A stretch of DNA of 64,000 bases from contig CAWDYC010000003.1 of the NCBI GenBank assembly GCA_963806535.1, positions 64,001 to 128,000 of the forward strand. Reading direction: 5' to 3'. This DNA is from Candidatus Bathyarchaeota archaeon. Lineage in GTDB: Archaea; Thermoproteota; Bathyarchaeia; Bathyarchaeales; Bathycorpusculaceae. Below are positions 1 to 64,000 of the stretch, one piece after another. The notes beneath the pieces were generated by a model. That model was not told where the DNA came from. It did not search any database and was given only the letters and a program-made list of their open reading frames with translations. A program made the translations under genes and the position numbers. The number at the start of each line of letters is the position of its first letter. Within the stretch, counting starts at the first letter, position 1.

Positions 1-1331
1 AACAAAACTTACTGGACAGCAGAAGCTACTCCCGCTGGTAATTGGAGAGTTGGAGACCAATCTGAAGCCTTAGCTGGCGCAAGTGCAATAATTATTCCAG
101 TTGGAAACATTGAACAATCCCCGCCCGCACAGGTTTCATCAAGCCTAAATATTTCCCCCCTTCCGTCGAATATAACTGTAAATCTCTCTGAACAATCAAC
201 AAACATCACTAATAATGATACTCGTTCTTTAACAATTTCGGGTTCAATTTTTCCGGCAAATTCAGGACAAAACGTAACAATCTATGTTAGCAACAATAAA
301 AGCGCCCTCTATCACTTCACAACAGAAACTGACGATACAGGCTACTATACGTCCACTTGGAACTTTACCGCTACAGGCACATACTATATTACGGCTAGCT
401 GGAGTGGCGATTCAAATTTTGCGGGGGCCGACAGCGAAACATTAACAGTTTTCGTTGGGCCACAATCATTCATTCAATTTCAGGGATTCGACTACAACTA
501 TATAATTGGGCAACCTGTAACCGCAGGTTTTGTTACTCGCCCAATTCAAGGAGTAAATGATTTTCTCAGCATCCCAATAGGCAACAATGTTTCATTAAAC
601 TACGATTTTATCATACTTCCAGCAGGTCATACGGTATCTAACGTGGAAACAGCAACAGTAAAAATTCCGGCAAGCCAGCAAACAATAAGGATTCGAAATC
701 AAACAATAACATCAACGTTTCCTGGAGAAACACTTTACGGTACCTGTGAATGTGCCAGCGGATATGGCGCCTCTAAGATTACCTGACGGATTTAATCAGA
801 CATTGAACAATCAGTTTTGTTTTATAGTCCAAAAAAATAATGTAAATAATTTTAGCTTAAATGTCAAAGCATTAAGTGACGACGATTTATCAAATTTGGC
901 AGATGCGGGAAACGGTGCAGAGATTACCAATGCTTCTCAAGTTATAAGTGAAAACACGTGGTATCACACAACTACAACCGTTTCAGACAAAGGAATAATC
1001 TCTAATTTATTAACCGTAAATGGCACTCTAATGGAAAGTACGCCAGTTCAACAGCGCTGCAAACTCCAACAAAACTGTCACATTGATAACAAACAACCAA
1101 GACAATGCAATAGTTTTTAAAGATCTAAAAATTGAAAATCTAAACCAAACGTCGCAGTCACCAAGCCCGAAAGAAACAACTGTGAGCAGCCCAAGCATTG
1201 TTCCGTACGTTGCATTAACGGTCCTCTTGGTGGCAACCGTCACATCAGTATTCTATATTAATAGAAAAAAGCATCTACGAAGACGCGAATCAGAAAGATT
1301 TAGAATCAAGATACGAAGCTCCTTTTACTAA
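1..1331 (+). CDS. 3' part of a secreted/cell-surface protein with Ig-like domain and C-terminal membrane anchor (5'-truncated by window, 2 apparent frameshifts)
   Basis: Frame 1 is open from base 1 (..LTISGSIFPANSGQNVTIYVS..TDDTGYYTSTWNFTATGTYYITASWSGDSNFAGADS.., Ig-like). It continues in ORFs 746..1120 and 1083..1331, which end in a S/P/T linker, TM helix and basic tail. Confidence 0.6.
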
Positions 1332-1403
1332 TAGAATTGAAAATAACCCCAAACTTATTAAACTATATCAAGACATCAGATACTAGAAGAAAAGTGAATT
1401 AAT

Positions 1404-1877
1404 TTGACCCAAACAACTCCTTCTCCAACCTCAAACCAAAACACACTTCACCCCCCACCTGTAAAACCGACAACAGAAAGCGACGCAACGGACGGCTACG
1501 GATCAAGATTCTACATTGCTTTGGCGCTTATTGTTGGAATGCTAATCATACTTGTAATTTCAGTTGCCCAAGCACAATACACGCAGACAACACAGTTGGC
1601 TGCCATATTTAGCGGCTGGATCACCACAATTGTTGCTTTTTATTTCTACGGTCAAAGCAGTGCTCAAGCTCAAAACCAACTTAAAGCAGCAACGCAAACA
1701 GCAGCAAATTCTGAACAAAGAGCAATCCAGGCTGAAGGTAAAATAAGCAACATTAAAAGCATGGTGGCAGTTCATTCTGCAATCCAAAAATCTGCAGCAT
1801 CTGAAAAGGCAATGGTAACAACATCATTATCTGACGAAGTCATAAAAAACATAAATGATCTCCTTCAAAAAGACTAA
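1404..1877 (+). CDS. hypothetical membrane protein (2 TM helices plus coiled coil)
   Basis: 157-aa ORF with two hydrophobic segments and a Gln/Ala-rich helical C-terminus. Confidence 0.6.
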   Translation: MTQTTPSPTSNQNTLHPPPVKPTTESDATDGYGSRFYIALALIVGMLIILVISVAQAQYTQTTQLAAIFSGWITTIVAFYFYGQSSAQAQNQLKAATQTAANSEQRAIQAEGKISNIKSMVAVHSAIQKSAASEKAMVTTSLSDEVIKNINDLLQKD

Positions 1878-1997
1878 ACAAAAGCACAAGACAAAAAACA
1901 AGAAATCATGGCTTTGCCAAACATTGAGCCCCCTAAATGTCAGTCATATAAACGAATACTTAGTAATGGAAAAATTGAAATGTTATTCAACTACTTC

Positions 1998-3124
1998 TCA
2001 GTTTCCATTTTTGCTTTTATGTAATTCAGATAGTTTGAGAAGCGTTTCTTTGTAGACCTGAATTGCACTCAAATATTCGTTTATTTCAATGTGTTCGTCT
2101 AGTCTGTGGTCTAGGTGTGAATCGCCTGGGCCATAAGTGACTATTGGCAAATTCATGGCTTTGCCCAGAATATTCATGTCACCAGTTCCTGTCTTGTGCA
2201 GAAGCGTTGCTGGTTTGTTCAAGCACTTTTCTAACAGACGAAGACAGATACATGCACAAGCGGTGAAGCTTTGTTAACTTCAAACGGCTCAACAGTATCT
2301 TGAACAGTTGCTTTGACTGATACCTTTGGGTTGGCAGCGTGGTACTTTGTAATTATTTTTTCTATTTGCTCAAAAACCTGAGCTGTGCTAAACTGTATTG
2401 GCACTCGAACGTCAAGGTTCATTTCAACTTCAAAGGGAACAACCGAGGTTGCTCTGCCACCCACTACTTTTACCAAACAGGCTGTGACAGCGTTGTATGG
2501 GCTTGCAGAGGGATCCAGCGATGGATACGAAGAAGCGTTTTTGATTTGTTCCCAAAGCTCATACGCTTTCTCCAAAGCGTTATCATACATCCAAGGAGTA
2601 GAAGAATGCCCTGTCTCTGTTTTTAGCGACAATTTTAAGTTGTATTTGGCCTTTGTAGCCGATTGTTATGTTTTCGACGCCGCTGGGTTCGCGCGAAAAT
2701 GGCGTAGTCAGCTTTGATTCCCTGAGTGATGAGGTGTTTGACACCGCGGCTGGTCGCTTCTTCTTCCACAACGCTGGCAACCAAGATTTCGCCTTTAAAT
2801 CCTGGCTCTTTAGCTGCTGCAACTGCAGCCATAATCATTGCAGCAAGCGGACCTTTTGCATCGACTGCTCCTCGAGCATAGATTTTGCCTTCTTCAATCC
2901 GAAGAGGTAAGTGCCCAGCTACTGTATCCATGTGACCGCACAAGAAGGATGACAGGTTCGCCTTCGCCGACGACTCCTATGACGTTTCCGATGTCGTCTT
3001 TGCCAACTTCAAAACCCATCTTTTTCATTTCATATTCTAGGTAGTTGGCTGCGTCTTCTTCTTTTCCTGAAGGACTGTAAATGCCTAGAAGGTTAGTTAG
3101 GAACCGTACTGCTTGCTCGCTCAT
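1998..3124 (-). CDS. lysK: [LysW]-lysine/[LysW]-ornithine hydrolase, M20 family (frameshifted)
   Basis: Consecutive fragments carry GHMDTV, RGAVDAKGPL, VEEE, TGTGDMN and YGPGDSHLDH motifs; last gene of the lysW cluster. Confidence 0.85.
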
Positions 3125-4306
3125 TTTCCTCTTCTCCTAAAACTTCATCCAGAACGTTTATTGCACGATCGATTTGTTTTTTGTTAATCACAAGCGGAGG
3201 CAGTAGTCGAACTACGGTTCTTCCAGCATCCAAAACCAGCACGCCTCTGATCTGCAGCTTTTTGAATTACATTGTGAACGTCAAAGCGCAGTTCCATGCC
3301 AAGCATTAAGCCTAAACCACGGACTTCTTTGACGATTTTATGCTTAGCCATTAAAGCTTCCAGACCAGCCTTGAAGTATTTGCCCATCTCCGCTGCATGC
3401 TCAGTCAGGTTTTCTTCTATGAGCGCATCTAATGCGGCACATCCAGCGGCACAAACCAGTGGGCTTCCGCTGAAAGTGGTTGAGTGTTCACCAATTTTGA
3501 ATGATGCCATAATGTTTTCTTTGGCAACGGTTATTCCGATGGGTAAGCCACCTGCAAAAGGCTTCGCTAGGCACATGATATCAGGCGTAACATCCCAATT
3601 TTGGCAACCGAACAGTTTGCCTGTGCGTCCAAAACTTGTTTGCACCTCATCAAAGATTAGCAAGAACATTTTTTTCATCACAGATTTGCCGCACTGCCTG
3701 CAAGTAGCCGTCTGGTGGAACACGTATTCCGCCTTCGCCGCGGATTGGCTCCATCAGAACTGCGGCTGTCTTCTCAGTTATTGCTTCACGAATTTTGTCA
3801 GCGTTGTCGGGCGCGACATGTTTAATCTCCGGAACCAATGGCATGAAAGGCTCACGATATTTCTTGTCCCATGTTGCTGATAATGCACCCATGGTTTTGC
3901 CATGAAAAGCACCCATTAAAGCGATGATTTCTGGTTTGCCTGTGAATTTGCGGGCAAGTTTTATGGCGCATTCAACTGATTCGGCGCCGCTGTTTGAAAG
4001 AAATGCTTTGTCTAAGCCTTTCGGTGTTATCTTGACAAGTTTTTGTATGAATTCTGCTCGTTTATCATTGTAGTAGCAGCTGTGACAGGTTATTAGCTGC
4101 TCGGCTTGAGCTTGGACCGCGGCAACAACCTTTGGATGGCAGTGTCCCAGCAAAGCGACGCCGTAGCTGGTTGAGCAATCAACGTATTCTTTGCCGTTTA
4201 TGTCCCAAACAAGCGCACCTTTACCTTTTGTTAGTACGATTGGTTTTTTGCTGAAAACATTCGCTAAGTAGCGATTTTCAATATCCATTATGTCTTTGTC
4301 ATTCAC
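3093..4306 (-). CDS. lysJ: [LysW]-aminoadipate semialdehyde/glutamate semialdehyde transaminase (frameshifted)
   Basis: Class III aminotransferase motifs NSGAESVE, FHGKT, EPIRGEGG, DEVQTSFGRTG and AKPFAGG, split over ORFs 3650..4306 and 3184..3723. Confidence 0.85.
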
Positions 4307-5110
4307 CAGTTATCACTGTACCAACCTTATGATTCAACGCTGAAGTAATAGGCTGATTTCCTGTACCCGCGGTAACTAAAACTTCCTTGACGCCCTGATT
4401 TAACGCTTCCAAGGCAGCATGAACTTTGGTGCTCATGCCCGACCCAATGCTTGAACATCACTTCTTTGACTTCTGTTGCACTAATTTTTGGAACACATTC
4501 GCCTTTAAGCATTAAGCCCGGCCACATCAGTAAGCAAGATTAGGCGGTCGGCTTTCAAGGCACCCGCGATTATGGCGGCTGTTCGGTCACCGTCTACGTT
4601 GAGCGGTTCATAATCTTGGCTTAGCGCAATAGGCGTCACAATCGGCACATAGCCCTTCTCAAGCAAAAGATTAAGCAACCCAGAGTTGACTTGCGTTATT
4701 TTTCCAGTGTAGCCGCCGTCAATAACTTTTTTTCTGCCGCGCTCATCAACATGGATGAGTTTGGTTTTTCGGTCTCCCTTCAAAGTCGCTGCATCTAAAC
4801 CCGTTATGCCAACAGCAGATATGCCTTGAGTTTGCAGTGCTAATACAATTTGCTTATTAATTTTGCCAGCCATTACCATAGTGTAAATTTCAATTGTTTC
4901 TTTGTCTGTGTAGCGGCTTCTGAAGCCTTCAGGCGAAATTATAAATTTTTGTTCCTTACCCAACTTTGATGCGATTTCGGTAACTTCAACGCCGCCGCCA
5001 TGGACAAGGATGATTTTGTTTGTTTTGGCTACTTCTTTTAGGTCGGCGACTAAATCGTGGGATGCGCCTTCTTTGAGTATGCTTCCGCCCATCTTTATTA
5101 CAAGCAGCAT
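4299..5110 (-). CDS. lysZ: [LysW]-aminoadipate/[LysW]-glutamate kinase (frameshift near 3' end)
   Basis: MLLVIKMGGS, VHGGG, RSRYTD and LNVDGDR amino-acid kinase motifs. Confidence 0.88.
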
Positions 5111-5115
5111 AGCGG

Positions 5116-6168
5116 TCACATCGGATGGAAACCAGTGCTCTTCAAGCCTGTGGTTTCGTCTATGCCCATTTGTATGTTCATGCATTGCACGGCTTGGCCT
5201 GCTGCGCCTTTGGCCATGTTGTCAAGGGCTGAGAAAAGCAAAAGCCGATTTGCATGTTCATCAATCTCGAAGCCTATGTCACAGAAGTTGGTGCCCTGCG
5301 TGACTTTGGGGTCAGGCAATTGGTAAGGTCCTTTTTGATATTTCACTAAGCGTACGAATGGTTCATTGCCATACATTCCGCGGAGAGCTCTCCATATGTC
5401 CTTGTTTTCTATCTTTTGTTTGGGATAAGTGTGAATGGTTGCAAGGATTCCGCGGACCATGTTTACGGCGTGTGGAGTAAACGATATTTTTACTGGCTCA
5501 CTGGTTAATGCGTTTAGTTCTTGCTCTACTTCGGCTATGTGGCGGTGCCCAACAGGCTTGTAGGGTCGCACTCCACTGAAACGTTCAGGATGATGCGAAG
5601 ATAGTGAGGGTTTGGCTCCGCCGCCCGAAGACCCAACCTTTAGATCTACTACAATTTTGTTTTGATCAATCAATCCAGCTTTCACTATAGGCGCTAAGCC
5701 CAAAATTGCGGATGTTGCCATGCAGCCTGGGCAACCAACTATTTTTGCATTTTTTATTTCTTCTCGATGAAGCTCTGGCAAACCGTAAGCTGCTTCTTTT
5801 AACATTTCTGGATGGGCATGTTTCCAGCCATAGTAAGTTTCGTAGTCGACTGGGTTTTTGAGGCGATAATCAGCGCTCATGTCAATTACTTTTAAGCCTG
5901 CCTCTAAAAGTTTAGGAACCAAGTTAACTGAGCCACCGTGAGGTGTTGCTGTGAAGATTAAGTCGCAGTTTTTCTGCATTTCAGCCATGTCTTGGGGCAC
6001 GAATTTTAGCTGGGTTATGCTTCGCAGGTTCGGGTGTACATTGAAGACGTATTCGCCTACGCTTTGACGCGAAGTAACCATAGTTACTTCTGCCTGCGGA
6101 TGCAAAAGCAGCAAACGCAATAATTCGCTGCCGACGTACCCTGAACCACCAATTATTCCAATTCTCAT
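5116..6168 (-). CDS. lysY: [LysW]-aminoadipyl/glutamyl-phosphate reductase (ArgC family)
   Basis: IIGGSGYVG, DMSADYRL, GCPGC, GSSGGG and DNMAKGAAGQA motifs; intact ORF. Confidence 0.93.
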   Translation of the reverse strand: MRIGIIGGSGYVGSELLRLLLLHPQAEVTMVTSRQSVGEYVFNVHPNLRSITQLKFVPQDMAEMQKNCDLIFTATPHGGSVNLVPKLLEAGLKVIDMSADYRLKNPVDYETYYGWKHAHPEMLKEAAYGLPELHREEIKNAKIVGCPGCMATSAILGLAPIVKAGLIDQNKIVVDLKVGSSGGGAKPSLSSHHPERFSGVRPYKPVGHRHIAEVEQELNALTSEPVKISFTPHAVNMVRGILATIHTYPKQKIENKDIWRALRGMYGNEPFVRLVKYQKGPYQLPDPKVTQGTNFCDIGFEIDEHANRLLLFSALDNMAKGAAGQAVQCMNIQMGIDETTGLKSTGFHPM

Positions 6169-6191
6169 TTCTGTTATCCTTCTCTTCTTGA

Positions 6192-7377
6192 TTAATGGTC
6201 AATTAGGCTCTTCGCACCTTTCAAGAGTGGAATCGCCACATTATAGCCTGTTGCAAGCCGAGTGTTCTCCCAGAACTCGGGGCAGGAATTGGATTCATGA
6301 AACACCAATTCGCTCTTATTTTTTTCTACGCTTTCTTCAATTACCTTTTTAATATTTTCGTAATTTTCACTATCTGCGTAGCCCTTGAACGCTTTTTCTA
6401 GTCTGCTGTTCCAACCTTGAAAATCTGTTAAGCGAGTTTCATCCTGCTTAACCTTTTGAACAGGCACAAACGCTTTAGCTGCTTTATCAAGTTGAGCTTT
6501 AAGGTAAACGTCATCAACCTGTTTGTTTTCTTTAACGTTTACCATGGCGTCTAAAGCAAAAATCCATGCTTCACTGCCTTTGCCAAGGGTTCTGCCACAT
6601 TTCACCGCTAAATCCTGAATACTTTTAGGTAATTTGACACCGAAAACCAAGTTGCCCAAGAAAGTGTTGGTTCTAAAATCTTTAAAGCCGGCTCTCGCCA
6701 TTGAAATTGGATAGCAAAAGGGCTGTTTACCTTTCTCTTTGTGAACAATTATTCTTAAATCGTAAAACCATTTTTGAACAAGTTCTTGAGCGACAACTCC
6801 GACGGGATTGATTATTGAAGGTTTTGTTTCTTGAATGTTGGCGATGAGTTCTTCATTGTTTTTTGCAAGCATAATCATTTTGCCATGGGTTCCAGCATCA
6901 GCTTTAATCACTATGCCTTCTGAAATTGGGATTTCTTGTTGAAACAGTTCCGCTATGTCTTTTTCATTGTGGATTACTTGGCCATTTTTCAAAGTGTCAG
7001 TTGAATCGCATGGAACAAAAACTGTTTTGGGAATCGGTATGCCTTCCTTCCAAAGGTTAAGCAGTGTGCGTAGTTTGCTGTAGCAGACAAATTCACTTTG
7101 GGAGCTGTTTAAGGTTTTTTTGCCAAGTTGCTCCATGATGTATGAGGCTTGGAGACGACGGTTTTTGCTTTGAGCACGATTAAGCACAACAGCCATATCA
7201 TTGATTATGCCTGTGTAATCTTTGCCTTTGGTTTTAGCATTAAAACCGTCTTTAGAAATTGACTAAAGCAATTTTTCTGAAGGGCAGAAAAGTTAAGTCA
7301 ATGCCTAATTGCTGCGCGGTGAGTTTTATGCCGTTTTCGTCATTTTCAGACCGCTCATATAAGAGTGCAATGCTCAT
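6192..7377 (-). CDS. lysX: ATP-grasp LysW ligase (LysX/ArgX/RimK family), divergent, with N-terminal frameshift
   Basis: Lies between lysW and lysY; VLNR, IPIPKT, AQE, DLRI, FRTN and ESNSCPEF motifs; N-terminus MSIALLYERSE.. starts at 7377 in another frame. Confidence 0.7.
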
Positions 7378-7450
7378 CGCTTTTCGGCTCCACTAAAAAA
7401 ATTAGTTCAAAAAACTGGTTAAAATTATGAAGGCTGGTTAGGGATACTGT

Positions 7451-7657
7451 TTATTCGCCCCAGTCTTCGCCTTCAATGGTTAATTCTTGAAGGTCTACGC
7501 ATCCGCCTTTAACTTGTTTAACTTCAAGTTCTAGTCCGCATCCGGGGCAGCTTAGGATTTCTCCTTTTTCTGTGTCTGATGGAACATCAAGGTCTGCGTC
7601 ACAATCGGGGCATTTTGCCTTCACACTTTGTGGGTTTGAAATTGCTGGTTTAATCAT
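7451..7657 (-). CDS. lysW: amino-group carrier protein LysW
   Basis: CPDC/CPGC zinc ribbon and diagnostic C-terminal EDWGE. Confidence 0.95.
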   Translation of the reverse strand: MIKPAISNPQSVKAKCPDCDADLDVPSDTEKGEILSCPGCGLELEVKQVKGGCVDLQELTIEGEDWGE

Positions 7658-7903
7658 TTTTTATTCGTCACTTTATTATTTTAGGAAATGTCTTTTTGAT
7701 TATTTCCCAGCTTAATTTAAACATTGTGACTTATTTGTTACAACTTGGACTTCTAATGTTCCATTTGGTGCAGTAATTTAGGGCTTGCCAGAGTGGAAAA
7801 CGTAAAACAAGCAAGCAGCCACAACGAAAACCGTAATTCCGCTATAATGCTTATAAGGGAAACCGTTAAACGTTAATGACAACAAACAACTCGGCGATCA
7901 AAA

Positions 7904-8315
7904 ATGGATGAAGTAGATAAACAAATAATCAAACTTCTAAAAGACGATGCAAGAGCAGGCTACGGCGAAATAGGAACCAAAGTTAGGATTATCCGAAGGT
8001 GCAGTACGGAAAAGAATCAAAACCTTAAGCGACCAAGGTGTAATAAAAAAATTCACAGTTAAAGTTGCCGTTGCAGAAGGCGCTCAAGCCATAACTTTGC
8101 TTGCAACCAACCCGGCTCATCCAACACAGGAAGTTTCAAAAAAAATCCAAGCAATCCCCAACGTCGAAACAACGTATGAAGTTAGCGGCGAATACGACAT
8201 CGTGGCGGTGATTAGCGGAATGAACATGACAGAAGTTAATGAGTGTATAGAGAAAATCCGCATGGTTGAAGGAATAGTAAAAACCAACACAATGATTGTA
8301 CTGCGCAGCTCATAA
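7904..8315 (+). CDS. lysM: Lrp/AsnC family regulator, LysM-like (frameshift near 7985)
   Basis: MDEVDKQIIKLLKDDAR..LSEGAVRKRIKTL HTH followed by EVSGEYDIVA RAM domain; divergent from the lysW operon. Confidence 0.75.
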
Positions 8316-8496
8316 AAGGGAAAAGGGCTTGCTTTCTCTTGATGATAGTTGGCGCCTGGTTATTTTTGATGAAATCAATTAAGCGAAAGACTTCTTTTCA
8401 AGTGATCCGTAGTTGTGGTGAACAGAAAGCCATTGTGTAAGAAAACAAATAAGATTTATTAATACTCAATACACAAATCCAATGGGGCAAAGATAA

Positions 8497-9136
8497 ATGA
8501 ATGAAAAACTACAAGAAAGCGCCCAATACTTAAAATGTTGCAACCAACTAGAACTCGAAGCCTTTAACCTTTATGAAACATTCTCCAAGAAAATCAACCA
8601 ACCTGAAAACTGCTTTATCTTAGGCTTCGCATATGATAGCCTAAAATGCGCCAAAATTATTCAAGGAATACTCGATTACATAGAAGTACCTGAAACCGAA
8701 AAAACAAATCCAAAAAAGAATTTCTCAGAATTAACCAACAGCGTCTCAGCTTTTACCAAAAAAGTCTCAAAAATCAACAGCATAGACAATGAGGTTGCCT
8801 CCGAAATACTCAAAGAACTTGTTACACTCGAAGACCAACTTACAGAGGCTTACACAGATTATGCGCAATCAAGTGCAATTAGAGATAATGTCCGAGGAAT
8901 TCTCAAAACTGCAAGTAAACTTGGACAAATTCAAGAAACTCTTCGAGACTTTCGCAGAAGAAAAACAAAAACACAAAGAAACAATTATTGAAATCGCGTG
9001 TTACTTTGACACAAGAGAAAACGAAAGATTAAGACATGCAGCACCTGTTGTTAAATATCAAAATCCCGATTCATGGATTCTCACTTCTTCTCTTCATTCC
9101 TTCGCAACAACTTCAGCTGAGAATGTAACTCCGTAA
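8497..9136 (+). CDS. hypothetical ferritin-like four-helix protein (frameshifted)
   Basis: Two overlapping ORFs form one helical protein with LE..AFNLYE and EEKQKH-type repeats. Confidence 0.5.
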
Positions 9137-9236
9137 ACTCCAGTTGGCGTCTTATCTCTATTTTTTTTGATTTTCAATTTTTTGAGAAAAATGATTTGGA
9201 TTTAACCTTTATTTTTACAACATATAGATTTACTCT

Positions 9237-9423
9237 TCAAATTCTTCTCAGAAGCAAGTTAGCTATCAAAGCCACAACCAAATCGCCGATAATCCAGACT
9301 ATAAAGGAAATTTTTCCAGCGATGGCCAAAACAGTGAATAGCAGAATGAAGAGTTATTGAAATTATACCGATTGTTCTTTTCTTTCGACGTGTTTCACGA
9401 GACAAATTATTAGCTATAGGCAC
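9237..9423 (-). CDS. small 2-TM membrane protein (frameshifted)
   Basis: Manual translation: ..RETRRKKRTIGIISITL / ILLFTVLAIAGKISFIVWIIGDLVVALIANLLLRRI*. Confidence 0.4.
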
Positions 9424-9547
9424 ATCAATCACGCTATAATCTCATATAAAACTATTAAAATATTAATCCACAAAACCTTGAAAACGCCGTCAAGAAAATA
9501 GTGAGCGCCCGTCAGCTACTTGAACATAGATTTTTCCATTTTCTATC

Positions 9548-9826
9548 TTACAGGGATAAGTTGTCAGGGTTATCAATTTGTTTTCGACAAACTCTCCATT
9601 TCTGTATGTCAAACTTCCATCCGTGACATGGGCACATTACTGAGTATTCGTTAAGTACGCCTTTGTCGAGTGAACAGCCTTCATGAGGGCAAATGTTTGA
9701 AACAGCAAAAATTTGGCCACCTTGCTTCACTAATAGAATGGATTTCCCAGAAACTTGCACGTGCTTCATGTGACCTTCTTTCAACTCTTTTTCCTTTAGA
9801 CACGCTTTAAAATTAACTGTAGACAC
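9548..9826 (-). CDS. Rieske [2Fe-2S] ferredoxin
   Basis: CPHEG...CPCHGWKFD Rieske motifs; the C-terminus is probably frameshifted. Confidence 0.85.
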   Translation of the reverse strand: MSTVNFKACLKEKELKEGHMKHVQVSGKSILLVKQGGQIFAVSNICPHEGCSLDKGVLNEYSVMCPCHGWKFDIQKWRVCRKQIDNPDNLSL

Positions 9827-9877
9827 ATTTCAACCTCCTTTGGCAATAATCAATGTTGCATCGTATATTATGTGCAT

Positions 9878-10263
9878 TCAGCTTGAAATAAGTTTTTGAA
9901 CCCTATCCTCAATTTCATCTCTGATTTCTCATACCTTATCAATTGATTTAGCCTTCGGATCTTCAAGCGCCCAATCAACATTTTCTTTAAAAAATGGACC
10001 AAGGCAAAAATCAGAAACCCCACAGCCCATGGTAACAATCAAGTCAGCTATGTTGGCCATTTCCTGAGGTAACATTTTGGGTTTGTAATTGGATATGTCG
10101 ATGCCTTTCTCTTTCATAGCGTGTACAACAACTGGATTTACGTGGTGATCTAATTTTAATCTGGCACTTTGCGCAGTTGGTTTTCCTCGCGCATATTTGT
10201 TGGCAAAAGCTTCAGCCATTTAGCTTCGCCCAGCATTTTCAACACAAATAAGGCTTTTTTCAT
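9878..10263 (-). pseudogene. arsC: arsenate reductase / LMW protein-tyrosine phosphatase family, disrupted
   Basis: The CVENAGRS*MAE P-loop has TAA where Gln is expected, plus frameshifts at both ends; VTMGC and DWALEDP motifs are present. Confidence 0.75.
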
Positions 10264-10564
10264 TTTCAATTACCTTTGAATATTTCTTAGCCGGTAAGCT
10301 ATTATCTAGATTAATCATAACTGGTACCTTCTATTAAAGGACCTATAAGGTAGCGAAGGCTTCTTAAGAAGCTAAACCGAAAACGGCACCTGCCACAGCT
10401 ATTGCTAATTCGAAGTTGTTGATAATCATTCTAATTCAACCAATCTAAATTTGTTGATTACACAAGCATTTCACTTTTACCCAACCCTCCACTGCTTTGT
10501 CCAGCATTTTCAGGGTTCATCTTTTAAATCACTTTAAACAATAGCGCTGATCAAGTGACAAGTC

Positions 10565-10798
10565 ATGAAAAAGAAATCAATTGCCTTAGCTATTGAGGAA
10601 AACCTCGCACTTGATTTAACAATGCATGATGTGCCAGCATCGCTTATTACAGAGTTTGCGGAAAAAATTGTTAGACCTTACTACAACGGCAATTTGAATG
10701 CTGCCATTCAAGATTTAATTTTAAAGGCACTATCTGAACAGGATTATGTGCATTCTCATATTACACATGTCAGAAACTCATTCCAGGAAACAAGCTAA
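10565..10798 (+). CDS. small hypothetical protein (ribbon-helix-helix-like)
   Basis: 77-aa ORF downstream of TTTAAA TATA-like boxes. Confidence 0.55.
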   Translation: MKKKSIALAIEENLALDLTMHDVPASLITEFAEKIVRPYYNGNLNAAIQDLILKALSEQDYVHSHITHVRNSFQETS

Positions 10799-10970
10799 AT
10801 ACAAATATTCCATTTTCTTAATATTGACAACATTGTTTTCTTATGTTTCAAAAGGAATTTTAGGTTTAAGAGAAATTAGCGCCCCAAATTGTTTCACATG
10901 AAATCAGTCTTAAGAGGAAAGGCTTAATAGTTCTGAGGTTGAAATTTTCTTTAGCACAAGGGCGAACGTT

Positions 10971-11207
10971 GTGGCACTTTCGAGAATGGAGAAATACCTC
11001 GCCGTAATTAAGGTCTTAGAAAGCGGAGATTTAGTCACCCAAAAACAAATAATGCAAGAAGCTGACCTCAAATTAGAATCTCCAAAAGAAGCCCTTGACT
11101 TTTTAGTCAATGCTCAATTAATCGTAGAAAAAAAGGTTGGAAACAAGAAAGTTGTATGCTATCACCGAAAAAGGGGAAAGATTATACAATTATTTCCGAT
11201 TAAATGA
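10971..11207 (+). CDS. winged-helix DNA-binding protein
   Basis: SRMEKYLAVIKVL..TQKQIMQEADL..LDFLVNAQLI pattern; 3' end probably frameshifted (YAITEKG in an alternate frame). Confidence 0.6.
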   Translation: MALSRMEKYLAVIKVLESGDLVTQKQIMQEADLKLESPKEALDFLVNAQLIVEKKVGNKKVVCYHRKRGKIIQLFPIK

Positions 11208-11307
11208 TGATAGCGAAATATTTGGCGGGACGAACATAAACAGAATTGATTAAGCATCAACCCTTAACATTTACAACTATTGCCAACTGACACTATCAAC
11301 TAGAAAT

Positions 11308-12032
11308 CTAAAGATGACTAAATCTTAACTTCTCAATTTTCTCGACAGCTCTAACTGAGCCCACGTAAGCAATGTCGGTTAATCCAATAAAAAACCCTGT
11401 TTCCACAACGCCTGGAATCATCTTCATCTTAATCGCTAACTGAGCCGGATTAGCGATTTCTCCAAAATAGGAGTCTAAAATGGCATTCCCATTGTCAGTG
11501 ATCACTGGTCCAAGCTTCCCCTTTGCCTTCTCTCAGAATAGGCTTTCCTCCAGCATCAATAATTTTTCTCTTTGCAAGTGAAATAGCAAAAGGTAAAACT
11601 TCAATCGGCACAACCTGATTATTTTCGCCAAGCAGCTTCACTTTTTTCTTTTCATCACCAATTATCACATTAAGTTTTGAGGCTGCAGCAACAATCTTTT
11701 CTCTTGCCAAAGCTGCACCCATGCCCTTTATCAAATCTAGTTGAGGAGTTATTTGGTCTGCTCCATCAATTGTTACGTCTATTTCTGGGTGTTCATCTAA
11801 AGTTGTAATTGGAATTCCACAGTCAACTGCTAACAGGAAAGGCTTGGTAAGAAGTGGGAATACCCATAATATGAAGTTTTTCAGTTTTCACTCGCTTGCC
11901 TAAGGCTTCTATGGCGAAAGCGGCTGTGCTTCCGCTACCTAAACCAACAATAAAGCCGTCTTTAACATGTTTAACTGCTTCTAAAGCTGCTTTCTGCTTT
12001 GCCTTCTGAATTGGATCAAGGTTAACTGTCAA
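11308..12032 (-). CDS. rpiA: ribose-5-phosphate isomerase A (frameshifted)
   Basis: [32 protein letters not shown] and IPGVVETG motifs over three fragments. Confidence 0.9.
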
Positions 12033-12136
12033 TTTCCATCTGCCCCAGTTTATCTAAAACCTTCTCAACTTCACTTCTAATTGTGTCTATTCGTTTTTCA
12101 GCTTCTGTTTTAGCAACAGGTCGTTCTTCTGGTGGT

Positions 12137-12763
12137 TTACGCTTCTTTTTCTGTTTTTCCTCGCCTGCTTCTTCCTGCTTCTTCTTCCTCCTCATCCTCC
12201 ATTTTTTCCATTTGCGAAGGCGAAGTTTGAGTAGGTAATTTTATGGGGATTTCTTTTATTGGTTTAACATCGATTTTAGTTCTAAGTTCATCAACTTTAG
12301 AGGTTAATTCTCCGAAGCGTTCACTGAAGAGCTTCATTAAATCTTCCTGCATTCCTTCTAGATCATGCAGAGCCACTATGGTTTCATCTTTCGAAATGGA
12401 TTCTTTAATAGACATCATTCGTGCTTTGTAGCTTGCAGCAAGTTTTTCGCGTTCTTGCTCAGTAATTTTTCCTTCGGCTTGCGCTTCATACAAACGCCGA
12501 ATTGCATCACTTAAAATCTCCCGTTCCAAATCAAGCATCCGCAACTCATCTTTTGCGTTAACAGCGGTCGTTGCTTGAACGCTCTTGGAAATTTTGAATG
12601 GTAAACCAGAATAATCAAGATTCGGATCTTCAGCGGTTTTTTTAGGCTTCTTTGGCTGAGGTTTCCTGCCCATTCTGCGCATGGCATATATAACTACCCC
12701 GACAGCGAAAATTATCACTACTGCAACAGCAACTACAATTATGGGGTCATCGTACCAAGCCAT
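12137..12763 (-). CDS. hypothetical protein with N-terminal TM anchor and coiled coil
   Basis: 208-aa ORF; the acidic C-terminus may continue past a frameshift. Confidence 0.65.
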   Translation of the reverse strand: MAWYDDPIIVVAVAVVIIFAVGVVIYAMRRMGRKPQPKKPKKTAEDPNLDYSGLPFKISKSVQATTAVNAKDELRMLDLEREILSDAIRRLYEAQAEGKITEQEREKLAASYKARMMSIKESISKDETIVALHDLEGMQEDLMKLFSERFGELTSKVDELRTKIDVKPIKEIPIKLPTQTSPSQMEKMEDEEEEEAGRSRRGKTEKEA

Positions 12764-12859
12764 GCCATGTCCTCGGTATCTTGATTATATACAATTAATA
12801 TATAAATTATACAAATTCACTCTTGCTTTTTCTAACTTTTAATCATAAATTAGTTCAGT

Positions 12860-13395
12860 CTAAGATATTTTGACTCTCTTAACCTGTGCTTTTTCGAGAA
12901 TCCCGACAATCGGCAAAGCAATTACAACACCAATTATTCCTCCAGCATGATTACCAAACCTGCCCAAATAGTTAGGGCAAACATCCGGTGAAACAAGAAG
13001 GACAAGTTTACAATACTTGCGGAAACAACGCAGCAACAATAGTTGCTAAAATATCAATTCCTAGTGCTTATGGCTTGAAATTAACTTTATGATGATTAAT
13101 CAAGAAAACTAAATCAAAAGAAATGCGGCAGGTATAAAACCCAATACCGGAAGTGGACCACCGGCAAGCAAACAATTACAGATCCAATAATACTGACTAA
13201 CGATGAGGCACCAAACTGACCCGTTGCCCAGATAACAAGAAGAAGAATGAAGAAAATTATCACGCTATGAATTACTGGCAACCCAGTGAAGTCTAAAGCT
13301 AATCGGCGCTACAGTTAGGTTTAGAACTACCCATAACGCGCTGAAAATACTGATTAATGCGATGTTGACGCTAAAACGGTTCTTGGTTGTTTGCT
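12860..13395 (-). pseudogene. multi-TM membrane protein, ECF S-component-like (multiple frameshifts)
   Basis: Manual translation gives hydrophobic fragments FSALWVVLNLTVAP, IIFFILLLVIWATGQFGASSLVSIIG and AGGIIGVVIALPIVGILEKAQV. Confidence 0.4.
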
Positions 13396-13563
13396 ACCGA
13401 CAAATCAGTAACACTTCTCGCCAATTTAGTAATACCTGAAAATAAAAGCTTTCCCATAACAATCAATGTGGCATAAGCGAATAAATAATTAACCAATAAA
13501 CCATTTACCAAAACGGTAACTAGCAGCTAAACTTAAATCCCAAACCACTACACCAAACCTATT

Positions 13564-13919
13564 GTGAAAGCCATAACAGTAATCGGCGCCATTGCAGCTG
13601 CAATATTATTCTTTTTTGCAATAGTCTTCGCTCTTGGCTGCATCAGTTCAAGCACCAACAACAAGGCTTGTAACAAGTGGCTTACTCTTTCGTTATTGGC
13701 ATTTCAGTAATCATTGGCATCTATTACATTACGCGTAAACCCAAAACGGTAATTCAGCGCCTAGAAGTTTCAGGGCAAATGCAAGCAGCCACTATTAAAT
13801 GCCCCAACTGTGGAGCGTCGATTGATTCTAACCAAATCAAGATTGTTTCAGGTGTACCGTATGTTAAATGCCCATACTGCGGCACAACTTTTGAGGTTAC
13901 TGAGGAACCAAAATGGTAA
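13564..13919 (+). CDS. small membrane protein with C-terminal zinc ribbon (frameshifted)
   Basis: TM segments followed by CPNCG..CPYCG and EEPKW end; its stop overlaps the next start. Confidence 0.7.
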
Positions 13920-15545
13920 AACACATCTACTTTTTAGCCGTTATCTTAGCATTAACTATCGCAATAGCGGCTTCAAGCGCCGTTCATGCCCAGAACATAG
14001 TTTACAGTGTTGACCATCAATGGGCACAGATATTCATAAACCAAGATGGCACCATTGACCTAACTTACAACATAACGTTAACGACTAATTCAGGAGTAAT
14101 TCACGGTTTTTATGTGGGGCAACCAAAAAGTGATTTCACCATAGGCCAAGGACTGCCGTTGATCAATATGGAAACCAACTTCACGTCTCTGATGCCAGCA
14201 GCGGCAGCGACTATAGAGTTGATGTAACCCTAAATCAGCCCTTAACGGCTGGAAACTCCGTCTGGTTCACAGTTACAACCAATGTTGCAGGCATGATAAC
14301 CAATGATACCCAGAACCCAGGCAACTTGGGGATGCAGTTTGCGCCAGAATGGACAGATATACCAATCAACGATGTAAGAGTGCAAATCGTTCTTCCGCCA
14401 GGCGCTACTACAAGCGATGTAAAAACTACTCAGAACTTCTACAACAGCACTTCCACAGTAGAGGGAAGATTAGCTGTTTACTGGGAAATTCCTGTTCTGC
14501 AGGCAAATGAGCAACATATTGTCGGGGTTTCTTTTCCAGCCAAATACTTGCCTAATTATACTCCAGCTCTTCTTCAGGCGGCGGCTTTGGCAATTTAGCA
14601 GGTATTCTTCCGTTAATTGTTTTGCCAATAATTGCAATCATCCTAATAATTGGGGTTGTTCAAGTAGCAAGAAAAAGCTCGTATTCTTCCCCTAAATTAA
14701 GCATGGAAACGCTGGGAGTAAAACGTGGCTTAACCGCTGTTGAAGCATCTTACCTTTTAGATCTAAAGCCGACACAGATTGTTACTGAAATCCTCTACAG
14801 TCTTTTGCAGAAAAGGGCTGTTTGGACAATTGAAACCAAGCCTGCACTTAAACTGCGTATCCTTCCACCCTACGAAAACAAAACAGGCAGCAAAGACAAT
14901 CCACTGCGATATTACGAAATTGATTTCCTCAACGCTCTCAAAGCCGACGGAACATTGGATGAAGAAAAACTTGCTCACACAATCATGTTTCTCCGTGATA
15001 CCACTGAGCAGAAAATGCAGGGTTACAGCCGAAAAGATACCGTTGACTATTACAGAAAAATCGTTACTCAAGCTTGGACACAGGTGGAGCAAGCTGGAAC
15101 GGTTGAATTAGCTTCAAACGCTTACGACGAGCAACTGCTATGGCTTATGCTTGATCCTAACCAGCGGACACGCACAGAAACAATCTTCCAAAACAGACCA
15201 TTCCAGCCAAACCCGCTTTGGTTCTGGTGGTGGTACGGCTACTCAAATTACCATCCAAATCCAACGTACAAACCAAACATTGAAGCACCAGCACAATCAG
15301 CTAAACCTCCAGCTATTCCAGGCGCTGAATTCGCAAACACAATAGCTACCTCAGTCGAAAAAACATCAAACAACATAGTTGTTAATGTAGAAAAATTCGC
15401 TAACTCCATTGTTCCGCCACCGCCAAAAGCATCCCATGACCCAGCTCACCCCAAAGCTGACTGCGTTTGTGCTTGTGCAGCATGTGCCTGTGCTTGCGCT
15501 TGTGTTTCATGTGCTTGTGCATGTGCAGGTGGAGGTGCACATTAA
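13913..15545 (+). CDS. DUF2207-like membrane protein with Cys-rich C-terminal tail (2 frameshifts)
   Basis: Signal peptide, beta-rich extracellular domain (INQDGTIDLTY..VRVQIVLPPG), one TM, then a cytoplasmic domain ending CVCACAACACACACVSCACACAGGGAH. Confidence 0.75.
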
Positions 15546-16890
15546 ATGAGTTTTCTGAATAGAATTCGTAAAACAAAGATTGCCCCGGGACGCTACAGCT
15601 ACCGCGGTGAAGACAAGTTTGCAGGTATGTCTCTTCAACTTAGAGTAGAGCAAGATGGGCAAGGAGTAATGGTGATTAACGGAAATGCCGTCCTTCACTT
15701 AAACCATACAGCAACTGCTTTTGCCTACTTTTTTATGCAGGGACTGTCTCGAGACGAGGTTTTAAAGAAAATAAGACGCATGTACCGTGTTAAAGCTGAT
15801 AAAGCAAAAGAGGATTACGAAAAACTAGTTTATGCAATTAGCACATTAGCTCAAACACATAAAGTTGACCCAGTTTCTTTTCTTGAGATCGAAAAAGAAG
15901 AACCCTTCTCTCACCAATATTCAGCGCCCCTACGCATGGACTTAGCCTTAACTTTTAAGTGCCAAAATGACTGCGTTCACTGTTACGCTGGAGGACCCCA
16001 CGAAACACCAGAGCTAACAACAGCGCAGTGGCAAACAGTAATTGATAAACTCAGTGATATTGGCGTTTTCATCTTTACATTCACGGGCGGAGAACCAACC
16101 TTACGTGAAGACTTACCGGCACTGATTCAGTATGCTCAAAAGAAAGGTATTGTTACGGGGTTAATCACAAACGGGCGAAAACTCAAAGACGCGTCTTTTG
16201 TTAAAACACTTGAAGAGTGCAGGTTTAGACTTTGTACAGGTCACGCTGGAATCTCATAAACCCCAAATTCATGATTTGATAACGGGCAGTAAGGGCAGTT
16301 GGAAAGAAACTGTTGCAGGAATAAGAAATGCGAGCCAATCACAAATGTACGTTTCAACTAACACAACCTTAAACAAACAAAACGAAGCAGATTTTCTCAC
16401 TACAATCGACTTCATTAAAGGACTCGACGTAAATGCTTTCGGCTGCAATAGCCTCATTTACTCAGGAAAAGCTCCCTCTGCAAGCCAAGAGTTTGCATTA
16501 ACCGCTGAAGAATTAAAGAGTCTGCTACCTAAAGTCAGAGACAAAGCTCACTTACTTGGATTAAAATTCCTTTGGTATACGCCAACACAATACTGCAATT
16601 TTGACCCTGTGCAATTAGGCTTAGGCATTAAAGCTTGCACTGCAGCCTTGATTAATGCTTGTGTTGGGCCAAATGGCGACGTTTACCCGTGCCAAAGTTA
16701 CTTTGAAAATTTAGGAAACATTCTTACAGATTCCTGGGAAAAAATTTGGAAAAATCCTTTGGCCGTAAAATTGCGTAGCAGAGGCTACATTGAAGAAAAA
16801 TGTAAGGATTGCGCTCAACTAGATGTTTGCGGTGGAGGATGCCCCTTGGAACTGCAAAACCGAGAACACCAATGTAGCCAAACAGCATAA
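15546..16890 (+). CDS. radical SAM/SPASM protein with N-terminal PqqD-like (RRE) domain (frameshift near 16215)
   Basis: LNHTATAF..EVLKKIRRMYRV RRE-like segment, CQNDCVHC, FTGGEP, and SPASM motif C-x10-G-x4-C..CKDC..CGGGC. Confidence 0.85.
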
Positions 16891-17093
16891 GCTATATTCT
16901 TTTCTCACCGATGGCAAACATGTAGGTATGCTGAAGCTTTGGAAAAACCTTTGAAGCAAGATAAACGAAACTACTAAAATAAATCCGAGTTCAACCGCGA
17001 CGACAATTAGTTTATGCAGACCTTCTCAGCCTATTTTTCTCTAATGTTTTCAAAAATAAAAAAAAGAAAAAAGGATGTTTAGTTATACAATTT

Positions 17094-19877
17094 TTACGGG
17101 TGTTTTCTGAGTATAAGCAAACCGACGATAGCTACGGCAATGATTATAGCGATAACTCCGGCGACTAGGTACAACATTAAGTTGTTTACTAGGTCTGACG
17201 TTGCTAAGTTTGTTTGAGGTGTAGCTGTTGCTGTTGCTTGTGGACTAGCAGCGATAAATGATGTTTCAGCGAAAGAACCATAATATGATTTTGTGCCTGC
17301 AAAGTTGGCTATGACTGTGTAGTTGCCTGGTATGTCGGGTGTCCAACTCATAGTGAACATGCCGCTTGCATCGCTTGTAGTTGTGCCGATTGCTCTGAAG
17401 TTGTTGTTTGAGTCAATAACATTGATGGTTATTGGAACTCCTGTTGTGTTTGCTGGTGCTGGTTGTTGCTGGTATACATATTCCATCCAGTGGCTCATGC
17501 TTTGATCAGAGACTGCTGGAAGTCCATTGGGGAAGTTTTTCTTGACTGCGTCTTGAGATGCACCTGCGGATACATCGGTGATTGTTCCTCTGATAGTTAT
17601 GGGTGTAGCTGTTGTAACTCCTACATTGGGCGCTTCAACCGTTGTTTGAGTTGGGCCTTTTGCGAATGCGTAGATCAGGTTGTCATATGCGCTGTTTGAA
17701 ACTAGAATTCCGTCGGCAATTGCCAGACCTCTGGTATGGAAACCGAGTTCTGACCAGACTAAGCTTCCGTCTGTCATGTTGATTGCTAATAGTTGTGCAC
17801 CATGGAATAGCGGCGGGTTATATTCGTGACCGATTCCGGCGTATTCTATGTCAGATGATTGGGCTTGGCTTGAGAAAACCCATAATGGCCATGTGCCATA
17901 TGGAGTTTCGATCCCTGGGTCGCCTACCCAAATATTTGTGTTTTTAGCCCATACTTGTACTCCAGTTGTTGCATTGACTGCAAATATGTCTCCTCCGAAG
18001 CCGAGAACAAGTACTAGGCCATCAGCATATTGAGCCTTGAAGTTAAAGACGTCATATGGATTGATGGTGTAGCCAGTGGGGCCTAAAAGTTGAGTTTCCC
18101 AAAGTTTGGCGCCTGTTCTTGCATCGAAGCATATGCCTTTCCAGTTTAAGCCGTCGAAAACAAACATCTTTCCTTCGCCCCAAGTATAGGTTAACCTTGT
18201 ATTTGGTTGAAGCACTGTTGTGTCAGCCTGTGTTATGTTTCTAGCGAATAATACGTGGCCATCAACTGCATCCATGCCTGCTATTTCAAGAAAGCCTGAT
18301 TGCTCTCCTCCAACTCCTTGCCCATGAGTAAATCCAGCTGTCAAAGCAACATCGTATTCAGTTACACTGTTTATTGCGAAGTTGGGTGTTGCAGGGGTGC
18401 CTGAGACAATTGGGACGCCTGAGATGTTAGTTGGCATGTCAACTGCGAATTGAAGTCCTTGTCTCCAGTCAATTACGAGGTTTCTGTTGGGCTGGAAGTT
18501 TAGGGAGGTTCCTGATCCCTGAATTAGAGCTGTTGAGAAGTTGAAGCATTCTAAGTGTGGTCCAGTAGTTATTGCTGGTTGACTTTGATAGAATAGTCCT
18601 GCAAAACTGCCGCCTCCTCCTCCTGAAGTTGGATAGACAGTTTCTCTGCCAGCAGTGTTGTTAATGTAGTAGCCTACTAGTCCGCCTTGATCATCAGTTG
18701 AAAGTGTTAAGCCTGTGCCGTTGACTATGCTAAGTACGTATCTTCCAGTTGTGGCGTCATACATGTTCCATTGTGTTGTTGCACCAGTGTGGTAAGTTGA
18801 TTGAATATCAACTCCTCCAGTGTCTTGTGCAGGAAGAGTGCCAGTTCCTCCAGCGAAGGCGCCACCGGCGCTTGTCCAAAGCCATGGACCGACGACACCG
18901 TATTGATTGGGGTTCTTATATTGGAACATCATTCCGCAACGCAACGGGTTGGTGGTATTTATTACGAAAAGTTGTTGTCCAGTAAATAGGTTCACTGCTA
19001 CAATACCATTGCAAGCGCCAGTACTTAGACCCGTAGTATATTGTGTTGAGTATAATACACCGTTCATTACTACTGGTGCAAAGTTTGGGCTATACTGTCT
19101 TGTTGTCCAGAAGTTGCTGCTTTCGGATCCACCGTAGTCTCCTCCAGGAATACCGCCTGGTCCCCAAGGTAGAGTCCAGATGACGTGTCCGCTGTAGACA
19201 GATTCAGTGTATGGGTTGCAATACGTGCTACAGTTGTATGATCCAGTTGTAGAAAAACTGTTTGCAGATAGTCCAAGCCATGGTCCTGTTATAGAATACC
19301 AATTTTGAATGTTCTCAGCGTTAGCGGGAGTTTCCCACCATGATGTTGGAAGTGGCGTAATTGGGAAGCTGCTGCGGGATACTGGTTCTGTTTGGACTAA
19401 TAGTGTGATTGTGGGGCTTGTACTCGGATCTTCTATGACTCCGCCATAGCCTGGGAAAGGTGACGTTGAGTTTGCTCCTGTCAGAGTTTGTCCTGGATAT
19501 TTCCAGAATAACGTGTAGTTGCCTGTCTGGTCTGGAACGAATGTTGTGTACGTTCCTCCGGTTGCGTCAGCTGTGAATGGTCCATAGGTTGTTTGTTTTT
19601 CGGTGGGGTCGGTTATGTAAAGTGTGTAATTCATTCCTCTGTCGGTATTTACGTTGTTTCCACTTGTAAGCAGAGGTACTGCAAGGTACATGTTGACGGT
19701 GACTGTTTGGCCGATGCCTGCTGGGTTTGGAGCGACGTTTATTTGAGCGTATGTTGATGCGTGTGAGCCTGGTGGCGGATATACTTGTGCCATTGTTGGT
19801 CGTACTGAGACTGCTATAGAAATTAGCATAAGCGTTGCAAATAAAATCGCGATAGTTTTTGCATTTATTTTTTTCAT
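17094..19877 (-). CDS. PQQ-like beta-propeller cell-surface protein (Bathyarchaeia-type)
   Basis: Signal peptide, PNPAGIGQTV, WQQ/PQQ-type repeats, PAVSDQSMSHWMEYVYQQQP, Ig-like domain and C-terminal TM. Confidence 0.85.
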   Translation of the reverse strand: MKKINAKTIAILFATLMLISIAVSVRPTMAQVYPPPGSHASTYAQINVAPNPAGIGQTVTVNMYLAVPLLTSGNNVNTDRGMNYTLYITDPTEKQTTYGPFTADATGGTYTTFVPDQTGNYTLFWKYPGQTLTGANSTSPFPGYGGVIEDPSTSPTITLLVQTEPVSRSSFPITPLPTSWWETPANAENIQNWYSITGPWLGLSANSFSTTGSYNCSTYCNPYTESVYSGHVIWTLPWGPGGIPGGDYGGSESSNFWTTRQYSPNFAPVVMNGVLYSTQYTTGLSTGACNGIVAVNLFTGQQLFVINTTNPLRCGMMFQYKNPNQYGVVGPWLWTSAGGAFAGGTGTLPAQDTGGVDIQSTYHTGATTQWNMYDATTGRYVLSIVNGTGLTLSTDDQGGLVGYYINNTAGRETVYPTSGGGGGSFAGLFYQSQPAITTGPHLECFNFSTALIQGSGTSLNFQPNRNLVIDWRQGLQFAVDMPTNISGVPIVSGTPATPNFAINSVTEYDVALTAGFTHGQGVGGEQSGFLEIAGMDAVDGHVLFARNITQADTTVLQPNTRLTYTWGEGKMFVFDGLNWKGICFDARTGAKLWETQLLGPTGYTINPYDVFNFKAQYADGLVLVLGFGGDIFAVNATTGVQVWAKNTNIWVGDPGIETPYGTWPLWVFSSQAQSSDIEYAGIGHEYNPPLFHGAQLLAINMTDGSLVWSELGFHTRGLAIADGILVSNSAYDNLIYAFAKGPTQTTVEAPNVGVTTATPITIRGTITDVSAGASQDAVKKNFPNGLPAVSDQSMSHWMEYVYQQQPAPANTTGVPITINVIDSNNNFRAIGTTTSDASGMFTMSWTPDIPGNYTVIANFAGTKSYYGSFAETSFIAASPQATATATPQTNLATSDLVNNLMLYLVAGVIAIIIAVAIVGLLILRKHP

Positions 19878-20116
19878 TTTTTTAGTTCTCCTTCAATTTT
19901 ATAATTTGTTTGAACGAAAGCGATATCATCGCTCTCGCTCTTAGGCTAAAGTTAAACTCAAACTAAAAAAACTTGTGTTTAAAGCGCGCGTTAGAAACTC
20001 CTTTTCCAGACCTCTGATTAGAAGCAGTTTTTCTATTGAGGACAAACAAAACTTATCTTTAGCAAGTTACCAATTCCTTCATAGACAAAACAGCATATTT
20101 GCGAGTACAGAGAGAA

Positions 20117-21355
20117 ATGGATGATATAGAGAAAACGAGACTTGTAATTTTTGACGTTGAAGGAGTGCTCATCCCAAAAAACCGCTTTGTTTTTGCTATA
20201 GGAAGAAGCTTAGGCTTTACCAAGTTAATTAAACTACTATTTTGGGGTTTTCTCTATGAATCAGGCTTTATGAAGCTGAGTTCAGCGTTAAGGCATGTTT
20301 TTAAAGAATTGAAAGGTGTAGAATTGGAAACACTAATGACTATTTTTGACAAAATTCCTTCAACGCCTTTTCTGCAAAACATTTTTTCTCAAATTAAAGT
20401 TAGAAATTGCAAGATTGCATTAATTAGTTCTGGATTGCCGACGATTGTTGTTAAAAAATTAGCTGATGCAGTCGGCGCAGAATATTCATACGGTATTGAA
20501 GTGGAGACTAAAGATAACAAGTTAACTGGCGAAATCACAGGTGACGCAATCGAAGCAAGTGGCAAACTGAAGATTTTATGTCATATTTTAGAAGAAGAAA
20601 AATTGAGTATAAATGATACCATCGTGGTTGCTGATGATAGAAACAACCGTTGCATTTTTCTTCCCGGAACCTTAAAAATTGGCTTTAACCCTGACTTTAT
20701 CATAAGGGTGAAAGCTGACAGAGTAGTGAATGGACGACTTTCCGGAATCTTGCCTATAATTGATGGTAAAGAACATAAACGTTCTTTTCCCTCGAGAAAT
20801 GATTTTGTAAGAGAAGACATTCACGCCTCCGGATTCTTTATGCCTGTTATTGCCAGTCTAATAGGAGTCCCAGCAGTGGGCACGCTAATTTTCGCAATAG
20901 CACTCATGTATACAGTTTCTGAACTTTGGCGTTTGGAGGGAAGAGAATTGCCCTTGATTTCTGCAATTACACGACATGCTGCCTCTCAATCAGAACTGCG
21001 CGGTTTTGCGGCTGCACCATTGTACTTTGCATTTGGCATTTTATTCACTTTAGTCTTATTTCCTCATCCTGCAAGTTACGCTGCAATTGCCATGTTTTGT
21101 TTAGGTGACGCTACTGCTTCGCTCTTCGGAGGCCTGATCTCGACATCGTTGCCATTTAACAAAGGAAAAACATGGGAAGGCTCCTTAGCAGGATTCGTTC
21201 TGGCGTTTTTAGCCGGCACCTTTTTTGTTTCGCCAATATTTGCCCTAGTTGGCGCAGCAATAGCAATGACGATTGAAGTTCTTCCATTACCAATAAATGA
21301 CAATGTACTCGTGCCAGTGATTACGGGTGCAGCATTAACAGTGTTTATCCACTAA
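20117..21355 (+). CDS. fusion of SerB-like HAD phosphatase and dolichol/phytol kinase (CTP-transferase family) domain
   Basis: N-terminal FDVEGVL, ISSG and VADDRNN; C-terminal GDATASLFG..KGKTWEGSLAGF..INDNVLVP. Confidence 0.8.
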   Translation: MDDIEKTRLVIFDVEGVLIPKNRFVFAIGRSLGFTKLIKLLFWGFLYESGFMKLSSALRHVFKELKGVELETLMTIFDKIPSTPFLQNIFSQIKVRNCKIALISSGLPTIVVKKLADAVGAEYSYGIEVETKDNKLTGEITGDAIEASGKLKILCHILEEEKLSINDTIVVADDRNNRCIFLPGTLKIGFNPDFIIRVKADRVVNGRLSGILPIIDGKEHKRSFPSRNDFVREDIHASGFFMPVIASLIGVPAVGTLIFAIALMYTVSELWRLEGRELPLISAITRHAASQSELRGFAAAPLYFAFGILFTLVLFPHPASYAAIAMFCLGDATASLFGGLISTSLPFNKGKTWEGSLAGFVLAFLAGTFFVSPIFALVGAAIAMTIEVLPLPINDNVLVPVITGAALTVFIH

Positions 21356-21357
21356 AG

Positions 21358-21845
21358 TTCTAACGAAACTATCACTTTTAGATAATCTTTCACAAAGAAT
21401 TTTTTGCCTTTTTGAATAACCACATGTCCCTCATGCTTCAAAAGCCGCTTTTGCTCTTATGTTCCGCCTGGGTATTTCTCATTTAACAATCCACCGTTTT
21501 TAGAGTTCACCGATAAGGAGTAATGCTGGTTGCTACTTGATGTTTCTGTTCTTCGGCAGCGTTAGCTGAGATCCATGCGAAAATTCCTGTAGTCAAGGGG
21601 CAACCGATTGTTGCATGATGTTTGGCTGCAAGGGCTAAGTGGATCTCGTTGATTGTTATCAATTTTCCCGTGGCACCTTTTCATTAATTCATCAACTTCT
21701 ATTGGTGCAGGAATTACTAAGGTGTCTGTGCCCTGCTTTTTGCTCATCTTTCCAGTAAGTTCTTCAACTTTGGGGTAACCTTTGCTGTCTACTATTTTTT
21801 CTTGCCAGGCAGGTTTCTTTTTTGGCTTAAAACGACCAAGAACAT
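21358..21845 (-). pseudogene. MGMT/ATL-family DNA-binding protein (several frameshifts)
   Basis: Fragments PAPIEVDELMK, GCPLTTGIFAWI and LKNGGLLNEKYPGG; boundaries approximate. Confidence 0.6.
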
Positions 21846-21881
21846 TATTGTTGAGGATTTTAACGAAAGTTTCTAAAAGAG

Positions 21882-22136
21882 TTATTTCCTGTTTTGTGAA
21901 TTAGCAAGGTCATGTTTTTGTTGATGGCTCAGCTTTTTAATTTCCCTTTCACGCTTCATCGCTTTACCACGCGTATCAAACACTTCAACATAAACTACTT
22001 TTTGCGGTTTATGAGCCATTGTGTATTTTGCCCCTTTGCCGTTTTCATGCTGTTTAGTTCTTGCATCCAAATCTTTAGTGTATCCAGTGTAGAAGCTGCC
22101 GTCACCGCATAGTAAAATGTAAACGTAAAAGGACAA
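21882..22136 (-). CDS. GIY-YIG nuclease (UPF0213/YhbQ)
   Basis: YVYILLCGDGSFYTGYT..HENGKGAKYT..REREIKK. Confidence 0.9.
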   Translation of the reverse strand: MSFYVYILLCGDGSFYTGYTKDLDARTKQHENGKGAKYTMAHKPQKVVYVEVFDTRGKAMKREREIKKLSHQQKHDLANSQNRK

Positions 22137-22145
22137 TATGGCTTA

Positions 22146-22823
22146 CTACTCCTTTGTTTCTGGCGGCAAATAGTCGTAGACTATGCCTTTTTGTATGGCT
22201 CTTTTCAGGTAGGTTTCAGGATCGATTTCTTGCACTTTAGCATGGTCTACATCAACAATGTAGATTTCATGTATTCGCGCATTCCTAATTTCTTCAATGG
22301 TTACGGCTGGTTTCTGATAGTAAGCGTCACAAAGGTGTTTTATCTGCAAAATCTCCCAATCAACACGATTTCTCGGCGGCTTAGCCAATGCCTGAGGAAA
22401 AGGCAATATATAATGTGGAGGCACCCCTAAAGCAAATTTTCCAGCAAAACTACTGTAACGTATTATTTTGCTTGCTAGCCGAGCTGAAGTATAAGTTAGT
22501 GGTGCCAACGCGTTTTCTGGAGGAATAAAACCTGTTTCTATTTCAACAATGAGATTGCCCAATCCTTTTATGGAGTATAAATCGCAAGTTAAAAGTTCAT
22601 TTAATGGGTACTCAAGCTGAACTTCATATCCTTTTTGAATGAGATATTTAGCGCATACAAGTTCCATGACAGAATGATTGATTTTTATAACGTTTGCCTT
22701 TTGCAGTTTCAGCAGCCAATCTTTCAGTATATTAAGTTTGTTTTCTACATCTTTTTCACTATCTTTCGTAAGTCTGGACAGCAAAACTGTTAAATCTTGC
22801 TCAAACTTTTGCCTGTTACTCAT
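22146..22823 (-). CDS. conserved archaeal hypothetical protein, PD-(D/E)XK-like
   Basis: E..CDLYS..VEIETG pattern; intact 225-aa ORF. Confidence 0.6.
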   Translation of the reverse strand: MSNRQKFEQDLTVLLSRLTKDSEKDVENKLNILKDWLLKLQKANVIKINHSVMELVCAKYLIQKGYEVQLEYPLNELLTCDLYSIKGLGNLIVEIETGFIPPENALAPLTYTSARLASKIIRYSSFAGKFALGVPPHYILPFPQALAKPPRNRVDWEILQIKHLCDAYYQKPAVTIEEIRNARIHEIYIVDVDHAKVQEIDPETYLKRAIQKGIVYDYLPPETKE

Positions 22824-23048
22824 TCTTGTTTTCCTTGTGAATTAGCTGGCAACCATTAACTAATTGGTTTAACAATATATAAAGCCTGAAAAGCGTTTTC
22901 CAAATATATGTATCTGATACGCGTGCCCCCCATTAACTATACATTTGCTAAGATTCAGATTTTGAGGAAAGTTTTCGACAATAAAAACAGAACAAAGCGA
23001 CTAATCAAAGGAAAATCCTTATTTGATTGTTGAAATCTGCTTCTAAAA

Positions 23049-23228
23049 TCAAATAGGGGAAAGAACAAGCCTTGCAGAATTAACATCGACTTCAATGACT
23101 TTGCAGTTTTTAAATTCCTTAGCTTCACCCAAAATATTCTTAGCGACCAAGTTGGCACCTTCAGCTTTGGCGTAAATTACATCTTTGAATTGAATTTTGC
23201 CGTTTAAGATTACATTGAATTCACACAT
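23049..23228 (-). CDS. CooT-family small nickel-binding protein (59 aa, missed by ORF track)
   Basis: MCEFNVILNGKIQFKDVIYAKAEGANLVAKNILGEAKEFKNCKVIEVDVNSARLVLSPI*; MC start and LGE motif fit CooT. Confidence 0.75.
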   Translation of the reverse strand: MCEFNVILNGKIQFKDVIYAKAEGANLVAKNILGEAKEFKNCKVIEVDVNSARLVLSPI

Positions 23229-23410
23229 ATTTTTTCACAAGATAAGAAAAATGGAAATCGGGGTTATAAGCGCTTTTGTGCGCACAAACTAATTTATCTA
23301 TTCGATTCATTAGCAAGAGTTAGGTCTTATTTTTTCTAAAACTAAGTTTGATATCGGCTTTTGGATGACAAATATTAACATAAATTGTAAACATTCGAGG
23401 TTGACACCGT

Positions 23411-23426
23411 AAACTTTTTATTTGAA
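23411..23426 (+). promoter_or_regulatory. putative BRE/TATA promoter of the ilv-leu operon
   Basis: AAACTTTTTATTTGAA about 45-55 bp upstream of the leader ORF. Confidence 0.5.
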
Positions 23427-23468
23427 CAGTTATGTACTTTTAAGGACTGGTATTTAAGAGGAACTAAG

Positions 23469-23519
23469 ATGAGGGATCGTCACCTCCATAGCTGGGATCG
23501 TCGGGTACTTATTCTTTGA
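23469..23519 (+). CDS. putative ilv-leu operon leader peptide MRDRHLHSWDRRVLIL
   Basis: GAGGA SD-like site at 23458-23462; four consecutive Val-Leu-Ile-Leu codons immediately before TGA; 101 nt upstream of ilvB. Confidence 0.7.
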   Translation: MRDRHLHSWDRRVLIL

Positions 23520-23620
23520 TTCACCCAGGCACCCCTCTGAAAAATCGATTATTACAAATGCAAACCAAATTTTTCGAGACGAGAGTATAGAAATTAAATT
23601 CGATAGAAGGAGACCATAAA

Positions 23621-25333
23621 ATGACTAAAATGTCTGGTGCAAAAGTACTATTAGAATCCCTTGAACAACAAAATGTAGACGTTATATTCGGCATTCTAGG
23701 AGGAGCTATCTTGCCAGTATACGATGCCTTATGCGGTAACGAGAAAATTAGACATATATTAGCTCGACACGAACAAGGAGCAGCACATGCTGCTGAAGGA
23801 TATGCGAGAGCAAGCGGACGAGTGGGCGTCTGCATGGCAACTTCGGGGCCTGGTGCAACAAACCTCGTTACTGGGATAGCAAATGCCTACATGGATTCTT
23901 CGCCAATGATAGCTATTACTGGACAGGTTCCCTCAACAGGTGTTAATTCTTCATATATGATCGGTAGAGATGCTTTCCAGGAAGCAGACATTATCGGCAT
24001 CACCACCCCAATCACTAAACACAATTATCAGCCACGAACTATAGCCGAAATCCAACCAATGGTTAACGCCGCATTCTATATCGCATCCTCAGGCAGGCCA
24101 GGACCAGTCCTAATTGACATGCCAAAAAATGTGCAGTCGGACACCGCCGAAATAGAATTAGGAATTACACAAAAGATTGAAGCGCGAGGCTACAAACCCG
24201 CATTAGATCCAGATTTGTCTAAAATTAGCGAAGCAGCCGATTTACTGGCAGAGGCTTTAGAACCAATAATACTGGCTGGCGGCGGAGTAATTTCTTCTAA
24301 TGCATCAGACGAACTAATGCAAATGTCCGATTTGTTGATGGCGCCAGTTGCAACTACTTTCATGGGCAAAGGCGCCTTTCCCGAGGGGCACCCCTTGTCG
24401 GTTGGATGCATAGGAATGCATGGAAACCCAGCTGCAAATAGGCTGATTGGTGAAGCTGACGTTCTATTAGCAATCGGGACCAGATTTTCTGATCGTGCAA
24501 CAGCCAACTTGGACACTTTCGCGCCTAACGCCAAGAAAATACACATTGACATTGATGCCGCAGAAATCGGCAAGAATATTGAAGTTGATGTTCCCATCGT
24601 TGGAGACGCAAAAGTATCATTAAAGCTATTGCATGTTGCCGTGACAAAGAAGCTACCTAAGATGAAAGTTAGTGCATGGTCAAAGCGTGTGAAAGAAGTA
24701 AAAGAGCAGCTGAGTCCATTACTAAAAGACAGACCTAAAGACCTAGTGCCAAAGGCCCTACTGATAGAGCTAAGAAAACTGCTACCAGCAGACACCATTG
24801 TTACTACAGAAGTTGGTCAAAACCAGATGTGGTCAGCCCTATACTTCCAAGCATTAAAACCCAGAACCTTCATCAGTTCAGGTGGGCTAGGAACCATGGG
24901 ATTTGGCTTCCCAGCAGCTATAGGAGCAAAAGTTGCCTGCCCAGACAGACCTGTCGTAGATATAGCTGGCGACGGCAGCTTCATAATGACTGAACAAGAA
25001 CTTGCATGTTCTGTAGCTGAAAAGATTCCGGTAATAGTCATAGTGCTGAATAATTCAGTTTTAGGCATGGTTGCTCAGTGGCAAAGAACACTTTACAATC
25101 GCCGTTACATGGCAGTAAACCTAGGCAAAACACCAAATATGGTGAAGCTTGCAGAGGCTTATGGAGCACAAGGCTTCAGAGTAAATTCAATTGAAGAATT
25201 CCAAAAAGCGGTTAAGACAGCGCTAAACAGTAACGTTACAACAGTAATCGATGTGCCTATTGGCTCAGAACAGGACGTGGTTCCATTTGTGCCTCCAGGC
25301 TGCGGGTTACCACAACAAAGAGGTGACTACTAA
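23621..25333 (+). CDS. ilvB: acetolactate synthase large subunit
   Basis: RHEQGAAHAAEGYAR, TSGPGATN, SGGLGTMGFG and GDGS TPP motif. Confidence 0.97.
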   Translation: MTKMSGAKVLLESLEQQNVDVIFGILGGAILPVYDALCGNEKIRHILARHEQGAAHAAEGYARASGRVGVCMATSGPGATNLVTGIANAYMDSSPMIAITGQVPSTGVNSSYMIGRDAFQEADIIGITTPITKHNYQPRTIAEIQPMVNAAFYIASSGRPGPVLIDMPKNVQSDTAEIELGITQKIEARGYKPALDPDLSKISEAADLLAEALEPIILAGGGVISSNASDELMQMSDLLMAPVATTFMGKGAFPEGHPLSVGCIGMHGNPAANRLIGEADVLLAIGTRFSDRATANLDTFAPNAKKIHIDIDAAEIGKNIEVDVPIVGDAKVSLKLLHVAVTKKLPKMKVSAWSKRVKEVKEQLSPLLKDRPKDLVPKALLIELRKLLPADTIVTTEVGQNQMWSALYFQALKPRTFISSGGLGTMGFGFPAAIGAKVACPDRPVVDIAGDGSFIMTEQELACSVAEKIPVIVIVLNNSVLGMVAQWQRTLYNRRYMAVNLGKTPNMVKLAEAYGAQGFRVNSIEEFQKAVKTALNSNVTTVIDVPIGSEQDVVPFVPPGCGLPQQRGDY

Positions 25334-25845
25334 TGGAAGCCGAACAAACAAAAGTGATCTCTGTGCTTGTAGAAAACAAGCCAGGTGTCCTTCACGGCGT
25401 AGCCAACTTGTTCAGACGAAGAAACTTTAACATTGAAAGCATAACGGTTGGTCCAAGCGAAAATATCGATGTAGCACGCATGACAATCACCGTAAATGGT
25501 GACGAAAAGACACTTGAACAAGTCGTTAAGCAACTGGCAAAGCTCATCGATGTCCTAAAAGTAGAGGAGTTAGAACCCGGACACTTTGTGGTGAGAGAAC
25601 TAGCTTTGATAAAAGTTAACGCGCCTACACCTAAGGAACGTTCAGACATCATAAATTGCGTAGAAGTCTTTCGAGGACGAATCATAGATGTGGCAACTGA
25701 CAGCCTAACGGTTGAAATTACAGGAACCCCTGACAAATTAGATGCATTCCTCAATCTGATGAAAACGACCGGTGTCATTGAACTCGCAAGAACAGGAATA
25801 ACAGCATTGGCAAGAGGAGCAAAAACAGTAAGAATAGACGATTAA
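25333..25845 (+). CDS. ilvH: acetolactate synthase small subunit
   Basis: VENKPGVL ACT domain, QLAKLIDV and ELARTG. Confidence 0.95.
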   Translation: MEAEQTKVISVLVENKPGVLHGVANLFRRRNFNIESITVGPSENIDVARMTITVNGDEKTLEQVVKQLAKLIDVLKVEELEPGHFVVRELALIKVNAPTPKERSDIINCVEVFRGRIIDVATDSLTVEITGTPDKLDAFLNLMKTTGVIELARTGITALARGAKTVRIDD

Positions 25846-25949
25846 ATCGTTTCTTTGAACGGAAACGCTTAACTTTCGGTTTCTCAAAAATGAGAAACTG
25901 CCTACGATGGATTCCTCAAAATGATTATTGTAAAAAGAGAGAACAAACA

Positions 25950-27218
25950 ATGAACATTACAGAAAAAATCTTGGCTAAAGCTTCAGGAAAAGATGTTGTG
26001 CACCCAGGAGAAATTGTGGATGCAAAAGTAGACATGATAATGGTGCACGATTTGACTGGGCCTTTAGCTGTTGAAGCCTTCAAAAAAATAGGCGTACAAA
26101 AAGTTTGGGATAACCAAAAAGCAGTGGTGATACTGGATCATCAGGTTCCGGCCGAATCAGTTAAGGCGGCTGAACTGCATAAGACCATGCGTCAATTCGC
26201 CAAAGACCAGAAACTGCGCTTATATGATATTGGGAGAGGCGGAATCTGTCATCAAGTTATGCCTGAAAAAGGACATGTAGTTCCAGGCACAGTAATTGTA
26301 GGTGCTGATTCGCATACCTGCACTTACGGAGCCTTCGGTGCTTTCGCCACTGGCATAGGTTCAACGGAAGCAGCAGCGGTTTTTGCTACTGGAAAAATCT
26401 GGCTGAAGGTTCCCGAAGCAATAAAAATAATCGTGACTGGGCAATTTCCAGACTTTGTTACTCCTAAAGATTTGATCTTATCAATAATTGGTCGAATTAG
26501 CGTTGAAGGGGCAATAAATGAAAGCGCTGAATTCACTGGTCCAACAATCAAGAGCATGAGCATAGCGGGAAGAATGACTATTTGTAACATGGCTGTGGAA
26601 ATGGGCGCAAAAAATGGCATCATCGAACCGGATGAAATAACCCGTAACTTCTTAGAAGGAAGAGTCAAAACATTACCCAATTTTGAATCATTGAAAAGCG
26701 ATACTGGTGCACATTACGCTCAAACAGTTGAATTTGATGTTTCAAAGATGGAGCCGCAAATAGCTTGTCCATCATCAGTCGACAATGTGAAGCCCGTTTC
26801 CAAAATTGGCAATGTTCCAATTGAGCAAGCTTTTATCGGGTCATGCACTAACGGCAGAATCGAAGATCTGCGGTTAGCTTCTCAAGTCCTAAAGGGCAAA
26901 AAAGTAAAAGACGGTGTTAGAGCTCTGGTGATTCCCGCTTCTCAAGAAGTTTACAGACAAGCATTAAATGAAGGCTTAATCGAAATCTTCAATGATGCAG
27001 GTGCAATTGTTTGTGGTTCAGCATGCGGCCCATGTTTAGGTGGTCACATCGGATTATTGGCAGCAGGCGAAACATGCGTTAGCACTTCAAACAGGAACTT
27101 TATTGGAAGAATGGGCAGTACCCAAGCCAGCGTATACCTAGCGTCCCCAGCAACAGTAGCCGCCTCAGCAATCACAGGAAAAATCACAGACCCGAGAACA
27201 CTGGAGGCAAAAGCATGA
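25950..27218 (+). CDS. leuC: 3-isopropylmalate dehydratase/homoaconitase large subunit
   Basis: DSHT, GSCTNGR, CGPCLG and STSNRNF. Confidence 0.92.
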   Translation: MNITEKILAKASGKDVVHPGEIVDAKVDMIMVHDLTGPLAVEAFKKIGVQKVWDNQKAVVILDHQVPAESVKAAELHKTMRQFAKDQKLRLYDIGRGGICHQVMPEKGHVVPGTVIVGADSHTCTYGAFGAFATGIGSTEAAAVFATGKIWLKVPEAIKIIVTGQFPDFVTPKDLILSIIGRISVEGAINESAEFTGPTIKSMSIAGRMTICNMAVEMGAKNGIIEPDEITRNFLEGRVKTLPNFESLKSDTGAHYAQTVEFDVSKMEPQIACPSSVDNVKPVSKIGNVPIEQAFIGSCTNGRIEDLRLASQVLKGKKVKDGVRALVIPASQEVYRQALNEGLIEIFNDAGAIVCGSACGPCLGGHIGLLAAGETCVSTSNRNFIGRMGSTQASVYLASPATVAASAITGKITDPRTLEAKA

Positions 27219-27718
27219 ACATGAAAATCAAAGGACCAGCCATAAAATTCGGAAACAACATTGATACAGACGTAATTCTGCCAGGAAAATACTTAGTATT
27301 GGTTGATCCTCACGAGTTAGCAAAACATGCCCTAGAAAGCTTAGACACTACTTTTCCTGAAAAAGCGAAAAACGGAGTTATCTTGGTTGGCGGCAAAAAC
27401 TTTGGATGCGGTTCAAGCCGAGAACAAGCCCCCTTAGCCCTAAAGTATTCAGGCGTGAAATGCGTCTTAGCTGACTCATTCGCTAGAATTTTCTTCAGAA
27501 ACGCAATAAACATCGGCTTACCAGTAATCGAATGCAAGGGCATATCCAACGCGGTTGAAACAGGCGACGAATTAGCTGTAGACTTTGAAGCAGGCAAGAT
27601 AGAAAACATTTCAAAAGGAAAAAAGTTTCAAGTAGACAAACTGCCCCCATTCATCATAGAAATACTGATAGATGGCGGATTAATCGAAAATTTACGTAGG
27701 AGAATAAACAAAAAATGA
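27215..27718 (+). CDS. leuD: 3-isopropylmalate dehydratase small subunit
   Basis: IDTDVI, NFGCGSSRE and FARIFFRN. Confidence 0.92.
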   Translation: MNMKIKGPAIKFGNNIDTDVILPGKYLVLVDPHELAKHALESLDTTFPEKAKNGVILVGGKNFGCGSSREQAPLALKYSGVKCVLADSFARIFFRNAINIGLPVIECKGISNAVETGDELAVDFEAGKIENISKGKKFQVDKLPPFIIEILIDGGLIENLRRRINKK

Positions 27719-28752
27719 CAGAATACAAAATATCTTTAATCCCAGGAGACGGCATCGGACCAGAATTGACCGAAGCTACTCTAAAAGTTTTAGATTCAGC
27801 ACAGAAAAAATTCGGAATAAAACTGCAAATTATTGAAGCCGAAGCAGGCGATACCACTTTAGCTAAAAGAGGAGCCGCATTACCTGAAGATACCATTCAA
27901 AAAATCAAAGAATCCCACGCCTGCCTAAAAGGACCCGTAGGCGAAACCGCAGCCGACGTCATAGTTAAACTCAGAGTGATGTTCGATTTATACGCTAATC
28001 TGCGACCATTGAAAGCCTATCCAAACGTTCCTGTTGCCAGACCAGATATTGATATGATGTTTGTTCGGGAAAACACTGAGGACGTTTACAAAGGTATAGA
28101 ATTCACGATAGGCAATGATACAACCGTGTGCATGCGTGTTATCACGAGAGGAAATTGTGAACGCATAGCCAAAAAAGCTTTCGAGATAGCCCGTTTACGC
28201 AATGGAAAAAAGAAAGTAACCGCAATACACAAAGCCAACGTTATGCGTGTAACCGACGGGTTATTCGCAAGTGTCTGCCGAGAAACCGCAAAACGATACC
28301 CAGACATCGCTTTTAACGAGTTATACGTAGATGCAGCATCTATGCGTTTGATAAAGGAACCACAGGTTTTTGATGTTTTTTGCACTTGCAACATGTTTGG
28401 CGACATTCTATCTGACGAAGCAGCGCAACAAATCGGCGGACTAGGCATGGCTCCAGGCGCTAACATAGGCGACAACTTTGCGCTCTTCGAACCTATCCAT
28501 GGTTCAGCACCAAACAGAGCGGGAAAACATACAGCAAATCCAATTTCCATGATCTTGTCCGCAAAGATGATGCTGGAGTGGCTGGGAGAAAAATACAAAG
28601 ATAACAAATGCTTACAAGCAGGCGCAGCTATAGAAAATGGAGTGGTTTATGCTCTGCGTAATCGTCAATCTGTTCCGGACTGCGGCGGCAAGACCACGAC
28701 AGTGGGAATGGCAGAAGCCATTGCTGCAGCCCTAACTGTGAAAACTGGTTGA
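27715..28752 (+). CDS. leuB: 3-isopropylmalate dehydrogenase (isocitrate/isopropylmalate family)
   Basis: PGDGIGPE, RENTE, NMFGDILSD and EPIHGSAP. Confidence 0.9.
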   Translation: MTEYKISLIPGDGIGPELTEATLKVLDSAQKKFGIKLQIIEAEAGDTTLAKRGAALPEDTIQKIKESHACLKGPVGETAADVIVKLRVMFDLYANLRPLKAYPNVPVARPDIDMMFVRENTEDVYKGIEFTIGNDTTVCMRVITRGNCERIAKKAFEIARLRNGKKKVTAIHKANVMRVTDGLFASVCRETAKRYPDIAFNELYVDAASMRLIKEPQVFDVFCTCNMFGDILSDEAAQQIGGLGMAPGANIGDNFALFEPIHGSAPNRAGKHTANPISMILSAKMMLEWLGEKYKDNKCLQAGAAIENGVVYALRNRQSVPDCGGKTTTVGMAEAIAAALTVKTG

Positions 28753-28756
28753 AAAA

Positions 28757-30280
28757 ATGATTAATAAAACCTCAAAACGTATCCGAATTTTTGACACGAC
28801 CTTAAGAGATGGGGAACAAACCCCAGGAGTTTCTTTAACCGCCGACGATAAGATGGAGATTGCGCGCCAGCTGAGCAAGTTAGGCGTTGACACGATTGAG
28901 GCTGGTTTTCCCAGTTCTTCTGAGGGAGAAAAAAAAGTAGTTAAGGACATAGCTAAAGCAGGGTTAAACTCTGAGATCTGCGCTCTGTCAAGAGCTACAA
29001 AAGGCGACATTGACGCAGCAATCGAATGCGATGTTGATTTAATCCATGTTTTCGTCCCAACTTCTCCTGTACAAATGAAATATGCAGTAAACTTAACACC
29101 TGAACAAGTACTAACTGCAACAGTAGAATCCATTGAGCACGTGAAAAAACATGGGATAAAATGTGAATTTTCCCCTATGGATGCCACACGCTCAGAAATG
29201 CCCTTCCTAAAAAAAGTATGCCAAGCCGCAGAAAAAGCAGGCATGGACAGCCTAAACGTCCCAGACACGGTAGGCATAATGATTCCCAAAACAACCATCA
29301 AACTAATTGAGGAACTAAGAACCGTAGTTAAAGTACCCATAAGCGCCCATTGCCACGACGACTTCGGCTTAGCAGTTGCAAACTCGTTAGCTGCCGTTGA
29401 AGCAGGCGCTACTCAAGTACACGTTGCCGTTAACGGCTTAGGTGAACGAGCTGGAAACGCATCGCTGGAAGAAGTAGTTATGGCGTTGCATGAGATTTAC
29501 AAGTACAAAACAGGCGTCAACACAAGGTTACTTTACAGCACTTCAAGAATGGTTGCAACATTAACAGGTATTGGCGTTCAGGCAAACAAGGCAATTGTTG
29601 GCGAAAACGCTTTCGCTCATGAATCAGGAATCCATACTCGCGGAGTAACGGAGAAACCGTTGACTTTTGAACCGATAAAACCTGAGCTGGTTGGCCGAAC
29701 AAGAAAACTTGTGGCGGGAAAACTGGCAGGAACAAGCGGCATCAAAGCGGAACTGGAAGAGGTAGATATTCACCCCACAGAGGAGCAACTCAAAGAAATC
29801 GTGCAACGCGTCAAAGAACTAGGCGATAAGGGCAAGATGGTGACAGATGCTGATTTGCTGGCGTTAACTTCTGCAGTTATGGGCCAAGTTTATGGCGAAG
29901 AAAAAATCGTTGACTTATCCGACATAGCTGTTATGACAGGAATCAAAGTTATCCCAACTGCTTCCGTCAGATTAACTTTGGATGGAAAAGAATACATTGC
30001 AGCTGAAACAGGCGTCGGCCCAGTTGATGCAGTCTTAAAAGCCATACAGAAACTAACCAACAACTTAGAAAACATACGACTCAGCGAATATCGTTTGGAA
30101 GCCATCACAGGCGGCTCAAACGCAGTTGCTGAAGTCATCATAAAAGTAGCGGACGAAAAAGGCAACATTGTTTCCGCACGAGCAGCCAGAGAAGATATAG
30201 TTATGGCAAGCGTTGAAGCAATGATAAACGGTATAAACAAGCTTTTGATAAAGAATCGTAAGCAGGGAAACCAAAAGTGA
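28757..30280 (+). CDS. leuA: 2-isopropylmalate synthase (LeuA; CimA paralogue not excluded)
   Basis: DTTLRDGEQ, HCHDD, GERAGN and HESGIH, with a C-terminal regulatory domain (GVGPVDA). Confidence 0.8.
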   Translation: MINKTSKRIRIFDTTLRDGEQTPGVSLTADDKMEIARQLSKLGVDTIEAGFPSSSEGEKKVVKDIAKAGLNSEICALSRATKGDIDAAIECDVDLIHVFVPTSPVQMKYAVNLTPEQVLTATVESIEHVKKHGIKCEFSPMDATRSEMPFLKKVCQAAEKAGMDSLNVPDTVGIMIPKTTIKLIEELRTVVKVPISAHCHDDFGLAVANSLAAVEAGATQVHVAVNGLGERAGNASLEEVVMALHEIYKYKTGVNTRLLYSTSRMVATLTGIGVQANKAIVGENAFAHESGIHTRGVTEKPLTFEPIKPELVGRTRKLVAGKLAGTSGIKAELEEVDIHPTEEQLKEIVQRVKELGDKGKMVTDADLLALTSAVMGQVYGEEKIVDLSDIAVMTGIKVIPTASVRLTLDGKEYIAAETGVGPVDAVLKAIQKLTNNLENIRLSEYRLEAITGGSNAVAEVIIKVADEKGNIVSARAAREDIVMASVEAMINGINKLLIKNRKQGNQK

Positions 30281-31092
30281 AATCCGTAGCTTTCCAAGGC
30301 GAACCAGGCGCTTATAGCGAAGGAGCAGCTTTCCAATTTTTCGGGGCAAAAACCAAAGTTAAGCCCTGCAAAGACTTCAAGGATGTTTTTGACAGCGTTT
30401 GCATGCGAAAAACCCAGTTCGGCATTGTTCCTATTGAGAACAGCTTAGAAGGCAGCGTGCCTCAGAATTATGACCTTTTTCTACGTTATGATTTAAAAGT
30501 TTGCGCTGAAGTAATTTTTAAAATTGAACATTGCCTCATAGCAAACCCAGGCACATCTCTTGACGACATTGAAGTGGTCTATTCACATCCACAAGCTTTA
30601 GGGCAATGTCGAAGTTTCCTTGAGGAGTTTGGACGCGAACTCATACCCACCTATGATACAGCTGGCAGCGTTAAATTGATTAAGGAAAAAAACCTCAAAA
30701 ACGCAGCCGCAATTGCCAGCGAAAGAGCAGCAGACATTTATGACATGCACATCCTCGCCAAAGATATCGCGGACAACCTTGAAAACTACACCCGCTTCTT
30801 TATACTGTATACGGAAGACGCAGCACCTACAGATAAAGACAAAACGAGCATAATCTTCTCGGCCAAACATGAGCCAGGCACACTCTACCATGCACTAGGA
30901 GAATTTGCAAAACGAGATATCAACCTAACAAAAATCGAATCCAGACCCACAAAGAAAACGGCGTGGGAATACAATTTTTACCTAGACTTTGAGGGACACC
31001 GAATTGAAACAAAATGTGCAGAAGCATTGAAAGCATTAGAACAATACGCTATATTCACAAAAATACTTGGATCCTATAGGAAAGCAAGTTAA
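30277..31092 (+). CDS. pheA: prephenate dehydratase
   Basis: QGEPGAYSE, PIENS, SHPQALGQC, NYTRF and ESRP ACT domain; GTG start overlaps the leuA stop. Confidence 0.95.
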   Translation: MKSVAFQGEPGAYSEGAAFQFFGAKTKVKPCKDFKDVFDSVCMRKTQFGIVPIENSLEGSVPQNYDLFLRYDLKVCAEVIFKIEHCLIANPGTSLDDIEVVYSHPQALGQCRSFLEEFGRELIPTYDTAGSVKLIKEKNLKNAAAIASERAADIYDMHILAKDIADNLENYTRFFILYTEDAAPTDKDKTSIIFSAKHEPGTLYHALGEFAKRDINLTKIESRPTKKTAWEYNFYLDFEGHRIETKCAEALKALEQYAIFTKILGSYRKAS

Positions 31093-31160
31093 TTATTATC
31101 AGCATCCACATGTTTTAACTCTGACAAAACTTAAGTTCAGAAGTACCTTATTTCTTTAAA

Positions 31161-32408
31161 ATGGTATCTGTTTCCTTCAAAAAAGGAAAAAAAGTCATCG
31201 AGTACGCACTTAAAGCAATCGAGCTTTACAATCCCGGAGAAGTGAGCTTAACCGGAGACAATATTTACCGTTTTGAGCAAATCGTTTACATCCTTGGTGG
31301 CTTGATCACAATACAAGGTTTCAAGGATAACGATGAGCATTTGCTTGCGGTAATATCACGAGCCATTGCTAGATTTAGTTCCTATAGAAAGAAAACTCTC
31401 CATTACCTAAAAAGAGCTCTTGAATCGGAACTCAATGAATCGAAAAAGCAGCAAACTAAGAAGTTCACAGTTGTTTTCCCGATCAATCTTAAGCTTAGTA
31501 CGCTTAACAATAAAAGACACTTCAGGTTGTATCGAACAAAACTAAATATACACACTTTAAAATACATTTTACAAAAGTTCGACTTCATACAACCGAACGT
31601 CTTACCAAGTTTCTCAATAGATAAAAGTAAAACTATTTCTTCACTAAGCGGTTTTACTTTTATAACAATCGACGTCTTTGCAAAGAACGAAGCAGAGGCG
31701 TTTAAAAACGCTCACAGACTATTTGCTATATTCCGAGCACTAAGTAACTTTTCGCTCTCTTATGGTACCCTTACAATCCAAATCGGTTATCCTTCTGCTT
31801 TGGGTTTGCTTAACCCACCTAAGAATATGTTTGTCTTTGACTGTAACAGAAAATACAAAGGCGATTGGTCTAATGTGGGAGAATTTAATTATCGATTAGT
31901 ATCACTTACGCCGAACGAATTAAAAGCAGTTTTGAAAACCATATATGATTACGATATCTTGCCAGATAATAGCTTGAAAAACGTCTTAACAAATTGTTTG
32001 ACACTGCATCAATATGCTCTAGATAGTATTGAACCAGCCTATATTTTTCTTAATTTTTGGCAAATTTTGGAGTTAGTTTCATTAAAGGATCAGTTGGGAA
32101 ATACGGAAAATAAAGTGAAAACAAGAATAAATGCTATATACAAAAATAATACAACACTTTCAGATTTACTTGAAGTCCTTTTTTGCAAGCGCAACCATTT
32201 AGTTCATGAGGGAAGACTTGAAGACTTTAGCCTTTCTGATGTAAATGAAATAAGAGTAATAGCAGAAGGTGCTATGAGTTTCTTGTTTAGTCAAGTTGAA
32301 AAATTAGAAAATTACCCAAATCTCGAAACATTCTATGAAAACATCAAAGAAAAGGGAAAAGTTAAGGATAAACTTCGAATATTAAATTATATAGATAAAT
32401 TATCGTAA
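31161..32408 (+). CDS. HEPN-domain protein (ApeA-like), accessory
   Basis: FLNFWQILE..KRNHLVHEG (RxxxxH HEPN motif); AT-rich; lies between two convergent operons. Confidence 0.65.
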   Translation: MVSVSFKKGKKVIEYALKAIELYNPGEVSLTGDNIYRFEQIVYILGGLITIQGFKDNDEHLLAVISRAIARFSSYRKKTLHYLKRALESELNESKKQQTKKFTVVFPINLKLSTLNNKRHFRLYRTKLNIHTLKYILQKFDFIQPNVLPSFSIDKSKTISSLSGFTFITIDVFAKNEAEAFKNAHRLFAIFRALSNFSLSYGTLTIQIGYPSALGLLNPPKNMFVFDCNRKYKGDWSNVGEFNYRLVSLTPNELKAVLKTIYDYDILPDNSLKNVLTNCLTLHQYALDSIEPAYIFLNFWQILELVSLKDQLGNTENKVKTRINAIYKNNTTLSDLLEVLFCKRNHLVHEGRLEDFSLSDVNEIRVIAEGAMSFLFSQVEKLENYPNLETFYENIKEKGKVKDKLRILNYIDKLS

Positions 32409-32418
32409 GAAACTCAAA

Positions 32419-33294
32419 CTAGTTTTCGGTTGCTTCTAGCATTTTGTACATAGCTTCATATGATTTAGCGAAGTCGGGATCAACTTCTGTCAATTTTGCT
32501 TTTAATTCCGCCATCCGCTCTATTATTCCTTCAGCGTCTTTGTTTCTTATTAGGTTGAGCCATTCCTGGGCTTTTGCCATGAATTGATCTTCGATTTTTT
32601 TCAGCTTAGGCAGATTCATTTGTAAGCTTGCGTATAGGTCTGGTGTTTCCAATGCAGTTGCTTCAGCAAGTGTAAAGAGCATTCGATAGGTAGTGCCTGC
32701 GACCTCTTTTGTTTCCGAGAAATCTTTCTGTTCTAGAAGCGTTTCACAAGCAATCAACCCAAGAAAATGGGGCAATCCCAAAACAACAGACATTAGCTCG
32801 TCATGTTTCTTTGGAGTCATTACAAAAACATGGGCTTCCTCTTGCTGCAACCACTTTTTGAATTCTTGTGCAAACTTTTCTTCCGCAGGATTTGTTGGAG
32901 TCAGAATGTAGGCTTTGTGTTTGACACCGTTGCTTCCTGGTCCGAAAACAGGATGTGTTCCTAAAACTAAGGCACCCTTGATATTTTCATGCATCAGTTT
33001 TAGTGGCGTTTCCTTAATTGAGCAGATATCCATGACGACTTGGCCTTTGTGAAGTGCTGAAGCGATGGTTTTAACTACTTCTTCCATGGCGCTGATTGAT
33101 ACGCATATTAAGACTTGGTCAGCGTCAATAACGGCTTCTTTAAAGTCTGTAGTTGTCTTAACAGAAAGTTCTTTTTCTAAATTTGCAATTTTTTCTTTTT
33201 TTCTATCGGCTACTGTCACGTCGTAGCCTTTTGATTGGAAAAATTTAGCAAACCATATACCCATTTTTCCTGCGCCAATTACGGCGATTTTCAT
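32419..33294 (-). CDS. tyrA: prephenate/arogenate dehydrogenase
   Basis: IGAGKMG, DICSIK, GTHPVFGP and HDELMS. Confidence 0.93.
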   Translation of the reverse strand: MKIAVIGAGKMGIWFAKFFQSKGYDVTVADRKKEKIANLEKELSVKTTTDFKEAVIDADQVLICVSISAMEEVVKTIASALHKGQVVMDICSIKETPLKLMHENIKGALVLGTHPVFGPGSNGVKHKAYILTPTNPAEEKFAQEFKKWLQQEEAHVFVMTPKKHDELMSVVLGLPHFLGLIACETLLEQKDFSETKEVAGTTYRMLFTLAEATALETPDLYASLQMNLPKLKKIEDQFMAKAQEWLNLIRNKDAEGIIERMAELKAKLTEVDPDFAKSYEAMYKMLEATEN

Positions 33295-34370
33295 TTCAAA
33301 GCCTCGCCTATTATTTCGAGACCAGTTTTGATTTCGTCTCTGGGCGCAGTTAATGATATACGGAAATGCTCTCTATAGTCGCCAAACGAAGTACCTGGAG
33401 CAATTGCGACACCTTTGTCTAGCAATTCTAAGGTGAACTTTTCAGAGTCTAGACCAGATTGTTTAGGAAAAACATAAAATGGCGCCTCAGGCTTTGTGAA
33501 TGAGAAGCCTGATTTAGCCAAAGTTTTACTTGCCAACTTAGCCCGTTGTTCATATTCTTCTTTTATTTTTGTTGCAAGTTGTTTTTGAAGTTCCAACGCT
33601 TTCATAGCAGCTTCCTGAATGAAAACCGGTACGTTGTTGATGGTTATTTGGTTAAGTTTAGTGATGTTGTCGACTAGTTTTTTGTTCGCGATTATGTAGC
33701 CGATTCTCCATCCAGTCATGCTAAATGTTTTGGAGAAGCCAGTGGTTAGAATATGTTTTTGTTCGCCGTCATATTCTAAGATGCTTTTGGTTTTAACGAA
33801 GCTGATAGTTCCATAAACCTCATCTGAAAGGATTGTGACGCCTTTTTTGTTCGCTATTTCCACTATTCCGTCAAGGGTTTCAGGATCTATAACTTTGCTT
33901 GTTGGATTATTTGGGTTGTTAAGTATTATCATTCTAGTATTCTTGTCAATAGTCTCTTCCAGTTTGTCAAGATCAACTTTCCAGCCGTCTTCCATTTCTG
34001 TCCTAAGCAGTTTAGTCTCTGCTCCTAGGCTTTTAGCGATTAAATCGTAAGCTGTCCAGTAAGGAGTAGGGATGATTACGTTTCCTCCGCCCTTCATTAG
34101 GAGATACATAGTGGCGAAAACACCCCATTTTGAGCCAGGGGTAATAACAACGTTTTCAGCTTTAACACCGTGAAGTTCAGCAAGCTCTTGTCGAAGTTTA
34201 CTCTCCCCATAAGAAGAGGAATACTTTGTTTTGCCCGCCTTCATTGAAGCATAGGCTGCCTCAATTATTTCGTTAGGCGTAGCTAAGTCTGGGTCACCTA
34301 GGTTTAAACGTATAATCTTCTTTCCTTGGTTTTCGAGCCTTATGGCTTTCTCATTTATCTCGTAAAGCAC
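33291..34370 (-). CDS. class I PLP-dependent aminotransferase (aromatic/aspartate)
   Basis: NNPNNPT, SDEVY and GFSKTFSMTGWRIG. Confidence 0.9.
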   Translation of the reverse strand: MLYEINEKAIRLENQGKKIIRLNLGDPDLATPNEIIEAAYASMKAGKTKYSSSYGESKLRQELAELHGVKAENVVITPGSKWGVFATMYLLMKGGGNVIIPTPYWTAYDLIAKSLGAETKLLRTEMEDGWKVDLDKLEETIDKNTRMIILNNPNNPTSKVIDPETLDGIVEIANKKGVTILSDEVYGTISFVKTKSILEYDGEQKHILTTGFSKTFSMTGWRIGYIIANKKLVDNITKLNQITINNVPVFIQEAAMKALELQKQLATKIKEEYEQRAKLASKTLAKSGFSFTKPEAPFYVFPKQSGLDSEKFTLELLDKGVAIAPGTSFGDYREHFRISLTAPRDEIKTGLEIIGEALK

Positions 34371-34398
34371 AGAGGATTACTTCCGCTGAAAGTTCTTT

Positions 34399-34659
34399 TT
34401 ACTCCTGAATAGCACTGCACATATTAACTATTTCGTGGTAAACTGCTTCAACTTGCAAGGGATCAAGGCGAAATTCGACCGCTTTTTCCTTCACTCGTTT
34501 AAAGACCTCATTTTCTCTGGTAACATCCCTTATGGGGAAGCTTTTCTTTTTCTTAATCAAACCAATCGCCGAGCATGTTTTTGCTCTTTCGCATAGGGCA
34601 GCTATGATTTGTTCGTCAATTTCGTCAACTCTTTTTCTTAATTGTTGAATTTCATCCAT
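34399..34659 (-). CDS. aroQ: chorismate mutase (AroQ)
   Basis: LRKRVDEIDEQI..ER..K..RDVTRE. Confidence 0.9.
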   Translation of the reverse strand: MDEIQQLRKRVDEIDEQIIAALCERAKTCSAIGLIKKKKSFPIRDVTRENEVFKRVKEKAVEFRLDPLQVEAVYHEIVNMCSAIQE

Positions 34660-35768
34660 TATTTCTGTCTCTCCAGAATTCTCGGTATGAAGCCTGCTCG
34701 AATCATATGGTCAGCCAAAGTTACCGCGACCGCAGCTTCCACAGCTGGCACAGCTTTTGGAACTACACATGGGTCATGCCTGCCTTTGACGCTCAGATTA
34801 GCATTTTTCATTGTTGATAGGTTAACGCTTTTCTGCTCTTTGCCAAGTGAAGGGGTCGGTTTAATTGCTATACGTATCAAAATAGGCATACCATTTGATA
34901 TCCCGCCTAAGATTCCACCCATGTTTTCCGTTGAAGTAGCAACTTTTCCGCTTTGCAAGATGTATGCATCGTTACTCTCAGAGCCCTTTAATTCGGCAAT
35001 CTCAAAACCTAACCCGAATTCAACTGCTTTTACCGCGGGAACGTTAAACAATGCTTTCGCCAAATCAGCGTCAAGCGAATCAAACAGTGGTTCACCAACA
35101 CCTACGGGAACATTTAGCGCCATGCATTCAACCACTCCGCCTACACTTTCGCCCTCTTTTCTAGCCTCCACTATGGCTTGCTCCATTTTTTCTGAGCAGG
35201 TTAAGTTGGGACACCGTGTAGATGTTGAGTATCTATTCTTACGGATTTCTTCTGCACTAAACTTTTTGTCAGATGTTACGTTACCAACCGCTGTGGTGTA
35301 AGCTAACACGTCAACTTCAAATCGACTAAGAAGTTTTTTGGCGATAGATCCAGCCATGATAAGTGCTACTGTTACTCTGCCCGAGAAACGTCCGCCTCCT
35401 CTATAATCCTGGAAGCCACCATATTTTATCCGGGCTGTGTAATCAGCGTGTCCCGGTCTTGGCAAATCCTTAATTGCCTCGTAATCGCTGGAGTCAACCT
35501 CCCGATTCTCAACCGTCACAGTAATTGGGGCGCCAGTTGTAAAACCGTTAAAAACTCCTGAAAGAACTTTGGCAGTATCTTTCTCGATTCTTGGTGAAAC
35601 AATTCTCGGCTCAGAGGGAATACGTCTATCTAAGTCCATTTGAATGTCAGCTTCAGAAAGAGGTAATCCCGCCGGGCAGCCATCGACAACTACACCAACG
35701 ATTTTGCCGTGGCTTTCGCCGAAAGTGGTTACTGTGAATTCTTTACCTATCGAATTTCCCGCCAACAA
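34659..35768 (-). CDS. aroC: chorismate synthase
   Basis: GESHG, PRPGHAD, GGGRFSGRVT and GRHDPC. Confidence 0.97.
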   Translation of the reverse strand: MLAGNSIGKEFTVTTFGESHGKIVGVVVDGCPAGLPLSEADIQMDLDRRIPSEPRIVSPRIEKDTAKVLSGVFNGFTTGAPITVTVENREVDSSDYEAIKDLPRPGHADYTARIKYGGFQDYRGGGRFSGRVTVALIMAGSIAKKLLSRFEVDVLAYTTAVGNVTSDKKFSAEEIRKNRYSTSTRCPNLTCSEKMEQAIVEARKEGESVGGVVECMALNVPVGVGEPLFDSLDADLAKALFNVPAVKAVEFGLGFEIAELKGSESNDAYILQSGKVATSTENMGGILGGISNGMPILIRIAIKPTPSLGKEQKSVNLSTMKNANLSVKGRHDPCVVPKAVPAVEAAVAVTLADHMIRAGFIPRILERQK

Positions 35769-37047
35769 TTTCAGCTCCTATTTGTTTTAGATGAGTGAAG
35801 AACAGCGGATAAGACTTTCTAACGCATTGTGCGTTTTGAATTGTTGTTTGGTTTTTTGCACCTAAAGCTGCAACTGCACAAGCCATTGCTATACGGTGGT
35901 CATTGTGCGGATTAATCACCGCACCATGTAGATTACATGGACCTTCAATGGTTAAAGTGTCAGAGTCTACATTTATTTTTGCACCCATCTTTTTGAATTC
36001 AAGATAAAGTGTTTTTAGTCTGTCCGACTCTTTGAGTTTGAGCCGTCGGGCGCCCGTGATTTTGGAAGTTCCTTTTGCATAGCATGCAAGCGCTGTACAG
36101 ACTGGAACGAGGTCAGGAATATTTTTTGCATCAACATTGACGGGCTCAAGCGAATTGCCTGTTCCAGTTATTTCAACGCTGTTCTCGCATACTTTTCCAT
36201 TAATACCCATTTGCTTAAGGATACCCAGAATCGCTTTATCGCCTTGGGGGCTGCAGTATTCAAGATTTTTAATTTGAACGGTTGAATTGGTTATGGCTGT
36301 GGCAGCCAGGAGAAAGGCTGCAGAAGAAAAATCACCGGGCACATTAAAGTCATAGGGCTTATATGTTTGGTTAGCTGGAATGTGTATAAGTTTATAGTTG
36401 TCGTAAACTTCTATTCTGATTTCATGTTTGGCAAGCACGTCCCACGTCATTTTGACGTAGTCTGCAGATTCAAGGGGCGATTTTAATGTGATTTCTGTGT
36501 CTACTTTCGCTATTGGACAAGCAAACATTAATCCTGAAATAAACTGTGAACTAACATCTCCGGGAATAGAGGTTTCGCCTCCAAGGATACCGCCGCCCTC
36601 AACAAATACAGCATTTTTATTGCCGAGTTTTTTAATGCGAACGCTAACACCGAGATCATTGAGACTTCTAATTAAAGGTTCAATGGGTCTGCGTTCAAGT
36701 GAACTGCCAAAAACCAAAGTTGAAGGGTCAGGCGCTAGGGCAGCTACTGGTATCATGAAACGCAAGGTAGCACCTGATTCACCGCAGTCGATAGGTTCTT
36801 TGGCATTCGTGACTGGGTTTGCACCTGTAACCGTCCAGCATTCTTCAGCTATTACTACATTTGCGCCTAAAGCTGTAATGGCCCTCAGGGTTGCTTGGGT
36901 GTCATCGGATAGAAGAGGGTTTGAGATCTTAGAAATTCCATTGGATAGAGCAGCAGCTATGAGCATTCTCTGGGTATAAGATTTTGATGGAGGGGCACAA
37001 ACTTCGCCGCTTAACTTTTCAGTTTTCTTGATGATTACATCAGTCAT
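35743..37047 (-). CDS. aroA: 3-phosphoshikimate 1-carboxyvinyltransferase (EPSP synthase)
   Basis: PPSKS, GESGATLRF, SSQF, KESDR and DHRIAMA. Confidence 0.97.
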   Translation of the reverse strand: MTDVIIKKTEKLSGEVCAPPSKSYTQRMLIAAALSNGISKISNPLLSDDTQATLRAITALGANVVIAEECWTVTGANPVTNAKEPIDCGESGATLRFMIPVAALAPDPSTLVFGSSLERRPIEPLIRSLNDLGVSVRIKKLGNKNAVFVEGGGILGGETSIPGDVSSQFISGLMFACPIAKVDTEITLKSPLESADYVKMTWDVLAKHEIRIEVYDNYKLIHIPANQTYKPYDFNVPGDFSSAAFLLAATAITNSTVQIKNLEYCSPQGDKAILGILKQMGINGKVCENSVEITGTGNSLEPVNVDAKNIPDLVPVCTALACYAKGTSKITGARRLKLKESDRLKTLYLEFKKMGAKINVDSDTLTIEGPCNLHGAVINPHNDHRIAMACAVAALGAKNQTTIQNAQCVRKSYPLFFTHLKQIGAEIVGGKFDR

Positions 37048-37049
37048 TA

Positions 37050-37922
37050 TCAGAGCACCTTGGCTTTCTCACTGTTCAAATGGGTTTTCAAGATTTCGCC
37101 GCCGTATTTTCGCAACGCCGCTATAACTAAATCAACCTTGTCATTAGGAGTTACCGCTGTTACTGCTGGTCCTTTGCCGCATAATCCAGCTGCTATTGCT
37201 CCAGCAGCCAAAGCATCTACAGCTATAGTAGGATTATATCCCGAAGCTGAGGAATAAATCAAACCGTTAAGCGTCAATGCCCCCCAAACATTGCCCTTCA
37301 AAGCCTCATTGTAAGCGACTTCAACGAGCGGTTTAATTGTTTGCAGCCGCTTGACATTGGAATCTGCTGTGTAAGATTTTTCGGACGGTACGTGGAACAA
37401 AACTATTAAATCTTCATCAAATGGTAACTTCTTAACTATTTTTCGATTCAAATTGTCAGTAATTATTGTTCCACCGAAATATGAAGCACAAGCGTCATCA
37501 AAAGCTCCTGTCACAGTCACTTTTGAGTCAAAAGCAGCATCAATGCCCAAATTTACGACATCAAAATCAGGAAGCGTTTTGCCTAATGCCGCAATCGATG
37601 CGAGAGCTACTGCGTTTGCCGCTACACTACTGCTTTTGAGCCCTTTGGCAATTGGAATGTTCGACCAAGTTTTTATTTTTGCGCCAAAACTTTTTTCTAA
37701 ACTGAACTTTTGAAGGACTCTGCACACCGTTTTTTCTATCAGAACAGTGCTTTCTTTTGGGTCCGAAGTTATTTCCGCTTTGAAAACATATGGTTCATAC
37801 GTTAATTCGACTTCAGCCTTAGTCCATAAATCAACACCAAAAGCTGCACCTTTACCAAGCGCAATTGCATTGACAATTGTTGCAGCGCCATGAGCTATTG
37901 CAGTAACTTTACCAGTCAACAT
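37050..37922 (-). CDS. aroK: archaeal (GHMP) shikimate kinase
   Basis: ATIVNAI, GLKSSS and TGAFDDACAS. Confidence 0.95.
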   Translation of the reverse strand: MLTGKVTAIAHGAATIVNAIALGKGAAFGVDLWTKAEVELTYEPYVFKAEITSDPKESTVLIEKTVCRVLQKFSLEKSFGAKIKTWSNIPIAKGLKSSSVAANAVALASIAALGKTLPDFDVVNLGIDAAFDSKVTVTGAFDDACASYFGGTIITDNLNRKIVKKLPFDEDLIVLFHVPSEKSYTADSNVKRLQTIKPLVEVAYNEALKGNVWGALTLNGLIYSSASGYNPTIAVDALAAGAIAAGLCGKGPAVTAVTPNDKVDLVIAALRKYGGEILKTHLNSEKAKVL

Positions 37923-38780
37923 TTACACCTTTAACAAGTGATTAAGCGCCGCCTTCCTCATAACTTCAACTGGCGCCTTGCAAGCAGTCCAGATTTCGAA
38001 TGATGCAGCCCCTTGATAAATTAGCATTTCAACCCCACTCACCACTTTAGCGCCTGCCGCTTTAGCATCCTTGACCAACTTGGTTTCAATTGGATTGTAA
38101 ACTATGTCCATTACAGCCAAATCAGGTTTCAACCATTCTAGTGATATGGGGGTTTGGTCCGCGTTCGGTTCCATTCCTATCGAAGTAGCATTAATGAGTA
38201 CATCTGCTCCGGCAAGATTGACTTTGATCGTTTTTGGGGTAAGTGCACCCGCGCTGATTTTTTTGTTAAATTTTAGTTTTAGGAGATTTGTAAGCTCTGT
38301 CACTGGTTTAAGTGTTCGATTCAAAATTACCAGTTCATCGGCTTCTTGCGATAAAGTGTATGCTATGGCTTTTGCAGCGCCACCTGCACCGAGCAACAAT
38401 ATTTTTTTGCCCTTCACCGCAACGCCATTCTGCTCAAGCGCATTTAATGCCCCGACACCATCAGTGTTAAAACCGAAAAGTCTCCCATCTGTGTTTAAAA
38501 TGGTATTAGCAGAAGCTATGGTTTTAGCAGTTGGGTCCAATTCATCCAAGTATTTGATGACCTCGTTTTTATGTGGCATCGTTACGTTTAACCCTCGAAT
38601 GCCTAAAGCTCGCATAGCGCTTATCGCATTTTTAACCTCAGTGGCTTTTACTTTGAACGCTAAGAAAACGTAATCAATTTGTAATGCACGAAACGCTGCA
38701 TTATGAATAATTGGGCTAAGAGTGTGTTCTATAGGGTCACCGATTACACCACACACTTTTGTTTTGCCCGAAATAACCAT
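37923..38780 (-). CDS. aroE: shikimate dehydrogenase
   Basis: HTLSP, NVTMPHK, NTDG, GAGGAA and MLIYQG. Confidence 0.96.
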   Translation of the reverse strand: MVISGKTKVCGVIGDPIEHTLSPIIHNAAFRALQIDYVFLAFKVKATEVKNAISAMRALGIRGLNVTMPHKNEVIKYLDELDPTAKTIASANTILNTDGRLFGFNTDGVGALNALEQNGVAVKGKKILLLGAGGAAKAIAYTLSQEADELVILNRTLKPVTELTNLLKLKFNKKISAGALTPKTIKVNLAGADVLINATSIGMEPNADQTPISLEWLKPDLAVMDIVYNPIETKLVKDAKAAGAKVVSGVEMLIYQGAASFEIWTACKAPVEVMRKAALNHLLKV

Positions 38781-38782
38781 TT

Positions 38783-39466
38783 TTATTTTGCTCCTAAGAG
38801 GTCGTATGCAACTCTCATATCTCGGATGCTTATTTGTCCCGACGCGGTTTCGTTGCTTTGATCTAGTGAAGCAAAAGTAAAGAAGGCGCCAAACATAGGC
38901 GAGAGAAGTCTAGAAACCTTACCGTCTTTGCCCATGCAGAAACAGACAATTTTCACCCTGCGGGGTATTGCGGAAATGAAGTTTAGCACCGTCAAGTTGT
39001 CTTCAATTTTTTCAGCTGTTGTTGCTATCTTGCAGATAGCAGCTCCGCTGGAAATTTCCTGTTTTAGAATGTTGCCCATTTCAGAACTGCTTAATGTGCC
39101 ATCAAACTTGTGGAAGGAAACGATTGGTTTAGCGCCCAGTTGCTTGAGTTTGTTAATTGTTTCTTTATATTTTGGACTTGACATATCGACGTCAATATAT
39201 TCGAAGCCGTTTTTGACTGCGTTTAGCAGCGTTTGTTGACGCTCGGTTTCTGTTCCGGAGAAACTGCCTTTTTCGCTTTGTAGCTTGTTTGTGGCAATGA
39301 GTGGGATTCTTGTGGTTTTTGAGATTTCGGATAGGTTTCTGGAGGTTTCAAGGCAGTCTAGCCTTACCTCAATGAAGTCAGCTTTGGCTTTCTCCGCCCG
39401 CTCAATTAGATTTACAGCTTCGTCATTACTTTTTGGGAGAATCGAGACACAGATTCTCGGGATCAC
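38783..39466 (-). CDS. aroD: type I 3-dehydroquinate dehydratase
   Basis: EVRLD, SFH, KIA, CMG..GKVSR and ASGQI. Confidence 0.92.
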   Translation of the reverse strand: MIPRICVSILPKSNDEAVNLIERAEKAKADFIEVRLDCLETSRNLSEISKTTRIPLIATNKLQSEKGSFSGTETERQQTLLNAVKNGFEYIDVDMSSPKYKETINKLKQLGAKPIVSFHKFDGTLSSSEMGNILKQEISSGAAICKIATTAEKIEDNLTVLNFISAIPRRVKIVCFCMGKDGKVSRLLSPMFGAFFTFASLDQSNETASGQISIRDMRVAYDLLGAK

Positions 39467-40506
39467 TTTTCTATCACCGTTTCTTCAGGCACTGATACGC
39501 CGAAGTGTCGGCCTCCTTTTGCAGATAAGTGCACGAGAACTTCATCGTTTGGTTTTAGCTCTGTAACAGGTTTTGAAGCTTGCGGAGTAACTAATCTTAT
39601 GGTTTCGGCGTTTTGAAGTATGGTTTTTATTTTTGTACCTTCGGCTTCGGCTTCAATGAGGATTAGGGGGCGGAACTCTATTTTGGATCTGCCAACATTT
39701 GTTATTCTGACTTTTCCTTCTCTGTTGATAATTAAAACTTCGTCACCCGCTTTTAATTCTGAAAGGTAACGGGTGCTTTGCAGCGATGTTAATGTGTAGT
39801 GTGAGGCAGGTCCAGCGTTTACTCGGAAAGGTCTGGATTGCACATAAGGGTTTTCGTTTACTTCAGCTTCGACAAGGAAGAAGCCAGCAGATTGACAGCC
39901 GACAAGCATTCCTTCTCCAGGAACCATCAAATCAACAGTATCAACGCAGACTCTAGCACCTGTTCCGATCGGTTTTATGGATAAAATTTTGCCCGTAATC
40001 AGAGGCACCTTCGGCATCTGCCCCTTAACAACTTTAACGGTTTTGGCAAGCTCATCTGGATTTGAAGTTTTAAGCAAAACGCCGTCTGTTCCCAATTCCA
40101 AGGCTTCAAGAACTACCTTAGCATCCTCAGCCGTTGTTACTTCGGCAACCAGTTTGCTCTTGCCGCCGTGAGCTTTAGCAATTAAGTTTTCGAGCGGAAT
40201 TACTCGCCAATCGAGACAGTTAATAATTATATAGTCAATCCCAAGCTCGGCAGCCTTAGCTGCATTATTCTCGTCTTCTTTGCCGTTTATGTTGATTCTT
40301 ATGGCGGTTTTTTTGCCCTCATTTTTTAGTTGGACAATTTTTTTCTCATTTATGCCGTGAAGAAATGTTACGTTTAATTTGCCAGAGCGGTTACTTGCTT
40401 GTTCACCTTCAAGAACTACGTCAGCATTTTCATGGGCAAGACTAAGCAAACTTTCATGTTCTTGCGGTGAAGCCGCTTCGTCTATTTGTACCCAGAGTTC
40501 CTTCAA
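39463..40506 (-). CDS. aroB': 3-dehydroquinate synthase II (archaeal AroB')
   Basis: WRVIPLENLIA, RVCVDT, RPFRVNAG, QNAET and GRHFG. Confidence 0.95.
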   Translation of the reverse strand: MKELWVQIDEAASPQEHESLLSLAHENADVVLEGEQASNRSGKLNVTFLHGINEKKIVQLKNEGKKTAIRININGKEDENNAAKAAELGIDYIIINCLDWRVIPLENLIAKAHGGKSKLVAEVTTAEDAKVVLEALELGTDGVLLKTSNPDELAKTVKVVKGQMPKVPLITGKILSIKPIGTGARVCVDTVDLMVPGEGMLVGCQSAGFFLVEAEVNENPYVQSRPFRVNAGPASHYTLTSLQSTRYLSELKAGDEVLIINREGKVRITNVGRSKIEFRPLILIEAEAEGTKIKTILQNAETIRLVTPQASKPVTELKPNDEVLVHLSAKGGRHFGVSVPEETVIEK

Positions 40507-41294
40507 GCTTTTTCACCGAGAATTTTAAGCGCTTGTTCCACGCTAACTCCATCATGAACGATCGCTGACAGCGCTTTAACTATCAATGTTGGATTGTCAT
40601 GTTGAAACACATTTCTTCCAATTGAGAGCCCCGAAGCACCTGCATCAATTGCGTCATGTGTGGTCTGGAGAACTTCTTGAGATGTTTTACATTTTGGCCC
40701 TCCAGCAATAACTACTGGAACAGGACAGCTTTCAATAACTGTTTTAAACGTATTAACGTTACCAGTGAAGTTTGCCTTAATAATGTCTGCACCTAGTTCT
40801 GCGCCGATTCGGGCCGCGTGGGCAACCACATCAGCGGCATGTTCATTTTGAATTTTGGGTCCACGCGGATACATCATCGCGAGCAGCGGCACACCAAATA
40901 AGTCACATTCTTCAGCTACTTTGCCAAGAGTGCTCAACATTTTGTCCTCATCCTGCGCTCCAACGTTAACGTGTACAGAAACTGCATCTGCACCTAGACG
41001 TATGGCTTCTTGAACACTGCATACTTGGACTTTGCCATTTATGTTTGGGCTAAGATTTGACATACCTGACAACATTACTATTAATCCGGCGTTTCCCACG
41101 TTAACATGTTTAGCGATACCTTTGTGAATTAGCACAGCGTCAGCCCCGCCTTTGAGTAGATGGTTGATTATTTGCTGCATGTTAGCTAATCCTTGAATTG
41201 GACCAACTGTTACACCATGATCCATAGGTATGATTACCGTGCGGTTGTCCGATTGCAAAATTCTCTTTAATCGTCTCGTTTTTCCCTGATTCAT
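40503..41294 (-). CDS. aroA': 2-amino-3,7-dideoxy-D-threo-hept-6-ulosonate synthase (AroA', class IA aldolase family)
   Basis: PMDHG, LAMMYPRG, ELGADIIK, AGG and GRNVFQ; adjacent to DHQS II. Confidence 0.92.
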   Translation of the reverse strand: MNQGKTRRLKRILQSDNRTVIIPMDHGVTVGPIQGLANMQQIINHLLKGGADAVLIHKGIAKHVNVGNAGLIVMLSGMSNLSPNINGKVQVCSVQEAIRLGADAVSVHVNVGAQDEDKMLSTLGKVAEECDLFGVPLLAMMYPRGPKIQNEHAADVVAHAARIGAELGADIIKANFTGNVNTFKTVIESCPVPVVIAGGPKCKTSQEVLQTTHDAIDAGASGLSIGRNVFQHDNPTLIVKALSAIVHDGVSVEQALKILGEKA

Positions 41295-41309
41295 TTAATT
41301 CACCTTTGC

Positions 41310-42557
41310 TTATTTGGCGCTCCTTAATGAGTTTTTTATTAACTTCAAAGCCTTTTCCCGTTCATTCCAATCTACAAACAGCAAAATGCTGGATGTGATG
41401 GTTAATATGCCTGAAATATTTATGCCGCTGATTCTTAGGTCTTCGCTGATTTTTCCAATAATGCCATGGGTTGCTTCCAAGCCGACACCACTTGTTTTTA
41501 TGAAGACCAAGTCTTTTTTGACTGCCATAGCAATTGTTTCGTTATTGCTCTTTGTTATGTCATGAATGTTGTTGAAGAACATATCTAAGTTTTTCTCTTG
41601 AGAAACATAAAGGATAATTGAATTTGTAGACATAGACATGCCAAGCAAGAGTGAATGTTGCTTAGTTTCTTCAACCATTTCCTGAACGATTTGCGGATTG
41701 GCTGAGATTCCGTTTCCTATTACTGTTATTTCAGCGACTGGAAAAGAATTAGCAATTTCTGCATCTAATTCTGTTGCTAATGCGCCTGTAATTATTGTAC
41801 CCTCTTCGGTAAGATTGCCGTGTGCATGGTTGATTACTCGGATGTTGATGTTTTTGGGTTTGTACTTCAAGGCTTTGCTATGGATAAATTTAGCGCCTGA
41901 ATCAGCGAGGCCCACTAAGGTGTTAACGTCAATTTCTTTGAGGCGTTCGGGGTTGGAGACGATTTTTGGGTCACCTGACATTATGCCGTCTGCATCCGTT
42001 ACTAACACGATTTCGTCAGCGCCCAATGCTTCAGCTAGAACAAACGCCGTTGTATCGCTTCCGCCTCTTCCAAGCGTGGTAATTTTGCCATCTTTAGTTT
42101 TACCAAGAAAGCCAGCAACCACAGGTATAACACTCCTCTGCATTACCGGCAATACACATTCACGAATGTTCTTTTCACAATCTTTCAAGATTGGATTCGC
42201 ATTTTGGAATGCTGAATCAGTTATTATTGGCCAGTTGCTATCGATTGGATCAAAATAGCAAGATTCTGCCCCATTAGTCTTTAAAGCTGTTGAGAATATC
42301 CGAATGCTGGTTCGTTCACCCATTGATAAGATATCATCTAAATCTTTTTTCTCCAATTTACCTTTTGAAGCGTTTTTAGCAGTGGTCATGAGAACATCGG
42401 TTGTTTTGCCCATCGCTGAAACAACAACGGCAACACGTGTGCCTTTTTTGGCTTCATTCATAACGGCATCTACCGCTTTTAAGAGTCTATCGTGATCGGC
42501 TAAGCTAGAACCACCAAATTTAACAATAATTGTTTTACAAATGCCAGTCCTTTTCAT
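41310..42557 (-). CDS. lysC: aspartate kinase (first gene of the aromatic operon)
   Basis: KFGGSS, VVSAMG, TLGRGGSD and DPKIV, with ACT domains. Confidence 0.92.
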   Translation of the reverse strand: MKRTGICKTIIVKFGGSSLADHDRLLKAVDAVMNEAKKGTRVAVVVSAMGKTTDVLMTTAKNASKGKLEKKDLDDILSMGERTSIRIFSTALKTNGAESCYFDPIDSNWPIITDSAFQNANPILKDCEKNIRECVLPVMQRSVIPVVAGFLGKTKDGKITTLGRGGSDTTAFVLAEALGADEIVLVTDADGIMSGDPKIVSNPERLKEIDVNTLVGLADSGAKFIHSKALKYKPKNINIRVINHAHGNLTEEGTIITGALATELDAEIANSFPVAEITVIGNGISANPQIVQEMVEETKQHSLLLGMSMSTNSIILYVSQEKNLDMFFNNIHDITKSNNETIAMAVKKDLVFIKTSGVGLEATHGIIGKISEDLRISGINISGILTITSSILLFVDWNEREKALKLIKNSLRSAK

Positions 42558-42576
42558 ATTGATACACCCATGCTTT

Positions 42577-42614
42577 GCCCAGAACTTTTCTTAAAGAACT
42601 TTTCAGTTCTGGGC
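42577..42614 (-). promoter_or_regulatory. alternative RNA hairpins directly after the leader stop codon (putative attenuator switch)
   Basis: Perfect 10-bp inverted repeat GCCCAGAACT (42577-86) / AGTTCTGGGC (42605-14), with internal direct repeat AGAACTTTTC (42581-90 and 42595-604). Confidence 0.7.
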
Positions 42615-42698
42615 TTAAGAAAAATAACGATAAAAGTAGTAGTCGAAGCTAAGTAATTGTGCTGCGTTGCTTTCTTTGTTTAGTATGAAATTGGACAT
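42615..42698 (-). CDS. putative aromatic operon leader peptide MSNFILNKESNAAQLLSFDYYFYRYFS
   Basis: 27-aa ORF between the promoter and lysC; 7 of the last 10 codons are Phe/Tyr; stop is 57 nt upstream of lysC. Confidence 0.8.
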   Translation of the reverse strand: MSNFILNKESNAAQLLSFDYYFYRYFS

Positions 42699-42736
42699 TG
42701 GAGCTTCGAATCCTTGCTGATTGAGACGTTATCCAG

Positions 42737-42753
42737 AAAATATAAGCATTTCG
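42737..42753 (-). promoter_or_regulatory. putative BRE/TATA promoter of the aromatic operon
   Basis: Minus strand CGAAATGCTTATATTTT, about 40 bp upstream of the leader ATG. Confidence 0.6.
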
Positions 42754-42768
42754 GATTTAGACTACAGT

Positions 42769-43691
42769 TGTTCTATCTAGAAATTCGGTAACACTTTCTC
42801 TATATGTTGGAGAGAGTGCGAGGATTTGGAGCGGGATTGGGAGAAGCTTAGAAAATGGATTATTAGACGGCGGTTAGAAGGCACAGCTGTTTGCTCGATA
42901 TGTACTCAAGCGAAGATAAGCCGGAAAGTATTCTATTTTTGGTGGAACCGATATCAAGCAGAAGGGTGGGGTGGTCTTCAGGAGAAACAGAAAGGCCGTC
43001 CATGTGGACCAAAACTTGACGAGACCTTAAGGAAAAAAGTTGTAAAGTTAAGGGAACGATACGAGTGGGGTCCAAACAAAATAGCGGGACATCTTTGCCA
43101 TTTAGGCTTCACCATTGACCATAACCAAGCTTACCATATCATCTGTGAAGCAGGTTTGAATCGTCCCATAATCGAGCCCAGAAAGACATGGGGAACAAAA
43201 CGTTTCCAACGAGAACATAACAACAGTCTTTGGCAAGCAGACTTCAAGCTCTGTAATGATGATTGGTGGATGATAAGTTACCAGGATGATCATTCAAGAT
43301 TCATCACTGGATCAATTAAAATTTGGAGCCCTACCGGTGAGAATGCTATGTTGCTGCTGGACAGAGCTGTTAAACGGTATGGAACTCCAAAGCAGATTCT
43401 GACGGATCAGGGAACTCAGTTTAAACCTGCAAGGGGAGAAGTATCAGCATTTGACATTCGCTGTAATGAACTTGGAATTGAGCATATCACTGCAAGTGTT
43501 CGCAGGCCTACTACCTGTGGCAAAATTGAAGCTTTCCATAAAGCGTACGAGCTGGAATCTCATCTCTTCAAGGAGCATTGGAGTTTCATACGCTACTACA
43601 ACTATACAAGGCCACACGAAGGAATAAACGATTTAACGCCAGCAGAAATATACCTCAAAGACCAAGTGTTACCCATTTTCTAGATAGAACA
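42769..43691 (+). mobile_element. IS481-family insertion sequence, 923 bp
   Basis: 28-bp terminal IRs (42769-42796 / 43664-43691, 2 mismatches, TGT..ACA ends); identical 15-bp flanking direct repeats GATTTAGACTACAGT (42754-42768 / 43692-43706). Confidence 0.95.
42826..43683 (+). CDS. IS481-family DDE transposase
   Basis: HTH, then WQADFK, DDHSRF, TDQGTQF, GKIEAFH and YNYTRPH. Confidence 0.95.
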   Translation: MERDWEKLRKWIIRRRLEGTAVCSICTQAKISRKVFYFWWNRYQAEGWGGLQEKQKGRPCGPKLDETLRKKVVKLRERYEWGPNKIAGHLCHLGFTIDHNQAYHIICEAGLNRPIIEPRKTWGTKRFQREHNNSLWQADFKLCNDDWWMISYQDDHSRFITGSIKIWSPTGENAMLLLDRAVKRYGTPKQILTDQGTQFKPARGEVSAFDIRCNELGIEHITASVRRPTTCGKIEAFHKAYELESHLFKEHWSFIRYYNYTRPHEGINDLTPAEIYLKDQVLPIF

Positions 43692-43786
43692 GATTTAGAC
43701 TACAGTTTAACCGCTAATTAAGCGATTCGCTCAGGTATAGTCTTTATCAATTCGACCGTGCATAAGAAAATGAGGACTAAATTCGA

Positions 43787-44617
43787 ATGAATTCTCAAAA
43801 CAGCTGGCAAGAAATCCTAATGCAATGCAAAAACAAAGTACAAACTTGCATTCGGCCATGTCTCAAGACCATCAGGGAACCCCAACCTAATTTGGGTATG
43901 GGTGCTGGTGGTGACGCTACGAAACCTGTGGATTTGGCGGCTGAAATGGCAATCGTGGAAACTTTAAAAGAGAATGGTGTTTCCTATACCTTGATTAGTG
44001 AGGAGTCGGGGGTAAAAAAATTCGGCGCAGAAGCCGAAAGTTGCTTTATTACTGTTGACCCGATAGATGGAAGCACTAACTTCATGCATGGATTGCCTTT
44101 TTATGCCTGTTCAATCGCAGTCTCTAGAAAACGAACCCTAAACGACGTCTATGCCGGGCTAGTTGCTGATCTTGCCCATGACGTAACCTACACGGCTTAT
44201 GAAGGCAAAGGTGCGTATCGAGACGGCAAAAAAATAGAAACTTCAAAAACCGCTGCTTTAGAGGAAGCAGTCGTAGGTTTGGACTTAAACACGTACAAAG
44301 TAAAGGAAGTTGCGCCTAAACTAACCGATTTAATCGCGAAAACAAGGAATATCAGACATTTTGGTGCCAACGCGGTTGAATTATGTTACGTAGCAAATGG
44401 CTTAACAGATGCATTTGTTGATATTCGCGGGAAACTGCGCACGACAGACGTAGCCGCTGGGTTCTTAATCCTCAAAGAAGCTGGCGGAGTAGTAACTAAG
44501 CCGGACAATCAAGAGTTAAACGCTGAATTGGATCCCAAGCAAACCATCAGCTTTGTAGCCTCTGGCAACTTGGAAATTCACAAAAAAATCATAAGCTTGG
44601 TAAAATCTACATGCTAA
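43787..44617 (+). CDS. suhB: inositol monophosphatase / FBPase class IV
   Basis: ISEESG, VDPIDGSTN and DVAAG. Confidence 0.9.
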   Translation: MNSQNSWQEILMQCKNKVQTCIRPCLKTIREPQPNLGMGAGGDATKPVDLAAEMAIVETLKENGVSYTLISEESGVKKFGAEAESCFITVDPIDGSTNFMHGLPFYACSIAVSRKRTLNDVYAGLVADLAHDVTYTAYEGKGAYRDGKKIETSKTAALEEAVVGLDLNTYKVKEVAPKLTDLIAKTRNIRHFGANAVELCYVANGLTDAFVDIRGKLRTTDVAAGFLILKEAGGVVTKPDNQELNAELDPKQTISFVASGNLEIHKKIISLVKSTC

Positions 44618-45453
44618 AATTGTTATGGCCAAATCCTGCAGCACTCGTAAAGTCGGAAAAAACTAAAACTCTTCTTATTGCTGACCCTCACCTCGGCTGG
44701 GAAACATCCCTTCAAGAAAAAGGCATCCATGTTCCAAGTCAAACGGAAAAAATTCTCAATAAATTAAAAGCAATAATTTCCAAATATCAGCCACAAGAAC
44801 TTGTTATTCTTGGCGACGTTAAATACACGGTCATTTCGAGCGAGCTGGGAGAGTGGCATGATGTTCCCGATTTTTTTGTTAAATTACAGGAATATGTTAG
44901 ATCCATTGCTATTGTAAGGGGAAACCATGATGCAAACATTGAGCCTCTGCTACCAGAAAACATCGAGCTTTTGCCTGCAACTGGAGCAATAATTGGTGAT
45001 ATCGGTGTTTTTCACGGGCATAAGTGGCCTTCGCCGGCTTTGTTGAAATGCAAAACTCTGGTTATGGGACATCTGCATCCAGTTGTCGTTTTCCGCGATC
45101 CAGCAGGATTTAAAATCACAAGACAAGTTTGGATGAAAGCAAACTGTAACACTGAAGCTTTCGGGAAGATTTTGTTGCAAAAACACAACATAAAAGTTAA
45201 AGGCACGGTTGCAAAAACACTGAAAGAACATTATGATGTTAGCCTTAAAGCTAAGGAAATTTTTATTATGCCTAGCTTTAACGATTTTCTAGGCGGCAGA
45301 CCAGTAAACGAAACAAGACCCAGAAAAGAAATCAACGCAGAATCGTTGATTGGACCGGTACTGCGTTCGGAAGCGGTGGATGTAGATAATTCTGAGCTTT
45401 TTCTTTTGGACGGAACTTATCTGGGTACTTTAAACCAATTGAGAACTTTATGA
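44611..45453 (+). CDS. metallophosphoesterase (calcineurin-like)
   Basis: ADPHLG, LGDVK, RGNHD, FHGH and GHLHP. Confidence 0.9.
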   Translation: MLKLLWPNPAALVKSEKTKTLLIADPHLGWETSLQEKGIHVPSQTEKILNKLKAIISKYQPQELVILGDVKYTVISSELGEWHDVPDFFVKLQEYVRSIAIVRGNHDANIEPLLPENIELLPATGAIIGDIGVFHGHKWPSPALLKCKTLVMGHLHPVVVFRDPAGFKITRQVWMKANCNTEAFGKILLQKHNIKVKGTVAKTLKEHYDVSLKAKEIFIMPSFNDFLGGRPVNETRPRKEINAESLIGPVLRSEAVDVDNSELFLLDGTYLGTLNQLRTL

Positions 45454-45531
45454 CTAAATTGAGTTTAGTGGTTAACTCTTATATTTGTGGCATGTTATAT
45501 GCATGATATAGTTTGAGGGAGGAAAAATAAA

Positions 45532-45687
45532 GTGAAACTAGTTACAGTATTATTACCGGAAGCTTATCTGGAAGGTTTAGATGAATTAGTTCGTGCAAAC
45601 ATGTACCCAAGCAGAAGCAGCGTAATTCGCTCTTCAGTGAGAGATTTGTTAAAGAAAGAACTTTGGGAAAACAAACGCAACCGTTAG
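45532..45687 (+). CDS. CopG/RHH regulator of the CdrS/aCcr1 type (51 aa, missed by ORF track)
   Basis: GGAGG SD; MKLVTVLLPEAYLEGLDELVRANMYPSRSSVIRSSVRDLLKKELWENKRNR*. Confidence 0.85.
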   Translation: MKLVTVLLPEAYLEGLDELVRANMYPSRSSVIRSSVRDLLKKELWENKRNR

Positions 45688-45695
45688 AAAAAAGC

Positions 45696-46463
45696 CTAAA
45701 AACTTTTCGCCGAAGCGCAGAGCCGACCAGCCTCTTTAGCGGGATCATCCGCCATCGTGATTTCTCGCCCCACAATAAGATAGTTAGCACCTGCCTTAAT
45801 TGCGGTGCCAACGGCTCCACCTTGAGCGCCAACACCGGGCGAATATATTGGGATTTCTTGACCAAGAATCTGTTTTATTTCCTTAATCTTTTCAGGGTAA
45901 GTCGCACCAACAACAACGCCAGCTGCACCCCATTTTAAGGCTTTTTTGGCAAAAGAAATATACTGTAATATTTTTTCGCCTGTTTCCGAGTCAATAATTG
46001 TTTGCCCGTAACCCTCACTTGCGCCTTTATGGCTCATGTAACAGAGAAGTATCACACCACGATTAAGCTTTTGAGACACTTCAAAAAGCGATTTCATCCC
46101 TTCATTCCATCCGACAAATGGGTTTGCGATTATAGAATCAAAACCTGCAGAATAATAGTATTCAGCTATTACCTGGTTGGTAGCGCCAATGTCGTTTACT
46201 TTAGCATCCATAATTGAAACCAGTCCTTGACTACGAATTTGGTCCACAAGTTGCTGAACGCCGTCAAATGTGCCTAGCGGAAGAACAAGATGATGATTTA
46301 TTTTTACCGCACAGATATAGGGCTCAACTTCTTTGAGAATTTTCTGTGCTTTCAATAACAGTTTCTTTCGATACTCAGGAGCTTGATACGGAAAATCCAA
46401 AGCCAAAATAATTTTGGAACATTTGCTGTTTGCTGCTTCCTGCATTTTTGCTTTAAACGACAC
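45696..46463 (-). CDS. pyrF: orotidine-5'-phosphate decarboxylase
   Basis: ILALD, DAKVNDIGAT, PGVGAQGG and VGR. Confidence 0.95.
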   Translation of the reverse strand: MSFKAKMQEAANSKCSKIILALDFPYQAPEYRKKLLLKAQKILKEVEPYICAVKINHHLVLPLGTFDGVQQLVDQIRSQGLVSIMDAKVNDIGATNQVIAEYYYSAGFDSIIANPFVGWNEGMKSLFEVSQKLNRGVILLCYMSHKGASEGYGQTIIDSETGEKILQYISFAKKALKWGAAGVVVGATYPEKIKEIKQILGQEIPIYSPGVGAQGGAVGTAIKAGANYLIVGREITMADDPAKEAGRLCASAKSF

Positions 46464-46693
46464 TGTTATGCCTTCTTGCTTTATCTTGTTAGGTGCTGAG
46501 CTATTTCATTTTTTCGTCTGCTTCAATCCAGTATAGTTCCCGATTCATATTGAAAAGCGTGTGTCAATTCAGCGATGGAATTCAGTTCAATATGTGTGCT
46601 TAGTGAAGCAAGCAGATTTGCTAAGAGATAGAGATGGTGAAAAATTACTACAACAAAAGAAGATGAAAAAATTCAAAAAATGGAAATTTGCTA

Positions 46694-47381
46694 TTATACA
46701 TTCCAGACATTTGAACTAACAAGTTGCCAAGTAACGGTTAGGTCGTACATCGGGTTGTTGTAAAATTGCTGGTTTATTAATTGAGTGAGCATTCCTGTTT
46801 GCCTATCGAAATAGACATAATCGTATTCAACACGCATTGTATTGCCTGTTGGATCTCTACTATCTTGAAATTCTTCGGCTATGCGCCAAAAGTTTCTGAG
46901 TCTAGGTAGAATCAGCATAGGACTGAGGCTGCGTGTCGTTAACAATTTGTTTATCAAATCCCTTAGGACTAATCAGGTCATTCTTATTCAGATTTGAAGG
47001 ATAAATAGCCCAAAATCCTGATGCATCAGTTCTATTTCCATTCGAAATGTCAATTGTCTGGGGATTTACAAATTGCGTTCCGTTCTGAAGGTCCCAAACT
47101 GTATTAAGCGTAACTCTGGTACCGCTGATCCCTGTTACTGTAACAGTATAATCTTTTGTATCGTTGTATATTGAGAAACCATCTGGAGTTACTGCATCCG
47201 GACTTGTTAAATTTGAGACGCCAGTTAGCTTATATGTGAAAGTGTCGCCAACATGAACACCAACCTTAATGGGTGACCCGGAAAACTGAGTTGCATAAAC
47301 GACTACTGCAGCTGAAACGGCTATTATGACTATTAGAATTATGGCAAAAAAGAGTCTTTTTGAGGAGTTTTTCTTGGGCAT
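46694..47381 (-). CDS. membrane-anchored secreted hypothetical protein (frameshift near 46905)
   Basis: N-terminal TM, GVHVGDTFTY and YFDRQTGML, split over two ORFs. Confidence 0.6.
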
Positions 47382-47555
47382 AACTCTAACATTGCATGGT
47401 TCATCTATTTAGTTGTTTTCCCAAAAACTCAACGAAAAATCAGGCAAGTTTAATTACAGAAAAAGCCATTTTTTCATTACTAAATAAAATATAAAACTCT
47501 TAAAAGGGTAAATTTAAGAGAAAGAACAGTTCATAAGACACTTCGGTGGAAAAAA

Positions 47556-48608
47556 TTGTATTGCCATAAATGTGGGACCCAACTTCCAGAAGATGCAGCC
47601 TTCTGCGTTAAATGCGGAACAAGCACTGGATCAAATTCTCCTTCGCCAACTTCAACTTCTGCAGCTCCAGTAATTGCCGCTTCAGGAGTTTCATCCTTGA
47701 AGTGTCCTAGCTGTGGAGCGCCAATCTCGCCCAAATTTGGAGAGATGGTCATAACCTGCGAATATTGCGGCAATGCAGTAACTCTTGGTGCCGAAGGATG
47801 GACAAATATTCAAAAGCAAACGATGCTTGATTTGAAAGTTGCCACCATTGACCAAGTGAATTCAATAATTACCCCACTTATGGATAGGGGACTTCTACAT
47901 AGACACCTGCATGAGGATTCTACGCAGGAAGAGATGAGCCTAACGTTCGTGCCTTATTGGATAGTAAGCGTTTCAGCCCGAACAAGCATAATCGCTACCG
48001 ATGAAACGGGGCAACTTGCGCAAGCCGCTACAACTGCTGCCTTGATGGGTGTAGTTTTTGGCGGAATGAGTGGAGGTTTCGGAGGACGAGGTGGATTCGG
48101 TAGACGTTCTTTTGAGAAGCAGTTTGCACTTGGCAACCCATTTTCAGGAATTCTAGGGTTGAAGCGGATAAGAATAATGGCTTGGGGAATGGGGATGGGT
48201 ATGGGAGGCGGAATGAAAAAAACCGAGCAGATGGACATGAACTACAATTTCCCTGTAATTGCTCTAAAAGCTCTTACAGATTATCAGCCACGCGATTACC
48301 AATTCAACCTAGAAAGCAGGGAACTGTTCGACATTTCCAAATTACCAAAGGGAGTTAAGATACTTAACGGCGACATCAGCGAAGAAGTAGGAAAATCACA
48401 AGCTAAGACACTTGTGGATCAGCTTCAATCGCAAAAGGCGCATGAGAAATATCATATGATCCAATCGATACACACCGATTCAGATATTGGAGATGTAGAG
48501 CTGCTTCATGTTCCAGTCTGGTTTGCGAAATATGATCATAAGGGTAACAAAATAGTACTTGTCATCGATGCCAACTCTGGTATGGTTATCAATAGTTTCG
48601 GTCTCTAA
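47556..48608 (+). CDS. zinc-ribbon domain protein with Gly/Met-rich insert
   Basis: CHKC..CVKC and CPSC..CEYC; FVPYW and HVPVW motifs. Confidence 0.75.
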   Translation: MYCHKCGTQLPEDAAFCVKCGTSTGSNSPSPTSTSAAPVIAASGVSSLKCPSCGAPISPKFGEMVITCEYCGNAVTLGAEGWTNIQKQTMLDLKVATIDQVNSIITPLMDRGLLHRHLHEDSTQEEMSLTFVPYWIVSVSARTSIIATDETGQLAQAATTAALMGVVFGGMSGGFGGRGGFGRRSFEKQFALGNPFSGILGLKRIRIMAWGMGMGMGGGMKKTEQMDMNYNFPVIALKALTDYQPRDYQFNLESRELFDISKLPKGVKILNGDISEEVGKSQAKTLVDQLQSQKAHEKYHMIQSIHTDSDIGDVELLHVPVWFAKYDHKGNKIVLVIDANSGMVINSFGL

Positions 48609-48662
48609 TCCATTTTTCTAGAAGCATCTTAAAGAGAAATTGTTTTTTTTCCTACAAAAAAG

Positions 48663-48718
48663 TTAGGCATGCCTAAATATTTATTAGGGTCGCCTAAACC
48701 TAATTTAGGTATGCCTAA
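48663..48718. promoter_or_regulatory. three tandem DtxR/IdeR-type operator palindromes
   Basis: TTAGGCATGCCTAA (48663-76), TTAGGGTCGCCTAA (48684-97) and TTAGGTATGCCTAA (48705-18); 21-bp period; they flank the TATA-like TATTTAT and overlap the ATG. Confidence 0.88.
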
Positions 48719-49454
48719 ATTAAAAGCGTCCTCAAGCAACAGCATGCAAGATTATCTAAGAGCAATAGCCTCGCTGTCAAACAACGGCGACCCAGTCAAC
48801 ACAACCGAAATTTCACGATACTTAAGCATCGCACCGGCAAGCGTAACTGAAATGCTTAAAAAAATGTCCCAAAAAGGCTATCTCAGCTACTCTGCATACC
48901 ATGGCACATTTCTTACTCTAAAAGGACAAGCAGAAGCACAGAAAATAACCCGAAAACATAGACTTCTCGAAAGGTTTCTCTCAGATGTGCTTCAAATTAG
49001 AAAAGATCAAGTGCACGCTCAAGCCTGCGAAATGGAACATACATTATCAGATGAAGCAGAAGAATCACTTTGCCGCTTACTAAAACATCCAGACACTTGC
49101 CCCGACGATGGCAAAATAATTCCAGCCTGCGACCTACCATTCAAAACGTGCGAGGAATGCATTTCTCTACATAAGCAAGGGCTAGAAGAAGTTGGAAAAC
49201 GTCATGAGAACCTGCAGTCAATTTGTACCCTCAAATCAGGAGTAAACGCCAAAGTCTCGTTCATCAGAGGCGAGCATAGAACCCTTCAGAGACTTCTAGA
49301 TATGGGCCTAACTCCAGGGACTTCGATAAAAATTGAAAGAGTCGCGCCCCTCAAAGGTCCAATAGAGGTTTGCGTGCGAGGATCAAAAGTAGCTTTGGGA
49401 CAAGATATTGCCGCCAACGTGTTTGTAGAATCAATTCCAAAGAAGGCAGGATAG
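48711..49454 (+). CDS. DtxR/MntR-family metal-dependent repressor with FeoA domain
   Basis: [22 protein letters not shown] and ACEMEH; C-terminal [11 protein letters not shown]. Confidence 0.92.
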
Positions 49455-49456
49455 GC

Positions 49457-51431
49457 ATGTCATGCCATTCAGATTCTTCTAATCTTAAAAAACCAAAAAA
49501 TAATGGATCACGCTTAACCATAGCTTTAGCGGGAAACGCAAACGTTGGAAAAAGCGTTCTCTTCAATCAACTCACAGGTTCAAGCCAAATAATCGGCAAT
49601 TGGCCAGGCAAAACTGTTGAGAAAGCAGAAGGCACCCTTACATTTGAAGGACAAAAAATTACAGTAATTGACTTGCCCGGCATCTATTCTTTTTCAACAT
49701 TTGGGATGGAAGAACTTGTCTCGAGAGAATACATCGCCACAGAGAACCCTAACGTTGTTGTAAACGTGGTTGACGCGGCCGTTTTGGAGCGCAACCTGTT
49801 TTTTACAATGCAACTTATTGAAATGGATGCGCCGCTGGTTATTTGTCTGAATCAATTAGATGAAGCTAAGAAAAAAGGCATAACAATCAACCTCAAAAAG
49901 CTTGAGCAACTTCTTGGTGTACCCGTCGTTCCTGCTGTAGCCATAAGAGGCGAAGGAATATACGAACTTACCAAAACAGCCGTAAATGTTGCACGAGAGT
50001 GTGGCAATCACAAGGAACATTACCTCCGATACGGCGATGAAATTGAGCAGCGAATAAGCAAACTTGAACAAATAATTCAAAACGCCAATCTGAACCTTAA
50101 TTACCCTTCCCGCTGGGTAGCTATCAAACTACTTGAAAATGACCCTGAAACCAAAAAGTTAGTGGCATTTTCTGAAACTATCAACAAAACCTCTGATGCT
50201 TTGGCAGCTGAAATCTCTGCAATCCATCATGAACCTTCGTTTGCAGTCATTGCAGCAGAACGGTATAGCTTGGCAAGTAAAATTGCGAATGAAGTTCAAC
50301 ATCAAGCCGAAGTGCGAACTACCATTTCTGACAAGGTAGAGTGGCTAACTACTCACAGAGTGTTCGGCTACGTTATATCAGCCGCAGTAATTGCAGGTTT
50401 ATTACTTTGGACATTCGGCATTGGGAACCTGCTATCAGGTTTATTCTCAAACGGCCTCTCGTTTTTTTCACCTGTCAATCCTTCGCTGAGCGGATCAATT
50501 CAAGGTATTCTTTGGAACGGAGTTTGGGGTGGAGTGGTTGCAAGTTTGACGCTGATTATTCCTTTTGTTGTACCCTTTTACTTGATGTTAGCCATGATAG
50601 AGGATTCAGGCATTCTTACTCGTGTGGCTTTCATGATGGATAGTGCCATGCATAAAATTGGTTTACATGGCAAGGCATTGATACCCTTAATTTTGGGGTA
50701 CGGCTGCAATGTACCGGCTATTCGCGCTTGCAGAATTATGGAAACTAAACGCGAACGGCTCCTAGCTGACTTTTGCCATTACATTTGCTCCTTGTGCAGC
50801 GAGAACTATCGTCATTCTTGGCTTGGTAGCTGTTTTCTTGGGTCCTTGGTGGGCGTTATCGCTGTATGTCATTAACATTGCGCTTATTTTCATTCTTGGA
50901 AAAATAGCATTAAAAGTTGTTCCTGGGCAATCCACAGGCTTGATTATGGAGATGAAATCCTTCAAGGTACCTTCTATAAAGGTTGTTGCTAGACAAACTT
51001 GGGCGCGAACCAAATCTTTGATTTACATTGTAGTTCCGCTTTACATCGCTGGAAGCGTCGCAGTCCAAGGCTTATATGCAGTGGGAGTTCTGCAGCAAAT
51101 AAGCAACGCGTTATCACCCGTCACAGTATTTTGGCTTGGGCTTCCGTCAATAGCTGGTGTATTGCTTATACTCGGGTTCGTCCGGAAAGAAATGGTGCTG
51201 CTTGCGGCAGTTGCAATCTTTAGCACAACCAACCTAGCTTTATTCTTCAGCCACACACAACTATTCGTTCTTGCCCTTGTGAACATGATTTACATTCCAT
51301 GTTTGTCCACTGTTGCAATAATCGCGAAAGATTACGGTTGGAAAACCGCTATCATCATGTCAATCGCAAACTTCGCCGTTGCAATATTAGTAGGAGGAAT
51401 AGCATTCCGTCTTCTCTCCCCATTCATGTAA
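49457..51431 (+). CDS. feoB: ferrous iron transporter B (frameshift near 50770)
   Basis: [35 protein letters not shown] and YIPCLST. Confidence 0.93.
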
Positions 51432-51790
51432 TCTCTCACTTGTTTTTGATAAACAAGTAAACGCCAGTGATCCGCGGAATACACGTTAGGTTTTGGTTGT
51501 TTAATGACTTATGTGTTTTGTTTGATAGGCTAAAAGTGTGTTACTTTTTTTCAACATGAGTGAACATGGTTCTATGATCCGGTGGGTCCTCTTGTTTTTT
51601 GTTTTTGGTTTGTTTGGGATTTTTGCCTTTATTATTTTTCATTTGAAAGATAGAGTGTTTGAATCTGTTGGTTTGATTGGGTTTTTGTTTGTTTTATTTT
51701 GTTCAATAAGCGTTTAATTGCTGACAAATCTTTCTTCTTTTAGAATGTGGAAAAAGAGGTAATTTTGAGGATTTCTTTCGAAGGAAAAAA

Positions 51791-52129
51791 TTAAGTGGAC
51801 TCTTCGGAAGCAGCCTTTTCTTTAGCGCCAGAGCCCTTCTTATTTAAGCGAATCGCGAGCTGATGATTTTTTCTAGTTAAAACAATATCTTCTTCGGCAA
51901 TATTTTCGGCAATAACTTCTCCGTTGTATTTCATGCGACTAACGTAGCCAAGTTCTTTTAGTTCATTCATGAGTTGTTCGCGCAGTTTTCTAAGTTGCTC
52001 GCTTGTGGTTTCTGCATCTCTTTTAAAGCAAAATGTAATGGTTTTTTTCTCAGGTTCATAGTTTGCTCGCGTGCCCTTGCCAAGTTTTTCTACGTGGCCC
52101 CACACTACTTTGTCATCTGGTTCTCTCAT
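51791..52129 (-). CDS. hypothetical protein
   Basis: 112-aa ORF starting 8 nt after the aIF2-alpha stop. Confidence 0.55.
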   Translation of the reverse strand: MREPDDKVVWGHVEKLGKGTRANYEPEKKTITFCFKRDAETTSEQLRKLREQLMNELKELGYVSRMKYNGEVIAENIAEEDIVLTRKNHQLAIRLNKKGSGAKEKAASEEST

Positions 52130-52137
52130 GTTTTCGC

Positions 52138-52929
52138 CTACGATTTTTCTCTTTTGAAGGAGCCATTTCCGCCTGCCTTAGTAATGTTTGTGACAACGTT
52201 CTGGCTTACTTCGTCAAGAAGTTCTTCAGCTCGTTTCCAGTTATCAGCCGAAACTTCGACGCTGTATCTGGGGGCGGCGATAACGCTAAATTCGATTTTA
52301 ACATCTTTAGCTTTTTGTCCTTTCTTGGCACCTAAAAATGCGTCCTGAATGCATTTGACTCCATTGGGTTTCATGCAGCGAATTTCCAGTACACCTCTAA
52401 CTTTCACCAATTTGATGTGAATTCGTTCTTCTGCAACTTCAGCGAAGGCTTTGGCAATATCCTCAGGTATCTCAAGTTTGGTTAGGGCGTCTATTCCTTC
52501 TTTAAGTACTTTTTCAAACCCCTCATATAAACCAACTTTTTCTTCAAGAATAATACCTGCTTTTTGGTAGACTTCATGAATAGGTAAACCCACTTTTTCT
52601 GCAACTGCACGTAAAAGTACTTCGCCTTTGCGGTCCTTTTTCCAAGCTTTGATTTTTTCGATTCTTTCCCGTTTTGTTACCCGTCTAAGGGATAAATCAA
52701 TGTGGCCTTTTTCAAGGTTAACATGAACAACTTTTAGGACCATTTTTTGTTTTTCCCGAACAAAATCACGGACATTTCTTATTCTAGCACTTGAAATTTC
52801 GGAGATGTGAAGGAAGCCTCGCTTATTATATTCATCTAGGTTAGCGTAGGCTCCATAATCCATAACACTCTCGATTGTAGCGATAACGAGGTCGCCAGAT
52901 TCAGGCCACTCAGGTTTATGTTCCGACAT
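52138..52929 (-). CDS. eif2a: translation initiation factor 2 alpha subunit
   Basis: S1 domain YGAY..LHISEI..KGHIDLSLRRV and AAPRY. Confidence 0.96.
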   Translation of the reverse strand: MSEHKPEWPESGDLVIATIESVMDYGAYANLDEYNKRGFLHISEISSARIRNVRDFVREKQKMVLKVVHVNLEKGHIDLSLRRVTKRERIEKIKAWKKDRKGEVLLRAVAEKVGLPIHEVYQKAGIILEEKVGLYEGFEKVLKEGIDALTKLEIPEDIAKAFAEVAEERIHIKLVKVRGVLEIRCMKPNGVKCIQDAFLGAKKGQKAKDVKIEFSVIAAPRYSVEVSADNWKRAEELLDEVSQNVVTNITKAGGNGSFKREKS

Positions 52930-52975
52930 AGGTTACATCTGCTCTAACAAACGAAAGGATATGGAATGGACTGCT

Positions 52976-53278
52976 TTATTCTTTTTTGTCCAATTTCACA
53001 ATATATATTTCTTTATTGCGTACTCTTAATGCTGTATTGAATTTTCTATCTGGTTTTTTGTTGTAGTTCTTAACTCTGAATGAGAACGGTGCGTACATTG
53101 ACCTAACTGTTTTTCCTTCTACTTCTACCTTAAACATTTTTTCGGGGCTTTCAATAATCTGTTTAAAAACTGCATCATATTCAGGAATTTTTGCGATTTT
53201 TCTGCCTTCAGGAATTTCCTTTACGGGAGTCGCTTTTGCGACTATTTTTTGGTTCTTACTTTTTTCTAGTTTACTCAT
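52976..53278 (-). CDS. hypothetical basic protein
   Basis: 100-aa Lys-rich ORF. Confidence 0.55.
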   Translation of the reverse strand: MSKLEKSKNQKIVAKATPVKEIPEGRKIAKIPEYDAVFKQIIESPEKMFKVEVEGKTVRSMYAPFSFRVKNYNKKPDRKFNTALRVRNKEIYIVKLDKKE

Positions 53279-53479
53279 CTAATTCACACTATACAGCTAT
53301 ATACAGTAATCACTCTATTTAACACTATCATTTGCATAGTATAAATAATAATGGTTTATTCAAAATAATAGTAAATAATAGAACTTCAGCACAAAATACT
53401 TACTTCGCACTTTTATCTTTTAAATAGCAAGGTTTTAGAATGCGTGATGCACTTTGATTGCTTGGTTAAAGGTGAATAT

Positions 53480-53602
53480 ATGAGCGTTATGAAAAGGAAG
53501 AAGAAGAATACACAGCTTGAACAGCAAAAGAAAGCCCAGCGAGAAAAAGATGCAAAAAAGAAAGCGATGCGATCACAGCTTCCGCCAAAAGGGAAGAAAT
53601 AA
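53480..53602 (+). CDS. small very basic protein (40 aa, missed by ORF track)
   Basis: GGTGA SD at 53471-75; MSVMKRKKKNTQLEQQKKAQREKDAKKKAMRSQLPPKGKK*. Confidence 0.6.
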   Translation: MSVMKRKKKNTQLEQQKKAQREKDAKKKAMRSQLPPKGKK

Positions 53603-53860
53603 GACCCCTTAAATTTAAAAAACAAAATAATTACTTAAAAAGTAATTTGCAAAGAGGCTTAGAATGCCTTATTCTTGCAATAAATCACTTTTTTAAATTT
53701 AAAGAATATTATTTTTGAGTAGTTTTTCTTTTTTACTTGTGCCTGCATCAGATAAATTCTTACATTATTTTCTATTCAGAGTTTTGCATTGCTCAAATCT
53801 ATGTGTTAATGGGGCAAACTTAAATTATACAATGCGCCCTACGGGATATAACAAACGGTA

Positions 53861-55036
53861 GTGTGCATGAGGCGGATTCCAACACAGTTCTTCACTCCAG
53901 TATGCAGAAATCCCCAACTCGCAAGGAGTTTCGCTAGAGGAGCATACAGAGAATTTGTTAAAACAAAATTAGATTATGGAAATGAAGATGGAAGCAGCTC
54001 TGCCCTATGGCTACTGAGCTTAAGAATTACTCACCGGTGCAATCATCGATGTGCAATCTGTGCGCAATGGGGGCAAACCGGATATAACGCGAGAGAAGAC
54101 ACGCCGAAAGTTACGGGTGAAGTTCCAATAGAAGTTTACAAAAAAGTAATAGATGAAGTCGCCCCATCAAAAGTTCACGTTTACATAACAGGTGGAGAAC
54201 CCTTCCTCTACGAACCACTTATTCCGCTTGTTAATTATATGAAAGAAAAAGGTTTGACTGTTCAAATAGTTACAAATGGTTCATGTTTAGAAAAAAATGC
54301 AGAAACCATAGTTGACAACGGATGGGATATGATTTGCGTATCCTTCGATGGTCCAAGAGACATTCACGATAAATGCCGAGGCGTTCCAGGAGCGCTAGAT
54401 GCGACAATCAAAGGTATAACGGCAATTCAAAAATTGAAAAAAGAGAAAAAGAAATCTAAACCTGCAATCTTTGTCTTAACAACAATCTCAAAGAATAATG
54501 AAAACTATTTGCTTGACACAGTTAAAGAAGCAGAAAAGTTAGGCCCTGACGGCATGACAGTTTACTACTCTTGGTTCACACAAGAATGGATAGGGCAAAA
54601 GCATACTAAGATAGCAGAAGAAAAATTAGGCATAACACCTTTTGCATGGAAAGGCTATGTACGAGACACAACAAAAATGAATATTGACAATATCGCTGAA
54701 CAAGTACAGATTATTAAATCTAGAAAATCAAAGTTACCTATTCTATTTGTTCCCAACCTCAAGCCCGAGGAGATACGAACTTACTATAATGAACCCGAAA
54801 ATTTCTTCGGTTACAAAAAATGTGTTTCACCATGGTTCCAATTAGATGTAATGCCAAATGGAGATACAGTAACATGCAGAGACTTTCCAGACTTCGTGAC
54901 AGGAAACATTAAGGAATCAAGTATCCACGAAATATATAACAGTGAAAAACACCGCAAATTTAGACGCGCACTAAGAAGCTGTGAGAATGGAGTTTTTCCA
55001 ATCTGCTCTCGATGCTGCGGCTTAATGGGGTACTAA
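53861..55036 (+). CDS. radical SAM protein with SPASM/twitch domain
   Basis: CNHRCAIC, ITGGEP and CVSPW..NGD..C..CSRCC. Confidence 0.88.
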   Translation: MCMRRIPTQFFTPVCRNPQLARSFARGAYREFVKTKLDYGNEDGSSSALWLLSLRITHRCNHRCAICAQWGQTGYNAREDTPKVTGEVPIEVYKKVIDEVAPSKVHVYITGGEPFLYEPLIPLVNYMKEKGLTVQIVTNGSCLEKNAETIVDNGWDMICVSFDGPRDIHDKCRGVPGALDATIKGITAIQKLKKEKKKSKPAIFVLTTISKNNENYLLDTVKEAEKLGPDGMTVYYSWFTQEWIGQKHTKIAEEKLGITPFAWKGYVRDTTKMNIDNIAEQVQIIKSRKSKLPILFVPNLKPEEIRTYYNEPENFFGYKKCVSPWFQLDVMPNGDTVTCRDFPDFVTGNIKESSIHEIYNSEKHRKFRRALRSCENGVFPICSRCCGLMGY

Positions 55037-55065
55037 AAATTTTTTTCCTCGCTGGTTGATTACTT

Positions 55066-55806
55066 ATGGAACCCGTCGACGTTGCCATTCTCACAATGAA
55101 CAGCGAACGTTTGCTCAATGAATGTATTAATTCTGTTTACAGAAACATACCAGTTCACAATCTCATCATTGTTGACGGTTACTCCACTGACTGCACAGTA
55201 AATATAGTGAAAGAATTTCAGCAAAAATATGGAAATGTAATTTTCGTTCAAGAAAAAGGAACCAGAGGCAGCGCTAGACAGAGTGCAATTCAACTTGTTA
55301 AAACCGACTGGTTCGTGTTTGTAGATAGCGATGTTATCTTGTCAAAAAACTGGTTTGCTGAGGCAGAAAAACTTGTAAGAGATAACGTAGGCGCTATCTG
55401 GGGTATTGAAATTTGGTCGGTCCTGCAAGGAAGAATAATATTAAAGATGTTTGAAAGGGTTACACTAAAAATTTTCGAAAAAAGAGGCGGAACCCATGAC
55501 TTGCTTGTTCGACGAAAAACAGTAGAAGATATCAAAATACCCTTTCAACTGCACACTTACGAGGATGGGTACATCAAAGATTGGATAGGCAAAAAAGGCT
55601 ACAAAGTAATAGGCGTCTATGAACCCTACTGCGTTCATTATCGACCAGAAGAAGTGTGGACAGCCAGAAAACATGTTGAGTTTATGGTTAGCGACCTTAA
55701 ATATGCAGTTCACCGCCCGGCACTTCTGCTGTCGTACGCTTTTTACTCTCTTATTGTTGGTTACCAAATTGTTTTTAGTCGATTGAAGCCAGAAATCAAA
55801 AAGTAA
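55066..55806 (+). CDS. glycosyltransferase family 2
   Basis: VDGYSTD and FVDSD motifs. Confidence 0.88.
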   Translation: MEPVDVAILTMNSERLLNECINSVYRNIPVHNLIIVDGYSTDCTVNIVKEFQQKYGNVIFVQEKGTRGSARQSAIQLVKTDWFVFVDSDVILSKNWFAEAEKLVRDNVGAIWGIEIWSVLQGRIILKMFERVTLKIFEKRGGTHDLLVRRKTVEDIKIPFQLHTYEDGYIKDWIGKKGYKVIGVYEPYCVHYRPEEVWTARKHVEFMVSDLKYAVHRPALLLSYAFYSLIVGYQIVFSRLKPEIKK

Positions 55807-56143
55807 ACACCATCTCCAGCCGACAAAATTAAATTTAAATTAGATTTGGACAAATACTTAATTTTTCTATTGAAGAGTAAACCTGCATGAGAGGCAAATT
55901 ATGAAACTACAATTAAGATTAAACAATTTGGTTTTGAAATTGCCTCTTTTTGTATTGAAGCTTGTAGTCTATTCGGAATCTTCAGTTTTAACTATGACAT
56001 TTCTTTCATTATATGGCTTAATTCATGGCGTTGCATGTGTACCAAAAAACAGGATAGCTGCGATGAAAAGTTTATTCCATTATGGAATTAGGGTGATTAG
56101 ACATGGCCTGGGAACATCAATTCATGCAGTGTAAATTTTGAGA

Positions 56144-56383
56144 TTATTTGATTATTTCGCCTGTGGCTGATTTTTCGCCGACTTGTGTTATCTTTATTTT
56201 CACGCAGTCTCTTGGTTTGGCTTTTGGCACAATTATGGCGTAGCCTCGAATTTTTGACATCCCGTCTCCACTTGGACATATGTCGGTGATGTTTACTAAT
56301 AATTCCTCGCCTAACTCGACCGGACATTGTTTCTCAACATGCTTGATCGTGTAGTGTCCGCCTCGTACTCTTCTATGGACCAT
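56144..56383 (-). CDS. single-TRAM-domain RNA-binding protein
   Basis: CPVELGEE..GDGMSKIRGYAIIVP..VKIKI. Confidence 0.8.
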   Translation of the reverse strand: MVHRRVRGGHYTIKHVEKQCPVELGEELLVNITDICPSGDGMSKIRGYAIIVPKAKPRDCVKIKITQVGEKSATGEIIK

Positions 56384-56540
56384 GCAAAAACCTTGCCTTG
56401 TTTCGTTTAATTATAAATGAGTGCTTAAATCTTCCGCGGTCTTATCTCCGTTCTTTTATCATTATTAGCAATTCATAATTGATATAGGTAATCGCTGCAA
56501 CTACTGAAGTAATCAGCTCGATGGTTGCAGAACTATTCAA

Positions 56541-59189
56541 ATGCAAAAAGAGATAGAAACTCAACCTACAATATTTATAGAAGGTTCAAAAACTAGGTCA
56601 ATCCGTATTTTACACGTTGACGACGATTCTTCAATGCTTGGGCTTTCTAAGCTGATGCTACTGGATTTTGACAATAGCTTTGAAATTGATCAAGCTTGCT
56701 GCGTCGAAGAGGGTCTCCGTAAATTAGCAGCCGGACATTATGATGTTGTTGTTTCCGATTATGACATGCCACAAAAAAACGGTCTTCAATTCCTAACCGA
56801 ACTGCGTGAACAAAAGAATGAAATCCCATTTATACTGTTTACAGGCAAAGGAAGAGAAGAAGTAGCCATAAAGGCATTAAATCTTGGAGCCGACGGATAC
56901 CACGACAAACAAGGTTCACCAGAAACCGTCTTCGGAGAACTAACACACATCATACGACGATGTGTAGAGCACTACAAAGCTAAACAAGACTTGATTAAAA
57001 GCGAAACCAAATACAGCTACTTATTCTCGAATATGTTAAACGGCTTTGCCTACTGCAAAATGATCTACGATGAAAAAAACAAACCTATAGACTTTGAATA
57101 CCTCGAAGTTAATGATGCTTTTACAAAATTAACAGGATTAAAAAGAGAAGCCGTTATCGGGAAAAAAGTCACTGAAGCAATTCCTGAAATTGAAAAAACA
57201 AACCCTGAAGTAATTGAAATCTACGGAAGAGTTGCCTTAACTGGAAAAGAAGAACAGTTTGAAATATTTTTCAATCCAATCAAAATCTGGTTATCGGTTA
57301 CCGCTTATTGCCCCGAAAAAGGATATTTTATCGCATTATTCGACAATGTTACTGAACGCAAAATAGCTCAAGAATCACTGCGTGAAAGCTTGATTCAATA
57401 TCAAAGTCTAATCAATGGAATGAACGATACGGCTTGGGTTATTGACTTTAGCGGAAACTTTTTACAAGTGAATGATGCAGCAGTAAAAGTACTCGGATAT
57501 ACTAAAGAAGAGTTACTTTCTATCGGAATAAAAGGAGTTGACACCTATCTAAGTAGAGAACAAGTTGAAAAAATAATAAGTGATTTACCCGCTTCCAAAA
57601 AACAAGTTTTTGAAACAATACATACCACTAAAGACGGAGTAGATATCCCGGTAGAAATAAGCGCAAGCCTAATAATGTACCAAGGAAAACCGGCAATACT
57701 AAGCGTTGCGAGAAATATCTCTGAGCGTAAGCGAGAGGAGATAGATTTGCAAAATAGTGAGGCGAAACTTCGCGCTGTTCTTGATGCAACACCATTTCCT
57801 GTTGCCTTGTTTGATATCAAGGATGATAGAATTATTTTTTGGAGTCGCAGCGCGCTGAAGCTTTTTGGGCATATTGCAAAAACCGCAGAGAACTAGTATG
57901 AGACAGCCTACCCGGACCCTGTTTACCGTCAAGAAGTGATTAATCGATGGAAGCCTACTTTGAAAAAGGCGCTCCGGACGAATCAATGGGTCAACACAGG
58001 AGAATACAACATTACTTGTCGTGATGGCTCTGTGCGAATTTGCGAACTCTACGCGGCGATATTAAAAGATCTGCTTATTGTCACGTTCAATGACATAACC
58101 GAGCGCAAAAAAGCTAAAAGAGAATTGCAAGAAAGTGAAGAGAGGTATCGATCGCTCTTTGAACAAGCACCTATTCCCGTTGCCATAACAACTTTAGATG
58201 GAACCTTCGTCGACGCGAACCTTGCAATGCAAACCTTCACAGGCCACTCTCTAAAAGAATTAGAAAAGATGTCTATTGAATCATTTTATCAAAACCCAAA
58301 AGAACGAAAGAAGTTACTTGAAATTTTCAAACGAGAAGGTGCGGTACCTGATTTCTTTACCCGTCTAAAAGACAAAAACAACAACATTATTGATGTTGTT
58401 TTGAACGTTTCAAAATTTCAAATTGGAAATGAGAGTTATCTCCGAACAACCATTCAAGATGTCTCTGATCTTGTGAAAGCTGAAGAGACACTGAATCAAA
58501 TCATGGATCAATTGGTATTGGTTATTGAAAAATTAGGTGTCGTAGGGAGTTTGACTAGACATGATGTCCGCAACAAGCTTTCAGCGGTGACTGGTTATGC
58601 GTACTTACTCAAAAAGAAGTATGCTAATAAGGCTGATATCGTAGACGGACTTTGCAAAATGGAAGAAGCTGTTAGAGATTCGATGAAGATTTTTGATTTC
58701 GCAAAAATGTACGAAGAGCTAGGTTCAGAAGTGCTAATCCCCACTAATGTCGGGTCTAAACTAAATGAAGCACTTACTCTATTTTCTAGTGAGTTACCTA
58801 AGACAATTAATGAATGCAGTAACTTGACTATTTTGGCAGATTCATTTCTAAGGCAACTTTTCTATAATTTCATAGATAACACCAGAAAATACGGTAAAAA
58901 AACTACATTCATTAGAGTATATTATGAAAAAACGGAAACTGGTGATTTGCAGCTGATTTATGAAGATGACGGTGTAGGCATTTCCGCAGAGAATAAGTCA
59001 AAACTCTTCTCTGAGGGCTATAGCACTGGCGGCAGCACTGGGTTTGGATTGTTCCTTATCAGAAAGATGATGGATATTTATGGTTGGTCGATCCAAGAAA
59101 CAGGCGAACCAGGCAAGGGTGCTCGATTCGTAATTACAGTTCCCAAGAAAAACAAATCTGGTCAACTAAATTATCAGACCAAATCTTAA
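56541..59189 (+). CDS. REC-PAS(n)-histidine kinase interrupted by an in-frame TAG at 57894-57896
   Basis: REC (HVDDD, SDYDMP), several PAS domains, RHDVRN H-box, DDGVG and GFGL; both ORFs are in the same frame. Confidence 0.85.
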
Positions 59190-59282
59190 GCGTACATTTT
59201 CTCCAATTATCCTGCTATCTTTCTAATGTTTGAATTTGCAGAAAGACCTATTGCAATCGGTTCTTGACTACCTCTATTTGAA

Positions 59283-59699
59283 TTAGATTGCGTCGGCTGC
59301 GATTTTCAGTTTTTGCTTTCTTGGGTATCGTCGATTTGTTCTGTTCTTAAGTATCTTTTCCAGAGATTTAACTGATTTTTGGTAAAGCTTCTTTTCCGCC
59401 ATAATGTTATTTGGCACTCCATGAACATACCACGAATGAAAATGATAACAGTGAAAGAAAAGCTGAATGTAGGTTTCTCCCATTTGGGTAGCTGCCTTTG
59501 TTAAAGTCTGGATGTTGTCTGTTTTTGTATTGGCAACTTGAGCAATATCGGTTTTCAAACCCTCCCACAGCAATTCCCCAGCTTCAGATAAAGCGTCGCC
59601 CTCTCCGCTCTCCAAATATTTAGCGTACAATTCTTTGCTTAGACCCAAAAACTTCTCGATTTCATTATTAACAATCATTTGGATCAATGAATTAAACAA
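59283..59699 (-). CDS. hypothetical protein, weakly PaREP1/HEPN-like
   Basis: YLESG..ALSEAGELLW..HFHSW pattern. Confidence 0.5.
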   Translation of the reverse strand: MFNSLIQMIVNNEIEKFLGLSKELYAKYLESGEGDALSEAGELLWEGLKTDIAQVANTKTDNIQTLTKAATQMGETYIQLFFHCYHFHSWYVHGVPNNIMAEKKLYQKSVKSLEKILKNRTNRRYPRKQKLKIAADAI

Positions 59700-59831
59700 A
59701 TTAGATATGGGTAAAAACCTTTGCTATAGATGCAATTTTTTTCCCATCAATAACTTACGGTTGAGAAACTTTTGGAAAATCTTGAAAAGTTGTTTGGGGT
59801 AAATTGATTAGAGGAGCTTGTAATTCGTTCA

Positions 59832-60068
59832 CTAAATAGACAATTTTTCCAAAAGAGAAAATCCAGTTAAGTGAATTTGACTCTGACATTTGTTACAGCA
59901 AATCACTATTTCTTCCAAACCGTGACTATTGACTTTTGGCTCCAGAATGTTGTAAGATTCTTCATTAGTCTCGTCTGGCGATATTACATTTCCACATCTA
60001 GGACATGAAAAGTCTCCGTTGCCTTCCATTTCAGTCAAATCCAATTTGTACGCTTGTGTCTGTTCCAT
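59832..60068 (-). CDS. small CPxCG zinc-finger protein
   Basis: CPRCG..CNKC; GAGGT SD-like site upstream. Confidence 0.75.
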   Translation of the reverse strand: MEQTQAYKLDLTEMEGNGDFSCPRCGNVISPDETNEESYNILEPKVNSHGLEEIVICCNKCQSQIHLTGFSLLEKLSI

Positions 60069-60381
60069 TCATCTTACCTCGCTCATCATTCAATTTTTCA
60101 GATTATAAAATTATGTTGTTACAAAATGAAACAACAATCATGTACTAACGTTTTGGAGTGTGTGAACTACGTTCTCTTTGGTTGTTTCCAAAATCTTTTA
60201 GGGAAATATTAGGAAGAGAGGTCTGGCGCAAAATATCATCATCAGAACATATAAAAAATATAAAATAAATTGTAGCTTGACTTATCTTATGTTACCCATT
60301 TCTCGAAAGACCTCAAGCACAAAAAACGGTTCTGGATCAACAAAAAAGTTGGAGAATAAAACTCCCTGTTGAATTCTTACC

Positions 60382-60672
60382 CTATGGCTTTGTGAGAGTT
60401 ATCTCGATCGTTGAAACCATTCGAGACCTGTTCTCGCCTTCTCTTGGCGGCATCTCGGCGGTACCGATTGCCACATTTGTCACTTTAAGTTCTTTTATAA
60501 AACGGTTTCTCGTGATTTCTGCGCAGTCAACTGCGGTCGTGATTGCTTGGCCTCTTGCTTTTAGAGTAATTTCTTTGTTTACGCCAGAAGAGAATGCGGT
60601 TATGATGGCGAGTACATAGCTCATTGGCGGTTTGTTTCCGACGAAGATTACGTCGCTAGGTTTTTCTGTCAT
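60382..60672 (-). CDS. albA: DNA/RNA-binding protein Alba
   Basis: VGNKPPMSYV, LKARGQAITTAVD and VSTIEI. Confidence 0.95.
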   Translation of the reverse strand: MTEKPSDVIFVGNKPPMSYVLAIITAFSSGVNKEITLKARGQAITTAVDCAEITRNRFIKELKVTNVAIGTAEMPPREGENRSRMVSTIEITLTKP

Positions 60673-60971
60673 ATTCTTGTCACTTCTCGATTTCAAAGGG
60701 CATCGTCTGGTATATGGCTAATGCCGTCTTAGCGATGACTCCCAAGCATTTCGGAGATTTATGTATCTTGGATGCATAAGGTTTAAAAAAAGAAAACCTT
60801 TTGCTTGACTGGGCAGGTTCAGAGGGAACTGCTGGATGGTTCGCCATCTTCATGCACTTCCGCAAACTCTAACCTCCCCGCTTGAATTTTCACGGTCATC
60901 CGAAATCCAGGAGCCGTAGAGAGAAAGAGGTGTTTCGAGTCCTACCTTATCCTCCGAACTTTGGCAACGAC

Positions 60972-61043
60972 TTGACAGAAAAAGGCTTTGATTACGTCAT
61001 CGAATTCGAAGGCACCAAGATCTTCAGGAAACGCAAATTCTAG
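60972..61043 (+). pseudogene. C-terminal remnant of an archaeal tyrosine integrase
   Basis: LTEKGFDYVIEFEGTKIFRKRKF* resembles the GF(D/E)YV..FRKRK tail I recognise from TACK site-specific integrases; 45 bp from the tRNA 3' end. Confidence 0.55.
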
Positions 61044-61088
61044 CAGAATAATCACCCGTTGGGCCCCTTCAAAAGGTTCATTGATATG

Positions 61089-61176
61089 TGGTGCAGGGGG
61101 TGGGATTTGAACCCACGAACGCCTACGCGATAGGGTCCTAAGCCCTACTCCGTTGACCTGGCTTGGAGACCCCTGC
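61089..61176 (-). tRNA. tRNA-Leu (anticodon TAG), CCA encoded, no intron
   Basis: GCAGGGG acceptor stem, anticodon arm TAGGG-CTTAGGA-CCCTA, long variable arm, GTGGG-TTCAAAT-CCCAC T arm, ACCA end. Confidence 0.97.
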
Positions 61177-61321
61177 ACATGTCGATGCAAGATTGTACAA
61201 CCTAATTAATATGAAGCTTTTCCTCGCAATTGCACGAATCTTATCTAGCTAATCTTTTCTTAGCTTCGCTATAAAGTAATATACTTTCAAGCTAATGAAA
61301 ACTTGCCAAGAGTGTTAATGC

Positions 61322-62041
61322 ATGAGAAAGATGAAAGGGTCGGGCAACTACCTAAAAAACCAGGTTAGAAAAAACTTGGCAAAAGCCATTGCCTGTTTAC
61401 TATTGTTTTTCTTAATCTTTTCTGTTACAAGCCTACAAGTCGCTCTTTACCTTGAACTTCAATATTCTTGTAGCTGTAGGATTCGCCGTTTCGTTGGCGC
61501 CATTAGCCGCATTTTACTATTTTTTGCGTAAATACCGAATTTACGATGGCGGTTGGGCAGGAGAAAAACAGGTAATCAAACTCTTAGACAGCAAACTCAG
61601 CGACGATTACATATCTGTTAAATGACCTGTACCTTCAAGGTGGCGGCGGCGACATCGACCACGTCGTCCTTGGCCCCAACGGCATATTTGTTTTAGAGAC
61701 TAAGAATTGGAATGGAAATATAACCTGCAACGGTGATTTATGGCAAAGATCGGGTAAACAAAACTTCAAGGGAAGTCCAAGTCGTCAGGTTAAAAGGAAC
61801 GCATCCACGATAAAGCACATAATTGATTCTTCACAGGCTCTTAGACCCCTTGACATTTTCGTTGAAGGCATCGTGGTCTTTACAAACAACCATGCAACTC
61901 TCCACCTGAACAATCCCACGGTTGCAATCGTCAAGCTTCCTCAATTGCCCAACCAAATAACAACCTATCAGAAGCTCAACCAACTATTCTCGACAGCAGC
62001 TGGAAGCCATTGGAAAAGAAATTTTAAAACAAAAACGTTGA
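61322..62041 (+). CDS. membrane-anchored NERD-domain nuclease-like protein (frameshifted)
   Basis: GWAGEKQV..NDL..GDIDHVVLGPNGIFVLETKNW..SPSRQV across frames. Confidence 0.75.
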
Positions 62042-62067
62042 AAAAAATTAATTTTGAACTTTAATTC

Positions 62068-62726
62068 TTAGCCACGCTTTTCTTTTGACGAAAAGAACAG
62101 CCGTTAGAGCTAGTTATTAGTAGGGTGCCCATCGTTAGGAAATTTGAAATAGTAAATGCATTGTGGTCAATTGACGAGAGGACAATGGTAGACGAAGACG
62201 TAAAATGTAATTAAACCTGAAATTAATTGAGTCACATGGATTATTTTTCTTATTTGATATGCTTTTGATTTTACTTTGTTGAGAGCAGATTCAATATGTT
62301 TTGAAACGTCTGGAAGATCATCTAAAAACAAAGTTAACCCTGTCAAAAAGAAAAATCGCCCAGCATTAACCGCTATGTTTGCAGAATTCACAATGAAAGA
62401 GCTTGTCTAACGGAACAGATGTGAATGTTACAATGAAAATTGCCGCTATAAATAAAACGAAAAACACCGTAAACATAATGGTGAAACCACAGTCGTCCGG
62501 TGTGCAGACATCTGCCTATGCTTGCGCTCGGAAAAATGTTGACAATTGCTGCTACAGCTGCTAACAGAAATAGGTTTCCATTAATAAGGTATGGTGAATA
62601 TGACCTCCAAGCATGGAAGTAGAAACCATATAAAATTCCAGCGATGGAAGCTAAAGTTATGAATGAATTAAGCATCAACGTTAAACTGAAAGTTTTTTTA
62701 GTTAATACCCAAACCTTGCCGGCCAT
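62068..62726 (-). CDS. hypothetical multi-TM membrane protein (frameshifted)
   Basis: GRLWFHHYVYG and GLTLFLDDLPDVS in consecutive ORFs. Confidence 0.6.
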
Positions 62727-63002
62727 ATCACAGCGCCCTAGAAACTGCCCTTTATCTTCCCATTTTAACGTACCTTTGCAAAACCACTCATTTAAAATTA
62801 ACGCATGTTTAGGATAAAAACAATGTGTTAGGCTTCTTATGCATGAATGTTTTTGCCGAAAAATGTTTCTTTCTATGTTGAGTTTTTTGTTATTGTTGGG
62901 TTACACCAACAAAGCGTTATCTAAGCAGCCGACTTATTCTCTTTTGAAAAAAACTTATAGACACTCAGCCGAGCATTTACTTGTAAAGGTGGTGAAAAAA
63001 AT

Positions 63003-63368
63003 TTGGGAAGCATATGGTTAGGAGCCTTCGTTGGATTTTTGGTTATAATAGTTATTGCTTTTCTCTTTCCAGGAGTCGGTTCCCTTATCGGTCTTTTTAT
63101 CGGCGGCTTTGTAGCTGGACTCGTAGCCAGAGGCGTCTTCAAAGGATTAGTTGCTGGTTTTCTAGCAGGCATATTTGGTGCAATAATAATAGCAATTCTA
63201 GCAGTCATTGGGCTCGCATTCGCAGGTGGATTGGCAGGTGGAATTACAGGAGCATTCTTTGGAGGAGTAGTGGGTTTAGCAGTAGGCGTACTTGCAATCA
63301 TTGCAGCGATAATTGCGGGAATAATTGCAGCTGTTGGCGGTTTAATCGGTGGAGCAATTGCTCGATAA
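63003..63368 (+). CDS. Gly-rich small membrane protein (DUF5518-like)
   Basis: Hydrophobic GxxxG repeats (IGGFVAG, AGFLAG, VGGLIGG). Confidence 0.7.
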   Translation: MGSIWLGAFVGFLVIIVIAFLFPGVGSLIGLFIGGFVAGLVARGVFKGLVAGFLAGIFGAIIIAILAVIGLAFAGGLAGGITGAFFGGVVGLAVGVLAIIAAIIAGIIAAVGGLIGGAIAR

Positions 63369-63587
63369 AACTATTGCTATCTTTATATTCATTTGATAAT
63401 TGCTAGTGGAAATTTTTCAATTGTTGATTAGTTTTAAAAGGTGGTGCATCTCTCCTAGCATCAAACTCTAAATCATAAGGATAGACTTCAGGGATTAAAT
63501 TGTTGTAAGTCAATTACAAAGAAGCAGACTGAATAAGCCTATCCGTACTTAGTAATCTTGAGAAGAAAAAAGTTAAGTCACAGTTTT

Positions 63588-64000
63588 TCATCTGTCTAAA
63601 CTGAATGTTTTCTCATGGGCAAGCTTCTCAGGCACCCGATCTAAAATCATCTTTTCCGCAGGCTTCTTAGTCAACGCAATAGGCGACAATTGGTTTGCAA
63701 GCTCAAGCGCCGAAGCCAACTTGCTGCTTCTCTCCGCATATATTTCAAAGAGAACACTGTCTTTATGCACAGTATCCCCAAGCTTCGCATGCAACACTAA
63801 ACCTGCGCCCTTCTCTTTTGGTGCTCCAGCCTCACGCGCTATCCGCACAATATCTTCAGTGCTTAGCCATATGACCTTGCCAGCGCATGTCAGACCTGAA
63901 CTTCAGCCATTTCAGGACCGACAGGCAAATCGTCAGGTTTAATCGCTCCATTTCCGCCTTGTGCTGCAATGATTTCACGCATTTTTGCCTCAGCTTTGCC
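63588..64000 (-). CDS. AMP phosphorylase / thymidine phosphorylase family, C-terminal part (truncated by window, one frameshift)
   Basis: GKAEAKMREIIAAQGG..IAREAGAPKEKGAG..LFEIYAE. Confidence 0.85.

Follow-up and report, generated by a model that had tools for sequence, protein, structure and literature searches.

A conserved, probably translated leader with an open, start-less +1 frame ahead of ilvB in Bathyarchaeia: a possible sensor of branched-chain amino acids

The leader that precedes ilvB in this Bathyarchaeota genome (positions 23445-23620 of the window, by which we mean the whole 64,000-nucleotide stretch of DNA that was analyzed) is best explained, on comparison with related loci, as a translated regulatory leader and not as a folded attenuator. 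The leader appears to sense the supply of leucine, valine and isoleucine. The best reading of how it would do so, and one that we hold at about even confidence, is +1 frameshifting at hungry codons, which would carry ribosomes through the leader to ilvB. The literature that we searched yielded no paper on amino-acid control of archaeal biosynthetic operons by leader ORFs or by frameshifting, and no published description of ilvB control by a +1 slip of the kind suggested here.

Organization of the ilv-leu leader

The features of the ilvB leader and of its sister leaders are collected in Table 1. The usual distance from a TATA element to the start of transcription places the latter at about position 23445. 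Downstream of it lies a short ORF (uORF) with its own Shine-Dalgarno (SD) sequence, whose frame we refer to as frame 0 and whose stop is separated from the ilvB ATG (23621) by 101 nt. An earlier note on this DNA had described this ORF as the leader peptide of an ilvBH-leuCDBA operon, ending in a Val-Leu-Ile-Leu run, and had listed with it a TATA-like and an SD-like element, the 101-nt gap, a direct repeat, and an anti-SD-like segment. All of these elements are present at the positions given in that note, and Pfam agrees with the operon assignment, with pheA in addition.

Two further observations concern the surroundings of the leader. The last gene of the ilv-leu operon, pheA, codes for prephenate dehydratase (30277-31092), and the uORF ends with Phe or Tyr codons in several relatives (HFY, YFF, QLF). 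On the other side, a gene for a 59-aa CooT-like protein (a CO-dehydrogenase accessory protein) lies on the minus strand at 23049-23228, divergent from the ilv promoter, and the ilv promoter block is kept in other genomes although the upstream neighbor gene changes.

Table 1. Features of the ilvB leader and of related leaders (positions are those of the window unless a contig or loci are named)
Feature	Position	Strand	Basis or remark
BRE-like ACACCGTAAAC then TATA-like TTTTTATT (archaeal promoter block)	23404..23422	+	conserved, 34-sequence alignment
TATA-like TTTTTATT	23415-23422	+	sequence
SD sequence AGAGG of the short ORF, 7 nt 5' of AUG	23457..23461	+	invariant or AGGGG, 34/34 sequences
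Frame-0 entry ORF MRDRHLHSWDRRVLIL, 16 codons + UGA	23469..23519	+	ORF reading and comparison
Module 1: SD-like GAGG-GAUC, spacer, P-site codon CAC, Leu sensing codon CUC (23484-86; codon 6)	23471..23486	+	module rule
Direct repeat GGGATCGTC, two copies 21 bp apart	23473-81 and 23494-502	+	sequence
+1 frame without start codon, 48 sense codons (GIVTSIAGIVGYLFFDSPR...), UAA at 23617-19	23473..23619	+	ends one base 5' of ilvB AUG (UAA-A-AUG)
Anti-SD-like TCACCTCC	23480-87	+	sequence
Module 2 (second repeat copy): CUGG-GAUC, spacer, P-site codon CGG, Val sensing codon GUA (23505-07; codon 13)	23492..23507	+	
Tail CUU AUU CUU UGA (Leu, Ile, Leu, stop), lineage-specific	23508..23519	+	variable across genus
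U5 tract, possible archaeal termination/pause signal	23570..23574	+	T-runs only mildly enriched
Conserved box GACGAGAGUAUA, its GACGA able to pair with module 1 UCGUC (23477-81)	23578..23589	+	alignment
ilvB SD sequence AAGGAGAC, +1-frame stop UAA, ilvB AUG (23621)	23607..23623	+	sequence
Regulated operon ilvB, ilvH, leuC, leuD, leuB, leuA, pheA	23621..31092	+	Pfam
Start-less cimA/leuA-like first gene of BCAA operon	loci L166, L172, L173, L177, L179, L259, L260		another family of the order
his-operon sister leader	G000:C3:158415-158580, outside the window		loci L129-L158, L196, L213, L215, L217-L222

Conservation of the short ORF

The genus- and family-level comparison was made on 40 ilvB leaders, 34 from same-genus loci and six from further close relatives labelled Bathyarchaeia. 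Among the same-genus genomes, ilvB was found in 33 of 36, and the three genomes without it are 56%, 65%, and 92% complete. The uORF, its SD sequence and a BRE/TATA block ~50 nt upstream precede ilvB at all 34 same-genus loci, and the six further relatives likewise carry all three. Although the ilvB proteins are only 78-93% identical (first 30 loci), hardly any variation is seen over the first 40 nt of the ORF. The 9-mer RUGAGGGAU is universal. The frame-0 stop falls at codon 17 in 35/40 leaders, with TGA, TAA, and TAG interchanging at that position.

Outside the family, the leader is recognizable in a shorter form. In other families of the order, a related uORF beginning with MRD lies ahead of ilvB at 9 of 11 loci, each time with its own promoter and SD sequence (e.g., MRDRFL, MRDRFLNRHR, and MRDSRVRRNRFIHS, each followed by a stop). 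At the remaining two loci, ilvB adjoins a cimA/leuA-like gene and the leader sits on that gene; overall, the shorter MRD form was found in these families ahead of ilvB, leuC or cimA/leuA. Judged from these alignments, the short ORF before ilvB is conserved to a degree beyond chance.

The earlier note had proposed a search of Bathyarchaeia for short ORFs upstream of ilvB that end in runs of Val, Leu and Ile codons. The uORF itself was found in 40/40 leaders, but no more than 10 of its 32 distinct sequences end in V-L-I-L. The final three codons differ widely across the genus (LIL, LVL, FIL, QIL, QIS, QLL, QLF, YFF, HFY, LFC, LFL, PRN), and the run cannot be upheld as a conserved sensor. The valine at codon 13 is present in 31/32 distinct sequences, and the leucine at codon 6 is likewise conserved. 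The broader proposal, in which the ilv-leu operon has a translated leader for the sensing of branched-chain amino acids (BCAA), is well supported by the comparison, through the ORF, its SD sequence, its promoter and the fixed BCAA codons, and through parallel leaders with His codons at the same module position (his operon) and with Phe/Tyr codons (aromatic operon).

An open +1 frame without a start codon

The first reading of the sequence missed the +1 frame of the leader. This frame begins at the GGG directly after an A-UGA that overlaps the AUG of the uORF, is open from that point in every lineage, and in the focal leader has no canonical start. The residues of frame 0 are MRDRH..., those of the +1 frame include ...SIAGIVGYLFFDSPR, and the direct repeat is translated in the +1 frame as Gly-Ile-Val twice. 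In 59/59 ilvB leaders from about eight families (the 40 leaders described above, a further 14, and five new ones), the +1 frame runs without a stop for 40-65 codons; for shuffled leaders, the mean probability of an open +1 frame was 0.086. Stops were also counted in the region between the frame-0 stop and the +1 stop of 57 distinct leaders, where the +1 frame held none, frame 0 held 175 (121 + 54) and the +2 frame 130 (73 + 57). For that count, a minimum length of 35 codons was set for the +1 frame, and the unfiltered lists contained none below 40. In 39/40 genus and family leaders, the +1 stop lies 1-2 nt before the in-frame ilvB start or overlaps it, and in the exception (L059) it lies 33 nt upstream of that start.

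Variation within the +1 frame differs between its core and the remainder. Beyond the core, diversity is flat over the three codon positions (0.478, 0.434, 0.442), and protein-level selection on this part of the +1 peptide was rejected on that basis; selection seems to act on translation itself and not on the peptide. Within the invariant core, the third positions of the +1 frame carry most of the variation (0.053, 0.091, 0.169), a pattern that could reflect reading of the +1 frame from its very beginning. We also considered, and rejected, an upstream start or read-through of the UGA as a source of ribosomes for the +1 frame, as the upstream AUG found in some families lacks a consistent frame.

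A crude scan of the focal genome alone returned 43 configurations in which a short SD-led ORF is combined with an open shifted frame that ends at a gene start. With so many look-alikes in one genome, only comparative conservation carries weight, and the related genomes in which it is seen are non-independent samples. Taken at the level of the whole comparison, an open, start-less +1 frame across the leader points to frameshifting and away from a terminator/antiterminator.

Modules with cognate codons

The conserved units of the leaders are modules of the form NGG-(G/A)A(U/G)-N6-X, a family to which the direct repeat belongs, each comprising an SD-like GAGG or UGGG with GAU, 6 nt, and one cognate codon X. 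In BCAA leaders, X is a Leu, Val or Ile codon in 105/107 modules (CUC, CUU, AUC, AUU, GUA, GUU), and in leaders before hisG it is a His codon (CAU or CAC) in 30/31. The few off-pattern cases are apparently spurious ORFs from other parts of the loci. At module 2 of the uORF, GUA occupies the sensing position in 31/32 distinct uORFs, and in the focal genus the SD-like core of this module is weak (UGGG or CGGG).

The 3' end of the 16S rRNA, as taken from the genome, reads GGAUCACCUCCU, and GAGG-GAUC can pair with this tail if one A bulges. Genome-wide, the spacing from GAGG to ATG peaks at 7-10 nt, and spacings of 6 nt or less are rare. When X is placed in the A site, the GAGG of the module sits 6 nt from the P site, versus that optimum of 7-10 nt. 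The P-site codons are not uniform: CGG-G, UGG-G, and UUU-A can re-pair at two of three positions after a +1 shift, whereas CAC-C and UUC-C cannot.

The distances between modules also differ by operon. BCAA modules follow one another at 18, 21 or 33 nt and therefore share one frame, and the long frame is +1. The his modules are 19 nt apart, which puts the second CAU in frame +1. This spacing arithmetic fits a putative requirement of one slip for the BCAA leaders or of two successive +1 slips for the his leaders.

Proteins might use the repeats instead of ribosomes. On that account, the two GGGATCGTC copies with their 21-bp spacing would serve as a DNA operator bound by a transcription factor, or would be recognized in the RNA by a dimeric protein, and the ORFs would be incidental. 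The near invariance of the core at the nucleotide level, the repeat spacing of about two helical turns, and the 12-nt direct repeat carried by the his leader all agree with such a site. We nevertheless consider it very improbable: the inferred start of transcription lies ~25-60 nt upstream of the site, the two-copy pattern occurs nowhere else in the 2.9-Mb genome and so there is no regulon, and the SD sequence with its AUG/GUG, the cognate codons at fixed offsets and the open +1 frame would all be left unexplained.

Leaders of leuC, cimA/leuA, his and aromatic operons

In another family of the order, the leuC leaders (n = 5) have a +1 frame of 47-54 codons, which overlaps leuC through AUGA in 4/5 cases. 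In the cimA/leuA leaders of that same family, the enzyme itself is encoded in the +1 frame at 7/7 loci. The enzyme frame spans 501-519 codons with HMGL-like and LeuA_dimer domains (E about 1e-81), and no ATG, GTG or TTG was found in it before the DTTLRDGEQ motif at any of the seven loci. The sole SD sequence with an AUG or GUG at these loci opens an ORF of 18 (or 6) codons in the -1 frame relative to the enzyme. From this arrangement, the start-less CimA/LeuA seems makeable only via a +1 shift. Gene callers would truncate these genes past DTTLRDGEQ.

The his leader has frame-0 residues (M)MRDCVH..., with His at codon 6. In frame +1, a second CAU comes after a further 19 nt, and a stop follows it by 0-4 codons. 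Its long frame, which is 48-69 codons in length and reaches hisG, is +2 in 29/30 same-genus loci and in 9/9 further loci, five of which belong to other families. The +2 frame of the focal genus has a start of its own (AGGUG-N7-GUG), and this blurs the two-slip model there. As a separate observation, the hisG frame of the focal genome (G000:C3:158581-160860, L128) runs for 759-761 codons into hisD-like sequence, where relatives have ~335 codons; the middle of this long frame looks out of frame and may represent a fusion, a frameshift or an assembly error.

These leaders bear on another account of the +1 frame, namely that it is a real leader cistron and frame 0 a by-product. Ribosomes would enter the +1 frame from the beginning, through non-canonical initiation or through a slip on AUG-AGG-G in which tRNA-Arg CCU re-pairs on GGG. 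Sensing would then occur through the frame's own Ile and Val codons (GIVTSIAGIVGY), or the frame would merely deliver ribosomes to ilvB by coupling. Several properties of the core agree with this account, including the universal RUGAGGGAU, the doubled Gly-Ile-Val, and a frame that is open right after the A-UGA in every lineage. The concentration of core variation on +1 third positions, in particular, means that early entry into the +1 frame stays a live rival. We judge it unlikely, however, as the operon-specific codon (His versus Leu, Val or Ile) lies in frame 0. In addition, the frame-0 His of the his leaders is kept through a synonymous change from CAU to CAC while the overlapping +1 residue changes, the long his frame of the focal genus is without His, and one leader (L039) swaps the +1 Ile for Arg where frame 0 changes only from Asp to Glu.

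The earlier note had also drawn a parallel with the leader of the aromatic operon (42557-42697 of the window, minus strand; loci L229-L258), and this parallel was borne out, as a Phe/Tyr-rich leader is conserved in 29/29 loci with a peptide that ends ...SFDYYFY.YF(P/S) before the stop. A strong hairpin, GCCCAGAACU...AGUUCUGGGC, follows the peptide. The +1 frame of this leader is open to within 9 nt or less of the amino-acid-kinase gene start in 25/29 loci, with an AUGA overlap in the copy in the window.

Predicted RNA structure of the ilvB leader

Rfam gave no match at the gathering score in the window, and at E values of up to 10 the sole match in 23380-23660 was a chance miRNA (E = 3.6). RNAalifold returned a weak consensus fold (-13 kcal/mol) with no compensatory pairs, in which only an SD:CCUCU pairing and a small GAGG..CCUC hairpin were seen, and the focal leader folds no better than its shuffles (z = +1.3). 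Two local pairings stood out in the alignment. CUGGG:CCCAG is kept in 94% of cells with one covarying pair, and UCGUC:GACGA is kept in 90% of cells with one compensatory pair (4 cells; 7 cells on 40 sequences). The compensatory changes in UCGUC:GACGA probably represent one or two events, which makes them weak support for that pairing, and that in CUGGG:CCCAG probably a single one.

T-runs of at least 5 occur in 44% of the genus and family leaders, and the mean longest T-run is 4.2 versus 3.1 in shuffles. This enrichment is only mild, and a conserved U-tract terminator was rejected. An RNA switch of the terminator/antiterminator type finds little support in the weak consensus fold, the focal z-score, and U-runs in fewer than half of the leaders; no conserved terminator/antiterminator fold was found. 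The earlier note had described the anti-SD-like TCACCTCC as able to pair with the ilvB GGAG site. No masking by this or any other leader segment is predicted, the unpaired probability of the ilvB SD sequence being 0.39 versus 0.37 in shuffled controls (39 leaders). A T-box-like or tRNA-pairing role was likewise set aside: comparison by eye of the repeats with the 39 tRNAs revealed no obvious complementarity, and the idea was dropped because UGGG is changed to CGGG in several leaders.

These results weigh on the classical interpretation, in which a ribosome stalled on V-L-I-L selects between alternative pairings that control transcription termination upstream of ilvB. Such an attenuator could draw on the BCAA codons that adjoin the stop of the leader ORF, the retention and single covarying pair of CUGGG/CCCAG (94%) along with the retention of UCGUC/GACGA (90%), the mild T-run enrichment, and the strong hairpin at the neighboring aromatic leader. 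We regard it as quite improbable for the ilvB leader. This is because V-L-I-L is unconserved, the consensus fold is without compensatory pairs and the focal leader folds no better than shuffles, and the C-to-U changes that preserve G-U pairs also leave the +1 residues identical or conservatively replaced. Nor does an attenuator account for a start-less +1 frame that is open in 59/59 leaders.

A proposed frameshift mechanism

We propose that ribosomes would load at AGAGG-N7-AUG and read the 16-codon frame 0. Shortage of the cognate charged tRNA would leave the ribosome waiting with the sensing codon in its A site, and the SD-like tether 6 nt from the P site (7-10 nt at normal starts) would then favor a +1 slip in a prfB-like manner. 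The shifted ribosome would read the remainder of the leader and terminate on the ilvB start codon. ilvB expression would rise as a result, through termination-reinitiation coupling, through protection of the nascent RNA against termination that depends on a factor or a U-tract, or through both. When Leu, Val, and Ile are ample, ribosomes would halt at 23517-19, 101 nt before ilvB. For the alternative output, the work on U-tract- and FttA/aCPSF1-dependent termination in PMC12548453, PMC8716108, and PMC11616081 is relevant, as far as the available parts of those papers go.

Besides the core variation, the GUG start of the focal-genus his frame and the 43 look-alikes noted above, further observations count against this frameshift reading. 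The slipperiness of the P-site codons is not uniform, CAC-C and UUC-C being the cases in point, and the SD-like core of module 2 is weak. At the output step, ilvB has an SD sequence of its own, for which no masking is predicted.

A wider version of the proposal can be made for Bathyarchaeia, to which we give a little less than even weight. It holds that these archaea may possess a modular ribosome sensor, composed of a tether and a cognate A-site codon, in which one slip would gate BCAA operons and two slips, set by the 19-nt spacing, would gate the his operon, and that the start-less CimA/LeuA would be made only via the slip.

Comparison with known systems

Among bacterial systems, the leader-peptide attenuators of the enterobacterial BCAA operons (ivbL, ilvL, and leuL; for the general principle, see the available part of PMC1183508) are the closest in layout. 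As in those leaders, an SD-led short ORF with codons for the end products lies at the 5' end of the operon mRNA, and the speed of its translation would report on charged tRNA. The leader described here differs in its archaeal host, in having, in place of long runs, cognate codons that occur singly and at a set distance from SD-like elements, in that no conserved terminator/antiterminator hairpins were found, and in the start-less +1 frame that reaches the structural gene. Known RNA families (T-box, riboswitches, and Rfam leaders) offer no covariance-model match.

The gene for release factor 2, prfB, is autoregulated by a programmed +1 frameshift. The tail of the focal uORF contains CUU-UGA, with the last codon and stop of the prfB shift site. 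The ilvB leader resembles prfB in having an SD-like element close 5' of the P site, a slow A-site codon, and a productive +1 frame without its own start, and the cimA/leuA genes of the sister family are split exactly as prfB is. Unlike in prfB, where it is a stop, the slow codon specifies the regulated amino acid; in addition, no fixed slippery CUU occupies the P site, and the shifted frame of the focal leader ends at the enzyme start and does not encode the enzyme. Release-factor autoregulation and slow A-site codons are both treated in the portion of PMC5009743 available to us.

That portion also deals with hungry codons and with ermC, in whose leader ORF frameshifting is induced by a ketolide. 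As described there, a shift in the leader ORF leads to translation of the intergenic spacer and the downstream gene is switched on, much as we propose for ilvB. The trigger in ermC is an antibiotic and its output, per the same portion, unfolds a structure that masks the ribosome binding site, whereas for ilvB the trigger would be amino-acid shortage and no such masking is predicted. Frameshifting has also been described in the pheL leader of E. coli (PMC3082878, available part), and is treated as incidental in the portion of PMC5009743 cited above. Both cases concern a frameshift in the leader ORF of an amino-acid biosynthetic operon, and pheL was, by these partial accounts, once a candidate for productive use; the ilvB leader differs from pheL, so far as those accounts extend, in that, across all lineages examined, its shifted frame has stayed open as far as the gene start. 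Finally, the leader resembles translationally coupled cistrons, as the upstream stop overlaps or adjoins the start in 39/40 genus and family leaders and in 4/5 leuC leaders.

Implications

The frameshift account of the ilvB leader bears on how archaea, without the bacterial toolkit, tune their amino-acid synthesis. If it is true, then frameshifting at hungry codons would be a selected regulatory device and not a translational error, and the archaeal anti-SD would act on elongating ribosomes. It would also account for biosynthetic genes of uncultured archaea that lack a start and are cut short or misannotated by gene callers. The spacing of the modules, the cognate codon, and the open shifted frame are sequence rules that make the idea directly testable. 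If the modular-sensor reading is true as well, these archaea would have a translational counterpart of attenuation, one in which no RNA switch is needed.

Follow-up and report, generated by a model that had tools for sequence, protein, structure and literature searches.

Transcription attenuation by leader peptides is well described for the enterobacterial pheL-pheA, pheM-pheST, leuL, hisL and ivbL/ilvL systems. In the translational attenuation leaders of cat-86 and ermC, the signal is an antibiotic and stalling takes place near the beginning of a short ORF, and the T-box riboswitches of Firmicutes are RNAs of about 200 nt with a Stem I and a T-box sequence. To our knowledge, ribosome-mediated attenuation is usually treated as bacterial, and the adjustment of amino-acid biosynthesis to supply is known in archaea for only a few transcription factors. 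A literature search for an archaeal precedent of the bacterial-style amino-acid-sensing leader uORF found none. In Corynebacterium, a conserved region upstream of ilvB that was first thought to be a structured RNA is reported to hold a regulatory uORF of the ilvBNC leader (PMC10272879); the resemblance to one of the leaders described here lies in a uORF upstream of ilvB, but the Corynebacterium system is bacterial.

The DNA studied here (the window, 64,000 nt) comes from an uncultured Bathyarchaeia archaeon, in which two amino-acid synthesis operons are each headed by a small conserved reading frame. We consider it most likely that these ilv-leu and aro leaders are conserved uORFs through which the ribosome gauges amino-acid supply, on different designs. 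As in the enterobacterial attenuators, a short leader ORF with codons of the regulated amino acid stands before an amino-acid operon or a synthetase gene, with RNA structure adjoining; compared across loci, these ORFs have conserved starts, Shine-Dalgarno (SD) spacing and stops, and an in-frame indel. The aro leader also has the classic variable N-terminus followed by a run of cognate codons. Unlike those attenuators, the leaders belong to an archaeal host, neither a GC-stem-plus-U-tract terminator nor an antiterminator pair was found in those of the genus, and in place of a run of cognate codons there is a single one, fixed in position, in the ilv, his and leu leaders. One codon setting specificity, and one leader type common to biosynthesis genes and the cognate synthetase (leuC, ilvB-leu and leuS), recall T-box riboswitches; here, however, the codon lies within a reading frame having SD, start and stop, the element measures about 40 nt as against about 200 nt, and Stem I, the T-box sequence and any Rfam match are lacking. 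With cmscan, run on the window at the gathering threshold and on both leaders at E<=10, neither the Rfam leader families (Leu, His, Phe, Thr, Trp) nor the T-box gave a match, and the sole match on the leaders at E<=10 was a microRNA model (E=5.2). The likeness to cat-86 and ermC is that the leader ORF is very short and that the RNA fold would depend on where in it the ribosome stalls (about codon 6); in distant families, moreover, the 3' arm (CUCC) of the aro hairpin is able to pair with the first gene's SD. The presumed signal differs, being a shortage of an amino acid (charged tRNA), and SD sequestration is not evident in the genus.

Results

The ilv-leu leader

The two uORFs marked in a first-pass annotation of this DNA are present and conserved; at both leaders a conserved TATA-like box and an SD-like element stand before the uORF, and a spacer separates it from the first gene. 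The parts of the ilv-leu leader, all on the + strand, are as follows.

23415..23423, +, TATA-like box (TTTTTATTT) of the putative ilv-leu leader promoter; the block CCGTAAACTTTTTATTTG is kept upstream of the uORF in genus loci
23456..23461, +, Shine-Dalgarno-like AAGAGG of uORF1, kept 8-9 nt before the start in aligned loci
23469..23519, +, uORF1, 16 codons, MRDRHLHSWDRRVLIL followed by a stop; conserved start and stop
23472..23486, +, Leu unit AGG GAT CGT CAC CTC: SD-like GAGGGATC, two codons, then Leu codon 6 at 23484-23486
23493..23507, +, Val unit TGG GAT CGT CGG GTA, with Val codon 13 at 23505-23507; GTA in 23/23 genus loci
23524..23528, +, CCCAG, partner of CUGGG (23491-23495); helix 61-65:93-97 of alignment A1
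23533..23538, +, anti-SD-like CCCTCT, with complementarity to GAGGG and to the SD of uORF1
23570..23574, +, T5 run in the ilv spacer, a weak candidate for an archaeal U-tract terminator; runs of at least four T in 24/29 ilv spacers vs 65% of control upstream windows
23578..23582, +, GACGA, partner of UCGUC in the Leu unit; helix 46-50:152-156 of alignment A1
23621..31092, +, operon ilvB-ilvN-leuC-leuD-leuB-leuA-pheA (Pfam)

The uORF begins with ATG or GTG in all 29 ilvB leaders (AUG 24, GUG 5), its SD keeps a fixed distance from the start, and its stop is fixed at codon 17 in 23/23 genus loci (TGA 8, TAA 15); outgroup uORFs have an extra 18 nt, in frame. Two elements are conserved within it: the AUG-AGG-GAU start with, after two further codons, a single Leu codon (codon 6), and another unit of this kind that closes with a Val codon. 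The Leu unit is near-invariant at the nucleotide level. The order differs in families f5, f11 and f12, where the Val unit is placed first, at codon 6; this unit was seen only with ilvB operons. A single sensed codon makes for an unusually small sensor.

The first-pass annotation had described cognate codons packed against the stop codon in both leaders. This holds for the aro leader (41/41 loci) but not for the ilv leader, in which the VLIL tail of uORF1 occurs in 7/23 genus loci and VLVL in one, giving four branched-chain codons at the stop in 8/23, nor for the his leader described below, with its single cognate codon 6. Other ilv tails in the genus read VQIS, VHFY or VPRN, and in three of the 23 loci none of the final three codons is a branched-chain one.

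Over the first 13 or so codons of the ilv and his leaders, conservation extends to third positions, so that a constraint acts at the RNA or DNA level. In the ilv leader helices, 93.6% of cells are paired, compared with 40-57% when partners are slid, and two pairs have changed on both sides, which amounts to about two evolutionary events: the CCCAG/CUGGG helix has G-C replaced by A-U in three sequences, and the GACGA/UCGUC helix has C-G replaced by U-A in four (alignment A1). The RNAalifold consensus pairs the AAGAGG of uORF1 with the downstream CCUCU.

The same start before leuC, leuS and hisG

An MRDRFL-type uORF lies ahead of ilvB operons in families f1, f4, f5, f10, f11 and f12. In the sister family f7 it precedes leuC, as MRDRFLxR and a stop, in 11 of the 12 loci with a readable downstream gene, and in two genomes it precedes the leucyl-tRNA synthetase gene leuS; in f7 the Leu unit stands ahead of both leuC and leuS. 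Among the f7 leuC loci the start is UUG in 5/12, and codon 8 of the f7 uORF varies (CGC, CGG, CGA). The counterpart of CCCTCT there, CAGCCUCU, pairs with the SD region AGAGGUUG, and, read by eye, both sides have changed in loci L344 and L345.

A third leader, elsewhere in the genome, precedes hisG and combines the AUG-AGG-GAU start with a His codon at position 6. The corresponding MRD(C/R)(V/I)H uORF stands before hisG in 28/30 loci, and the leader pattern was found in 45/401 genomes of the class, the reversed pattern giving 0 matches. Synonymous changes occur in the peptide (TGC/TGT, CGA/CGG, TTG/CTA/TTA). A second copy of the unit, with CAU, follows exactly 16 nt after the first in 28/28 loci; it is out of frame, and the ribosome therefore cannot read its CAU as His.

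RTGAGGGAT has 13 copies in the genome, among which the ilvB and hisG leaders are the only leaders of amino-acid operons. No cognate-rich uORF was found before trpE, thrC/hom, ilvC or ilvD, and the conserved blocks upstream of argG and metY are no more than promoter-sized. The His-rich, Trp-rich and Thr-rich uORFs predicted by the first-pass annotation did not appear, hisG having a single in-frame His codon and trpE and thrC/hom none of these uORFs. Its broader idea of lineage-wide leader regulation fared better: the hisG leader, and the leuC and leuS leaders of relatives, support a lineage-wide uORF system in two classes.

The aro leader

The aro leader lies on the - strand, with the following parts.

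42737..42745, -, TATA-like box (TTATATTTT) of the putative aro leader promoter; CCGAAACGCTTATATTTT is kept in genus loci
42703..42710, -, TTCGAAGC, directly 5' of the uORF2 start; complementary to GCTTCGA at 42649-42643
42615..42698, -, uORF2, 27 codons, MSNFILNKESNAAQLLSFDYYFYRYFS followed by a stop; conserved in 41/41 loci
42618..42650, -, Phe/Tyr control region (S F D Y Y F Y R Y F S); F or Y in 7 of the last 12 codons
42577..42614, -, hairpin GCCCAGAACT...AGTTCTGGGC with a T-rich loop, directly after the TAA stop (folding, 41 loci)
42565..42569, -, GGGTG, SD-like element of the first aro gene; (A/C)GGGTG kept 7-10 nt before the start
32419..42557, -, aro operon, first gene at 42557 (Pfam, NCBIfam)
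34659-34399, -, chorismate mutase gene in the aro operon

The operon encodes an aspartate kinase-like protein, ADH synthase, DHQ synthase II, aroD, aroE, a GHMP shikimate kinase, aroA and aroC and, after aroC, chorismate mutase, an aminotransferase and tyrA (Pfam and NCBIfam). The gene content given earlier for both operons is confirmed, and two genes absent from that description are added: the chorismate mutase gene and the pheA that closes the ilv-leu operon (Pfam). Among the genes flanking the leaders we found no recognisable transcription-factor domain, the sole exception being the helix-turn-helix of an IS integrase at 42826-43683.

The aro uORF joins a variable N-terminus to a tail rich in Phe and Tyr in 41/41 related loci, a count that, like the others given here, overstates support, the related loci being kin and not independent. 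Phe or Tyr makes up 302/492 residues of the tail (last 12 codons, 61%) vs 49/709 N-terminal residues (7%), with 5-9 such codons among the last 12 in every locus. At least seven F plus Y in the last 12 residues were found in 11 of the 30,553 small ORFs (at least 20 aa) of this genome, and the tail is far beyond chance. All 41 loci in which this kinase heads the aro operon have the uORF; it is absent from three paralogous kinase loci adjoining dapB. For the element just before the uORF start, ..TCGACT accompanies GGTCGAAGC, and pairing extends further in loci that have GGTTCGAAGC plus GAATA (reading by eye, without a formal count).

In all 41 loci a hairpin begins 0-5 nt past the uORF stop, with an MFE of -12 to -40 kcal/mol. 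Its outer 6 bp are kept in 37/37 aligned loci; ten sequence-cells depart from the commonest pair, nine by wobble-compatible single changes (G-U or U-G) and one by a both-side change, and one further cell is broken. Its sequence is wholly different in distant families. We found no terminator/antiterminator pair and no competing 2:3 pairing in the genus leader, where the hairpin is followed by AAAGCA.. and not by U's; in some outgroups, U4-5 follows. Constrained folding of 41 aro spacers gave no consistent SD-sequestering switch in the genus, the SD being unpaired with a probability of about 0.5 in both modelled ribosome states; modest drops were seen in loci L056 (0.67 to 0.45) and L113 (0.54 to 0.36). 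The nominal gene starts used in this folding are approximate. Runs of at least five T occur inside the aro spacer in 24/41 loci vs 17.5% of controls; runs of at least four T are only slightly commoner in ilv (83%) and his (79%) spacers than in control upstream windows (65%).

Discussion

The uORFs of both leaders are conserved and tied to cognate amino acids, and they are very probably translated. Conservation, coding signatures, the match of codon to downstream gene and the helices are what we observe in these leaders; on this comparative basis, we think it probable that both are translated mini-genes for ribosome-mediated attenuation, in two designs, reporting the supply of charged tRNA. We infer the stalling, the direction of control and the output step, which may be U-tract termination, possibly with FttA, or translation initiation.

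In the aro design, the uORF has about 24-29 codons, the final ones including 5-9 for Phe or Tyr, and a strong hairpin directly follows the stop. A ribosome reaching the stop would melt the 5' arm of the hairpin; at a shortage of Phe-tRNA or Tyr-tRNA it would stall 5-10 codons earlier, covering the U/C-rich codon run and leaving the hairpin folded, and the folded or melted state would set the expression of the aro operon. In the other design, that of ilv-leu and, elsewhere, of his, leuC and leuS, the predicted uORF is very short, always starts with (A/G/U)UG-AGG-GAU and contains a strong SD-like GAGGGAUC; exactly two codons then intervene before the one that would be sensed (CUC for Leu, GUA for Val or CAY for His). 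The internal SD may park the ribosome with this codon in the A site. During a shortage of the cognate tRNA, a ribosome stalled there would block pairing of the uORF initiation region with the conserved downstream anti-SD (CCUCU), and the 'closed' leader fold, which would lower downstream expression, could then not form.

Other mechanisms might account for part of these features. The ilv, his and leu leaders could be RNA-level sensors whose frame is incidental, the units showing the cognate codon to uncharged or charged tRNA, as in a T-box, or to an RNA-binding protein. No variation is seen at third codon positions across families in which saturation of synonymous sites would be expected, the out-of-frame second His unit is strictly spaced in 28/28 loci, UUCAY is able to pair with GUGGA, 5 nt of the anticodon loop of tRNA-His, and a regulon of biosynthesis genes plus a tRNA synthetase resembles the logic of T-boxes. 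We nevertheless regard this reading as unlikely: starts vary only among AUG, GUG and UUG, with a correctly spaced SD and conserved stops; the his peptide has synonymous changes; the Leu and Val units have no complementarity to their tRNAs beyond the codon; and neither an Rfam match, T-box or other, nor an element pairing with the NCCA end was identified in the leaders. That the blocks are DNA operators of some transcription factor, with the uORFs as by-products, seems very improbable. Direct repeats (GGGATCGTC x2, GATTGCGTTCAT x2) and a perfect inverted repeat (GCCCAGAAC/GTTCTGGGC) are shapes typical of operators, and block sequences are invariant within the genus, but the blocks sit in transcribed leaders, a good way downstream of the TATA boxes, and the motifs do not recur elsewhere in the genome. 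Only on the transcribed strand does G-U pairing accommodate the changes seen in the aro hairpin arms, long-range compensatory pairs exist, and the F/Y enrichment persists despite diverged nucleotide sequence.

For the output step, the first-pass annotation had proposed that FttA/aCPSF1 loads on naked leader RNA and that a stalled ribosome, with the hairpin, blocks this loading, as in Rho-dependent attenuation. Once the ribosome has terminated, the Phe/Tyr codon run, rich in U and C and poor in G, would lie exposed, the hairpin fills most of the remaining aro spacer, and the excess of runs of at least five T points the same way. The genome encodes an FttA/aCPSF1 orthologue above the curated cut-off, but the gene is, as far as we know, expected in every archaeon, and its presence is thus uninformative. 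Naked RNA would also be left ahead of a stalled ribosome, and the CUCC arm of distant families points to translational control. Polarity in archaea is attributed to FttA (PMC12548453), and we hold this mechanism to be possible, if rather doubtful. The same source also has uORFs commonly lowering or coupling downstream translation, and the present ones could be translated as constitutive dampers or couplers, without amino-acid sensing. This would leave unexplained why a Phe/Tyr run precedes the aromatic operon in 41/41 loci, why a Leu codon stands ahead of leuC, leuS and ilvB-leu and a His codon ahead of hisG, and why the Val unit is confined to ilvB operons, and we judge it very unlikely.

Returning to attenuation by the ribosome, we tentatively propose that a Bathyarchaeia order has a programmable one-codon gauge, in which GAGGGAUC holds codon 6 in the A site and a codon swap (Leu, Val, His) retargets the leader, alongside a classical Phe/Tyr-run leader on the archaeal shikimate operon. 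For annotation, the conserved uORFs of 6-27 codons are of a kind that gene callers miss. The leaders also offer a natural assay of archaeal transcription-translation coupling and termination (U-tracts, FttA). For an archaeal class that is globally abundant and uncultured, they provide sequence-defined candidates for ribosome-mediated control: a Phe/Tyr leader on an archaeal-type shikimate operon and a compact one-codon leader common to Leu, Val and His biosynthesis genes and leucyl-tRNA synthetase. If the proposal is true, the ribosome would do in these one-codon leaders the job that T-box RNAs do in Firmicutes.

Results

The window (C3:64001-128000 of a 2.95-Mb assembly) contains two convergent operons, recognized with Pfam and NCBIfam, and a short upstream open reading frame (uORF) lies ahead of each.

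23469-23519, + strand: uORF1, the ilv leader, frame MRDRHLHSWDRRVLIL followed by a stop
23621-31092, + strand: ilvB, ilvN, leuC, leuD, leuB, leuA and pheA (Pfam/NCBIfam)
42698-42615, - strand: uORF2, the aro leader, frame MSNFILNKESNAAQLLSFDYYFYRYFS followed by a stop
42557 down to 32419, - strand: aro operon (Pfam/NCBIfam)
34399-34659, - strand: chorismate mutase gene (86 aa), absent from the ORF list, between aroC and the aminotransferase gene

The aro operon opens with genes for an aspartate-kinase-like protein, ADH synthase (DeoC family), dehydroquinate synthase II, aroD and aroE, and continues with a GHMP-type shikimate kinase, aroA, aroC, chorismate mutase, an aminotransferase and prephenate dehydrogenase; these genes make up the shikimate pathway in its archaeal form, with the Phe/Tyr branch added. 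Since the chorismate mutase gene occupies what looked like a gap between aroC and the aminotransferase gene, there is no second leader there. An IS-type integrase gene (rve core and helix-turn-helix domains) at 42826-43683 (+) lies about 80 nt upstream of the aro TATA-like box, where the sequence is unrelated in relatives. Between the two operons, a 415-aa ORF at 31161-32408 (+) has no Pfam match and carries an R-x4-H motif (RNHLVH) that, we presume, recalls HEPN nucleases. Directly upstream of the ilv promoter, on the opposite strand, lies a 61-aa ORF (23045-23230, -) beginning MCEFNVILNG, which we take to resemble small CooT-like proteins.

Aro leader loci were collected by taking the region 5' of the kinase orthologue in 40 relatives and in the public genome collection. 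Wherever the kinase heads aro genes, the uORF has a Phe/Tyr-rich tail and a freely varying N-terminal half (41/41, a count in which some species may be represented from both collections), with tails such as SFDYYFYYYHFP, SFEYGFYYFGYFT, FYSFSYFFYN, PFFGSFGYFGYRG and FEFYFSGYWYMFNY. Over the last 12 positions of these 41 frames, 302 of 492 residues are Phe or Tyr, versus 49 of 709 earlier, and at least seven Phe/Tyr among the last 12 residues are found in only 11 of the 30,553 small ORFs of at least 20 aa in the studied genome. No uORF with such a tail is present at the three loci where a paralogous kinase lies beside dapB. A hairpin begins 0-5 nt past the uORF stop at 41/41 loci, with a minimum free energy of -12 to -40 kcal/mol. 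Its outer six pairs (GCCCAG/CUGGGC) are kept in 37 loci, with nine single changes that allow G-U pairing on the transcribed strand, one both-sided change and one broken cell, and the most distant loci (L056, L057, L112 and L113) have a hairpin of unrelated sequence in the same position. The G-U-compatible changes and the unrelated hairpin in the same place argue, from sequence, for an RNA structure and against a DNA operator. The 8-10 nt before the uORF start (GGUUCGAAGC) also pair with the Ser-Phe-Asp codons that open the Phe/Tyr run; the variants of this pairing look coordinated in our reading of the sequences, which is not a formal count.

Several observations bear on the output step of the leaders. 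Sequestration of the Shine-Dalgarno (SD) sequence found no support for the aro leader of the genus, where constrained folding shows no consistent switch; at L056 and L113, the SD of the first aro gene is able to pair with the hairpin's 3' arm. No terminator of the stem-plus-U-tract type was found in the aro leaders of the genus. Runs of at least five T occur in 24/41 aro spacers versus 17.5% of controls, mostly within the hairpin loop. T-runs are barely enriched in the ilv and his spacers, and with so modest an excess over controls the U-tract was not retained as strong evidence.

The first 40 nt of uORF1 (ATGAGGGATCGTCACCTCAATAGCTGGGATCGTCGGGTAC) are nearly invariant in 23 genus loci and the last three codons are variable, as set out below.

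uORF1 tails at the genus loci
VLIL: 7 loci
VQLF: 4 loci
VQLL: 2 loci
VFIL: 2 loci
VHFY: 2 loci
VLVL: 1 locus
VQIS, VQIL, VLFC, VLFL, VPRN: 1 locus each

The first-pass annotation had proposed that both leaders pack their control codons against the stop codon. This holds for the aro leader, with its Phe/Tyr tail, but not for the ilv leader, where the variable tails make stop-adjacent control codons peculiar to the studied genome and its nearest kin rather than to the element. The observation made on the two leaders is real and above chance, and the common rule is wrong for one of the two cases. The ilvB leader starts with ATG in 24 cases and GTG in 5 (n=29), an SD-like AGAGG or GGAGG stands 8-9 nt 5' of the start, the stop falls at codon 17 in 23/23 genus loci (TGA 8, TAA 15), and the uORF of the outgroup carries an in-frame insertion of 18 nt. 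Judged by these sequence features, the ilv uORF is very probably translated.

Outside the window, a uORF opening with ATGATGAGGGATTGCGTTCAT, or (M)MRDCVH as a peptide, precedes hisG (G000:C3:158581, studied genome). It shares with the ilv leader the 9-mer (A/G)TG-AGG-GAT, of which the genome has 13 copies, those of ilv and hisG being the only ones in amino-acid-operon leaders. The his leader is kept in 25/25 genus loci and in 3/5 outgroup loci (VRDRVH, VRGRVH, VRGQIH), and its nucleotide pattern was found in 45/401 genomes sampled across the class, all in one order (family f1 38/103, f11 4/25, f5 2/2), with no match to the reversed control pattern. In 28/28 his leaders, a second His unit with CAU lies exactly 16 nt past the first; with this spacing it is out of frame, and the ribosome cannot read its CAU as His. 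In loci L068-L091, a conserved 8-bp hairpin (GGAAGACA...UGUCUUCC) about 25-50 nt 5' of the his uORF start is close to the predicted 5' end, and a third GCGUUCA-like copy is present in its loop in many members of the genus. The hisG gene itself is joined to hisD in a single 759-aa frame with a garbled middle part (G000:C3:158581-160860), and trpE is split across two frames (G000:C4:352230-353685, also outside the window); both anomalies are probably frameshift errors of the assembly.

A related form with a Leu codon was matched in 85/401 genomes, against 17 matches of the reversed control, and is concentrated in the order (f7 16/18, f10 3/3, f5 2/2, f11 8/25, f1 32/103). In the sister family f7, the uORF reads (M/L)RDRFLx(R/G) followed by a stop in 12 loci (starts 7 ATG, 5 TTG), with the Arg codons CGC, CGG and CGA at codon 8, and lies about 165 nt 5' of the gene for the large subunit of 3-isopropylmalate dehydratase/homoaconitase in the 11/11 loci with a readable downstream gene. 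In two further genomes, MRDRFLRRS and LRDRFLSRN, each closed by a stop, stand 67-70 nt 5' of leucine-tRNA ligase, and the uORF of one f10 genome consists of MRDRFL and a stop only. The spacing is constant, with two codons between GAU (or AAU) and the cognate codon in all cases:

Leu unit: GAU CGU CAC/UUC CUC
Val unit: GAU CGU/AGC CGG GUA
His unit: GAU UGC/CGA GUU CAY

The ilvB-operon leaders of f1, f5, f11 and f12 combine a Leu and a Val unit in variable order, and the leuC and leuS leaders have the Leu unit only. The start position of the uORF varies only among AUG, GUG and UUG. The motif RTGAGGGRT was uninformative, as it has hundreds of matches in five outgroup genomes.

In the RNAalifold consensus of the ilv alignment, the SD of the uORF (AGAGG) pairs with CCUCU farther downstream, and the CCUC of the Leu codon pairs with GAGG. 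For three more helices (GAGGG:CCCUC, CUGGG:CCCAG and UCGUC:GACGA), 93.6% of cells pair versus 40-57% when the partners are slid. Within them, one C-G pair has become U-A in 4 sequences and one G-C pair has become A-U in 3; these compensatory changes amount to about two events and give modest covariation support. In f7, the anti-SD CAGCCUCU matches the SD region AGAGGUUG, and by our own reading L344 and L345 differ on both sides and still pair. Moreover, the 16S rRNA 3' end of the studied organism is complementary to AGGAGGUGAUCC, which makes GAGGGAUC (uORF codons 2-4) a near-perfect internal SD, one U short, whose spacing would place codon 5 in the P site and codon 6 in the A site.

The first-pass annotation had also predicted His-, Trp-, Thr-, Met/Cys- or Arg-rich uORFs elsewhere. 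At the six further loci examined in the studied genome, none was present ahead of trpE, ilvC, ilvD, thrC/hom, argG or metY; upstream of trpE, frameshifted in the assembly, there is only MYVFVLISLK and a stop. A genome-wide small-ORF scan (4,907 intergenic ORFs, single-residue enrichment) ranked the aro leader 26th in a noisy list and brought up no conspicuous His, Trp or Thr leader. No cognate leader was found at the genes matched by TyrRS/TrpRS, PheRS-alpha and HisRS models or at leuS of this genome. The histidyl-tRNA synthetase gene (G000:C8, start 116064) has, 125 to 56 nt upstream, a small ORF (MVFANYFYYFSSSDRNKTNAKS) that is N-terminally Phe/Tyr-rich; since the region is T-rich, this is probably chance. 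Comparison with 2.4 Mb of the congeneric genome G014 (1,298 reciprocal best hits, median protein identity 70%) returned only ilv and aro as conserved leader uORF pairs initiated by ATG or GVG, in a rough screen that took simple ORF calls as genes and from which hisG was missing because it is frameshifted in the assembly. The other "conserved uORF" pairs were coding DNA (including, for most, other-frame readings of unpredicted genes), rRNA, tRNA or promoter-sized blocks. A Trp-rich candidate of this comparison, ahead of C4:502193, proved to be another frame of the end of an ABC ATPase gene. A 98-nt block conserved with G014, about 14-112 nt upstream of argG (G000:C10, 65177-66422, minus), holds a palindrome (TGTATCAAATGGTACA) between divergent genes and, from its sequence, resembles an operator for a transcription factor more than a leader. 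A motif common to a regulon was rejected, the aro hairpin and the ilv blocks each being single-copy in the genome.

Discussion

The compared sequences establish the coding signatures of the uORFs, the match between codon and gene, the helices of the initiation region and the aro hairpin abutting the stop. From these, we infer that the ribosome would stall at hungry Phe/Tyr codons in the aro leader, and in the short uORFs at a single Leu, Val or His codon with the help of the internal SD. The stalled ribosome would prevent the closed fold of the leader, a fold that may reduce downstream expression. The aro leader would then work like the pheL/pheM-type leaders; the short uORFs might be likened to cat/erm leaders for their early stall position and to T-boxes for their regulon logic. 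Neither the ilv nor the aro leader matches an Rfam family, and no description of an amino-acid-sensing leader peptide in archaea was found in the full-text literature outside subscription journals and supplements. That uORFs regulate in archaea is said, as a general statement only, in one article (PMC10219788).

Termination within the leader by FttA, as the first-pass annotation suggested, may occur. The FttA gene is encoded in the studied genome, and the Phe/Tyr codon run gives a U/C-rich RNA that would be exposed by the terminating ribosome. Another article names FttA as the likely cause of polarity in archaea (PMC12548453). For the short uORFs, a live alternative to stalling is that they belong to an RNA that senses tRNA or a protein. 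Over their first 13 codons, the ilv and his uORFs keep third positions as well, even from family to family, which implies a constraint at the RNA or DNA level; the second His unit is out of frame yet held at its fixed distance in the 28 his leaders, and a five-base pairing of UUCAY with the anticodon loop of tRNA-His would be possible. However, this extension is seen for His only, the Leu and Val units having no tRNA complementarity past the codon.

Taken across the genomes compared, the proposal of a lineage-wide uORF system is well supported, but as two designs, which would extend past the window to hisG, leuC and leuS.

What the first reader, a model, noticed from the sequence alone, without database searches (positions are those of the whole stretch)
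42558..42753. Phe/Tyr-rich leader peptide and RNA switch ahead of the aromatic amino-acid operon: candidate ribosome-mediated attenuator in an archaeon
Seen in sequence (minus strand): a BRE/TATA element, then a 27-codon ORF (42698..42615, MSNFILNKESNAAQLLSFDYYFYRYFS*) with 7 Phe/Tyr in its last 10 codons and no Trp. It is followed at once by GCCCAGAACU-GAAA-AGUUCU-UUAA-GAAA-AGUUCUGGGC-AAAGCAUGGGUGUAUCAAU-AUG(lysC). AGAACU can pair with the first AGUUCU (6-bp stem, GAAA tetraloop) or the second (10-bp stem), and GCCCA can alternatively pair with the UGGGU ribosome-binding region. The downstream 11 genes make chorismate, prephenate and Tyr and include no trp genes, which matches the codon content. 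Established: this is the logic of bacterial pheL/trpL/hisL leaders; archaea couple transcription and translation and terminate at U-tracts via FttA/aCPSF1. To my knowledge leader-peptide attenuation is not experimentally established in Archaea. Inference: ribosome stalling on Phe/Tyr codons controls either termination (the control codons themselves form a U-tract) or access to the lysC start. There is no canonical hairpin-plus-polyU terminator, so the mechanism would differ from that of E. coli.
Basis: partly seen in the sequence, partly recalled or inferred. Interest (0 to 1): 0.95.

Follow-up and report, generated by a model that had tools for sequence, protein, structure and literature searches.

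The report
Archaeal Phe/Tyr leader-peptide attenuator candidate
A tiny upstream gene packed with phenylalanine and tyrosine codons, followed at once by an RNA hairpin, precedes the aromatic amino-acid operon in many Bathyarchaeia and looks like an amino-acid-sensing leader-peptide switch, a device so far established only in bacteria.

Summary
On the minus strand lie a BRE/TATA element, a 27-codon ORF (42698..42615, 7 Phe/Tyr in its last 10 codons), a 10-bp hairpin that starts at the base after the stop codon, a Shine-Dalgarno-like site, and an aspartate kinase (AK) gene that heads an 11-gene aromatic operon.

A Phe/Tyr-rich short ORF followed directly by a hairpin precedes the aro-type AK in:
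- 27 of 27 related loci
- 12 of 12 further order-level loci with that AK
- 57 of 57 named Bathyarchaeia records
- 22 of 39 class-level loci
- 11 of 17 loci from other classes of the phylum

N-termini and hairpin sequences differ between lineages. The frame, the aromatic C-terminus and the stop-to-hairpin junction are kept.

I read it as a ribosome-mediated attenuator (confidence about 0.8). The output step is unresolved. Folding does not support Shine-Dalgarno sequestration. I favour a hairpin that protects against U-tract/aCPSF1 termination and is melted by the terminating ribosome. No RNA data were found. My searches found no archaeal precedent.

The parts
42737..42754 (-). BRE/TATA promoter element (CCGAAAYGCTTATATTTT)
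   Evidence: Read. G4-T19 of this block are invariant in 23 genus sequences. TATA-like boxes lie at a similar distance upstream of the leaders of other families (read by eye).
42702..42715 (-). Probable 5' UTR with an SD-like AAGGA and the motif GGATTCGAAGCT, which is complementary to the S-F-D codons
   Evidence: Nearly invariant in the genus. An SD-like match of at least 4 nt lies before the leader start in 48 of 80 leaders, against 10% of control windows. UTR:ORF duplexes beat 95% of shuffles in 24 of 44 core-family leaders but only 5 of 36 others.
42615..42698 (-). Leader ORF, 27 codons plus TAA: MSNFILNKESNAAQLLSFDYYFYRYFS
   Evidence: The frame is kept in every aro-type AK locus of the genus, with lengths of 24-29 codons, a variable N-terminus and a conserved aromatic C-terminus. 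Over the same span, frames +1 and +2 are open in only 24 and 10 of 80 leaders.
42618..42650 (-). Control-codon run S-F-D-Y-Y-F-Y-R-Y-F-S (7 F/Y codons)
   Evidence: Across 80 leaders the last 12 residues are 29% F, 34% Y and 1.4% W, against 9.1% F+Y+W genome-wide. All 80 hold both F and Y. The last aromatic codon lies 0-2 codons before the stop in 80 of 80. Both synonymous codons are used (TTT 148, TTC 134, TAT 225, TAC 100).
42577..42614 (-). Hairpin abutting the stop codon: 5' arm 42614..42605, loop 42604..42587, 3' arm 42586..42577
   Evidence: -16.2 kcal/mol, z = -4.07. A hairpin starts -1..+5 nt from the stop in 78 leaders, with mean MFE -17.1 and z < -2 in 77 of 78. There are 40 distinct arm pairs; self-complementarity is 8.03 of 9 against 4.59 of 9 between lineages. 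The sense strand is more stable than the antisense in 57 cases and less stable in 18.
42565..42570 (-). Shine-Dalgarno-like TGGGTG of the AK gene, 6 nt after the hairpin and 7 nt before the ATG
   Evidence: An SD-like site follows the hairpin by about 3-9 nt in the other families too (tails, read by eye).
41310..42557 (-). aro-type aspartate kinase, first gene of the operon
   Evidence: NCBIfam aspartate kinase models, E = 1e-110. It is a paralogue distinct from the genome's other AK-like genes, which lack such leaders.
32419..41294 (-). Ten further genes: ADH synthase, DHQ synthase II, aroD, aroE, archaeal shikimate kinase, EPSP synthase, chorismate synthase, chorismate mutase, aminotransferase, prephenate dehydrogenase

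Best explanation
The short ORF is a translated leader peptide that reports the charging of tRNA-Phe and tRNA-Tyr, and it controls in cis the expression of the aro-type aspartate kinase and the aromatic operon behind it. This is ribosome-mediated attenuation in an archaeon. SHOWN BY SEQUENCE: a promoter, an SD-like site, an ORF whose last 10-12 codons are about two-thirds Phe/Tyr, a stop codon that touches the foot of a stable hairpin, and then the SD and start of AK. INFERRED: when Phe/Tyr are scarce, the first ribosome lags in the aromatic run, so the hairpin forms behind RNA polymerase. When they are plentiful, the ribosome reaches the last codons and the stop, and holds the 5' arm single-stranded. 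FAVOURED OUTPUT STEP (about 0.4 of the total; inference): the folded hairpin is the ON state. It shields the nascent RNA and the neighbouring U-tract from the hairpin-independent, U-tract/aCPSF1(FttA)-type termination typical of archaea. The hairpin melted by the terminating ribosome is the OFF state. The logic is that of the trp/phe/his leaders, but a single stop-abutting hairpin replaces the terminator/antiterminator pair.
For: (1) Conservation with turnover. The F/Y-rich ORF plus hairpin is present in 27 of 27 loci with the aro-type AK among relatives, 24 of 30 aroA'-centred loci, and 12 of 12 further loci with that AK upstream of aroA'. In one search the other 6 had flanks too short; 4 of the 5 refetched have it and the fifth has no AK upstream. 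It is also present in 57 of 57 named Bathyarchaeia records (these partly overlap the unnamed set), 22 of 39 class-level loci and 11 of 17 loci from other classes of the phylum. (2) Coding signature. N-termini differ freely in sequence and length, while the frame, the ATG (76 of 80), an SD-like site (48 of 80 against 10% of controls) and the aromatic composition are kept. Both synonymous F and Y codons are used. (3) Specificity. The element follows the aro-type AK even where that gene is not next to aroA'. None of 8 aroA' loci without this AK has it. Canonical AK paralogues lack it in 0 of 3 loci and 0 of 2 own-genome copies. (4) The hairpin is an RNA feature. There are 40 distinct arm pairs that stay complementary, 42 G-U pairs among 702 basal pairs, and the sense strand is more stable than the antisense in 57 cases against 18. 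Within the genus, changes are one-sided and give only G-U. (5) Geometry. The hairpin starts -1..+5 nt after the stop. With a ribosome mask at the first or middle aromatic codon the 5' arm stays paired (p = 0.96); at the last aromatic codon p = 0.10, and at the stop p = 0. (6) For the favoured output step. T runs of at least 4 lie inside or just after the hairpin in 58 of 78 leaders, and T of at least 5 in the loop in 30 of 44 core-family leaders. In this genome T of at least 5 occurs within 60 nt in 30% of gene ends against 9% mid-gene, with no hairpin before it. Passages of PMC8716108 state that archaeal terminators are U-tracts of 4-7 U without a required hairpin and that aCPSF1 recognises them. 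In two families of other classes, the last two codons and the stop form a small stem (GGUCCC-UAA-GGGGACC) that competes with the large hairpin for the same strand. That arrangement makes sense only if the large hairpin is the conditional ON state (read by eye).
Against: There is no transcript, 5'/3'-end or ribosome data: no RNA run holds the locus. So the transcription start, translation of the ORF and any Phe/Tyr response are all unshown. The genus and the window show only one conserved hairpin, with no terminator/antiterminator alternative. 20 of 78 leaders, the window included (TTCTTT), have no T run of at least 4 in or after the hairpin. In the core family the U-tract sits in the loop, where it stays single-stranded even when the stem is folded. 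The simplest coupling arguments predict more read-through when the ribosome is close behind the polymerase, which is the wrong sign for a biosynthetic operon. My model therefore needs the hairpin to invert that logic, and this is not shown. 17 of 39 class-level loci lack the element. No other amino-acid operon in this genome shows a comparable leader, so this is not a general strategy of the organism.
Confidence: 0.8

Rival explanations
1. Same sensor, opposite role for the hairpin (erm/cat-like translational attenuation). The hairpin hinders initiation at the AK ribosome-binding site, which lies 3-9 nt behind it. Ribosomes that dwell on the last aromatic codons during Phe/Tyr shortage keep it open for longer, raising AK translation. 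This rival concerns only the output step and lies inside the 0.8 given to the attenuator reading.
For: The last aromatic codon is 0-2 codons from the stop in 80 of 80 leaders. The stems have G+C-rich feet, so a few nucleotides of ribosome encroachment abolish them: p(paired) = 0.10 with the mask at the last aromatic codon. The hairpin always ends close to the SD. In one genus of another class, the 5' strand of the stem lies inside the ORF, so any ribosome in the aromatic run melts it (by eye). No U-tract is needed, which fits the 20 of 78 leaders without one.
Against: The SD and start codon lie outside the stem. Their predicted unpaired probability does not change with ribosome position: 0.43 free, 0.43-0.49 stalled and 0.46 at the stop for 58 leaders. 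For 30 deeper leaders it is higher when stalled in 6 and lower in 6. Seven or eight upstream aromatic codons would lower, not raise, the fraction of time a ribosome spends at the last codons (inference). This model does not explain the enrichment of T runs, nor the competing small stem in the two families of other classes.
Confidence: 0.22
2. The ORF encodes a small aromatic-rich peptide with a function of its own (for example a membrane or regulatory micro-protein) that is merely co-transcribed with the operon. The hairpin is an unrelated stabiliser or processing site.
For: The ORF is conserved with an SD-like site and an ATG. Aromatic C-terminal motifs such as SFDYYFY recur within families.
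Against: Only the composition is conserved across families, not a sequence motif. N-termini turn over completely, even between species with 94%-identical AK. Length varies from 12 to 42 codons. The exact stop-to-hairpin junction is conserved although hairpin sequences differ. The enriched residues are exactly the pathway's products. The peptide is not in the 15-billion-protein collection.
Confidence: 0.05
3. The conserved blocks are not read by ribosomes. They are protein-binding sites: a palindromic operator for a transcription factor, or a hairpin bound by an RNA-binding regulator that senses Phe/Tyr. On this view the open frame is incidental to U/A-rich sequence.
For: TTCGAA-type palindromic cores occur before the ATG and at the S-F-D codons in the core family. 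The hairpin arms are nearly invariant within the genus. An added protein regulator cannot be excluded.
Against: An open frame of the right length, ending at the hairpin foot, is found in every lineage despite unrelated nucleotide sequences. The other two frames are mostly closed (open in 24 and 10 of 80). F and Y codons vary at synonymous positions. G-U pairs and sense-over-antisense stability argue against a DNA palindrome. The UTR:ORF complementarity is not general.
Confidence: 0.08
4. Chance ORF and chance hairpin in an A+T-rich intergenic region.
For: Short ORFs are common: 3701 lie upstream of long ORFs in this genome.
Against: See the conservation counts above. The hairpin has z = -4.07 in the window and z < -2 in 77 of 78 leaders. 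It is the only such ORF-plus-hairpin in the genome scan.
Confidence: 0.01

Closest known systems
Bacterial leader-peptide transcription attenuators of amino-acid operons (trpL, pheL of pheA and pheST, hisL, leuL, thrL, ilv leaders); knowledge recalled, plus listings
   Same: A short ORF lies in the 5' leader of a biosynthetic operon, with clustered codons for the pathway's end products running to within a few codons of the stop. Ribosome position decides which RNA structure forms. The N-terminus is free to vary.
   Different: The organism is an archaeon. The window and genus have a single conserved hairpin that starts at the stop codon, in place of mutually exclusive 1:2/2:3/3:4 stems. The window has no hairpin-plus-U-run terminator. 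This genome's own terminators are U-tracts without hairpins. It senses two amino acids at once (F and Y in 80 of 80 leaders). The first regulated gene is an aspartate kinase.
Factor-dependent leader-peptide attenuators in bacteria (tnaC with Rho; mgtL/mgtP, corL); recalled
   Same: The position of a ribosome on a leader ORF decides whether a termination factor gains access to the nascent RNA. No intrinsic terminator is needed.
   Different: The archaeal factor would be aCPSF1/FttA, a nuclease that recognises U-tracts (PMC8716108 passages; PMC11616081 abstract in the listing), not the helicase Rho. Factor dependence is untested here.
Translational attenuation of erm and cat/cmlA resistance genes; recalled, listings
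   Same: A ribosome held on a leader ORF next to a stem-loop changes expression of the gene just downstream of the stem.
   Different: In those systems the downstream SD lies inside the stem and the stall is drug-dependent. Here the SD is outside the stem and predicted accessibility does not change.
Poly-cysteine leaderless short ORFs as Cys-responsive attenuators in mycobacteria (bioRxiv 10.1101/834739; only the listing abstract seen)
   Same: A short ORF enriched in one amino acid heads a polycistronic transcript for the matching pathway. This is a non-classical attenuator found by conservation.
   Different: That system is bacterial, leaderless and senses a single amino acid. The structural platforms were not compared here.
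Protein-mediated control of archaeal aromatic or Trp genes (TrpY-type repressors); recalled
   Same: It regulates aromatic amino-acid biosynthesis in archaea.
   Different: It is a DNA-binding repressor acting at the promoter, not a translated leader. The trpE upstream region of this genome has no Trp-rich ORF.

Membership tests
Ribosome-mediated (leader-peptide) transcription attenuators, trpL/pheL/hisL class | Short ORF inside the 5' leader of an amino-acid biosynthetic operon | tested here: met
   The ORF 42698..42615 lies between the BRE/TATA and the first gene of an 11-gene aromatic operon. That it lies inside the transcript is inferred from promoter spacing only.
Ribosome-mediated (leader-peptide) transcription attenuators, trpL/pheL/hisL class | Cluster of codons for the amino acid(s) made by the operon, conserved as composition | tested here: met
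   7 F/Y in the last 10 codons. 64% F+Y+W in the last 12 residues of 80 leaders, against 9.1% genome-wide.
Ribosome-mediated (leader-peptide) transcription attenuators, trpL/pheL/hisL class | The ORF is translated | not testable with these tools
   Indirect evidence only: frame conservation, ATG in 76 of 80, and an SD-like site in 48 of 80 against 10% of controls. No RNA or ribosome data.
Ribosome-mediated (leader-peptide) transcription attenuators, trpL/pheL/hisL class | Mutually exclusive antiterminator and terminator stems | tested here: not met
   Only one conserved stem in the window and genus. A competing small stem is seen only in two families of other classes (by eye).
Ribosome-mediated (leader-peptide) transcription attenuators, trpL/pheL/hisL class | Hairpin followed by a U run (intrinsic terminator) before the first structural gene | tested here: inconclusive
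   Absent in the window, where the tail is AAAGCA. The tail starts with at least 3 T in 15 of 34 leaders outside the core family, and a T run of at least 5 sits in the loop in 30 of 44 core-family leaders. Terminators of this genome lack hairpins.
Ribosome-mediated (leader-peptide) transcription attenuators, trpL/pheL/hisL class | Read-through rises on starvation for the cognate amino acid | not testable with these tools
   Needs culture or reporter work.
Translational attenuation (erm/cat class) | The ribosome-binding site of the regulated gene is sequestered in the stem that the stalled ribosome opens | tested here: not met
   The SD lies 6 nt outside the stem. Unpaired probability of SD+AUG is 0.43-0.49 in all ribosome states for 58 leaders and shows no consistent change in 30 deeper leaders.
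Factor-dependent (Rho-like, here aCPSF1/FttA) leader attenuation | Termination factor and its RNA signal are required for the OFF state | not tested
   Only the presence of U-tracts was counted. Factor dependence needs experiments.
Any curated RNA family (Rfam 15) | Match to a covariance model | tested here: not met
   No relevant hit at E up to 10 in 42200..43200.

The most novel reading that the evidence does not exclude
This is the first amino-acid-sensing leader-peptide attenuator of Archaea. It is old and widespread: most Bathyarchaeia with the aro-type aspartate kinase have it, as do some other classes of the same phylum. It works with an expression platform unknown in bacteria. A single hairpin touching the leader's stop codon acts as an anti-terminator against hairpin-independent U-tract/aCPSF1 (FttA) termination, and the terminating ribosome switches it off. 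It also defines a Phe/Tyr-controlled aspartate kinase isozyme that feeds the archaeal aspartate-semialdehyde route to aromatic amino acids.
Probability: 0.35. Interest if true: 0.95.

Novelty: new variant of a known kind. Interest (0 to 1): 0.88.

Why it matters
Leader-peptide attenuation is the textbook proof that transcription and translation are functionally coupled in bacteria. Archaea couple the two processes, but with a eukaryote-like polymerase and a CPSF73-type terminator.

No amino-acid-sensing leader peptide has been established in archaea. My searches listed none. Two archaeal ribosome-profiling papers only call upstream ORFs reminiscent of such genes, or not well characterized in Archaea (passages).

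A conserved natural example with dozens of sequence variants gives a direct handle on several open questions:
- how a ribosome talks to archaeal RNA polymerase and to aCPSF1/FttA
- how regulation by tRNA charging evolved
- how uncultured Bathyarchaeia budget aromatic amino-acid synthesis

It also offers a compact Phe/Tyr-responsive part for archaeal genetics.

Tried and rejected
- **Rfam:** no relevant family matched.
- **Repeat or mobile element:** the hairpin occurs once in the genome. The inner palindrome has 2 loose matches in the window against 0.3 expected, which is not informative.
- **Whole-leader fold:** not more stable than shuffles (z = -0.28). Only the hairpin stands out.
- **SD sequestration:** constrained partition-function folding with ribosome masks shows no consistent change in AK ribosome-binding-site accessibility (58 leaders; 30 deeper leaders).
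- **Pairing of the leader's own SD region with the start of the F/Y run:** strong in the core family (24 of 44) but not general (5 of 36). I kept it as a side feature.
- **Hairpin plus U run as the terminator, anti-terminated by a ribosome at the ORF end:** rejected by inference. In the first round of translation it predicts read-through when Phe/Tyr are plentiful and termination on starvation.
- **Control codons as the regulated U-tract:** rejected by inference on timing, because the polymerase passes them before the ribosome reads them.
- **Loop as an internal TATA box for AK:** considered because core-family loops are A/T-rich. Loops of other families are not, so I did not pursue it.
- **Other leaders in this genome:** two scans found no His-, Trp-, Leu- or Thr-run leader with the same architecture. 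Four eye-catching short ORFs proved to lie in unrelated contexts. trpE has no Trp-rich upstream ORF.
- **Consensus terminator scan of 30000..49999:** 26 sites against 19.3 +/- 4.7 expected, not informative.
- **Expression evidence:** no RNA holder was listed for 40500..43000, only 19 DNA rows with small shares.
- **Exact leader peptide:** not in the protein collection.
- **Supplements of papers:** not consulted. They could hold archaeal uORF lists that bear on the novelty claim.
Full report
**What is there.** On the minus strand the region reads, in order:
- BRE/TATA CCGAAATGCTTATATTTT (42754..42737)
- about 38 nt that include an SD-like AAGGA and the motif GGATTCGAAGCT
- ATG at 42698 and a 27-codon ORF, MSNFILNKESNAAQLLSFDYYFYRYFS, ending in TAA (42617..42615)
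- a 10-bp hairpin, GCCCAGAACU-18 nt-AGUUCUGGGC (42614..42577), starting at the next base
- AAAGCA, then TGGGTG (42570..42565), then 7 nt, then the ATG (42557) of a 415-aa aspartate kinase

Ten more genes follow on the same strand. They are ADH synthase and dehydroquinate synthase II (the archaeal aspartate-semialdehyde/DKFP entry to the shikimate pathway), aroD, aroE, archaeal shikimate kinase, EPSP synthase, chorismate synthase, chorismate mutase, an aminotransferase and prephenate dehydrogenase.

The hairpin alone folds at -16.2 kcal/mol (z = -4.07; 0 of 200 shuffles as good). It is unique in the 2.95-Mb genome. Rfam has nothing here.

**The comparative test.** I located the orthologous aspartate kinase in relatives and read the upstream DNA.
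- *Relatives.* Of 41 genomes searched, 27 loci carry an AK of 49-100% identity: 24 from the genus, own genome included, and 3 from other families of the order. All 27 have a short ORF ending in an F/Y-rich run, with the stop codon directly followed by a hairpin. One 65%-complete genus genome had no such AK.
- *aroA'-centred loci.* Among 30 loci from an order-wide draw, 24 show the element about 1.3 kb upstream, just before AK. The other 6 had flanks too short.
- *Loci with 5 kb of upstream DNA.* Among 20 such loci, 12 have the aro-type AK upstream and all 12 have the element. The 8 without that AK have none.
- *Named public records.* These show the group is Candidatus Bathyarchaeota/Bathyarchaeia (Bathy-6 and Bathycorpusculum lineages), and 57 of 57 with enough upstream DNA have the element. 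These records partly overlap the unnamed set.
- *Class level.* 22 of 39 usable loci have it. Three families (17 loci) do not.
- *Other classes of the phylum.* 11 of 17 loci with an aro-type AK have an aromatic-rich short ORF before it, some weak. 1 of 3 further class-level loci has a weak one.
- *Controls.* Canonical AK paralogues have none in 3 loci and in 2 own-genome copies.

**Why it looks translated.**
- Across the 23 genus sequences aligned, the promoter, the ATG, the aromatic block, the hairpin arms and the AK SD are conserved. The 16 or so N-terminal codons are not.
- ORF lengths in the genus are 24-29 codons. In 23 of 24 genus loci the stop is TAA, TAG or TGA placed 0 nt before the stem, or overlapping its first base.
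- Across 80 distinct leaders, length ranges from 12 to 42 codons, and 76 start with ATG.
- 48 have an SD-like match of at least 4 nt at -17..-4, against 10% of control windows. Frames +1 and +2 are open in only 24 and 10.
- The last 12 residues are 29% F, 34% Y and 1.4% W, against 9.1% F+Y+W in the genome's long ORFs.
- Every leader has both F and Y. The last aromatic codon lies 0-2 codons before the stop in all 80.
- TTT/TTC and TAT/TAC are all used.

What is conserved between families is composition and frame, not nucleotide sequence. That is the hallmark of attenuator leader peptides, and not of a folded small protein or a protein-binding site.

**The hairpin.**
- In 78 leaders a stem begins -1..+5 nt from the stop. 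Mean MFE is -17.1 kcal/mol, and z < -2 in 77.
- There are 40 different arm pairs. Examples: GCCCAGAAC/GUUCUGGGC in the genus, GCCCAGGCGU/ACGUCUGGGC in a sister genus, and GCUUCGAGGCCU/AGGUUUCGAAGC, GGAGAAACCG/CGGUUUCUCC and GGGGAAAGGGC/GCUCUUUCCUC in other families.
- Arms match their own partner at 8.03 of 9 positions but partners from other lineages at only 4.59 of 9.
- G-U pairs make the sense strand more stable than the antisense in 57 cases against 18. Within the genus the only changes are one-sided and give G-U.

It is therefore an RNA structure on the mRNA strand, not a DNA palindrome.

**What the ribosome can do to it.** I masked the nucleotides a ribosome would cover (A site -15..+13) and recomputed base-pair probabilities. 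The 5' arm stays paired when the ribosome sits on the first or middle aromatic codon (0.96). It is largely lost at the last aromatic codon (0.10) and completely lost at the stop (0). So the element reports whether the ribosome has or has not got through the F/Y run.

**What the output is.**
- *SD access.* The predicted accessibility of the AK SD and start does not depend on ribosome state: 0.43 free, 0.43-0.49 stalled, 0.46 at the stop for 58 leaders. It is higher when stalled in 6 and lower in 6 of 30 deeper leaders. SD sequestration, including the proposed GCCCA:UGGGU pairing, is therefore unsupported.
- *Terminator type in this genome.* Its gene ends are enriched in T runs: T of at least 5 within 60 nt in 30% against 9% mid-gene, and T of at least 6 in 17% against 2%. 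No preceding hairpin is seen (mean MFE -2.25 kcal/mol). This agrees with passages of PMC8716108: archaeal terminators are U-tracts of 4-7 U, need no hairpin and are recognised by aCPSF1.
- *T runs in the leaders.* They carry such runs where one would not expect them in a 5' leader. T of at least 5 sits in the loop in 30 of 44 core-family leaders. At least three T directly follow the stem in 15 of 34 others. T of at least 4 lies in or after the stem in 58 of 78 overall. However, 20 lack it, including this window, whose loop reads TTCTTT where close relatives such as L003 and L147 have T6.
- *The sign argument.* A biosynthetic operon must be turned up on starvation, and stalling in the run leaves the stem folded. 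So the folded stem must be the ON state and the ribosome-melted stem the OFF state (inference).
- *My best guess.* The stem that snaps shut behind the polymerase denies aCPSF1/FttA single-stranded U-rich RNA at the exit channel. The abstract of PMC11616081, seen in the listing, says RNA passes directly from the exit channel into FttA. A ribosome parked on the stop keeps the loop, 3' arm and U-tract single-stranded, and termination follows.
- *Support from other classes.* In two families, the last two codons and the stop (GGUCCC-UAA) pair with the first strand of the large stem (GGGGACC...). This gives a true 1:2 against 2:3 competition, which only makes sense if 2:3 is the conditional ON structure (read by eye).
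- *Weaknesses.* The U-tract is not universal. In the core family it lies in the loop. No experiment shows that a hairpin blocks archaeal termination.
- *The main rival for this step.* It is an erm/cat-like mechanism in which the stem hinders AK initiation and slow ribosomes on the last codons hold it open. It fits the 0-2-codon rule and the G+C-rich stem feet. It does not fit the accessibility calculations or the T-run enrichment.

**Other points checked.**
- The element tracks the AK paralogue rather than the aro genes. In some genomes that AK sits on another contig or is divergent from aroA', yet it still carries the leader. Aromatic amino acids are end products of the aspartate pathway in these organisms, so a Phe/Tyr-controlled AK isozyme is sensible (inference).
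- No comparable leader precedes other amino-acid genes in this genome, and trpE has none.
- No RNA-seq run holds the locus, so transcription start, attenuated transcripts and translation are untested.

**Known or new.** Four full-text searches listed only bacterial leader peptides. A Haloferax small-proteome paper says its 5'-UTR sORFs are reminiscent of bacterial and eukaryotic leader peptide genes. [quoted passage not shown] The library is incomplete and supplements were closed, so absence from print is not proven.

I file this as a new variant of a known kind. It has the sensor of the trp/phe/his attenuators, but it fails their defining terminator/antiterminator feature, it lies in another domain of life, and it has a different and still unknown expression platform.

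**Verdict.** The element is real, conserved and almost certainly functional. Confidence is about 0.8 that it is a translated Phe/Tyr-sensing leader controlling the operon in cis. Within that, I give about 0.4 to the protective-hairpin, U-tract/aCPSF1 mechanism and about 0.25 to the inhibitory-hairpin mechanism. Interest is 0.88.

Noticed in passing
window 42826..43683 (+): An IS481-family transposase ORF (E = 4e-51) lies divergently, about 70 nt upstream of the leader's BRE/TATA. Sequence upstream of about 42770 is unrelated to that of the closest relative (L003), so the insertion sits right next to the operon's promoter.
   Followed up: partly
L106-L109, L112, L113, L116, L118, L123, L124 (family f26); L111, L114, L115 (f35); L138, L140, L142 (f35, another genus): Class-level families that lack the F/Y-run leader carry a different conserved short ORF upstream of the same AK. 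In f26 it is an SD (GGTGAAGA) followed by M-G-D-x-x-F-G-D-x-x-Y, about 250 nt upstream. In f35 it is G-Y-I-F-G-D-Y-I-Y-G-E-x-H-W-L-Y, or a 9-codon M-G-G-H-L-Y-W-H-K. These may be another type of aromatic leader.
   Followed up: no
L206-L210 (two families of other classes of the phylum): Leaders end in ...F-G-P-stop, and GGUCCC-UAA-GGGGACC forms a small stem with the stop codon in its loop. Its 3' strand is also the 5' strand of the large hairpin (GGGGACCGG / CCGGUUCUCC). This is a genuine pair of alternative structures, as in bacterial attenuators.
   Followed up: partly
window 42702..42715 and 42642..42650 (-): The 5' UTR motif GGATTCGAAGCT is complementary to the AGCTTCGAC of the S-F-D codons. 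One-sided changes in relatives keep the pairing (an A-to-G change giving G-U; GGGTCGAAGC with GCTTCGAC). It could limit leader translation to one round. It is strong in the core family and not general.
   Followed up: partly
window 42587..42604 (-) against L003, L147, L161, L199: The window's hairpin loop reads GTTCTTT where the nearest relatives have a T6-T7 run.
   Followed up: yes
own genome C4:352230..353685: trpE appears split into two ORFs (201 and 218 aa) with stops inside the family match. This may be a frameshift or an assembly error. TGTAC...GTAC repeats lie just upstream of it, resembling (from recall) TrpY-type operator boxes. There is no Trp-rich leader.
   Followed up: partly
L189, L190, L191 (named records): Contigs labelled Methanocella sp., Candidatus Sulfotelmatobacter sp. 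and Nitrososphaerota archaeon carry the same AK (70% identity) with a typical Bathyarchaeia leader and GCCCAG...CTGGGC hairpin. They are probably mis-binned or mislabelled contigs.
   Followed up: no
G052:C3 and G123:C18 (family f11); G063, G144 (another genus of the window's family): The leader-bearing AK is not always the first gene of the aro operon. In f11 it is divergent from aroA'. In the other genus named here it lies on a different contig from aroA', which then has no leader of its own.
   Followed up: partly
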